DNA from: Reclinomonas americana ATCC 50394
Lineage: Eukaryota
Assembly (NCBI GenBank): GCA_048213135.1
Contig: PS015223.1
Location: forward strand, 77,801-121,986
Reading direction: 5' to 3'
Length of the DNA: 44,186 bases
This document shows, piece after piece, positions 1 to 44,186 of this stretch; positions within the stretch are counted from its first letter, which is position 1; each line of letters opens with the position of its first letter. Under the pieces are notes generated by a model. That model made no database searches, was not told the DNA's origin, and was given only the letters and a program-made list of their open reading frames with translations. Both the position numbers and the translations under genes were made by a program.

Positions 1-630
1 GAGAGAGAGAGGAGGGGGGAGAGAAGGACAGTGACGACGGAAAGAGGTTGCTGACAATGGAGAGACGTGCGGGGAGGGGAGAGACGAGCAGTGATGATGC
101 AAAGAGGTTGCAGACAATGGAGAGTGGAGAAGAAGGGAGAGANNNNNNNNNNNNNNNNNNNNNNNNNNNNNNNNNNNNNNNNNNNNNNNNNNNNNNNNNN
201 NNNNNNNNNNNNNNNNNNNNNNNNNNNNNNNNNNNNNNNNNNNNNNNNNNNNNNNNNNNNNNNNNNNNNNNNNNNNNNNNNNNNNNNNNNNNNNNNNNNN
301 NNNNNNNNNNNNNNNNNNNNNNNNNNNNNNNNNNNNNNNNNNNNNNNNNNNNNNNNNNNNNNNNNNNNNNNNNNNNNNNNNNNNNNNNNNNNNNNNNNNN
401 NNNNNNNNNNNNNNNNNNNNNNNNNNNNNNNNNNNNNNNNNNNNNNNNNNNNNNNNNNNNNNNNNNNNNNNNNNNNNNNNNNNNNNNNNNNNNNNNNNNN
501 NNNNNNNNNNNNNNNNNNNNNNNNNNNNNNNNNNNNNNNNNNNNNNNNNNNNNNNNNNNNNNNNNNNNNNNNNNNNNNNNNNNNNNNNNNNNNNNNNNNN
601 NNNNNNNNNNNNNNNNNNNNNNNNNNNNNN

Positions 631-1500
631 GAGAAGATGAGGTGAGAGGTGGAGAGGAGGAAGTACAGGGGGTGAGAGGTGGGAAGAATATACGAAGAGA
701 AGCGAGAGACGGGCGGTGATGATGGAAAGTGGAGATGGAGAGGAAGAAAGAGAGGAATGTGCAGCAGGAGTGATCGAGAAGACAGCGATAAAGAAATGAA
801 GCGGGAGACATTGGAGAGACGAGAAGAAGGGAGACGGAGAAAGAGCGAGGGGTGAGTGAGGGGAGGTGGAGAGGAAGAAGGACGGAGAGGAAGAAGGACG
901 GAGAGAAGAGAAGAAAACAGGAAAGGAATGAGGCTGGAAGCAGTGGAGAGAGATGGGAAAGAGGAAGAGAAGAAGGGGCAGGGAGAGTGAGCGACAAGGG
1001 AGAAGTAGGTAGATGCAGAGGAAGAGATGGAGAGTGAGACATGGGCGAAGTGGACAGAAGAGAATGGGAAACGAATGAGAGATGGAGAGAGAGAGAGAGA
1101 GAAAGAGAGGGGAAGAATAGAAAGAGGAAAAAGGTGGAGAGTGAGAGGAAGAGAAGAAGGGCAAGGGAGGGAGAGTGAGCGACAAGGGAGAAGTAGTTAG
1201 ATGCAGAGGAAGAGATTGAGGGAGATGGAAACGACTGTTGAGAGAAAGGGAAGACGAACAGTGGAGGGCGACCAGAGTTGTAGATACATGTTGGAGAGTA
1301 CGAAGGGCAAATATGAAGGAAACGCAGAAGGCGCAGAGAGAGAGAGATAGAGAGAGGAGAAGAAGAGATGTGTATGAGAGAGAGAGAAAGAAATGGGAAA
1401 GAAAGAGAGGCGGAGAGTGAGGGGAAGAGAACAAGAGATGCACGAAAGACAGGGCCTATGGATGAGGAGACGAGAGAGAAAGAGAGAACGAGAGAAGCGA
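631..1500. repeat. GA-rich low-complexity region with degenerate internal duplication
   Basis: Purine-rich runs. GAGAGTGAGCGACAAGGGAGAAGTAG(G/T)TAGATGCAGAGGAAGAGAT occurs twice, at ~982 and ~1171. Adjacent to the N-gap at 143-630. Confidence 0.8.
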
Positions 1501-1604
1501 GGCAAATTGGAATGCATGCTCAAATCACTTGCCCTTCTCCCCCAGCCTCTATCTCTCTCTCTCTATCTCTCTTCCCCCTTCCACACACACAATAAAGACG
1601 CAAC

Positions 1605-1906
1605 ATCCTCCAACTCCTCGTCCATTACTCGCTTCAGTCCAAACGCATCGTACAAGTGCACACGTGGCGGCGATGGCAACTGCGCGCCACTGGCCGAGGC
1701 CGCGTGCTCCGCCAGAGAGGCAACCGCCGCGGCCTGCCCAGGCGGCGCCATCTCTAACAACACAGCACACGTGCAAGAAGTGAGAGAGAGAGAGAGAGTG
1801 GGGGAGACATGTCGCGTTGGTGGTGGTGGTGGCAGTGTGTGTATGTGTGTGAGTGTGTGGATGCAAATCAACCTGCGGCGCTGATGGGATCCGTTACGCT
1901 GCTCAT
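1605..1906 (-). CDS. Signal peptidase complex subunit 2 (SPC25/SPCS2)-like protein, 5' exons only; the rest is lost in degenerate GA-rich sequence and the gap
   Basis: Exons 1906-1873 and 1753-1605, joined by GT-AG intron 1872-1754, give MSSVTDPISAAEMAPPGQ...PPRVHLYDAFGLKRVMDEELED. The VxLYD...LK..(L/M)DE pattern resembles the SPC25 N-terminus as I recall it. The next donor is GTTGCGT at 1604; its acceptor is unresolved. Confidence 0.4.
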
Positions 1907-2325
1907 CAGCTTGGAGACTTGAATAGTGAGGAACGTCGCGAAGTCTTTGGGACTGTATACAGTGCTATGCGTTTCTTTTGTCAGGGTGAATGCAGAACGA
2001 GTGGGGCGCGAGCCCGGCTACGCAGCCGCACCTCTAGCTTAACTTTTGCCGCAAGCTAGTGACGGAATCGCGCAACAACAATGAGCGTCACCTGCAGTTG
2101 CAGATCGATATCCGGATCCGGATCCAGATATCGCTGCGATCACTGACACGCTGCGGTCCAGCCAGGCAAGTGAGCATTGGTGTCCACCACTGCCGGCTCT
2201 CAAGTCGAAAACCGCGGCCGCTGGTCGAATACGATCGACATCGCTGCATTCACGATCAATGCGTTGTTATTATTATTGTCCGCCGGAGGGCAGCTGACTC
2301 GCTTTATCATCCCACGTGCTGCGGC

Positions 2326-5300
2326 ATGAATCACCATGGCCACTACCAGTGGACGCTTGCTCTCCTGGTTGTCCTGTGCACAACATGCCTGGCTGGTAAG
2401 CTCTGCAGCGCTGCAGCGCAGTGCACCCTCTCAGCGCTGGCGCATGCGCGCAAGCCGCGCGCTGCTTATGCCATGCTTCTTGATTCTTACGTCCTCGCAA
2501 CCACCTCAAGCAGATGCGCAGACGGTAGCATTCGCCCCTGGTAGCTCCAGTGCACCGGAACAGTTTCAAATTGTGAAGGCAGTCGGAGAAGACGGTGAGA
2601 TCGATCGTGATGCGAAGGCGCGCGTGCGCAGCACCAGCACAGCAGAATCCCTACATACGCTTCCTTCTTTCGTTCTCATACCAGCACGTCGCGCGTGACT
2701 GGGTAAAGATGCAGAACCTGCGCAACATGCGGACATTTGTGACAACAACTATTTGTCAGATTGAATAGTCTCGTCGCTGTGCAACACGCCCACGTTTTCT
2801 CCTTCCTCCAGACCTCGACACCTCCGCCCCAACTGGCTCTCAGTCGGCCATCTGGGTCAACTGGACGACCCCCATCAACCAGGGCAACGCGCCGCCCACC
2901 GAGTTCGGTGTCGATGTTTCCAGCACCGGTGGCACCACCAAGTACACTGTTGCGTCTTCTCGCTCCCACTCTCCCTCCTCTCCTCCTCTCTCTCTCTCTC
3001 CTCTGCTCACTCTCCTCCTCTCCTTTCTTCTCTCCTCTCTGCAGTGCTCCGCTGTCAACGCCATTGTGGCCAACGGCGGAGCCGCCTCTGGTGGTGCCGG
3101 CTGCTACGGCATGATTCTGCGCTACTTTGACCAGAACATCCAGGAGGGCGTGCAGTACACCATCGCTGTTGCGTCTCCTCCCCTCCTCTTCCCTTCTCTT
3201 CCCCCCTCTCCCCACTCATCTCATCTCTTTCCCCCACCCGCAGGCCTACGCGGTCAACGCGTACGGTGAGGGCGTCCGCACTTCGGCGCAGGTCGTGACG
3301 GTGCCTCTCGGTGGCACCCCGCGTCAGCCGACGCTCTTGACCATCAGCTACACGGCTGCCACGTCGTTTGTGCTGTCGTTCTACCCGCCGATCAAGATCG
3401 GTCAGACTGGCGCCACTGGCTCCGGCAACGTTGCCAACTTCAACCAGCTGCAGACTCCCTTCTTCCAGGTGCAGATCCGCAGCTCGACTGGCGCCTCGCT
3501 GACCGCCTGGACTCCGGTGACCTTCTACACGGAGACCATCAACGGCAGCAACGTCAATGCGGCCATCAATCCGTTCGCCAACACGTACAACGTGCCGTTC
3601 TCGCAGCAGTCGTGCGTGGTGTCAGGCACTGGTGCCACCGCCTCGTCCAGCCTGCTGCAGCCGAACACTGGCTACGTGGTGCGCGTACGCGCTGTGGGCC
3701 AGTGGGGCTTTGGCCCGTGGAGCACTGTTGCGTCTTTCTTATCAGTCTCTTGCTTTGAGAGGCACTCAGCTCACCTCACAATTCTCCATCTTTCCTCCGC
3801 ACAGACCATGTCGGCGACCACCCAGGACGGCAAGCAGTCTCCGGGCAAGGTCGGAACCCCGATCTCTGTGGCTTCCGCCTCTGATGGCGGTCTGGTGTCG
3901 TGGACCACGCCTCAGCTGACTGGTGGTGCCATCACCGGCTGGAAGGTCGAGGCTGCGGCCTCGGCCGGCGCCAACATCGGCACTGTGATGTACAACGCCT
4001 TCGGCGCCTCGTTTACTGGCTCGCCGGTGACCGACACGACCTTTGGCCGTGTGTCTGGTGGTCACATTCTGATCTCCAAGCTGTCGTCGACCAACATCAC
4101 CAAATACGTCATCCGCGTGACTGCGCAGAACGCCAACGGTGACGGCACTGCTGCGCTCGACACTGCGTCACAGCTCGCAATCACCCTCTCCAATGCCGCC
4201 GGTGTGAACCCGGTGCTGCCGACTCAGACCCTGGTGGGCTGCTGGACGGTGACTGGAAGTACCACAATCAACTGCCTGGCCAACACGACTGCCGCCACCA
4301 CCATTGGTAGCGGTGGTTTTGGCACGACCCCGTACACTTTCGTCGCCAATGGCGTCGCTGGCGCCACTCTCGGCTTTCTGTCGATGGGTGCCAGCGACCT
4401 TACTGGCACCCTGACCTTCTCGGCCACCGCTGCTGGTACAGTGGCGCTTCAGGCGGCTAATGCTGCTGGTAGCACCTTCACTGCCGGTATCACATTTGTT
4501 TCCTCTGTCGGTGTCAACGCCCCCGCCGATGCAATCTTCTATGATCGTGCTGGCAACAACGTGGTGGGTGGCACCTCTGCCAACGGATATCTCACCATCG
4601 GCGTGAACTTTGCGGTCATTTCTCCCGGTTCGCCGACTAACCGAGGGACTGTGACCACTGCTGGCTCGGGAACTGCACTTGGCGGAATGGCGGGTGTTGC
4701 CTTCTGCAGTGGACCTACCAACCAGGCCGCAGTCACCGTTGCGACCAACTTTGCCTTTCTTGACGGAACCACTGCAACGTCTGTGCTTACGGCACCCAAG
4801 TTTGTCGTGGCTATCCGTGGAACTCCGTCTGTGATTATGTCCTATGGCGTCACCTGGACGCTGACCACAGGCAATTCTGGATCGCTTCTCTGCTGCTCGA
4901 GCAATGCAGGTCAGCCCAACGCCACTGCCGGTCGCGTAGTTGCTATTTCGAAGACAGCTGGCGCGTACAGCAAAGTATTTACGGGCTGTCCGGTCACGGG
5001 AGGGGGCACAGGCACTGGCGCGACTGTGGATGTCACTATCGGAACAAACGGCAATCTCATTGCGGCGACGATTAATGCGGCCGGCACTGGCTATGGCAAT
5101 ATGCAAGCCGTCACGTTGACGTTGACAGGCGGCGTCTGTACCAGTGGTAGCGCAACGCTGCCGGCGCCCGGCGCCAACCTAGCGACCTGTACTATCACGA
5201 GCCAGGTCGCTGGCACACTTACTGGCACCTGCACCCCTGCCGCCACCGGTATGGGAGGCTACGCCGTGGCGTCTACGTACACTGCAGTTGCCACCTCCAC

Positions 5301-8300
5301 GAGCGGTGGCGGCACTGGACTGACACTGGACCTCACCGTCAGCGCCACTGGCGTCGCTTCGGCTGTTGTCAACGCGCAAGGATCTGGCTACGCTGTCAAT
5401 GACACCATCTTTTTCACAACGCCCACTGCTCTCAGCGTTGCGGGTGGCGGCGCTGCGTACTCTGGCACTGTCAGCACAGTTAGCCTCGCTGCTACCTCAC
5501 TCGGTACCACCGCTAGTAGCATTGGTGCTCTCCCCGCCGCCAACTCGATCACCGTCATTGACATCACCGACACGGCGCTGACCTTTGTCATCACCATGAC
5601 CGGTGGGCAGTACGTTGCGAACCAGGCCACCGTCAATGCCTCGTCTGCTGCCAGCGTCTACGCTTTTACTGCCACTGGCACGGCCAACGTGCGCGGTGTC
5701 TCCGTCGCCTCGGGCCTCACCACCACCGCCAACAGCAACCAGCCCGCCACTGGTCATATTAACGGCTGGCAGGTCACCCTCTCCGGCCTCCTCCCCGGCC
5801 GTCAGTACTTCCCACAGGTGTCGTTCTCCGTCACGAATGGCGACAGCACCAACTCCTCCGCCGCCGTCTCGCCGACTGGCAACAACTTCTACACCGCCAC
5901 CAGTTGCGCTTCCCACACCACCTTTCTCTCTCTCTCTCGCCAAAGAAAATCTCACCCTCTCTTCGCCTTGCCTCTCTTGCGAACAGCCCGCCCTCCGGCC
6001 GCCACTGCCGGCTCCAACGCCATCTACTACATTGGCAGCACGCAGGCCACCATCTGGCTGCAGCTGCCGACTGACCTCGTCGGCCAGGGCGGTCTCTCCA
6101 CCAACGCCTCGGTCGGCACTGCTGCCAACCAGTTTCAGGACATCAACACCTCGCTCACCGTGCAGCAGACGTCCAACCTGGCCGTCACTGCCACCTCGTA
6201 CCGCGCGTTCGTCCTCACCGACGCTGGTCCCACCACTGTGACCGCCGCCAGCGTGTCGTCTGGCACGTGGCGCGGCTACACGTTGAGTGCGCTCGCGGCC
6301 GCTGACGCCACCACTGGCCAGGGCTACACCATCAACGTATGGACCGAGTCGCAGGTCAACCGCTCGACCAGGGCTTGGAGCGGCACTCTGACCACCAGCG
6401 GCACCGATGCCACCAAGGTGTCGACTGCGGCGCCGACGCTGTCGTCCAACCTGCGCTACGTCACGTCAACCTCGGCGTGGGTGGAGTGGGAGGGTGTGGC
6501 GGCCAACGTGGGTGTGATTGGCGCTGCCTCGTGGTACGTCAAGTCGGACTGCGGCACCGGTGCGGTGACGGTGGTCACCAGCATTGGCGACCTTACCGAC
6601 TTTGGCATCCCGGTCGGCAGCTCTGGTCTGTCGCGCAACCGCGTGCTCGTCAAGGTCACTGGCCTGACTGGCACCAGCTGCGCTGTGTCTGTGGCCTACA
6701 ACAACGGCAACGGCACTCCTGGTGCCAACGGTGCCAACCTGACCTTCTCGTCGGCCGTGGCGGTGACTCTGGCGTCCGGGGCGCCGGCCACGCCGACTGG
6801 CTACACTGTGGCGCCGTACACTGGCTCCGTGGACCAGGTCACTTCGACGTCGTTTGTCGTCGCCTTCAACTACCCGGCCACCTTTGGCACTGGCGACACT
6901 GGCGCTGCGCCGACGGCCGCCTACACGGTGACCAATGCCAGCACTGACCAGCCCGCCATCACCACCGGCTCGACTGGCAACGGCAACCTCGCCACCTCGT
7001 TCTTCGGCCTGTTCTCGTACACCTCTGGCTTCTACCAGCAGATCACTGGCTTCACTGTGAGCGGCACGACCAACAACTTTGTGGCCGCTACGCAGTACGC
7101 GGTCAAGGCCAAGTTCACCGTGAACAACAACACCACTGCCTCGTCGGCTGGCTCCATCCAGGCCACCACCGACAACAACGGCTCCGTGCCGGCTGCGCCC
7201 ACTGGTGTGGCGTACTCGCGGCTGTTCTCAACTGGCGTGCGCCTCAACTTCTCGACCCCGATCAGCGTCGGCGGCTCCAACACTGCCACCTCGAGCGCCA
7301 CGCAGAGCAACCTGACGACGCCGACTCCGAACGTGAGCGCCTACCGTGTGGTGTACTCGACCATCGGTTCCTCGTCGGTAACCGCTGTATCCGGCACTGC
7401 CGTCAACATTGACACCAGCTCCATTCCGTCCACCAACGGCACTGGCGCTGCTGTGTCGTGGAACGCCAACCTGTCGACCTACTACATTGACGTGACTGGC
7501 CTGCCGGCTGGCACCTCGGTCAACCTGCAGATCTGCGCCAGCAACCAGTTCTCGATTGCCTTCCCGACCTCGCCCTTCAACCCGGCTGGCACTGCCGCCA
7601 ACCCGGTGACGTGCGTGTTCAGCACTGCCATCAACTTCACCACTCCGGCTGCCACCGGTGTCGTGCCGAACCCGCCGACCAACTTGGCCGTGACGCAGTA
7701 CGGCCTGACCAACATCTCCCTGCAGTGGACGATTCCGCAGAACTTTGGCTCCAACGCCGTGACGGTGTTCACGATCTTCCGCGGCACGGGCAGCGCGACC
7801 CCGGTGTCTGTGGGCACGGTGACCCTGCCGGCTGGCTGGGCGCTGACTGCTGCTTATGTCGCCGACACGCTGACGGCCAACACGTCGTACACGTACCAGG
7901 TGTACGCCACTGCCACGTCGACCAACTCGGCCACGGCTGCTGGCCCGCTGACTCAGACCACTCACAACATCAGTTGCGTGGAGGGAGAAAGGAGGGGAGG
8001 GGGGTGGGAAGGGAAAGGGAAAGATTAAGAGGGGAGGGGAGTGGTAGTGAGAGAGGGAGAAGGGAACCATCTACTTGTTTTGAATATCAGTATCTCATCC
8101 ACCACCTCCCTTCTCCTCCAATACACAGATGATGCTCCGATCGCCCCGGCCGCCCCGACGCTGGCTGCTGGTATTGCGAACTCGCAGGGCACCAACTCGA
8201 GCGCCGGCTGCGCTGCTGTGGCTGGTACCCTCGGTGTGGGCTTCTCTGGCAACTGCTACCAGGACACCATCACCAGCATCTCGTGGGCGTCGCCGATTGG

Positions 8301-10509
8301 CATTGGTGGCACCTCCATCAACGGCTACGTTGTGACGCAGAACACCAGCAACTGCAACCGCACCTACACGTGGACGACGCTGACCACCAACTTCAACTTC
8401 CCGACCATTCCGGGCAAGTCGTACACCTACGCCGTGCAGGCCACCAACACCCGCTCGGACTCTGGTGTGACCTCGACGCAGAACGGTGCTCAGTCGGACA
8501 CTCTGCCGCAGATTGCCAACTCTATTGTGCGCCCGTACCCGCTGCCGGCTCTGACCACTGGCGGCTCGGCTGGCACGACTGGCTCCGGCTACGCCACCTT
8601 TACGCTGTCGACCCCGTCGACTGTGGTCGGCACGCAGTACTCGCTGGCCACCTCGGACTTCACTTGGAGCTTTGTCGGCGTGCAGGTGCTGGTGCAGAAC
8701 CTGACCAACGTCACCTCGACCGCCTTCGTGCCGGACTCCTTTGTGACTCAGTTCACTGGCTCGTTCGGCTCGACCACCACGACGCTGTTGGTGAATGGCC
8801 TCACCTCCAACACCAAGTACCGCATTGGCGTGGCGTCGTTCAACGGCTACCAGACTGCCTGGTCTGCGTCGGCCATCACCATCACCACGGCCACGTCGCC
8901 GCAGCGCCCGAGCGGCATCACGTCGCTGTCTTCGAACCTTCTGCTCAAGCGTTCGACCTCGATCTGGCTCAGCTGGGGACAGCCGCAGGAGACTGGCGGC
9001 CAGGGCTTCGTGAACCAGTGGCAGGTGTCGTGGCGCGCGGCTACGGCCAGCACGCTGACCCAGAACACCACCTCGGTGCAGCAGGCTGTGATCCGCGGCC
9101 TCACTGACGCCACCAACTACTTCATCGATGTGCGCGGCATCAACGGCATTGGCACGTCGACCACTCAGGCCACCTTTGGTGACTTCATTGTCGGCAACGG
9201 CCTCAACAACAACGTGCTGACGGGCCAGGTGCCGAACGACCAGACCAACTTTGCGGTGACCAGCAACACTGGCACGGCGATTGCGTTCTCGTGGACGACC
9301 GCCACTGGCGCGTCGACTGCCATCTCTGCCCAGTCGCTGACTGGTGCGTCGGCTACGACTACAAGCCCGAGTGTCGCGTTGGGTGCCACCGACACCACGG
9401 CGTCTGTGACGGTGGTGAACGGCAACTTTTACCGCTTCTTCCTCAACGCGACCAACTCGATTGGCACGGGCAACAACTCGCTGTCGATCTACATCCAGGC
9501 GTCGCCGGTGACCACGACTGGCATTGTGCCGGCTGCTGGCACCCCGTCGCTGGACTTCTACGCCGCCAACGAGTACCGCGTGTCGTGGACTGCGGTGGGC
9601 GCCACCACCTACTACCTGGTGTTCTGGCAGTGGACGACCCGCTTCCTGGCGTCGACTGGCAACCCGGCCGCCGCTGACGGCCTGGGCCTGAACACTGCTG
9701 TGCTCGGCACCGTCACCAACCCGGCCATTGCCGGCACTTGTGTGCAGCTGTTCCAGACCATCAAGCCGTCGTCGCGCTACCGCATGGTGCTGATTGGTGG
9801 CAACACCGTCGGCCTCGGCCAGGGCTCGCAGGGCACCGCCAACAACAACATTGGCACGCCGACTCAGGGCGCTCTGACCCAGACGGGCACGGCTTCCGCT
9901 CCGGCCGCCCCGACTCAGGGCACCAACACCAACACCTCGATCACCGTCAACTTCTCGACCCCGATCTACACTGGTCTCGGTCTGATCACCAGCTACCAGA
10001 TCCAGACGATTCCGGAGAACGGCGGCACTGTGGTAATCGGCTACAAGGACGCCACCGACTCGACGTCATCTTCGCGCGCCAACTACACGTTCACTCAGGC
10101 GAACCTGCAGCCGGGCACGCCATACGTGGTGAACGTGCGCGCCATCAACTCGTTCGGCCAGTCGATCCCGTCGGCCAACCTGCGTGTGTCGACAACTGGT
10201 GACGACGGCAGTCCATCAGGCGGCTCTGGCCTTCCTGTGTGGGCGTGGGTTTTGATAGGACTGGCTGCTGCTGCGGTGTTGTCGCTGATTGTTTTGCTCC
10301 TGGTGCTGGCGATTCGTAGACGGCGCCGTTCAGCCGCACGGCGACGAGCTCAAAACTACGCCGGTTCCAATGTTGAGATGGACAATGTTTTCGACGCACA
10401 CCGATTTCCTGCATCCCCGGTTCGAGTACCAGTAGAGCTGAATCATGGGCAGGGCGAGGGAGCGCCGGTCCCTGTCCATCCGCAGGCGCAAGGAGAGCGA
10501 GTGTGGTAA
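2326..10509 (+). CDS. Large (~2450 aa) Ser/Thr/Gly/Ala-rich fibronectin type III repeat type I membrane protein (adhesin/receptor-like)
   Basis: Exons 2326-2395, 2514-2594, 2812-2948, 3045-3167, 3244-3726, 3805-5902, 5987-7972 and 8129-10509 splice in frame (7359 nt). Signal peptide (WTLALLVVLCTTCLA). Many FN3 signatures (PPTNLAV..SLQW, LQPNTGYVVRVRAV, LTSNTKYRIGVASFN, LQPGTPYVVNVRAINSFG). C-terminal TM (VWAWVLIGLAAAAVLSLIVLLLVLAI) plus RRRRR stop-transfer and a short non-enzymatic tail. Confidence 0.9.
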
Positions 10510-10728
10510 CTTCGACGTCGTCGATAGTGGTTATTAAATTTTAAACGATGAGTGTGTGCTGCACTGCCACGCCACTATGCAGCACAAGCGACGAAACCAG
10601 TTGCAGGTCGTCGTGGCGGGCTGACAATCGCAATGAACTTCGCAGCGAAGTCCCTGCACATTTTTTTTTGCAACGAGCACGCTGCGAAACTTCACCGTCC
10701 AGCCTCGCTCCCGCAGCCGACTATTGCT

Positions 10729-13278
10729 ATGGTACAGTGCAGTCTTGTGCGCACTCGATCATCGCTTCCTCACACTCATTGCATGGTTTTGTCGTCCGCT
10801 GCAGTCAGCCGCTGCCACGACCACCACTGTAAGCCTTCAAGCACATGTGTCATCCTCGATCGTCGCCACCGCCGACGGCCATCACATCGCCAGCGGGCGC
10901 TCTGACCACACTGTTCGTGTGATGTCCATGTTCACGCGGACCGAGGAGCATTGTTTCAGCGGTCACACTCGCACCATCCACTGTGTCGCCGCGTTTCCCG
11001 ACAGCCGACTGCTCGTCAGCGGCGGCGACGACAAGACCATCCGCGTGTGGTCGCTGGAGGAGAACCGAGAGGTGCAACGCTTTGAGAGACACACGGATGC
11101 CGTGCTCTCGCTGGCCGTGTCTCCCGCCGGCACCATGGTGATCAGTGGCAGTCGCGACAAGAGCGTGCGTGCTTGGTCGCTGAGCAGTGGGGAGCAACTG
11201 TGGCGATCCACGAGTCATGGCGGTGCTGTGACATCTGTCGCCGTGTCTGCCGAAGGCGAGATTGGCGCCAGCGGCAGCGAGGACCAGACGGTGCGCGTGT
11301 GGTCGCTTGCCACTGGCGAAAAAGTCAGAAAACTCGACAAGCACGGTGCCGCTGTGCGTGCCGTAGTGTTCGCCTTCGACAATCGTTTCCTGTTTTCTGC
11401 CTCCGACAGCGGCACCGTCATCAAGTGGTCGCTGGTGACGGGAACGCAGCAGCTACGGTTGCAGTGGCATCGAGGTCCCGTTCTGTCACTGGCGCTCACA
11501 CCGGACGGGAGTCACGTGGTGAGTGGGGGTGACGACCAACTGGTGCTCGTATGCTCCAGCTCCACTGGCAACGAAGTGCAGCGGCTGGCCGGCCACGAGG
11601 GAGCTGTGTACTCTGTTGTAATGACGCCTGACGGAAGCCAAGTTTTCTCTGCCAGTCGAGACAGGAGCGTACGCAAGTGGGACCTCGGTGCGCACGTTGT
11701 TTGTGTCGCTGTGGAGATTCTCGATGAGTGCTCCAACCTTATGCATGCGTGGTTTCGGTTCGCAGATGCTCGGGTGCTTGCGCAAGCGGGTCAGGACAGC
11801 GTTCTCGAGCTTCAGCGCATGCTTGCGGCGACGAAGATCAGTGAGACTCGACTGCGAGCGCTGTTGGATGCAACTCAGAAACAGGTCAACGATGATCAAC
11901 AAACCATGAAGGAGTTGCATCAACACGTTGCTGAATTAGTGTTGCAAGTGAGCGAGAAGGACGCCCGCCTTGCAGAAGAGAGGTCGATGGTGGCGGAGTT
12001 GCGTAGGCAGCTTGCTGTGATGGCAGTGGCTGGTGCGTTGTTTCTCTGCTCTTTTGTACCTCTTAGCCGTGCCGACTGACCTCTATCGTCAAAGACCCTG
12101 GTCGCATCCGAAAGTACGACTGGAGCGAGGTGGTGGCGGCTAGTGAGTCGTTTGATGAGCGATTCAAAGTCGGCGAAGGCGGTCAGGGTGCCGTCTACAT
12201 TTGTCTGCTGCGAGAGGAGCACGTGGCAGTCAAGTTGATCGACATTGACACCCCGTGGGCGTTGTCGTCGTATGAGAGCGAAGTTTCGTGCTCTCTGAAT
12301 GCTTCCCTGTGATCAGTGGACTGACTGCGTACGCCCAGGTTCGCACACTCGGTTGCCACTCTCATCCACGCCTTGTGCCTCTGCTCGGATATGCAGTGGA
12401 AGACTCCGATGCTGAGAACACAAGGAGGTGCCTTGTGTACCGTGCGCTGAGGTATGTCTGCGAGTCGGTGAACGGAACTGCAGCAAGAGTTCAACCTCAC
12501 TACGAATTATATTATTGATCGCAGTCGACTGGATCTCGAGAAGGTTCTTTTGCCGCAAGGAGAGCGGAGAAGACGACCTCTTAATGTGCTTCAACGTGTG
12601 TGCATTGGACTTGGGATTGTGGACGGCGTTGCGTACTTGCATGAGGTGCGTACGCGTACTCGGACGGATCGCAGTCGATGCCGCAGCATGGTGCTGACAA
12701 ACGCCACTGCAGAACAACATTATTCACCGTGACTTGAAGCCGTCCAACATTCTCCTCGAAGAACTCGAGGACCGGCTGGAGCCGCGCATTGGTGACTTTG
12801 GGCTGTCGCGTGTGATGGAGCAGGGAAAGGTCAGGGCTTGTGTTTCAAAGTCACGAGCTTTGTTCATGTCTCTCATTTACTATCGTGAACCTGTGCGGTG
12901 CTGCAGTCGCATGTCTCCACTCACGCCGCTGGCACTTATCACTACTTGGACCCGCTGATGTTGGAGACCGGCGAAGTACGGCCGGAGTGTGATGTCTACG
13001 GCATCGGCGTGCTGCTTGTTCAGCTGGTCACCGGCAAGGAGATTTCCGTCGTGAAGCAATGGTCGTCTCAGTGGTCCCGTAATCCAGCTGCACTCGACCT
13101 GCGATCGTTGGCCGATGTGGAGGCAGGAGAGTGGCACCCACGATTGTGCGTTCCGATGGTGGAGTTGGGATTCAAGTGCATGTCGATCCGCGACGTGCGA
13201 CCGACTGCCGCAGAGGCCCTGCGCGAGATGCGGCGACTGCGGGAGATTTGTGGGCAGTTCACAATGCTCATCGACTGA
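10729..13278 (+). CDS. WD40-repeat / coiled-coil / IRAK-Pelle (RLK/Pelle-type) Ser/Thr kinase fusion
   Basis: About 7 WD repeats (GH...DKTIRVW, DKSVRAW, DQTVRVW, DRSVRKWD), then a heptad-rich segment. Spliced kinase exons carry GEGGQGAVY, VAVK, HPRLVPLLGY, GVAYLHE/NNIIHRDLKPSNILL, IGDFGLSR, GTYHYLDP, DVYGIGVLL, RPT. All introns GT-AG and in phase. The start codon (10729 or the in-frame 10633) is uncertain. Confidence 0.85.
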
Positions 13279-13499
13279 TGGCGTGCCACTCGGCAGATCA
13301 TCATCCTTATTATAATAATGCACGCGTGTACGATATCCATGGCCCAAGTCGTTCACTGAGTTTTTTTTTGTCTTCTCATAACCGCGCGCACTGATCGTTG
13401 TCGACGAGTGATCGACAACAACATTCGCGGTGTATACATACGTACACCGCGAGAGAGAATGAGAAAGAAAGAGGGAAAGAGGAAAGGAACGCATGCCGA

Positions 13500-14239
13500 T
13501 TAAAAGACGTCGATGAGGAGATGCACGCTGGCGGCGAGTGTCGTCAACACGCCGAGATCGTACATCAGGTATCGGAGCGGCTGCATGCGCAGCACAAAGA
13601 ACAGCGAGTGCATCAGTCGTGCAAAGGTGAACACGACAAAGTACACCACAAAGGCGTTCTGGCGTGCCCCGTTGAGGTTTCTGGTGAGCACCAGAAGTAA
13701 GCCGATGATGAGGAAGATGGGGATGTTCTCCACATCATCCCTGCCAGGCAGTCAGTGAGTTGTAGTGTGTGAGGAAGAAGCGCAAAATTGTTGGCGAACC
13801 GAAGCATGGCGGTGCCGCGATCGACGCGCGACAGGATGCTGCTGATGCCGCCGACGACTCTTCCTTCGCCTGGAATGGCCACCTCCTTGTGGGCGGCCGC
13901 AGGCTCTGGTTGGAAATCCTGCAAGTGCGTGTGCGAGGATCTCCAAGGTGAGCATGAGAGGCGACGGAGAGCAATTCAGCAAGATTTTTGACCAGGAGAC
14001 GACTGACTTCAGGCGCAAGCGGTCGACCCTCCTGCCGGCGCGCCACCGAGGTGTAGATGGCACTGGCCAACATCTGCGCAGAGAGAGACAAGGAAGCATC
14101 GCAGCGTCAGAGGATTCGGAAACTGCAGAATCTGAGCTTCTCTTTCGAATTCTTCGCAACAAACCTTGACGTAGAGGGTGACGGTGCAGACGGAGAGGGC
14201 CTGCACGGCCATATTGGTTCCCTGGACGATGACAGACAT
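13500..14239 (-). CDS. MAPEG family membrane protein (MGST1/PGES-like)
   Basis: Four exons splice to MSVIVQGTNMAVQALSVCTVTLYVK-MLASAIYTSVARRQEGRPLAPED...RVDRGTAMLR-DDVENIPIFLIIGLL...FTFARLMHS...QPLRYLMY. The D-x-E-N-I-P-x-F, ARxxH and PxR motifs are MAPEG hallmarks. Confidence 0.85.
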
Positions 14240-15159
14240 GGTGGCGAGGGTGGTTGTTGCTGTTGTTGTTTTGGTGGTGGTGGTGGTGTTCGATTAAAGT
14301 CTGTGCAAAGATTGCGCATGGTGAGTGAGTGAGAGAAACGGATGCATATGGTGATGGATGAGGAGCAAGAGGCACGAAGAGAGAGGTGGGGAGGGGAGGA
14401 GGGGAGGGGAGGGGAGGGGGGAGGAAGGGTGAGACGAGGGAGTACCCAACTGAGCAGTGGGATGCTCGCTCTCGCCGCAACGATTCGGATGCAAACAGTG
14501 GGGGAGAGTGATTCGGAAAAATGGTTCCCGCCTGGACAACTCGACAAACAGGCGAGTGTGATCGACTGTGCAGCTGGCACTCGCTGTGACGCGATCCCTT
14601 ACCTGTTTACCGACGCACTGCTTACGTAAGGTAGTCTCTCTAGGAGGGTGGCGTCCTCGCAGGTGAACGGCGGCGTGAGGGAGGAGGCGAGAGAAAGATT
14701 CTGGCGCCGGCGGCGGAGAAACAACGAGGGTCATGTCGATTCTTTTGTATCACTGGCAAGCGAACAGCTTTGTACGTCGTGAGTCACAAACATACAACAA
14801 AGGGATCAAGAGAGGCTCGCAGAGTGACAAGTTCGCGGTTTTCGATGATCGCTGCGATGATCGCAGCGCAACAATGGTCGCGCAGACAACGTCGACGTCG
14901 TGCACGTGGCCAGCTGCCTCCCGCGACAGTTGCCTTCCGGATCCGAACGGAGCTCCTGCTTCGATCTCCAAGGACCAATCACTGCGACCATATGTGCAGC
15001 CACATCGCAGTGCACGTGATGCTCACTCTGAAGGTCGTCTGTTGACGTCGCCGATCCACGTCACGCACAATTTGCTCTCGTCACGCGATTTCGTTTCATC
15101 TCACCCTCTCCCCTTGTACGCCAACCGCCATCCCTTTCCCCCTCTCCACCTACTCACCC

Positions 15160-16088
15160 ATGTCCAGCGCCGCCACCGCCCACGAAAGCACCAGCAACGG
15201 CCACCACGCCAACGGCCACCATGCCAACCACCATCACGCGGGAGGCTCCTCGTCGACCAACGCAGTGAGCCACCAGCGCACGCCACTGCCCGCACGCGCC
15301 GCCCACTTCACCGTCTGCACCATCATGTACCGCTGGCTCACCCTCGGCGCCGAGGAAGACCTCCAAGTCGGCGTCGCCTCGCCCATTGGTCGCGAGGACA
15401 TCCAGATCACGCACCCCGACGGCACCCTCACACTCGAGTATGTGCACTACACGGAGCAGAATGCGCTCACCGACTTGCAGGTCAAGGCCTTTTTCAAGCG
15501 CGGACTCTCGGTCAGTTGTATTTCTCCGCTTTTTTTGTGTTGCTGACGTGATCATGTCATGACAACTCTTTCTTTTGTTGTTGTGATGATGATGATGATT
15601 GCTAGGGCGAGTATGCGTTCCCCGAGGAGAGACTGCGGTTGACCACGAACCGCGCCTCTAACACGCGCGATGGTGAGCAGAGTTGTCGCGAGATTCCTTT
15701 GTTCGCGCAGAGTTGTCTGACTCTTCTGTCTGTGCACAGCCAATCCGCAAGAGGCGGCCAAGGCCGGCAAGAGGGCGCCGGTGCCGGGCATTGGCGACTT
15801 GCCGGTCGATGGCCGCTTGAGTGACTTGCCTGTCAAGCTGACGGTGGACGGGCATGAGTTCTGCCACATGATGCAACGAGGTGCGAGTGGGTTTGAGGGC
15901 GGGGAGGAGCGGGGAGAGGGAGGAGGACGTGTCTTTTGTGTTGCTGAATGTGTGTTGTGCCGAAAGGCGGTTGTGCTTTCGCATCTCTTTGGAGTTGTCT
16001 CGCCGTGGGACGTCTTCATTCCGCTCGTGACACTGCAGGCCGCGCACGCTCTCCTCTTTGAATTCCGCCACTTCTGCTGGTCGTCGGG
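15160..16088 (+). CDS. Hypothetical protein, 3' part unresolved
   Basis: ORF 15160-15510 with coding-like codon usage, donor G|GTCAGT, and further coding-like exons to ~15880 and ~16088. No family recognised; runs into degenerate repeats and a gap. Confidence 0.5.
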
Positions 16089-16843
16089 GTGATGTGTTTC
16101 TCGCAGCCGTGGTCTTTCCTGTATCTCTCACACTGCCCGTTCGTGCCATTCTCTGTATTGCTCCACTCCCACGCTCCATGCAAACTCCGGGACTGCTGGT
16201 CGTCGGGTGTTGTCTCCTTCCCTGTGTGGTGTTTCCTATCCCTGCATCTCTCACACTTTCCATTCGTGCCATTTTTCTGTACTGTCGCACCCTCTGTACA
16301 ACTCCGGCCCTGATGTTGCTTTCCTCTCTACGTGGTCTTTTTACCTTCATCTCCCATGATGCCCGTTCCTGCCCTTTTGTCTGAATTGCTCCACTCCTTG
16401 CAACCACACTAACCATGCAATATCCGGCCCTGCTGGTTGTCGGCTGTTGCATTCCTCTGTCGTCTTTCCCTCTATGTGTCACCTCGTGTTTTCTCTGTGT
16501 TGCTCCACTCCTCGCAGCCCACCTTCTCCTTACAAAGTCTGTCACTGCTGGTCGTCGAGTGTCCTTCCTCCCTGTGTGGCCATTCCCTCTATCTGCTTCC
16601 TCTTTCTCTGCATTGCTCCACTTCTGGCACCACACTCTCCACACTACTTCCGTCACTGTTTGTCGACGGCTGTTGTTTCCCTGCCTGTGTCTTCTTTCCC
16701 TCTGTCACCTCGTGACTTCCCTCAGTACTGCTCCGTCTTTGCAGTCCAGATGGGTGTTGCCTTACCCCTGTGTGCTGTGCTGTACCTGTATCTCTCACAC
16801 TTTTCGCTATTTCTCTTTGTTTTGCTTTTCTCCTCGCAACCCA
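16040..16843. repeat. Degenerate ~120-nt tandem repeats (TC-rich)
   Basis: Recurrent CTGCTGGTCGTCG(G/A)G, ATTGCTCCACTCC and TATCTCTCACACT motifs at roughly 120-nt spacing, ending at the N-gap. Confidence 0.7.
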
Positions 16844-17761
16844 NNNNNNNNNNNNNNNNNNNNNNNNNNNNNNNNNNNNNNNNNNNNNNNNNNNNNNNNN
16901 NNNNNNNNNNNNNNNNNNNNNNNNNNNNNNNNNNNNNNNNNNNNNNNNNNNNNNNNNNNNNNNNNNNNNNNNNNNNNNNNNNNNNNNNNNNNNNNNNNNN
17001 NNNNNNNNNNNNNNNNNNNNNNNNNNNNNNNNNNNNNNNNNNNNNNNNNNNNNNNNNNNNNNNNNNNNNNNNNNNNNNNNNNNNNNNNNNNNNNNNNNNN
17101 NNNNNNNNNNNNNNNNNNNNNNNNNNNNNNNNNNNNNNNNNNNNNNNNNNNNNNNNNNNNNNNNNNNNNNNNNNNNNNNNNNNNNNNNNNNNNNNNNNNN
17201 NNNNNNNNNNNNNNNNNNNNNNNNNNNNNNNNNNNNNNNNNNNNNNNNNNNNNNNNNNNNNNNNNNNNNNNNNNNNNNNNNNNNNNNNNNNNNNNNNNNN
17301 NNNNNNNNNNNNNNNNNNNNNNNNNNNNNNNNNNNNNNNNNNNNNNNNNNNNNNNNNNNNNNNNNNNNNNNNNNNNNNNNNNNNNNNNNNNNNNNNNNNN
17401 NNNNNNNNNNNNNNNNNNNNNNNNNNNNNNNNNNNNNNNNNNNNNNNNNNNNNNNNNNNNNNNNNNNNNNNNNNNNNNNNNNNNNNNNNNNNNNNNNNNN
17501 NNNNNNNNNNNNNNNNNNNNNNNNNNNNNNNNNNNNNNNNNNNNNNNNNNNNNNNNNNNNNNNNNNNNNNNNNNNNNNNNNNNNNNNNNNNNNNNTTCTA
17601 TCTCGATGCCCCACCCCCTGCTCCTCTCTCTCTCGCTCGCTGCAAGCCACAAGAGAGTGAAAACCATTGAAAAAAAGGAGCGCGAAGTCAATTGTTTATC
17701 AGTGACAGGACACGACAAACCGCGCGCTCTGCCTTGATCGTTGGTGAGAGAGAGCGACACA

Positions 17762-18388
17762 ATGGGCCTCGGCGAGCTCTTCATCAGCACCTCCTCTGCA
17801 CTGCTCTTGCTCGGCGTTCTGCTGACTGTGGGTGAGTGTAACACACAGAGAGAGAGAGCGCTGTGTAAATCTCCTCTCCTCTCTCACTCTTTCCCGCTCA
17901 GGTTGGTGGATCATGTGGAAGCTCTACCTGCACAAGATCAAGTTCTTTCGAGACTTGCTCGGCATGGATCAGGCACCATCGCGACCACAAAGAGATTACG
18001 AGCGACCGCCAAGCTTCACTGACCTGGTGCGTGTGAGTGGCGAGAGGAGAGAGTGAGAGGAGTGTGTGTGAGAGAGAGAGGCCGACACGTCTTCAGCGTG
18101 GTCGTTTTTGTGCGCGCGATCACGGGACAACTCCCCTCCACTGTTGTCTCTCACACTCATGTCACTCTTTGCGCTGTCTCTCCTCCCTTCCACCTTCTCC
18201 TCTCTCTCTTGTCGATCGCACGGTCACTCAAGAGACAATCATCGTCTTCGGCATTGCAGATCATGAAGGGCAACGCTCACCAGCGAGGAGGCGGTCGTCG
18301 ACACCGCGGTCCCGGGTCGGATAGTTCACTGCTGGAGACGACTGCTGCGCCTCCACCACTACCCACGGAGCATGTGGTCGCACAGTAG
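17762..18388 (+). CDS. SMIM13: Small integral membrane protein 13-like (DUF4750)
   Basis: Three exons give MGLGELFISTSSALLLLGVLLTVGWWIMWKLYLHKIKFFRDLLG..., matching the SMIM13 pattern GW(Y/W)xxWxL(F/Y)LxKxKFxR(E/D)LxG after a hydrophobic helix. Ends in TAG. Confidence 0.75.
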
Positions 18389-18500
18389 GTTGAGATGACC
18401 TCTTTTGTTTTTTACACAAAAGCAGTTGTGGTGGTTCATCCTTGTACACAAGTGAAATGCCTGGCGTCAACAACGTACGCGCGACTTATTCATTGCAATG

Positions 18501-21500
18501 TTACACGTCGAGAACCATGGCCGCTGGTCGTTTTCGGCTGCTCCGCTCACCGACGTAATGCGCAACACTGGCGGCTGCAGTCGACAATGCCGCGACGGCT
18601 GGATGCGTGGGCGGTGGTGGCAGCGTGCGTGCCAGGCTCGCCAGCTCCTCAAACTGCTGCTCGCGGGCACCCACCAGCTGCCGCTTGATGCGTTCACGTG
18701 CCACGGTCAGCTCGGCCACCTCGCGCAATCGCTGGAAGTCGCCAAACAGCTTGAACATGGTCATAAAGTTGGACTCGCGCTCCGAGAGGTGCGAGCGTGC
18801 GGCGAGTGCGGCCGCCGCTGCACGCACCGGGTGCCACACTCGCGAATTGCCAGCTGACGACGTGACGGCCGTTGCATTGCAGGGCCGCTTGCGCGCCAGT
18901 CCGGCGGCACGAATGTCGCGCAGCAGCGAGAGTGGCTTGGCGTCCGAGACGAACAGCCGGCGGCGCTCGTCGTCGCCGGGGGCCATCAACATCTTGTCGT
19001 CCTGGGTGAAGAAGGAGACCATGCCGCGGGCGACCTCGCCAAACTCGCGTGCGTACTCCATGTCGCTGAGATTGATCAGCACCAACGACGGCTCGCCGTG
19101 CCGCCGTCGCCACCGCAGGTCGGCATCACGGGGGAACAACTCCTGAATGGGCACAGGTGCAGGCAGCTGCCACTCGTCGGGGTCGCTGTGCAACACGCGC
19201 GACACCACCACCTCCATGTGAATCGGCGCCATGAACGAGTGCTTCGCCGCCCACAGGTGACCGGCCGCGCGGATGAACGCCTGCGAGGTGGGATGGCTCG
19301 GTTCCGGAAACACGTCGCGACACGAGGCGAACAGCGCGTTGGCATTGCGCATCACGGCTGTCACCACGGCCGAGTGCACATCGCGTCGCTCGGCCGGCGA
19401 CCGATGTGCAAACTGACGGAAGAGGGCGTTGATTTCGGAGCGCCACACATCCAGCGGACCAATCATGGGTCCCACACGCAGCACGCCGTCCTCATCCTCG
19501 AACGGGTTGTCGCTGCTGTCGCTGTCGTGGCCACTGGCCTTGGCGGCATCCGCGTCGCCGGCGGATGCAGAAGAAGCCGTTGCGCCAGCGAACGCACTCG
19601 ACGAGCCGGCGCCTGCTGCTGCCAAAGGCGACCCAGGCGTGTCCTTGTTGGCCGCTTTCGGCGCCTTCTTGCTCTTCTTCAGCGACGAAGACGAGGAAGA
19701 TGCGGCGCCGCTGCCGCCGGCCGACGTCGCGTGGGAACCAGCCGGTCTCCTTCGCGGTGGTTTCATATTGTAACTCTTCTGCGCACGCCACGCCCGTCCA
19801 TGAAAGTGTCAATGAATGATGCAAAAGCGAGGGGCAGGCATGCTCTTCACAAACACAAACACACACACCCGCCGCCGTCGATGCTTGACTCGTCCTTCCT
19901 CGCCATTTTCGCGGCGTGCAGGTGCCAAGTGCCGATGATTGCGACAGTACACCCGACAAGGATCACCAAACACCAGCAGCGCGTCGCGCGGATTCAAGTG
20001 CGCACAGCGTACGTGGAATGCACGTGTACACGAGGCCGCCGCACATTGAATCACGGCACCCATCGAGTGCGAGCAGAGTATGCACGACTGCGAGGTAAAG
20101 AGTGAGAGAGCACGAGTGTGACAGACGACGTGGCATGCACGTCCACGCACCAGCTCAAAGCGCGTCTTCACAATGTTCTCCAGGCCACACAACGGTTGCA
20201 TCCAGGGCACACGCTCCTCGGGCACATAGCAGCCGGGCATCCACAGGTTGCACTGCACGTGCATCCACTCGCCAGTGTCGGTCGGCTTGAACGCACCCGA
20301 TCGATCCGGGCACAAGACGCAGCGCTGAGGACGGAAGTGAGCGGGGAGAGAGAGAGAGAGACGAATAGAGAGAGGGGGAGAGACAGAGCACTTGAATTAT
20401 CTCGGATTCCCATGTTTCTTTCTCCCCGTTTGTTATTCTAACTCTCTTCTTTCCTCTCTGACCGATCGAAAACTACACACTGACGGAACGAATGGGGCGT
20501 TCACGACACAAGAGAGAGAGAATCACACACACATCAACATTCTCTTGCACAATTTCTCTCTCCACCTTCCGTATTTCTTTCCTCCCTCTGTGTCCGTCTC
20601 ACTCTCTTTTCTCCTTTCCTTCCAGATCACACGAAGCTAAGATACAGTGAGCGGGGGTGCAGGTACACACACAGAGAGAGAGAGAGAGAAAGGGAGAGAG
20701 GGGGAGGAAAGGAGAGAAATTCACACACATATCAACATTCTCTGCACAATTTCTCTCCACCTTCCGTATTTCTTTCCTCCCTCTGTGTCCGTCTCACTCT
20801 CTTTTTTTCTCCTTTCCTTCCAGACCAACACGCAGCTAAGATATAGTGAGCGGGGGAGAAGACACATACACAGAGAGAGAGAGAGAGTGGGAGCGGGAAG
20901 GAGAGAGAGAGAACCACAAATACACCAGAGCACATATCCACTTCATTCCTCTCTCTCTTGTTTCTTTCCTCCCTCATCAATCCAGGCAAAACACGCAGCA
21001 CTGATGACAGAGTGAGCGGGGACGATCACGAACTCCACACGTAAAGAGAGAGAGACAGAAAAAGTGAGTCACAACAGAGCCACACTATCTCTCCCTCTTT
21101 CCTTCACATTCCTCACTCTCCCTCTTCTCCCTGATCGATGGGCACAAGGACGGAATGCTTGGGGGCGATCACGTACCTCAGACACACATCCACGCCCACA
21201 CAGAGCCACACTTGCATCCTCTCGCATTCCTTCTCCCTCTCCCTGCCCTCTTATCCCTCTCCTGCCCTAGATTCCTTCTCTCTCCTTCCTCCCTCCCCTC
21301 ACTCGCCCTTCCCCTTCTTCCTCCCTTTCCCCGTCGCCCTTCCCCTTCTTCTCCCCTTCCCCCTTTTCCCCTCTTACCACCCACCACATCATTGGGCGAC
21401 ACCGACGAGCACCGATTGCACACCCACGGATCCTCCTCCTCATCGGGGAACTCCGCGACACCGTAGCACGACTGATGCACAATCACGCCACATGATGCAC

Positions 21501-22723
21501 ACGTAATCAGCCGATCATCGTCGTCCTCATCCGTCTGCATGCACACATCGCAGCGAATGGGCGGCGGAGGGGGCGGAATGTTGGCCACCGCGCCCGGACC
21601 AAAGCCATACTCGGTGGCCTCCTCCACCGTGTCAAACAACACGCACTCCAGCAAGCGACCCTGATCCAACGCCCGTGCCGACTGGCGAATGACTCCCGGA
21701 CGTCGGACCACGAACTTGAGCTGCCATGGGGGGAAGAGTGAGACACAACATGTCGACAACCCCCATCGGCGTGCACAGTACGCACCAAGTAGAGGAACAG
21801 ACGCTCCAAGCGGTCCGTGACCGCCTCGAGCGCCGCAATCATGGTACCCGAACCGAGTGGGAGGGCGACGGTGGATTCCTTCTCGAATGCCTCGCAGAAG
21901 CGCACATCGTCTGCGTCGGCCAAATACGCCGGCTCCACAATGTCTCGATCAAAGTGGCGATGGTGGTGAATGTACGATGGTGGAAGCACAAACTCCTCTC
22001 GCGGCACCATGTTCTGCTCCGGCACCGGATACCCCTCGTCTCCCGTGCGCACCATGTCGGCTTCGCGCACCGATGGCACATCCACAATCAGCGGACCCAG
22101 GTCGACCTCCTCATCCTCGTCGTCGCTGCCGCCGCGGTCGGCTTTGCTTTCCGCACTCCGATCCGTCTGCACATCAAAAGTCAGCACACACGAAAAGATG
22201 CAAACGACACAATGCCTGTGTGCCTGCTCTCACCTGTGCTGCTGCGGACGGCACTGGCGACGGGGTGACTGCGGCGCTGGCGGTGACACTGGTTGTGGTG
22301 GTGTTGGTCGATGTCATCACCGCCAGCATCGCCGATCCACTGCCGTTCGTCGGCAGCGCGTACTGTCGTTGTGACGACACAGCCATCCACGACTCGTCCT
22401 CCTCCACCAGCGCCCGCCACAGCGCCGAGTCCTCCGACGGAAACATGGCCGGTGTGTACACTGCCATGAGCACCGTCGGATCGACACGCCGCTCACGAGG
22501 CTTGACGGTGGCCGAGGGACCAGCACCCTCACCCACATCGCTGCGGTCACCACCGTCGCCCACAGGCGACACGGTACGCTCGCGGTCCGACACCGAGGGC
22601 GTGGTGGCGCGTGTGGACGAGCGCAGGCCGGGCGATCGTGCTGGCAGGAACAGCTTCGGTTGCAAAGCATCCTTGCGTGGACGACCACGTGGCCTTCCGG
22701 TCACCTTGCGACTGGCCGCGGTC
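18501..22723 (-). CDS. EPC-N + PZP (PHD-Zn knuckle-PHD) chromatin protein, BRPF/JADE/Nto1-like; 5' end lost in gap
   Basis: AT-hook-like GRPRGRPRK. EPC-N-like PPSYI...YLADADD. PHD1 CDVC...CASCGVIVHQSCYG...WVCNRC. Then CVLCPDRSGAFKPTDTGEWMHVQC and CILC...GAVIQC...CTRAFHVRCA...YCRNH. Spliced in phase (RRRR|KSYNMKPP) to ORF 19766-18501, which carries the BRPF/JADE-like helix DFQRLREVAELTVARERIKR. Confidence 0.85.
20330..21390. repeat. Long intron containing degenerate ~190-nt tandem copies of the adjacent acceptor/exon junction plus GA/TC microsatellites
   Basis: True junction TCCGGGCACAAGACGCAGCGCTGAGGACGGAAGTGAGCGGGG (~20305-20346). Diverged copies at ~20620, ~20820 and ~20980. Blocks 20521-20640 and 20718-20840 are nearly identical. 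Confidence 0.75.
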
Positions 22724-22743
22724 NNNNNNNNNNNNNNNNNNNN

Positions 22744-22863
22744 CCCACAGCAGCAGCAGCAGCATCGCCAACAACAGCAAAGCCCAGTAGTGGTCCAGCT
22801 GCCTCTGAGGAAGACGAGGAGGAGGATGTGGACGAAGACGATTTCGAGGACGACGACGATTGA
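22744..22863 (+). CDS. 3' end (acidic tail) of an otherwise missing plus-strand gene
   Basis: PTAAAAASPTTAKPSSGPAASEEDEEEDVDEDDFEDDDD-TGA immediately after a 20-N gap, followed by an AT-richer spacer. Confidence 0.5.
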   Translation, partial: PTAAAAASPTTAKPSSGPAASEEDEEEDVDEDDFEDDDD

Positions 22864-22913
22864 TATACATAGGTGTACATGGAAGAATGCAGTTGTCTGT
22901 CATCCTTTTTTTA

Positions 22914-23139
22914 CTATTGCTTTGGTCGCTTTTGTTGCTGGCGAGCGGCATTATCCTCGCGACGACACTTTTTGTAGGCCTCGGCCACGTCCTCACAAAA
23001 CTCCATGTTTTTGCGACTCTGCGAGAGAGATGCGCATGTGAGTGAGTGTGGCAGAGGAGTGTGTGTGGAAGAGGCGCGCAACAGAGCACTTGATGTAGGC
23101 CTGATAGAGCTCCTCGCACGGATCCGGTCTTTGCTCCAT
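22914..23139 (-). CDS. 53-aa twin CX9C (CHCH) mitochondrial intermembrane-space protein, Cox23/CHCHD7-like
   Basis: Exons 23139-23083 and 23018-22914 (intron GTTGCG...GCAG, 64 nt) give MEQRPDPCEELYQAYIKCS-SRKNMEFCEDVAEAYKKCRREDNAARQQQKRPKQ*, with two exact C-X9-C motifs. Not visible as one ORF in the supplied track. Confidence 0.8.
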
Positions 23140-23606
23140 TGTTGCAGTGAGAGTAAGCGGACTTTGCGCGGAATTTCCCGCGCTTATCACACAGTCACGC
23201 ACAGAGGCGCACAGAGTGCCTCGCTCTCTGTCTCTCTCATGGGCATTGAGCACAACTCGTGCTGCTACTTTTGCCACAAGCAGCCCAAGAGAGTTGCGAC
23301 TGAGTGAGAGAGGGAGGAGAAGGGGAGGAGAAGTCGAGGAGAAGGGGAGGAGAAGGGGAGGAGAAGGGGAGGGAATGGGGAGGGGAAGGGGAGGGAATGG
23401 GGAGGGGAAGAAAGGAGAAGGAGGGAGACTGTGAGTGTGTGTGTGCGTGTGAGAGGGAGAGAGAGAGAGAGTGAGAGTGAGTGTGTGTGTGAGAGAGAGA
23501 GTGAGAGTGAGTGTGAGAGAGTGTGTGTGTTGTGAGTGANNNNNNNNNNNNNNNNNNNNNNNNNNNNNNNNNNNNNNNNNNNNNNNNNNNNNNNNNNNNN
23601 NNNNNC

Positions 23607-26600
23607 TTTGGCTGTTGTTCGCTCTCCTCGTCGTCCACCTGTCCGCTCTGCAGCTTGGTGATCTTTTGCAGGAGCGCCATGGCGGGTCGTCGCGGTCCAC
23701 TGGCCACCATCTGCTCCACCTTCTCCACCTCGTCGCCGACTCGGGCGCGGCGGAGAATCCCGTCTAACCGCACCTGCTCGGCCTCGCTGGCGTTCTCGCG
23801 CATGGTGCGCTCAAAGAGGAACGGGCGCGTCATTTGCGCGTGCTTGATGCGCGCTTGCAGCGCCGCCATGTGCTCCGCCTCGGCGCGCTGCTGCATCTGC
23901 TTGGCGGCCATGATCTTCTTGGCCAGTGACTTGATGGCCGAGGGCTTGGCGGCAGCGGCGGCGCCACCCCCCNNNNNNNNNNNNNNNNNNNNTCGCCGCT
24001 GTCGGCCGACTGCCGTGCCGAGCCGGTGTCGCGCAAAGCCTGCGCGAGCTTGCGGGCCATGGCCTTGCGCGCCTTGACCTTCTCGTCGTCGAGGTTGCCT
24101 TGCACCTCTTTCTTCTTGCGCTCCTCCTCCTCCTCTTGCTTCTTCTTCAGGCGTGCCTCGCGACCGGCCTTGATTTCGGTCGGCGGAGGCAGGTACGCCG
24201 GTCGTGGTCTGACCACGGGCTTGGGCTGATCGCGACACGCAAGAGTGAGCACACACAAACAAAGCAATGAGTGTGCCTTCTAACGGGCTCACCGGTGGCT
24301 CGGGCTTGACTTCTCTCCTGGCGGATCGAGCGGGGCTTGCGGTGCCCGCCGACGAGGAGGCCAAACGGAACTCTTGCGGCTTGGTCGGCTGCTTGCTGAC
24401 GCGAGCGCGTTCAAGTGCGGCCTCGAAACGCGACTGCAGGAGCTGGTGGTTCGGCACCTTGGTGTTGATCTGCGGCTTGAACGTGTACGGTGCTGCATGT
24501 TGGTCGCGCGCACAGTCAGAGAACAGCGACCGAAGCACATCGCACATTGCAAGAACAAAACACGCAACGAGGATAATCCGACTGACGACGCGATCCGTCC
24601 TGTTCACCCTGCTCGCCCTGACCTTTCTCGCTACCACCCTCACCCTGCGCCATGTGCATCTCCATGCGTGGCGGCAGCTTGGCCTTCTCCAGCAGCTTCT
24701 GGGCCCGAATGTTGATGCGGGCCTTGCGCTCCTCCTCCTTCATCTCTTGCTGACGGAAAATGGGCGCGGAGATCTCGGGGGGAATCGGCGTGGCCTTGTA
24801 CACCACTGGTGGCGGGGGTGTCGGCTCGCGCTCCGCCATGGCCTTCCTCTCGCGCATCTTGGCCACGTCGCGCTCGTAAAATGTAAATGGGGCCTCGCGC
24901 TCCTTCAGCAGATCCATGCTCTTCCTCTTCGCCTCCTCTCTCCTCTCGGTGTTGCGCTTGAGGATCGTCTCAAACAGCGGCTTCTTCACGGCATCGGGAA
25001 TGTCCTTGGCCTTGAATTGCCGTTTGCCCATCAGTTCCTTTTCTCGCTCCTGGTCCACCCAGTCAGTGCATCAGCACACGCAACATCCGTTATTCCTTTC
25101 TCACAGAGAACGCACCTTCATCATCTCCTCAAACTTGCGCTGCGCAATGGTCTTGGTGGCCTTCTTCTCCTCGGCGCGACTGTGGAACGAAAACGGTGCC
25201 GCCTCGGTCTTCTTGTTCGACTTGGTGATGCGCCGCTTGCGAGCGGCAGCTCGCGCCTCCACCGCCATGTCGTGCTCGCCGTAGTAGTGCCCATCGCCAC
25301 CACTGGCAGCACCCTCGCCCTCGCTCGCCGTACCCTCACTGGGTCGCGAGGCCGACCGCAGCGGTGATGGACTCGCGGCACCGGACCGTGTTGCGGAGGA
25401 TGACCGGGGCGGCAGTGGTCCACTGGCTTGCGACTCGGGCTGCGTGCTCGTTCGACCCGACAAGCGTGGAACTTGAAAGGCGTTGTCTTCACCCGCTGTC
25501 GCCGCTTCGAAATCCTCCACCAGCATGTCCTGCATCATGGGGGAAGAGGAAATGAGTGACATGATGACGAAAATAGAAGAGAGTATTGTTGTTCCACACG
25601 CCACTCACATCGGCCTCGGCGGCACTCTGCCATCGCGGTGGCACCGATGCTGCGCGTGGCTTGACGAGGTCGTCTCCGTCGACGCCTCCGTCCGACGAGG
25701 ACGGGAACACAGACTCCACAGCGGCGGCACGTCCACCGCCCACCGCGTGTCGAGTTGGCTGTCCACCGACGGCACTGCTCTGCCAGCGTGGACCCGACGG
25801 CGCCACCACTGGCGGTGACTCCGTGTCATCAAAGTCCATGTCGGCCTTGCTGGATTGCCACCGTGGTGGCGGAGGTGCCCTGTCCAGTGGATCACGCTGC
25901 ACCTCTTCGTCGGCGAGTCGAATCAGTTCGCGCGCCGATGGAGTGCCCGACGATGCCGCCGATCCACTGCCACCGGTCCCGGCGCCGGTATTGGTGCCCG
26001 CAGTGGCCACTTGTCGGGCCAATGGTCTGGGCAGACGTGACGGCGACCGTGGCCGTGGCGACAACTCATCGTCGTAATCCACAAACGCCGTCCCATCGTC
26101 GTGACGCGTCTTTGACGGACCACCAATGCCACTAATGGAGCGAATGGTGGACATGAATAGCGGATTCTCGCCACCGGCATCCGAGTCCTGCCACGAAGAA
26201 AGATAATGTGAGCTCGACGCGCGTGAACTCCTCCATGGAGAACAGCCGCACCCCCACAGACCATGCTGTCGGCAACACGACGCTGTCCGCCGTCGACCGG
26301 CACCGTGACTGAATGATCGGTCAGCATGGCATGAACAACACTGTGCGCAGCGACGGAAGACGAAACTCGGCAGCTCATCCGCAAACAAATCGCCATCGTT
26401 GATACGCGCCTCCTGCCACGCATGCCGGGTCGGCTTTTGCAGTGCGTCGGCACGTCGCGCTCCCACTCGCCGATGCAACGCATTCCACCGATCCGACTCC
26501 AGCTCATACTCCGGCTCCCCACGGACCACATTGCCACCATTGCCATTCCCATTGCCGGCCATCATATCCTGCATCACCGGTCGACCATACATGCGCTCCT

Positions 26601-27250
26601 CCAACTCGCGCAGCCGCTCCGCCTGCGCCAGCCGCATCTGCTCCAGCTGCATGAGAAACGGATCGTCAAACTCTGCGCCCGGATCGGCCTCGCTCGACGC
26701 CGCCACGCCGCCGTACGAGGAAGCCGGTGGATCCGCCCACTGCACTCCCCTCTCCTCCTGCTCCTGCTCCTGCTCCTCCAACAACTGCTGCTGCAGCGCT
26801 CGCATACGCGACTGTACAAACTTCCCGTCACGACGTGCACGCTGATGAACNNNNNNNNNNNNNNNNNNNNAAGACAAGACACGCGCTGCCTGTGCTTACC
26901 TCCAGCGTCTTCACATGCTGCGCGTGACTCATCCCCGGCGGCTTCTCCTCCCTCGCCAGCTGCTGCGCAAACTCCTTGAGCGCTCGCATCTTTTCACTGC
27001 TCTTCTGATCGCCGTCGTCGTCCTCATCGCCCAACTCCACTCGCGACTTGGCGCGCGAGGAGGGAGGTGGAGGACGGTCACCTCGCGGCTTCTTCACCCA
27101 ATAGCTCGGCTGTGCGGGGGTGCCCTTGGCGCGCGAGTTGAGCAGTTTGCGCTGCTTGACCTTTTTCTTCTTCATCTCCTCCAGCGTCTCTGCCATGATC
27201 TGATCGGGCGGACGCAGGTCCAGCTTAATGTGCGCGAACTGTGCGGCCAT
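23607..27250 (-). CDS. FAM161: FAM161 (UPF0564) family centriole inner-scaffold/ciliary protein; interrupted by gaps, 3' end uncertain
   Basis: Spliced exons carry PFSF..R, QFKAKDIP....PLFE, PFTFYERD, YKATPIP, RA.KLL..A.LPPRM, FKPQIN..VP, T.P.EF.L and RPFLFER, the FAM161A/B motif series. Long low-complexity N-terminus; start at 27250 inferred. Confidence 0.8.
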
Positions 27251-27547
27251 GGGATTGGGAAGATCGGTGTTGCTGGGATCTCTGTGNNNNNNNNNNNNNN
27301 NNNNNNATTGAGAGAGAGAGAGCACGCGTTGGTCCCATGTCTGACTGAGTGAGAGTGTGAGAGTGAGAGTGAGAGTGAGTGTGATCGCAAACCGTGGTAG
27401 TGTGAGACAGTTCTGGGAGAGCACCAGGTTGCTGGAGGGTGCGGCCAGCGACATGGTTGGCTCTTATCTGCGCAGTTTGAGAGTGATCCTGAAACGGTCG
27501 ACGTCGACTTCGTGTCCGATTTGCCTCGACGTCGGTTTTTTTGCACA

Positions 27548-27898
27548 ATGTCGCCCCTGGAGGTGAACGCTGAATTCAGGAGCTTCTTGTACCAGCTAGA
27601 CGAGTTCTGGCGCGTCGACGAAGTGACGCGTGCGAATAATGGACGGATGTGGATTGTCGTCGAGCCATTCCCCTCTGCCGCCGAAACGTGGGTGCTCGAG
27701 GCGGCGCCTGTGGAGCGGGAGACGCAGTCCAAGTACGAACGCAGGAGCTACGAGCTGGTGTCCATCTGCAGCCACACATGCAACATGCCGGATGATTCAC
27801 CGCTGCTCTCAAGCGAGGAGGAATTATCCGCACACCTGAACAGGATCGTTAGCGATCTGCGAAGTGAGTTGGATCAGAGGTATTCTCCTTCCCCCTGA
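27548..27898 (+). CDS. Hypothetical single-exon protein (116 aa)
   Basis: ATG 27548 to TGA 27898 with coding-like codon usage, in the space between FAM161 and CLN3. No family recognised. Confidence 0.55.
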   Translation: MSPLEVNAEFRSFLYQLDEFWRVDEVTRANNGRMWIVVEPFPSAAETWVLEAAPVERETQSKYERRSYELVSICSHTCNMPDDSPLLSSEEELSAHLNRIVSDLRSELDQRYSPSP

Positions 27899-27931
27899 AT
27901 AAACGCAACCATCGAAACTCTTTACTTACTA

Positions 27932-30312
27932 CTACTGCAGGAACGTGTGATCCATAAAAATGTCCCAGAGCGATGCCGTGAGGATGCCTACGTTGCAGAC
28001 GAACGAGCACACGTTCATGGCCAGATCTCGTATCCGCAAGTCGATCTTCGGATCCTTCAGCACCAAGTGGAAGCAGTTGACGTACGAGGCGCCGCCGAGG
28101 AGACCCACGTACACCATGAGCACGAACTGGACCCACACGTTGACAAACTTGTACTGCACGGTCGCGCAACGAGTGAGAACAGCGGCGCACACGACTAGCA
28201 CGTCCATGCACACACGCACCTTGGCCAAAATGATCCAGAACACAAAGTTGGCGCCTTGTAGTATGGTGAGAATGTCGACACGCTTGATCTTGAAGAACGG
28301 CAGCGACGAGCGCGACAGCAGTACACCGGACTGGTAGCAGAATGACAAAATGGTGTATGCGTGCTGTCGTTCCCATGAACCGACGTCGGTGGACGGGTTC
28401 GCCTTGTCGGCAGCACCCACGCTGACCACGTACTCGAAAAAGTACACCAGGCCGAGCTGTTTTCCCCCTGTGTTAGCAACCCAAGAATAATAGAAGTCTC
28501 TGATCTCCCTCCCTCTCTCTTCTTGCTTTCTCTTCATTCCCCAACTTTGCTTCTAAAGCTCTCTGTCTCGGGCCTTTTTCCATCCTCTCTCTCACGCACA
28601 TACACACACTTCTTGCATTCTCTCTCCCTCCTTCTCCATCTTCTCTCTCTACTCTCGACCTGTCCCCTCCCTCTCTCNNNNNNNNNNNNNNNNNNNNNNN
28701 NNNNNNNNNNNNNNNNNNNNNNNNNNNNNNNNNNNNNNNNNNNNNNNNNNNNNNNNNNNNNNNNNNNNNNNNNNNNNNNNNNNNNNNNNNNNNNNNNNNN
28801 NNNNNNNNNNNNNNNNNNNNNNNNNNNNNNNNNNNNNNNNNNNNNNNNNNNNNNNNNNNNNNNNNNNNNNNNNNNNNNNNNNNNNNNNNNNNNNNNNNNN
28901 NNNNNNNNNNNNNNNNNNNNNNNNNNNNNNNNNNNNNNNNNNNNNNNNNNNNNNNNNNNNNNNNNCCCTCTCCCTCTCCCTCTCCCTCCCCCTCCCCCTC
29001 CCTCTCCCTCTCCCTCTCTCCTTCTTCCTCTCCCTCTCCCTCTCCCTCTCCCTCTCCCTCTCCCTCTAATGTCACTCACCTGCAGCGAGTACCACCACAC
29101 AAGCCTCATGGCCAACTTGATATCGGTCCACCCCACCACGGCGCGCGTTGGAGGCTGCAGTTCCGTCGCCTCACCAGCCGGCTTTCCGCCGTCCACCAGC
29201 TGCATACTCTCCTCATCCTTCGGCGAGCCAGCCTTCTCCTCCTGCACGTGCTGCTCGTCCTTGCGTGGCTCCACAGACCCGTAAGCTACTGGACAGACAC
29301 GGCGACGCGGTGAGCGAGCAGTCACGCACAAGCAGACCAAGATTCGAAAAGAGAATGCCAGAGACTTAAAGAAACACGGCATCTCCACTCCCCATCGACG
29401 CAACTGGTGACACCCTCCGCATCGGTCACTGCCGGCGGACCATTCGGCAACGCGTGATATCGATCTTGCGGCTTGGAGAGCACGAAAAAGTACAGTATCC
29501 AATACACAAAGATAAAGGGCACTTGCGACAGGAAGATCCACATGTCGCTGAGACCGGCCGCATCTGCATTGTGATGCACGACAGCGTGAGCAAAAACCGG
29601 CATGACCGACCGACTGCTCTCCTTGTGTGACGCAACTGAGCAGCAGATAGTACGCCGAGCCAAAGACGCCAGCGAGTCCCGTTCCACTCGACCAGCCACC
29701 GACCAATGCCGGCGGAAACAGACTGAGGTAGCCGAGGAAGACACTGCGCAGCAACTCCACTTCAGCACGCATCCTACCTAACCCCTCGCAGCGCCCCACA
29801 AGAAGAGTTGCAAACCTCTCGCAGAACGCGGAGAATGCACCAATGAGAAGAATGCCAATGAGAGCGACTGGGAAGTTCATGTGCGGCGAGAAGGCGACCA
29901 GAACGCAGCCGGCAATCGACAAAAAGCCGCCAAAGAACATGCGCAGCGAGTACGACACCTTCTCCATGAACAGTGTGTTGACGAACTTGGCCACGAGACC
30001 AAGCGCAATGTTGGCCAGTGGAATCAGTCTGCTTCTTATCTTGAGAGAGATCGACGCAAATGTGACTGAGAATGCATCACTGACCCGATCAGATTGGGCA
30101 CATTGAAGGTGTTGACAATGTTCTGTGCGCCACTGATGACCACCACGTAGGTGAGGTTGTTGATGGCACCGAGGAAGAAGGTGGCCACTTGGTTGCGAAT
30201 CAGCAGCGATCGCTCCTGTCACAACACACACACACACATTAGCGCACACAGAGAGAGGGAGAGAGCATAAGATGCACATGTGTGCATGTGAGATGCGCAG
30301 GGAAAGGGGGAG

Positions 30313-30368
<56 letters not shown>

Positions 30369-30491
30369 ACGAGCATGTGCATCGGCACTTGTGCGCCCTG
30401 TCGGAATGAGCGTGCATGTTCTGCACTTTGTCTGTCTGTCTGTCTCTCTCTCTGTCTGCACACGAACCGGATCGCGCTTGCCTCCGCACAT
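27932..30491 (-). CDS. CLN3: CLN3/battenin (BTN1) family lysosomal membrane protein
   Basis: Eight exons: MCGGKRDP-ERSLLIRNQVATFFLGAINNLTYVVVISGA..., GGWSSGTGLAGVFG, LVYFFEY, YQSGVLLSRSS, VYVGLLGGASYVN. These are hallmark CLN3 motifs. Ends in TAG. Confidence 0.92.
28967..29067. repeat. (CCCTCT)n hexamer repeat in a CLN3 intron beside a gap
   Basis: Direct inspection. Confidence 0.9.
30315..30362. repeat. (GT)n microsatellite in CLN3 intron 1
   Basis: Perfect GT dinucleotide run. Confidence 0.95.
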
Positions 30492-30589
30492 TGCCACAAA
30501 GCCCGCGCCAATGTTCCGACGAACAGGACACGGGCTAGCTGACGGTTGCAAGAACGTTGTGATTTGTGTGTGTCTGGCGAGAGAAGAGC

Positions 30590-33209
30590 ATGTCGGATGT
30601 GCTGACACGAGTGCGTGAGTTGGTGGAGTTGTGTGAGCGGCATGTGGAGCGGCTGGTATACTTCTCCTCGTGGGTGTCGTTTCATGTGGAGAGTGGAGGA
30701 GTTGCGCGCATGACAACAACAGAGAAGGCGTGTGCTCTTTGCTTATCCACACGTTCACACGCCGCAGAGCAAGAAGACGGACCTTGGTGGCAAGATCCAG
30801 ACAGACTGGAGTGTGTTTCTGACACGGGTGAGACAGACTCGTCTTTCTCCCTCTCTCACTCTGTGTTGTGTGTCCTCATCTATGTTGTCGTCGCCGAGCA
30901 GCATGAGCAGCTGTTGCGTGCGTTGGATGCAGGGTTCCAGGAGTTGCAGAGACTGCCGGAGGACACTCAGGTGTTTTATCATCGTCGCCTATTGCAAGTT
31001 GAGTGGTGCCACATGGAGAGGGTGAACATGAGTCGCCGAAGTTTTGCGCTGACGAGTCGTTGGCAGTGTCAAGGCGAGTTGCGAAGTGCACTGGGGAGAG
31101 CGGAGACGGCGTACATTGCTGCGCTGGCGTACTTTGATGGTTCATACACACGCCTGCTGTTGCTGCTCTTCTTGCGCCTTACTCTGGTCGTCGCCAGACT
31201 TGTTGTTGAACTCGGCGCATTTGACACGCGATCTGCGAGCGCGACACAAGGAACTCAAGCAGCTGGCCAAGCAGCAGCGGTGGACTGACGATGATGATGA
31301 CGACGAGCATGCGCAGGAGAACAAGTCGTTCGGAGACAGCTTCGTTCACTTTGGTGGTGGCACTCGCAGCACTGCAAGCATCGGCTCCAGTGGTGCCAGT
31401 TCATCGTCGATCTCCACAAGGACGACCACAGACACATCGTCGGTGTCTTCTGGATCCGGTTCCAGTGTCTGCGTCGATCCGCTGAAGGAGTTTATCGCGT
31501 TGCGTGATCTCCATGCCTACAGATATCGCCCTGTACAGCTCCGTTGCCGACCGCACGAGCTCTCTCTTCACAGTGCAAGCATGCCGGCTACCTCCACCCT
31601 CCAGCGACGCAAGTACATGGAAGAACACTGCTCATCGCGAGTGCGCCGGAAGCACCGCGAACGACAACAACAACAACCAGTATCGTCAGCGACACACGCG
31701 GGTTCGTGTGCGCGCACACAGTCAATGTTCGCACACTCCAGGAATCTCATTTGCTTTCCCCCCTCTGCCCGCAGAGTTGCTGCGACCACTGGATCCGCTG
31801 CCAGAGTACGATGAGAGGCTGACGGAGAGACTCATTCACCAGTCGACGCTGTTGCGATACCAGCTGCAGCGAATTGAGCAGGTTCGCTCGCCACCTGGAG
31901 GCTACCGTGTACTGGAGCAGCGACGCGGTATCATCTCTCTGTTTCCAAACTTGTGAGACTTTGTTGTTGTGTAAAATCGTGTGTGGACAAATCTTGTTTC
32001 GCAGCTGCTGGTCTACAGTTTTGGGTTGTTGTCGCAATGTCACTCACACACTGCTGCTGTGGAGTGGATTGCTCCGCTGAGGCTGAGGTGGCGCGTCTCA
32101 ACGATGTCGGTCACTCGGCCGTGGGTCGTGCCGACAAGCCACGGAGGCCGTGGGCGCATCGCATGGTGACGACGATTCGGGAGGCCGACAGTTTTGGGAG
32201 TTTCCGCGACACGCACGAGTGGCGCAAAGCAGAGTACGGGTGTGTCAGTGCGCGCGTGCGCTACATCCTCCGCCTGTTGCTGCTCACCGGCTTGTGAGAC
32301 AGGCACCGTGATGTGGAGTTTCTGGCGCGCGTGTTGCGCGGCCGACCACTGATCATGCAGTCGAACAGTGATGGGTGGCGTCGCAGTGCTGCAACAACAG
32401 CATCACCGGCGGCTGCTGTCGATCCGCGTGCCATCGCCTCGGTGTTCCTGGAGGCCGTCGAGGGTGCGGCCGAGGTACTGCGGGTGCGTTCGCGACTCGA
32501 CTACACTGGTGCTCGTTCGTGTGACTGTCTGCGTGATTGCGAGAGTTGTCGCGCGTGCTGCTGCATTGGTTGGTGTGGTGCCTGCTTGCGTGGCGCTCCG
32601 AGTACATTTGCCCGCGTGCAGCAGGTGCTGGATGAGTGGAACGAGGGCGTCTTTCACCCCATGGGTGTGCACTGGCGGTGAGCATGCATCCATCCGCGGT
32701 CTTCTCTCCTCCTGTCCTCACTCAACGTCTGCTGCAGTCGAGTTCGAATCCGCACGCGCTGCTGCGGTACAGGTACATGCAACAATTCAGTGTGCCCATT
32801 CTTCGACGCCTGCTGTCCCTCGTTTGTCGACAGCAACACGACAGCGGCCTATCACGTGCCCAGGTGATGCCATGGAAGCAAGCTAGTTGCATGTGTGACA
32901 TTGGCCACTGACCACGCGCGTCCCCTGTGCAGTCTCCGGCAGCAACTGTGGTGGTGCTGCGCTCCGGCGCTGTGCTGCTGCTCGTGCCCACAGCCACTGA
33001 TCTTCCTCCAGCTGGTGTCGCATCAGCGCATCGCGTCGACCTTTGAGACGGCGGTCCGCCGCAAAGCAGAACTGGCAGCGGCGGCAGCGACACGAGCAGC
33101 GGATCCCATCACACTGCACGCACCGCAGAGCACCGCCAGATCGATCCGCGATCGACAGGCGACGCTTCCGGAGGCACCGAACCACGACAGAGTGCCCGTG
33201 TCGCCGTAA
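30590..33209 (+). CDS. Multi-exon hypothetical protein with N-terminal helical/coiled region and C-terminal Cys-rich ERF4/GOLGA7/CHIC-like domain (could be two genes)
   Basis: Phase-consistent exons from ATG 30590. Region 32313-32678 reads FLEAVEGAAEVL...CDCLRDCESCRACCCIGWCGAC...VQQVLDEWNEGVFHPMGVHWR, like the ERF4/CHIC pattern (Cys-rich hydrophobic core, then L.EWN..(L/F)...G..W). Junctions between 31880 and 32300 not resolved. Confidence 0.5.
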
Positions 33210-33240
33210 ATGATATGTACAATCTACTCTCCTCCATTCT

Positions 33241-34364
33241 CTATCGTAGTGTCTGCACGTACAGTAACGCATGGCCCGGGTACTGATCGTACGGCCGCGT
33301 TCCGTCCTCGAACACCCAGTCTGTGCGGCGTGCATGAGTTGTGCGAGCAGCACCATTGCGACACGAGGATGTGCAGACTCACCAGACCATACCACGCGAT
33401 TCACCTCGACCATGCCGCACTTTTCTGCCACTCGTGCTGACGCCGCATTCGACGCCAGATCCGTCATGTACCGGTACTCGTGTTGGCGGCACCACTGCAT
33501 CGCCACAGGTTGTGTGCGTGAGAGAGAGACAAGTCGCACGCCCACCACACATCCGTGCGTACCTCTGCCGCCAGTCTCAGCATGTCAGTGGTGATGCCGA
33601 GGCCGTTTACTTCTGGCAGCACGCCACCGGCCAACGTCCGCAGTGTCACACCAGGCCGCCAGTCACCAGCCGCCTTTACTTTGCTGCACAGCTGCGAATG
33701 AGCAATGGCGATACCACGGTGTCAGCCTTCCCTTCTTGCGTTCACCTTATCCACGGCTCCTCAATGTCCCTCCAGAACGCCAGACGACGACGCAGCTTCG
33801 GATTGGCATCCACCAGCTGCCGGTACGGATGGGAGACCTCAAACTTGTCCGGCACCATGTCTTCGCCAATCATGAAACCGACAACCTGCATCCACGAAAG
33901 GCGTCACTACCGTTGTCGTCGTTGTCGCCAGTCGCATCGCACAATGCAGCTACCTTTGGTGCGTGCGCCACTCGCTGCTGCTCCACCACCATCGCCAGCC
34001 CGCTCTTGATCGCCGTTTGGACCTCTGACACAACACACACCATGATCGTATGAGCGATCGATCGATGCATGCAGGCAGCCTCCCACACGCATTGACGCTC
34101 ACCCATGGAGGTCATCGGTTGCAGATCGCTCTCCGTGATCTGCAGCGCCTGGATCACCGGGTTGTGATGCACCCACATGTGCGTGTACATGCGCACCAAC
34201 TCTGACACATCGCGCACTCGCGCTCGCCGAATCACCACCTCACCGCCGCCCTGCCCCTGCGCAGGCGCCAACGCTCGACGCCACCACACATCACTCGCCA
34301 CTGTTGTCGCCACCGATCGCGACAGCAAAGGCGACGACGCTCGTCGCGCAACACGAAGCATCAT
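33241..34364 (-). CDS. GNAT-fold N-acetyltransferase (AANAT-like) with probable mitochondrial presequence
   Basis: Six exons. Arg/Ser/Ala-rich N-terminus (MMLRVARRASSPLLSRS), VIRRARVRDV, KVVGFMIGED, acetyl-CoA loop GVLPEVNGLGITTDML, SNAASARVAEKCGM. TAG at 33241-33243. Confidence 0.75.
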
Positions 34365-34419
34365 GAGCAAACGAAAGGACGCAACAGGACTTCGCCTTCT
34401 CACCGCCTGTAGCCAGAGC

Positions 34420-36448
34420 ATGGGTTGCGTGTCTCGCTGACATCACGCCACATGCAGTGCCTCTCACTCACAGTCTCCTCACACACACGCACATAGGTGT
34501 CAATCACTCGCACGACAAAGCCGCAGCTGCTGCGCCGCCACCGCCACCAGCAACAACACAGAATGGTCACAGTGCGCCACTCTCCTCACGGACTGTGACC
34601 TTCTCTGCGTCAGCTTCTGCAGCTGCTGATGTTGGTGGTGGTGGTGGAAGTGGAAGTGGAGCGGGAGGAGAGGGCTCGTCATCAGCGCCACCTCAACACC
34701 CCACACCATCGTCATCACCGACACTGGGAGCGGCAGCGGCGCCACCACTCAGTTGCGTGAGGCTCTCTCTCTCTCACTGTGTGTGCGCGCGTGTATGTGT
34801 GTGTGACAGGCGCATGCAGGTTCATTCTCGCACAATGCGAAGAAGAAGGTCCATGTGAATGCCGTGGGCGAGATCATCTACAAGGACACATCGGCGTGGG
34901 ATCTCATGACGGCGATTCAAATGGGTGTGCGATACACGGTGGGTATGACTACACCGCGTATGGGAGTGGCGGCGGCGCTCGACGAGCCCACGGCTGTCGA
35001 TTTTGCCGAGGTGCAAAAGATTAGTTTTCCAAGTGAGGGCACCAGCACAACGCCGGCGCACCCCGCCAAGGTTTGTCTGTGTCTACAATTGTGTGTGTGT
35101 GGCACCTCCTCGTCTGTGGCGCTGATGCGGGGCGATGCGCAGAGCTTCCGCTTCAAAGACTACGCGCACAAGGTTTTCGCTCGAATACGCCAATTGTTTC
35201 ACGTGGACCCCGGCGACTACATGCTGTCGCTGTGCGGCGAAGACTCGCTGCTGATTCTGGGCACGCCGGGCAAGAGCGGTGCCATTTTCTTCTTCACCGA
35301 GGATCAGCATTTTATTTGCAAAACGGTCTCCAAATCGGAGGCCAAGTTTCTGCGCAGGATTCTGCCGCTCTACTACCAGCACGTCATGGACAATCCCAAC
35401 ACCCTGCTTCCGCGATACTACGGCTTGCATCGAGTGAAGCCGCGAGGGTCGCGGCGAGTACGCTTCGTGGTCTTTAACAACATTTTCGACACCGATCTGC
35501 TCATCCACGTCAAGTACGACTTGAAGGTGCGTGTGCTGGTAGAGCGGCGCTTGTTTGCGTCTGACCGCATCGTCGCCCCCCAGGGTTCCACCGTCGGTCG
35601 CAGTGTGGGCGACAAGAAGACGAAGCGCGGCGCCATCCTCAAGGATCTGGATCTCGAGGAGCCGCTGTATCTCGGCCCGAAACGTGATCTCTTGCTCGAG
35701 CAGATTGAACTCGACTGCGCTGTTGCGTCGTCCCGCTGGCTTTTCATTTGTAGTGTGGTGTGGTGCACTGACGATCCCGCTGTCGATGCACGCAGCTGCT
35801 CGAGGTCTGCAACATTATGGACTACAGCTTGCTGGTCGGCATACACTACGAGGATCGCGATGAGCCGGACGAGTCCGCCAACTTGGTGTTGCATCGTGTC
35901 GAATCGCGCGGCCGCCGCTTCTCCATTCTCATGCACAACTTGCCCGGCAGTTGCGTGTCGTCTCTCCTCTTCCCCCCCCACTTCGCGTTTTGATGGTCGC
36001 CGCATGCAGCTGGCAGCTCCGAAGGCGATCCCGAGCCCGACGCCGCCGGTGCCGCCAACGTCGACGATGGAGAAGACAAGTGCGTGGCGCTGTTCTTTGC
36101 TTGCCCGTAGGGAGTTGCTCATCCCGGCTGCCACCTTGCTTTCGCAGACTTGGAACCTCGGTCTTCCAAGAGGACCAGGGCGGCATTGTCGGCGTGGACG
36201 AGCGAGGGGAGCGTCGTCGCGAGACCTACTACATCGGCATCATTGACACGCTACAGGAATTTACGACGCGCAAGCAGCTCGAGTACACATTCAGGTCGCT
36301 TGTGCACGACAAGGTGCGTGTGGCGAGAGGGTTTTTGTTGTTACGTGCTTGTTGGACTCACTCGTGAGATCAGAGCGAGGTCTCGGTGAACCCACCCGGT
36401 CTGTACGCCGCTCGCTTCCAGCGCTTTATTGCCAGTATGACAGTGTAA
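34420..36448 (+). CDS. PIP5K: Phosphatidylinositol-4-phosphate 5-kinase
   Basis: Spliced motifs FRFKDYA, GKSGAIFFFTED..FICKT, TLLPRYYG, KYDLKGSTVGR, LKDLD, IMDYSLLVG, YYIGIIDTLQEF, SVNPP.LYA.RF. Start MG(V) at 34420 inferred from a phase-1 intron 34424-34496. Confidence 0.93.
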
Positions 36449-36569
36449 ATAGTAAACTGCGACGAGACGCACTTGCAGAACGGAGCTCGATAACGTAACG
36501 TCGCCACGGGAGGAGCCAGAGGACACGCGATTTTTCCCGCGCAAATTCTAATAGATTGAGTTGAGCGCA

Positions 36570-37261
36570 ATGAAGGGCGCTCCTCGTGGTGGTGGTGGTG
36601 GTGGCCCGACACTGCCACACTCTGCGCCGCGGGGACACGCGCTCGAGCACGAGAGCGACAGTGAGGACGAGAGAGAGAGCCTCGCATCGGCCGCTCGTCG
36701 CGGTCGTGTGACATTTGGAATGGTGGTGTTGTGTGTGTTGGGCCTGACTGTGGCGGGCGTGCTGTCCACTGCATTTGTGGCGCACAACTACCCCTCGCTG
36801 TTGGGCAAGCCAGTGGGTGTATCCTCCTCCTCACAGCTGCCACCTGCCGGCAATGGCGGTGTGCCGCTGGATGATCCATTCAACAAGCCGCGATTCGGTC
36901 CTCGCGGGCAGATTGCGTGGCCTTCGCGTGGTGGCCGTCGCTCGTCTGTCTCCAGCTACACGCCAACACGTGTGAGCACCAAGTCAAGTGTGCCGCCGGC
37001 GCCAGCTGCAGATGCTTCGCGGGTCGACAAGGAGGCCGCTGCAGCCTTGTCAAGTACAGAAACTGCATCGTCGGCGACAGAGCACGAGGTGAGTGCAGCA
37101 GCGAGTGGGAGAAAACAAAAAAAAGGGTTGAGGCGGGCCGACTGACTGCTCATGCTGCGTCAGGCGCCTGCAAGCCACGAGAATGAGGCGGTGACCACAT
37201 CGCCTGCGTCGGCTGAGGATCTGCATGCATTGCTGGCGACTTCACCGCCTCCGGAGCAGCC

Positions 37262-37294
<33 letters not shown>

Positions 37295-38933
37295 AGAGAC
37301 GGCAGCACCCGCTGCTGTGCCAGGAGTCGATGCAAGGGGAGAAGAGGAGAGAGGAGACGAAGATGACGAAGGGGAGGACGAGAGCTGGGAGGATAGTGAG
37401 GAGGAGCGCGCGAGAGGACTGCGAGGAAGCTCGCACGCGACGCTGGTGACCACATTCAGTAGCATACGAGACTTTGAGCGCCTCACGCAGACCGGCACCT
37501 GGTTCATCCTCTTGTTGCGTGCAGTTGTTCGTTGGCACTCGCTGCGGTATGTTAGCTGATGGACGGACTAAACGGCCGCGCAGCTATGTGCAGCACTCGC
37601 CGCCGTGTGAAAAGATGATGCACGTGTTCTCCAGTGCGGCTGCTGATGTGGCCAACATGCACCTGTCGGTCAAGTTTGGCGCCTTTGAGTGCAACGGCAA
37701 CATGCGACAAAAGTGCATCTCCCTGCAGCTGGCCGCTGTGCCGCATCTCGCCTGGTGCGCCCCCCAGTGCTTGTGATTCTGTTGCTGTGCACTTGTCCTC
37801 CCCTTGCTCACGACTACGCCGCGTTCTTTCCCCTTTCCCTCTCTCGATCGCAGGCGAGCGCACGGTGTGCTGTCGGCCTACAGTGGACAACGCAATCTGC
37901 TGCACATCATTCAGTTCGTGGTCTCCGCCTTCTCCCCCGTGCCCTTCACCACAGCGGAGAGCATCAATGAGCTGCCGTTGGACCACAACGAGGCGGTGGT
38001 AATCATGACGGCGCCCAAGGCGGATTCGGCATCGGCGGTGAGTGCACGCGAATCAAAAAACGACCTCTTATGCCTGTGAGCTCACTCATCGTCGACGACG
38101 ACACGCGTAGGTGGCCCTGCGCGATGCTTCTCTTGCATTTGCCACACGCGAGACGGTCCAGTTCTTCCGTATTCAGTCGCTGCGAGGCGTTGCGCGGCTG
38201 CAGGGCGAGGTGCGAGAGGAGGCCAAGCATTGCAAGCACGCCGGTACACTGTTGCTCAATCGTAATCGAGAGCACTTTTACTGTGCGGGTGCACTTGCCG
38301 ATCCAGTTGCGCATACCACCACCACCGCGATTGCAGCCCTCTCCTTGTTGTGTGACTCTGATCACGTGGCGGTGGTGATTCCACAGACGCAACTCGGCAA
38401 CTGGATTCACAACCATCAGCTGCCGATCGCACCACAGTTCAATCGGGAGATGATGGACATTGTCCGCGACTCTGTTGCGTGCACGCCCACCACTCATTAT
38501 CGCTTACTTCCGCTCCTCAAAAGTCATGCCTTGCGTCTCACTCACCGTGCAGATTCGCGCCCCCGTATTTGTGCTCGTGGTGCTTTCCGACTCGAATCTA
38601 ACGAGGAGCACCATGGCGGCTCTCGAGCAGGCCAGCATCCAGGACCCCTCACGATTGTACGCGTACGCGGCCTACGCCAACCAGCGGGATTTGTTCCTGG
38701 CCGAGCCCGTTCGAGTTGTCACGCAGCAATTACCCGCATTGGTGCGTTACGACTTTTTTGACTTGCGCAACTCGATCGTATCGGTGATCACCACCATATT
38801 GCCCGAGACGATGGTGGCTGCCGCCAAATCGATAGACGGGATCGCCTTGCCGGTGCCAGAGTCGGAGCCGGAGCCGGCGGCAGCGGAGCAAGCGGAAGAC
38901 AACCATGCGGAGAGTGCTAATGATCGGGAGTGA
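36570..38933 (+). CDS. Type II membrane thioredoxin/PDI-like protein with degenerate active site (SPPC)
   Basis: N-terminal TM (FGMVVLCVLGLTVAGVLSTAFVA) and a low-complexity stalk. Then TWFILF-YVQHSPPCEKMM...VKFGAFEC...C...QLAAVPHL...YSGQR (thioredoxin a-domain pattern) and b-like domains (WIHNHQLP). Confidence 0.7.
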
Positions 38934-38999
38934 AAATTGCATTAGGACTGTAAATATTAACTCGGCCGACCGTTTTTTCTCATTATCGCGAGAAAACGC

Positions 39000-41900
39000 A
39001 TGTCCGTGTCGGATGTGGGTGTGGCCGCAGCCGTGCCATCGGTCGCAACCGACTCGCAGCCAGTGCCATCGTCGTCGTCGTCGACTGATGCCGAGGAGAA
39101 CAGCAGCCTGTACAGTCAGGTGGTGGCCAGCTACCGCGCGTGCGTCGCTGGCGCCAGCAAACACCCCTCAGTGTCGGCCAAGGCGTGGGCGCACACCGTT
39201 CCGAGTGTGGGCGACGAGCCTGATGGTGCGATCGAAGCGGCGCAGGTGGCCAAGATGCAGCGCACCGTCGAGCAACTCGGTCAGCGACAATGGGGAATGT
39301 ATCATCGACCAGAATGCGAAGAGGAGCGACGTGTTCGTGAGTACGTTGAGTACTCACACATGGCGCTCTTCTTGTCGCGGTGGACAGACGCGGTACGTAC
39401 TCTACACCACTGCACACGCACTGTGTGGGTGTGCGTGTGCGGCGAGACGTGCCCGTGTCGCTCACATACACGTGCAGGTGCTGTTGCGATTGGAGTTGTG
39501 TGCACGAGCGACACATCAACTCGGCGGTCCGCGACCACCACTGCTGACGCTGCCTGACGTGCGGCCACTGCTGTTCCACGAGGTAAGGCGCATGCCAGAT
39601 GAGCCGAAACCTCGAAACTCAACACTGATGCGACCACAGATGACGCAAATGCCGGACTCGGTGGAGGCATTCATCACGCTCATGGAGCCGATTTCGACGC
39701 ACATTGATCACCTGGCCACCGCCATTGCTGAGAATGTGAAGCACGCTCGCGAAAAGGTACCAACGTGTGAGCGAAGGGAACGCGGTGCCTTTCACTGACG
39801 CACTGCGGAACACACCACAGCTGTTGCAGTTGCAGACAAGTGCCGGAAATGCGGCTCCTGCCAACGGTGATGGCCGTCGACCGCCCGCACACAGAAAGGA
39901 TCAAGCGACAGCTACCACTGCCACACCCACAATCGTCACTGCTGCTGCGACTTCCGTCGCTGCTGCTGCTTCTCTGCCAGCCGGTTCCACTCCGCAACGG
40001 AAGACCCGGAAACAGGAACTGGACGATGCGCACTTGACCATTGCCGTGCTCACGCAGCGACTGCGTTTGGCGTCGGAAGAGGTGCAAAGCACCAAGGATG
40101 CGGTACGTTCACAACACAGTGATCACGGGGAGGTGATGATGATGATGTGCATGCATTGTGACATGATCGCCACCGCATGCAGTTTGCGGAAACCGAAAGG
40201 CACTTTCAACAACTGTATGCCTCCTTGCAGGCTGAACTGGGCGGCCTGTTTGACGAGGTTGCGTTGCCCTTATTTCTTTCACTAAGGGTGGGGGTTTGCC
40301 ATGGCTGAAGGCAACCATGTCTGCGTGCGCGCAGTTTGAAAAGTCCAGCGCACGACGCGATCTGGAACGGGAGCAACTGATGCGAGAGTTGCAGACCGAA
40401 TTCACCAACGCGATTGACAAGGTTTGGCGAGCGAGAGGCGGCCAGTTCGGCTGGTGTGTGCACAGCGTCTCACCACACACACGCACTCAACAGATCAGGC
40501 AACATCAAGATGGTCCAGTGGGCGACCGGCGGAGATTATCGCTGGTTCGTCCGCTGTGCGCCAGCCAATCACTGCCAACTTTCTCTCTCTCTCTCACGCA
40601 TACATCGCTGGCGGTGTGAACAGAATGTCCCTGGTATCGTGCTACGCGACAATCCCGTCAAGAGCTGGCGTGAGGAACTCGAGTGCGTGCACGCTGTAAT
40701 CACTTTCACTTCTCTGCAAATACGCTGTACCGACGGTGACTGCAGAATTCAAGAGGGACAGCGCGTAACCGTGCACACGTACATGATCTCCATCGAGGAC
40801 ATGGCTCTACGTATCCGTGAGAGCCGCGAGCGCTACCTGTGGTTGCGAGACAAGATTCTGCAACCGGATACCGACGAGGTGAGCGCTCACCAATCAATAT
40901 CAAAAGTCGGTCGGTTTTGTGACTTAACAACATCGTGCCCCGTGGCAGCCGCTATCCTACGAAACCCTCAACCAGATAGTCAGCGAGGCGGACCAGCTGC
41001 CGGCTCGACCGTGCAGCTTTGCGCACAACGGAGTGCAGGTGCCCGACGAGAACGACGCCGTCGAGTGTGGCGTGCAAGCCGACGGCATTCTGCCACTCCG
41101 ACTTCTCGCGACTCGTCTTTGTGAGAGCTGTGCTTCGCTGCGCACCAACAATGCAGAACTCGAGCAGCAGGTCGCACAGCAGAGTGCGCACATCAAGACA
41201 CTGGAGTCCAGGCTGCTGCAAGTGACTCTGGAGCGCGACTCCATGGTGCGCGCACAGGAGATTGCCGACCGTCTCGGGCTTCGGTTGGCCACTCTGGATG
41301 AAGTGCACGACCTGCTGGTGGAGTCATTTGCGGCGCGAGCTGTGGCGGAGCAGGCGGTTGTGGAGTGTGCCGGGGCATTGTCACGAACACACGAACAACT
41401 GGTGGCACTGAAAGCAGAATTGGGTCAGCGGCGGACACTGGTCACCGACTGCAACGACAGTGCCACCGCCATGCTCGCCGCGGCACGCGAGACTCTCGCG
41501 CCAGTCATGGGCGACAGCTCCCGCCTTCTCGGACTGTGTGGTGACCTGGTGGCGAAGAGCAATGCTCTCCGGTACGTGTGTTGTGTTGTTGACCCTCCGT
41601 TGTTGTGGCAAGAGTTGTTGCTGACGTGCGGACGGGAAACACAAACACACACACAGTGAGCAGCCTGCAGTGTCCGAACTGGCGACTGATGAGGTGTCGG
41701 AGCTCGCCACTGGCCTGCACGAACTGCTGGTATGCAGCACCATGCAGTGCGACAGAAGTGGTGTTCACAGACTGACTTGTTCGTTTCACAAACCACAGTC
41801 AACAATGCGCACCGTCAACGTCCAGAATGTCGCCTCAATGCTGGTATGCTGCCACTGGAGCTGGAAAGAGGCAACATGCTGCCGTGCACTCACTATGTGT

Positions 41901-44186
41901 GGACTGCGCGTGTACAGAAATACTGGCAAAAGACGGCGACTGAGAAACACGGCTCCAATCCCGAGGTGGTGGACAAGATCACTCGTGCTCTCGACGCTGC
42001 GCTGGCGTACATTGCCGGTGGAACTCCAGCAGCTTCATCCCGCAAACTGATTCGCCGCCGCTCGTCACTCTCGCAGCAGCAGTTTGTGCAATTGCGCAGG
42101 CGGTCAGTGGCCTTGACGCATCCTGGGCGCAACAGGCGAGTAAGCATCGCAGCAAGGCAAGACGATGACGGCGATGGTGACGAAACTGGCGATGGACGCG
42201 ATGCGAGACGGCTGGCGAGCAGCGACGGTGCCAGTGATCTGAAGCAGTTAGAAGGCGACGGCGATGCACGGCGTGGCTCCCTCGCCGCCGCAACGACACC
42301 GACTGGCGGTCGACTGCACCGACGAGCAAGTCGCGGTGGCTCGATTTCATCAACGGTGTCGCCGCGTGCAAGCTTCGTGTTGCACAAGAGCTCGTCGAAT
42401 GCGCTGGACGTTGGGCCTGCGTCTGGCAGAGGAGGAAGTAGACGGACTGCAACACCGGAGCAGGCCTCTGCACGGCGTGAGGAACCATCGACACTCGCAT
42501 CAACAGCGGACGACTCGGCCGGAACGACGGCTGCTGTGGAGCAAAACACTGCGCCGGCTGCGTCGTCCCGCATCCACTCAATTCTGGACCCACTGGAACC
42601 GAAGGAACAACTGCAGCGCGAACATAAACAGCAGGAACAACAGCAGCCGTCAGCAGTCACAGCATACCCACAGTCGCCGTCGGACCCGCTTCTGGAGCAG
42701 CTCCTCCAACCGCACCCGAGCCAATCATCGTCGCCAGACGGCACAGGCCAGTCAGCACATCAAGAGCAGAAGCAGCAGCAGCAGCAGCAGGAGCAACAAC
42801 AACAACAGCAGCAACAGCCGCAGCAACAGCAACCACAGCAGCAGCAACCACAACAGCAGCAGCAGCAGCAACAAGAACGCCAGCAGCGCCAGCACGGTCA
42901 GCATCAACAGGGCGACGCGGCTCCTGGCGACGAGGCAGCTGCTCAGATGCCATCGGAAGTGCGACAATCGCAGGACCAGCCTGTGCATCCGCCTTCGACA
43001 CCAGCGGATGAGCAGCCGGCGCCACTGGCTACGCCACAAGCCTCACCGCGTCAGCGGCAGCAGGAGATTGGCTCCCTCCGACGGCTACAGGACCAGCAAC
43101 AGCAACAAGACAAGTCGCAACAACGAGGCTCGCTGCAACAGCTCTCCTCCCGCAGCCAACACCGTCACATTTCCCTCGACCAGGCGCCAGTGTCGTCATC
43201 TCCTCGTGCACCTGACAGCGTGCGCCGACCCAAGGCACAGGCGCTGACGTTGGATCCAGCCAGCCAACGATCCATCGTGATCCAACCAGACATTGGCGTA
43301 CCGCTGCGAACTCACCCACCAGTCGCATCGAAGCCGACGCTGAAACCGATTGCAGTATCGACACCAAAGGCCACTGCTCCACCTCCGCAAGCACTGGACG
43401 TCGATGCGGCGAAGCCAGTGCCCGAGCCAACGCCAGAACCAGCTGCATCGTCACCTGCAACAACAACAACAGCAGCAAGTGACGCCACACCCGCGGCCGT
43501 CGACACGGCAACGGCTGACGACCCGGCCGCAGTGACCGTGGCTGACTCACAGCAAGAGGCCGATGCCGCGCCGGCAGAAGTGCGCCCAGAGCCTGTGGTG
43601 AAGAGGAGAATTCGAGCGCCACTGTACGACCCAAAGGCCTCACGCGATCGAACCGGATCAAGAGAGCGGCCGCCGAGTCGACCAACATCAATGGAAATCT
43701 CCGAATCGGCGGCGCTCGTGGTGGCAGCAGGCACGTCAGACCTGGACGACATTGGCACCTCCGTGCGTGGAGAGCAGCATCCGCCCAAGGATCCACTCTC
43801 GAAGAAGGAGTACCGTTACGTCGTCGTACGCACACCACAAGCAGCGCTGACTGACACGCACTGACCGACCGCGTGTGCACGACACAGATTTTGCCGTTTT
43901 CGACCCCACCGCCATGCTTGGCAACACGCGGCAGCCGCGCGCACCTGCGCATCAGGAGGCACCAAACCTGTTGCACTTGCGCAAGGAGGGCAGAAATGCT
44001 GCCAATCGGCGGTCACCATCGCCAGAACTGACGCCTGAGCCAGCAGCACGCGACAATCCCAACCCTCCGGTGCAACACGAGGTGACCCTCACTCTCGATG
44101 CAGACCTGCCGGTTGGCCAGGGTGCTGGTGGTCGGCGATCTCCACCACTACTGCCCAATCGCCGACCCGCTGCCTCACAGTCGACC
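39000..44186 (+). CDS. Large multi-exon hypothetical coiled-coil protein with polyQ/low-complexity C-terminal region; runs off the window
   Basis: About 13 phase-consistent exons joined by GT-AG introns. Heptad segments (40020-40420, 41140-41570). Frame still open at the window end. No family recognised. Confidence 0.65.
42760..42910 (+). repeat. CAG/CAA polyglutamine-coding repeat
   Basis: Interrupted (CAG/CAA)n encoding QQQQQQEQQQQQQQQPQQQQPQQQQPQQQQQQQQ. Confidence 0.9.

Follow-up and report, generated by a model that had tools for sequence, protein, structure and literature searches.

A candidate second class of 5′ splice sites, GTT-NN-GT, in a 44 kb stretch of Reclinomonas americana DNA

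Shifted and bulged 5′ splice-site registers

Reading of a 5′ splice site by U1 with an offset of one base has, to our knowledge, been described only as a rare event in humans. The +1-shifted U1 register at human 5′ splice sites goes back to Roca and Krainer 2009 (as cited in PMC4856993 and PMC11162779), and the excerpted text of these two papers describes both shifted and bulged U1 registers as demonstrated in human cells, with all non-canonical registers together estimated at 1.5% of sites (PMC11162779). Human +1-shifted sites, exemplified in the PMC4856993 excerpt by ACA^GUCAAGUAUA (the caret marks the exon–intron junction), have GU at the cleavage position with the consensus bases one position deeper into the intron, and their exons end without the −1 G, resembling the ordinary positions −3/−2. 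The donors beginning with GTT described here are alike in these respects, and all counts of them were drawn from a single 44 kb window, the 44,186 nucleotides analysed. They differ from the human sites in the dominance of one heptamer, GTTGCGT, with U at +3, and in their share of the recognisable introns in the window, about a fifth to a third (4 of the 12 introns in two homology-curated genes; 10 of the 28 recognisable donors in a donor-blind set), where the original prediction gave about a quarter; the shifted register is in their case suggested by the sequence. A sizeable share of short introns in this intron-rich eukaryote would appear to begin with GTTGCGT rather than G^GTGCGT. The class is also reminiscent of U12-type introns, likewise a second intron class whose long 5′ motif hardly varies and which has neither an exon consensus nor a requirement for G at −1. 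The U12-type motif (RTATCCTT) is, however, a different one, and in branch-like motif, its spacing and 3′ end the GTT introns agree with the ordinary ones in the window.

Two further systems are close. Sites with a bulge at +2/+3 (Roca et al. 2012; Tan et al. 2016, as presented in the PMC4856993 excerpt) likewise open the intron with GUU and continue with bases resembling the consensus, as though a nucleotide had been added, but retain the pairing of G−1, of which the GTT class is depleted (2/21). In the STAT3 tandem donor (PMC11162779), as is predicted here, cleavage and the G paired to the U6 ACAGA box are not five bases apart, the spacing that the excerpt of that paper gives as the rule, with four as the only exception described. 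STAT3 is an individual case in which the G lies closer by one base, whereas here it is predicted to lie one base further away (six) in many introns.

Enrichment and placement of the GTT motif

The original prediction named 21 donors with the motif GTT-NN-G and last exon bases A (9), T (8), C (2) and G (2). The motif was verified at all 21 coordinates, and recounting gave the same base tally. The heptamers comprised 15 GTTGCGT, two GTTGCGC (5903 and 23082), two GTTTCGT (12283 and 26366), one GTTGAGT (30998) and one GTTACGT (43815); the class was thus more uniform than the ordinary donors (GTTGCG in 17/21 vs GTGCG in 9/18). GTTGCGT occurred 23 times on both strands of the window against 8.68 ± 3.05 expected, a number reached in 0 of 100 shuffles, and among all NTTGCGT heptamers the first base was G in 23, C in 8, A in 3 and T in 3. 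Fifteen of the 23 occurrences were named donors, and the remaining eight (11998+, 12628+, 25084−, 27909−, 30913+, 31499+, 34385− and 38393−; 12628+ is coding) correspond to the chance level. By our own gene models 21/23 occurrences lay in sense orientation (p=6.6e-5), as did 15/16 in those genes whose orientation is set by homology (p=5e-4). The extra base was specifically T: 10 of 22 accepted scan sites with G+6T+7 and without G+5T+6 were GTTGCGT, and the other 12 included nine with coding-like interiors and two with an acceptor common to a neighbouring intron.

A Viterbi gene finder whose donor information was limited to GT/GC predicted 45 introns; it is crude, as a recognisable donor was absent in 17 of these. 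Ten of the 45 began exactly at predicted coordinates (2949, 3168, 3727, 5903, 7973, 26366, 29404, 29636, 35722 and 35950), five of them from one gene, and nine of these ten starts read GTTGCG[TC] (0.33 expected, P=4e-11). An equal bonus for any G+5T+6 or G+6T+7 site added 38474, for which the blind run had picked 38462. We also ranked every GT/GC-AG pair by its score against homologue profile HMMs, and 35722 and 29636 each came first. When dinucleotides were left free, homology fixed only the intron lengths (74 and 73 nt), and among the placements left the one with GT-AG ends was that claimed. Donor use is supported at part of the 21 sites, namely the ten recovered blind, which include the two best by homology, and 38474, and local models or motifs only make it plausible at 12283, 23082, 37514, 40258 and 43815. 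It is ambiguous at 24568, and no convincing local intron model was found for 1604, 30998, 34424 or 34752 (Table 1).

Table 1. GTT-class introns, claimed donors and ordinary comparator introns, with positions in the window; a caret marks the junction.
Feature	Position (strand)	Length	Junction and 3′ end	Phase or frame	Basis
Claimed GTTGCGT donor	1598..1604 (−)				motif present only
GTT-class intron, Fn3-repeat gene	2949..3044 (+)	96 nt	act^GTTGCGTC...CAG	phase 0	donor-blind gene finder
GTT-class intron	3168..3243 (+)	76 nt	gct^GTTGCGTC...CAG	phase 0	donor-blind gene finder, local model
GTT-class intron	3727..3804 (+)	78 nt	act^GTTGCGTC...CAG		donor-blind gene finder, codon score
GTT-class intron	5903..5986 (+)	84 nt	cca^GTTGCGCT...CAG	phase 1	donor-blind gene finder, codon score
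GTT-class intron	7973..8128 (+)	156 nt	tca^GTTGCGTG...CAG	phase 1	donor-blind gene finder, codon score
Probable GTT-class intron, protein kinase gene	12283..12338 (+)	56 nt	gaa^GTTTCGTG...CAG		read from sequence
Probable GTT-class intron, small CX9C protein	23019..23082 (−)	64 nt	tct^GTTGCGCG...CAG		local model, exon translations
Ambiguous GTT donor, FAM161 gene	24493..24568 (−)		ctc^GTTGCGTG		HMM enumeration
GTT-class intron	26309..26366 (−)	58 nt	cga^GTTTCGTC...CAG		donor-blind gene finder
Ordinary comparator intron, CLN3	28154..28219 (−)	66 nt	aag^GTGCGTGT...CAG		homology, enumeration
GTT-class intron, CLN3 variable loop	29289..29404 (−)	116 nt	cca^GTTGCGTC...CAG		donor-blind gene finder, local model
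GTT-class intron, CLN3	29564..29636 (−)	73 nt	tca^GTTGCGTC...CAG		gene finder, homology
Claimed GTTGAGT donor	30998..31004 (+)				motif present only
Claimed GTTGCGT donor, −1 = G, non-conserved 5′ part of PIP5K	34424..34430 (+)				motif only
Claimed GTTGCGT donor, non-conserved 5′ part of PIP5K	34752..34758 (+)				motif only
Ordinary comparator intron	35527..35583 (+)	57 nt	aag^GTGCGTGT...CAG	in frame, no stops	insertion vs homologues
GTT-class intron, PIP5K	35722..35795 (+)	74 nt	gct^GTTGCGTC...CAG		gene finder, homology
GTT-class intron, PIP5K variable insert	35950..36009 (+)	60 nt	gca^GTTGCGTG...CAG		donor-blind gene finder
Plausible GTT-class intron	37514..37583 (+)	70 nt	ctt^GTTGCGTG...CAG	phase 2	local model only
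GTT-class intron	38474..38552 (+)	79 nt	tct^GTTGCGTG...CAG		gene finder with register-neutral bonus, site scan
Plausible GTT-class intron	40258..40334 (+)	77 nt	gag^GTTGCGTT...CAG		local model only
Plausible GTT-class intron	43815..43887 (+)	73 nt	acc^GTTACGTC...CAG		local model only

The restoration of conserved protein motifs had been offered as further support, and held in PIP5K: the 35722 junction is ungapped before IMDYS and the best of 41 GT/GC-AG candidates (87.1 vs 81.0 bits). The comparator at 35527 headed 66 candidates in the same enumeration. The CLN3 junction at 29636 is likewise ungapped relative to homologues and the best of 32 candidates (89.5 vs 85.7 bits). The twin CX9C motif is readable in the sequence, with the 23082 intron separating its two halves, but the junction falls in a loop and the gene finder with the bonus picked donor 23202 instead. 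The FAM161 motif proved ambiguous, since an in-frame GTCAGT donor at 24586 (gtc^GTCAGTCG), using the same acceptor, scored 190.1 bits against 185.3 for 24568, and the gene finder placed the donor at 24589 or 24586. A thioredoxin motif was not borne out, as single exons gave no Pfam, NCBIfam or PDB support. The exons flanking the 12283 intron matched kinase N-lobe segments in the correct order, the junction position being approximate, and no family match was found for those flanking 37514. In the Fn3-repeat gene, reading through 2949..3044 gave a codon score of −0.58 between flanks of +0.59 and +0.56, the frame is preserved only if 3168..3243 is removed, and the exon before 3727 stops where the fn3 domain ends (Pfam fn3, matched to profile position 78 of 84). 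The read-through frame of 7973..8128 contains one stop codon.

Exon ends and intron bodies

The two donor classes differed in the last exon base. In the blind set G stood at −1 in 0/10 GTT donors vs 14/18 G+5 donors (p=1.5e-4); across all claimed sites the count was 2/21 (34424 and 40258), below base composition, vs 17/18 curated ordinary donors (p=5.8e-8), and at homology-supported junctions 0/2 vs 7/7 (p=0.028). These counts support the proposal that the GTT donors are a second class, associated with exons ending in a base other than G. At −3/−2 the ordinary donors had C7 A6 G4 T1 and A11 T5 C1 G1, and the GTT class showed C13 A4 G2 T2 and A9 T8 G2 C2 at −2/−1. The log2-likelihood of positions −3 to −1 of the GTT class was −116.8 under the shifted alignment, −182.7 unshifted and −127.4 under background, so that the shift led by 66 bits over the unshifted alignment and by 11 bits over background. 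The ordinary element can be written as (C/A)(A/T)G^GTGCGT and that of the GTT class as C(A/T)^GTTGCGT, the same nine bases with T replacing the G that normally opens the intron. A +1-shifted register predicts exon ends slid by one base and a bulged U predicts that the −1 G is kept; the exon ends match the usual consensus displaced by one position and so favour a shifted U1 over a bulged nucleotide.

In their bodies the introns of the two classes could not be told apart: the median length was 76 nt in the GTT class vs 68 nt in ordinary introns, CT[CGA]A[CT] occurred close to the 3′ end in 15/17 vs 12/14, and the last three bases were CAG in 17/17 vs 12/14. As length, CTSAC branch-like motif and CAG end are common to both classes, they look like introns of one spliceosome.

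Possible recognition by U1 and U6

We see about an even chance that short GT-AG introns, handled by the major spliceosome, truly begin at the GTT-NN-GT sites and that these form a second donor class bound by U1 in the +1-shifted register; use of the sites in splicing, the register and the handling of G+6 by U6 are what we infer from the sequence. U1 snRNA would then bind ordinary and GTT donors in the same way. G+1 would take the place of exon G−1 opposite U1 C9, U+2 would be mismatched, and U+3, G+6 and U+7 would stand in for U+2, G+5 and U+6. The element holds a single GU, one base before the normal cleavage point, and cutting there would account for the scarcity of G as last exon base. With G at +6, the base that usually pairs to the U6 ACAGA box would lie six positions downstream of the cut.

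Paired in prediction to a human-type U1 5′ end (from PMC4856993), the 21 GTT donors gave duplexes of +0.7 to −5.1 kcal/mol vs −2.8 to −13.2 kcal/mol for 18 ordinary donors. The minimum-energy duplex was shifted, with G+1 on C9, in 7/21, canonical in two and nothing sensible in 12. The −1 T of eight of the 21 sites speaks against the shifted register, as it does not pair with U1 U10, and these eight pair poorly in any register. GC, moreover, occupies +4/+5 in 17/21 GTT donors vs +3/+4 in 9/18 ordinary ones; canonical U1 reads it poorly, and compensation would be expected to lead to A there.

These weak duplexes, together with the uniformity of GTTGCG, the poorly read G and C and the displacement of G+6, which demands explanation at the U6 step too, could point to a dedicated or variant U1 and/or U6 snRNA complementary to GUUGCGU, or to a protein factor. 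We nevertheless regard such a reader as unlikely: exon ends that carry the ordinary signature slid by one base are most readily understood if one reader serves both classes, and branch-like motif, acceptor and length are common to both classes. No U1, U6 or U5 gene was found inside the 44 kb window. A canonical register with the extra U bulged at +2 or +3, as documented in human cells in the PMC4856993 excerpt, is how 34424 and 40258, the sites with G at −1, are predicted to fold (G+1 on C8). For the class as a whole we judge it quite improbable, because it keeps the −1G:C9 pair, so that G would be expected at −1 as often as in ordinary donors, and because the unshifted exon-end model falls so far below the shifted one.

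It seems very doubtful that the class is instead an artefact, whether from chance motifs taken into manual gene models, from wrongly placed junctions or from a T added in assembly. The models were built on genomic sequence, five of the 21 sites are ambiguous or have no convincing local model, the gene finder is crude, and four of the five introns in the Fn3-repeat gene are in frame, three of these four being stop-free. Against this stand the enrichment and sense-strand bias of GTTGCGT, the donor-blind recovery, the homology-exact junctions at 35722 and 29636 and a coding score that falls sharply inside the in-frame GTT introns; an assembly error would not track the preceding exon base. A separate intron type, either diverged U12-like or recent mobile introner copies, might be suggested by the long 5′ motif free of an exon consensus and by one gene in which 5/7 predicted introns are of the GTT class, but is highly improbable: the U12-type was rejected on the differing 5′ motif and on the branch-like motif, its 3′ distance and the CAG end shared with ordinary introns, and a repeat family on the maximum pairwise similarity of 17 GTT intron bodies (28 vs 30 in shuffled controls), the top pairs being CT-rich and of low complexity.

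GTT-NN-G motifs at predicted 5' splice sites

The original prediction had described 21 5' splice sites reading GTT-NN-G(T), here termed GTT donors, with the conserved G and T at +6/+7 rather than at +5/+6 as in ordinary donors such as G|GTGCGT, where the exon usually ends in G. The GTT-NN-G observation is real: the motif is present at all 21 coordinates, reading GTTGCGT at 15, GTTGCGC at two, GTTTCGT at two, and GTTGAGT and GTTACGT at one each. U at +3 is found in 21/21, and G+6 is followed by U+7 in 19/21 and by C+7 in 2/21. The base ending the exon (A 9, T 8, C 2, G 2) likewise agreed with the counts first reported.

GTTGCGT occurs 23 times on the two strands of the window, compared to an expectation of 8.68 ± 3.05 under dinucleotide shuffling, and no shuffle out of 100 gave as many. 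The predicted donors account for 15 of these occurrences and the remaining eight correspond to the chance level, one of them (12628) being plainly coding. Relative to the gene models, GTTGCGT lies on the sense strand in 21/23 cases (p = 6.6e-5), and inside genes oriented by homology in 15/16 (p = 5e-4). When NTTGCGT was considered, G was the first base 23 times, versus 8, 3 and 3 for the other bases. The extra base of the second donor class is specifically T: among 818 scored sites with G+5T+6 or G+6T+7, 33 passed, of which 22 had G+6T+7 and not G+5T+6; ten of these were GTTGCGT at predicted donor positions, and the other 12 included nine with coding-like interiors and two sharing the acceptor of a neighboring intron.

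Recovery of GTT donors and character of their introns

Donor use was evaluated with a Viterbi gene finder combining codon log-odds (generic amino-acid weights), an acceptor matrix and an intron-content model ignoring the initial 8 bases of each intron, the only donor input being GT or, with a penalty, GC. This blind gene finder predicted 45 introns in the window, ten of which start exactly at predicted GTT donors (2949, 3168, 3727, 5903, 7973, 26366, 29404, 29636, 35722 and 35950). Nine of the ten read GTTGCG[TC], against 0.33 expected from random GT picks (P = 4e-11), since 41 of the 5609 GT are of this kind. The other predictions comprised 18 with G at +5 and 17 without a recognizable donor, the latter probably wrong; homology places 29827 and 36092 (no recognizable donor) as well as 38462 (G+5) among the misplaced ones. 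When an equal bonus was given to every G+5T+6 or G+6T+7 site, 38474 was recovered too. In the giant fibronectin-type-III (Fn3) repeat gene, four of the five GTT introns are in frame and three are stop-free, yet codon scores of the read-through drop inside them to about -0.6 or -0.7, compared to about +0.5 per codon in the flanking sequence.

Individual junctions were examined using profile HMMs for PIP5K and CLN3, built from 30 homologues each, with every GT/GC-AG pair around each junction scored. The pair 35722/35795 in PIP5K ranked first of 41 candidates (87.1 vs 81.0 bits) and 29636/29564 in CLN3 first of 32 (89.5 vs 85.7 bits); a GC-AG donor three bases downstream gave the lower score in both genes (81.0 and 85.7 bits, respectively) and was rejected. 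With the dinucleotides left free, homology fixes only the intron length (74 nt in PIP5K, 73 nt in CLN3), and at each junction the predicted GT-AG pair is the only one within the scanned range that has this spacing. The tblastn alignments run ungapped across both, and excision of either intron re-establishes both the frame and the alignment of the protein. The PIP5K junction at 35722, proposed to rejoin a conserved motif, is thus fixed by homology as the top GT-AG solution. A similar proposal for FAM161 fared less well, the donor at 24568 scoring 185.3 bits and an in-frame GTCAGT donor at 24586 scoring 190.1, which makes the two inseparable; the junction sits in a non-conserved linker. The kinase junction at 12283 fits the order of the N-lobe segments, with homology leaving its exact position free. 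A claimed thioredoxin motif found no support in Pfam, NCBIfam or PDB when the exons were searched singly, and 1604, 30998, 34424 and 34752 lacked a convincing donor model. Taken over the 21 sites, about half of the claimed donors are independently supported, with these four unsupported and 24568 ambiguous.

The share of introns with such donors, first estimated at about a quarter, is 4/12 across the two genes curated by homology and 10/28 among recognizable donors in the blind set, all from one window. GTT introns make up a fifth to a third of the recognizable introns in this one 44-kb window.

Apart from the donor, the two intron classes are alike. The median length is 76 nt for GTT introns (n = 17 modelled) and 68 nt for ordinary ones (n = 14), a CT[CGA]A[CT] branch-like motif lies 8–35 nt from the 3' end in 15/17 and 12/14, respectively, and the intron ends in CAG in 17/17 vs 12/14. 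GTT introns show the features of major-type spliceosomal GT-AG introns, namely a GT start, an AG end, the branch-like motif and, at 35722 and 29636, a restored frame and alignment. U12-type introns carry the 5' motif RTATCCTT and the branch motif TCCTTRAY near the 3' end; the GTT introns have donors reading GTTGCGT and a branch-like motif placed as in ordinary introns, and a U12 type was rejected. An introner-like mobile family was rejected as well, the intron bodies having no extended similarity over 136 pairs (mean local score 8.27 vs 7.52 shuffled; maximum 28 vs 30) and nothing in common beyond CT-rich low complexity. With the same length, branch-like motif and CAG end, and with bodies that are unalike, the GTT introns are therefore neither a repeat family nor U12-like. 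An assembly artefact as the source of the extra T was also rejected. Most likely, the GTT sites represent a real second kind of donor within the major spliceosome.

Exon ends and the register of U1

The association of GTT donors with a base other than G at -1 holds in the blind set, where G is found at 0/10 GTT donors and at 14/18 donors with G+5 (Fisher p = 1.5e-4). In the curated set the values are 2/21 and 17/18 (p = 5.8e-8); this list of 18 ordinary donors (seven supported by homology and 11 from gene-finder runs or hand reading) was chosen by the authors and is therefore not blind. Restricted to homology-supported junctions, the comparison gives 0/2 vs 7/7 (p = 0.028). The sole curated ordinary donor without G at -1 is caa/GTGCGT of the intron at 36080-36147 (+).

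Ordinary exon ends have the composition C7 A6 G4 T1 at -3, A11 T5 C1 G1 at -2 and G17 A1 at -1, and the GTT class has C13 A4 G2 T2 at -2 and A9 T8 G2 C2 at -1. The GTT exon end thus fits the ordinary consensus after a one-base displacement, with -1 resembling the ordinary -2 and -2 resembling -3. Scored on the ordinary matrix, positions -3 to -1 of the GTT class gave log2-likelihoods of -116.8 bits when slid by one and -182.7 bits when unslid, compared to -127.4 bits for background. Exon ends slid in this way are what a +1-shifted register predicts, in which U1 would bind GTT donors one base further into the intron, and this putative register is the best-supported mechanism.

The strongest competitor is recognition of the GTT donors by a variant snRNA (U1 or U6) or by a protein factor. 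Duplexes were folded with a human-type 11-mer U1 5' end taken from PMC4856993, from which the host's own U1 may differ. With this human-type U1, again with the caveat that the host's may differ, GTT duplexes were weak (+0.7 to -5.1 kcal/mol), and the minimum-energy register was shifted at seven of the 21 sites, canonical at two and nothing sensible at 12; ordinary duplexes were canonical in 18/18 (-2.8 to -13.2 kcal/mol). A T at -1 leaves U10 of U1 unpaired, the GC at +4/+5 of GTT donors is unusually constant (17/21), and having G at +6 moves the base that would pair with the U6 ACAGA box. The duplex weakness and the displaced U6 partner therefore keep such a variant snRNA or protein factor as a live rival. 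A bulge register would instead loop out the extra U (+2/+3) and retain the canonical pairing of G-1 and G+1. PMC4856993 documents both the shifted and the bulged U1 register in human cells; a bulge keeps the G-1:C9 pair and so favors G at -1, which is at odds with 2/21 for GTT donors against 17/18 for ordinary ones. An origin of GTT donors by simple insertion of T into ordinary donors is argued against in the same way, since G at -1 would have been retained.

Returning to the +1-shifted register, PMC11162779 puts all non-canonical registers together at about 1.5% of human sites, whereas the GTT class makes up a fifth to a third of recognizable introns here. According to the same paper, five bases separate the cleavage site from the downstream G paired with the U6 ACAGA box, four bases being the sole exception it describes. 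It is possible, if on balance doubtful, that a fifth to a third of the host's introns would be read one base off register throughout spliceosome assembly, with U1 shifted by +1 and U6-associated cleavage six rather than five bases upstream of the ACAGA-paired G, or with a dedicated variant U1 or U6. The major spliceosome would then follow two parallel 5' splice-site codes, the second routine rather than exceptional. In a literature search that covered few subscription journals and was judged from titles and the beginnings of abstracts, neither GTTGCGT nor GUUGCGU was reported as a splicing motif, nor was a genome-wide shifted-register donor class; a tunicate paper, in the portion available, touches on the shifted-register idea only in passing. 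If true, the system would offer a natural case for studying how far 5' splice-site recognition can drift from the canonical register, how the handover of the site from U1 to U6 copes with a displaced G, and what sets the cleavage position. Gene finders with a single donor matrix would mis-model genes carrying GTT introns, and many introns in the window are short, in frame and stop-free, so errors in gene models would not be obvious.

Gene content and further features of the window

The window (44,186 bases, about 58% G+C, 8 N runs) indicates an intron-rich eukaryotic host with very short introns. The closest protein matches have 41–42% identity for PIP5K (Naegleria, Willaertia), 53% for CLN3 (dictyostelids) and 47% for FAM161; with top identities of 41–53% for these three queries, the protein collections contained neither a protein of the host itself nor a close relative, and the host lineage appears poorly sampled. 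A metagenome scan with the PIP5K core returned 35 loci, all with at most 60% identity in the best segment, and in the six inspected GTTGCGT was absent and the base composition unrelated.

Genes and ordinary donors in the window
Feature	Position	Strand	Junction	Basis
Giant Fn3 repeat protein	2709-10432	+		Pfam fn3
Protein kinase	about 12000-13300	+		top PDB matches: receptor-like kinases
MAPEG protein	13503-14239	-		domain match
PHD-finger protein	about 18500-22700	-		domain match
Small protein, two CX9C motifs, two exons, one motif per exon	22917-23190	-		exon translations only
FAM161	about 23600-27450	-		homology
CLN3/battenin	27935-30491	-		homology
PIP5K	about 34300-36445	+		homology
Ordinary donor	35071	+	aag/GTTTGT	profile-HMM enumeration
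Ordinary donor	35527	+	aag/GTGCGT	profile-HMM enumeration
Ordinary donor	36314	+	aag/GTGCGT	profile-HMM enumeration
Ordinary donor	30084		cgg/GTCAGT	profile-HMM enumeration
Ordinary donor	29815	-	gag/GTTTGC	profile-HMM enumeration
Ordinary donor	28219	-	aag/GTGCGT	profile-HMM enumeration
Ordinary donor	29079		cag/GTGAGT	tblastn support

For the kinase (12067-13275, +), the nearest solved relatives of the N-lobe exon are IRAK1 and receptor kinases of the plant LysM/CERK1 type (E about 3e-4); a homologue search at an E cut-off of 1e-5, too strict a threshold, gave no matches. The exons of the CX9C protein, searched singly, matched no family in Pfam, NCBIfam or PDB. The Fn3 gene (+) has a strong codon bias, with A at only 4–7% of third positions, and of the seven introns predicted in it, five are GTT introns.

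An Rfam scan of the window gave no matches at the gathering score; relaxing the cut-off to E ≤ 1 yielded 16 weak matches, mostly to microRNA families and none to U1, U2, U4, U5 or U6, and no spliceosomal snRNA gene was found within the 44 kb. Long (TC)n/(GA)n and (CA)n tracts are located at 1348-1632, 20576-20969 and 30219-30488, and several of the weak matches fall within GA/TC repeat regions; we think that these tracts explain the sub-threshold microRNA matches.

Two occurrences of GTTGCGT lie 31–35 nt from an ordinary donor, one at 11998 (+) upstream of the predicted donor at 12033 and one at 25084 (-) downstream of a GGTGCGT at 25110-25116, the latter called a donor from its motif alone. 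The sites 11998/12033 (+) and 25084/25115 (-) are possible alternative donor pairs. A further sense-strand GTTGCGT at 27903-27909 (-), located roughly 25 nt past the stop codon of CLN3, could mark a 3'-UTR intron or be due to chance. Short introns of 57–72 nt that are stop-free and a multiple of three in length are found at 35071-35142, 35527-35583 and 36314-36373 (+) and at 28154-28219 and 29744-29815 (-); the ORF passes through them uninterrupted, and they are visible only as insertions of 19–24 residues relative to homologues.
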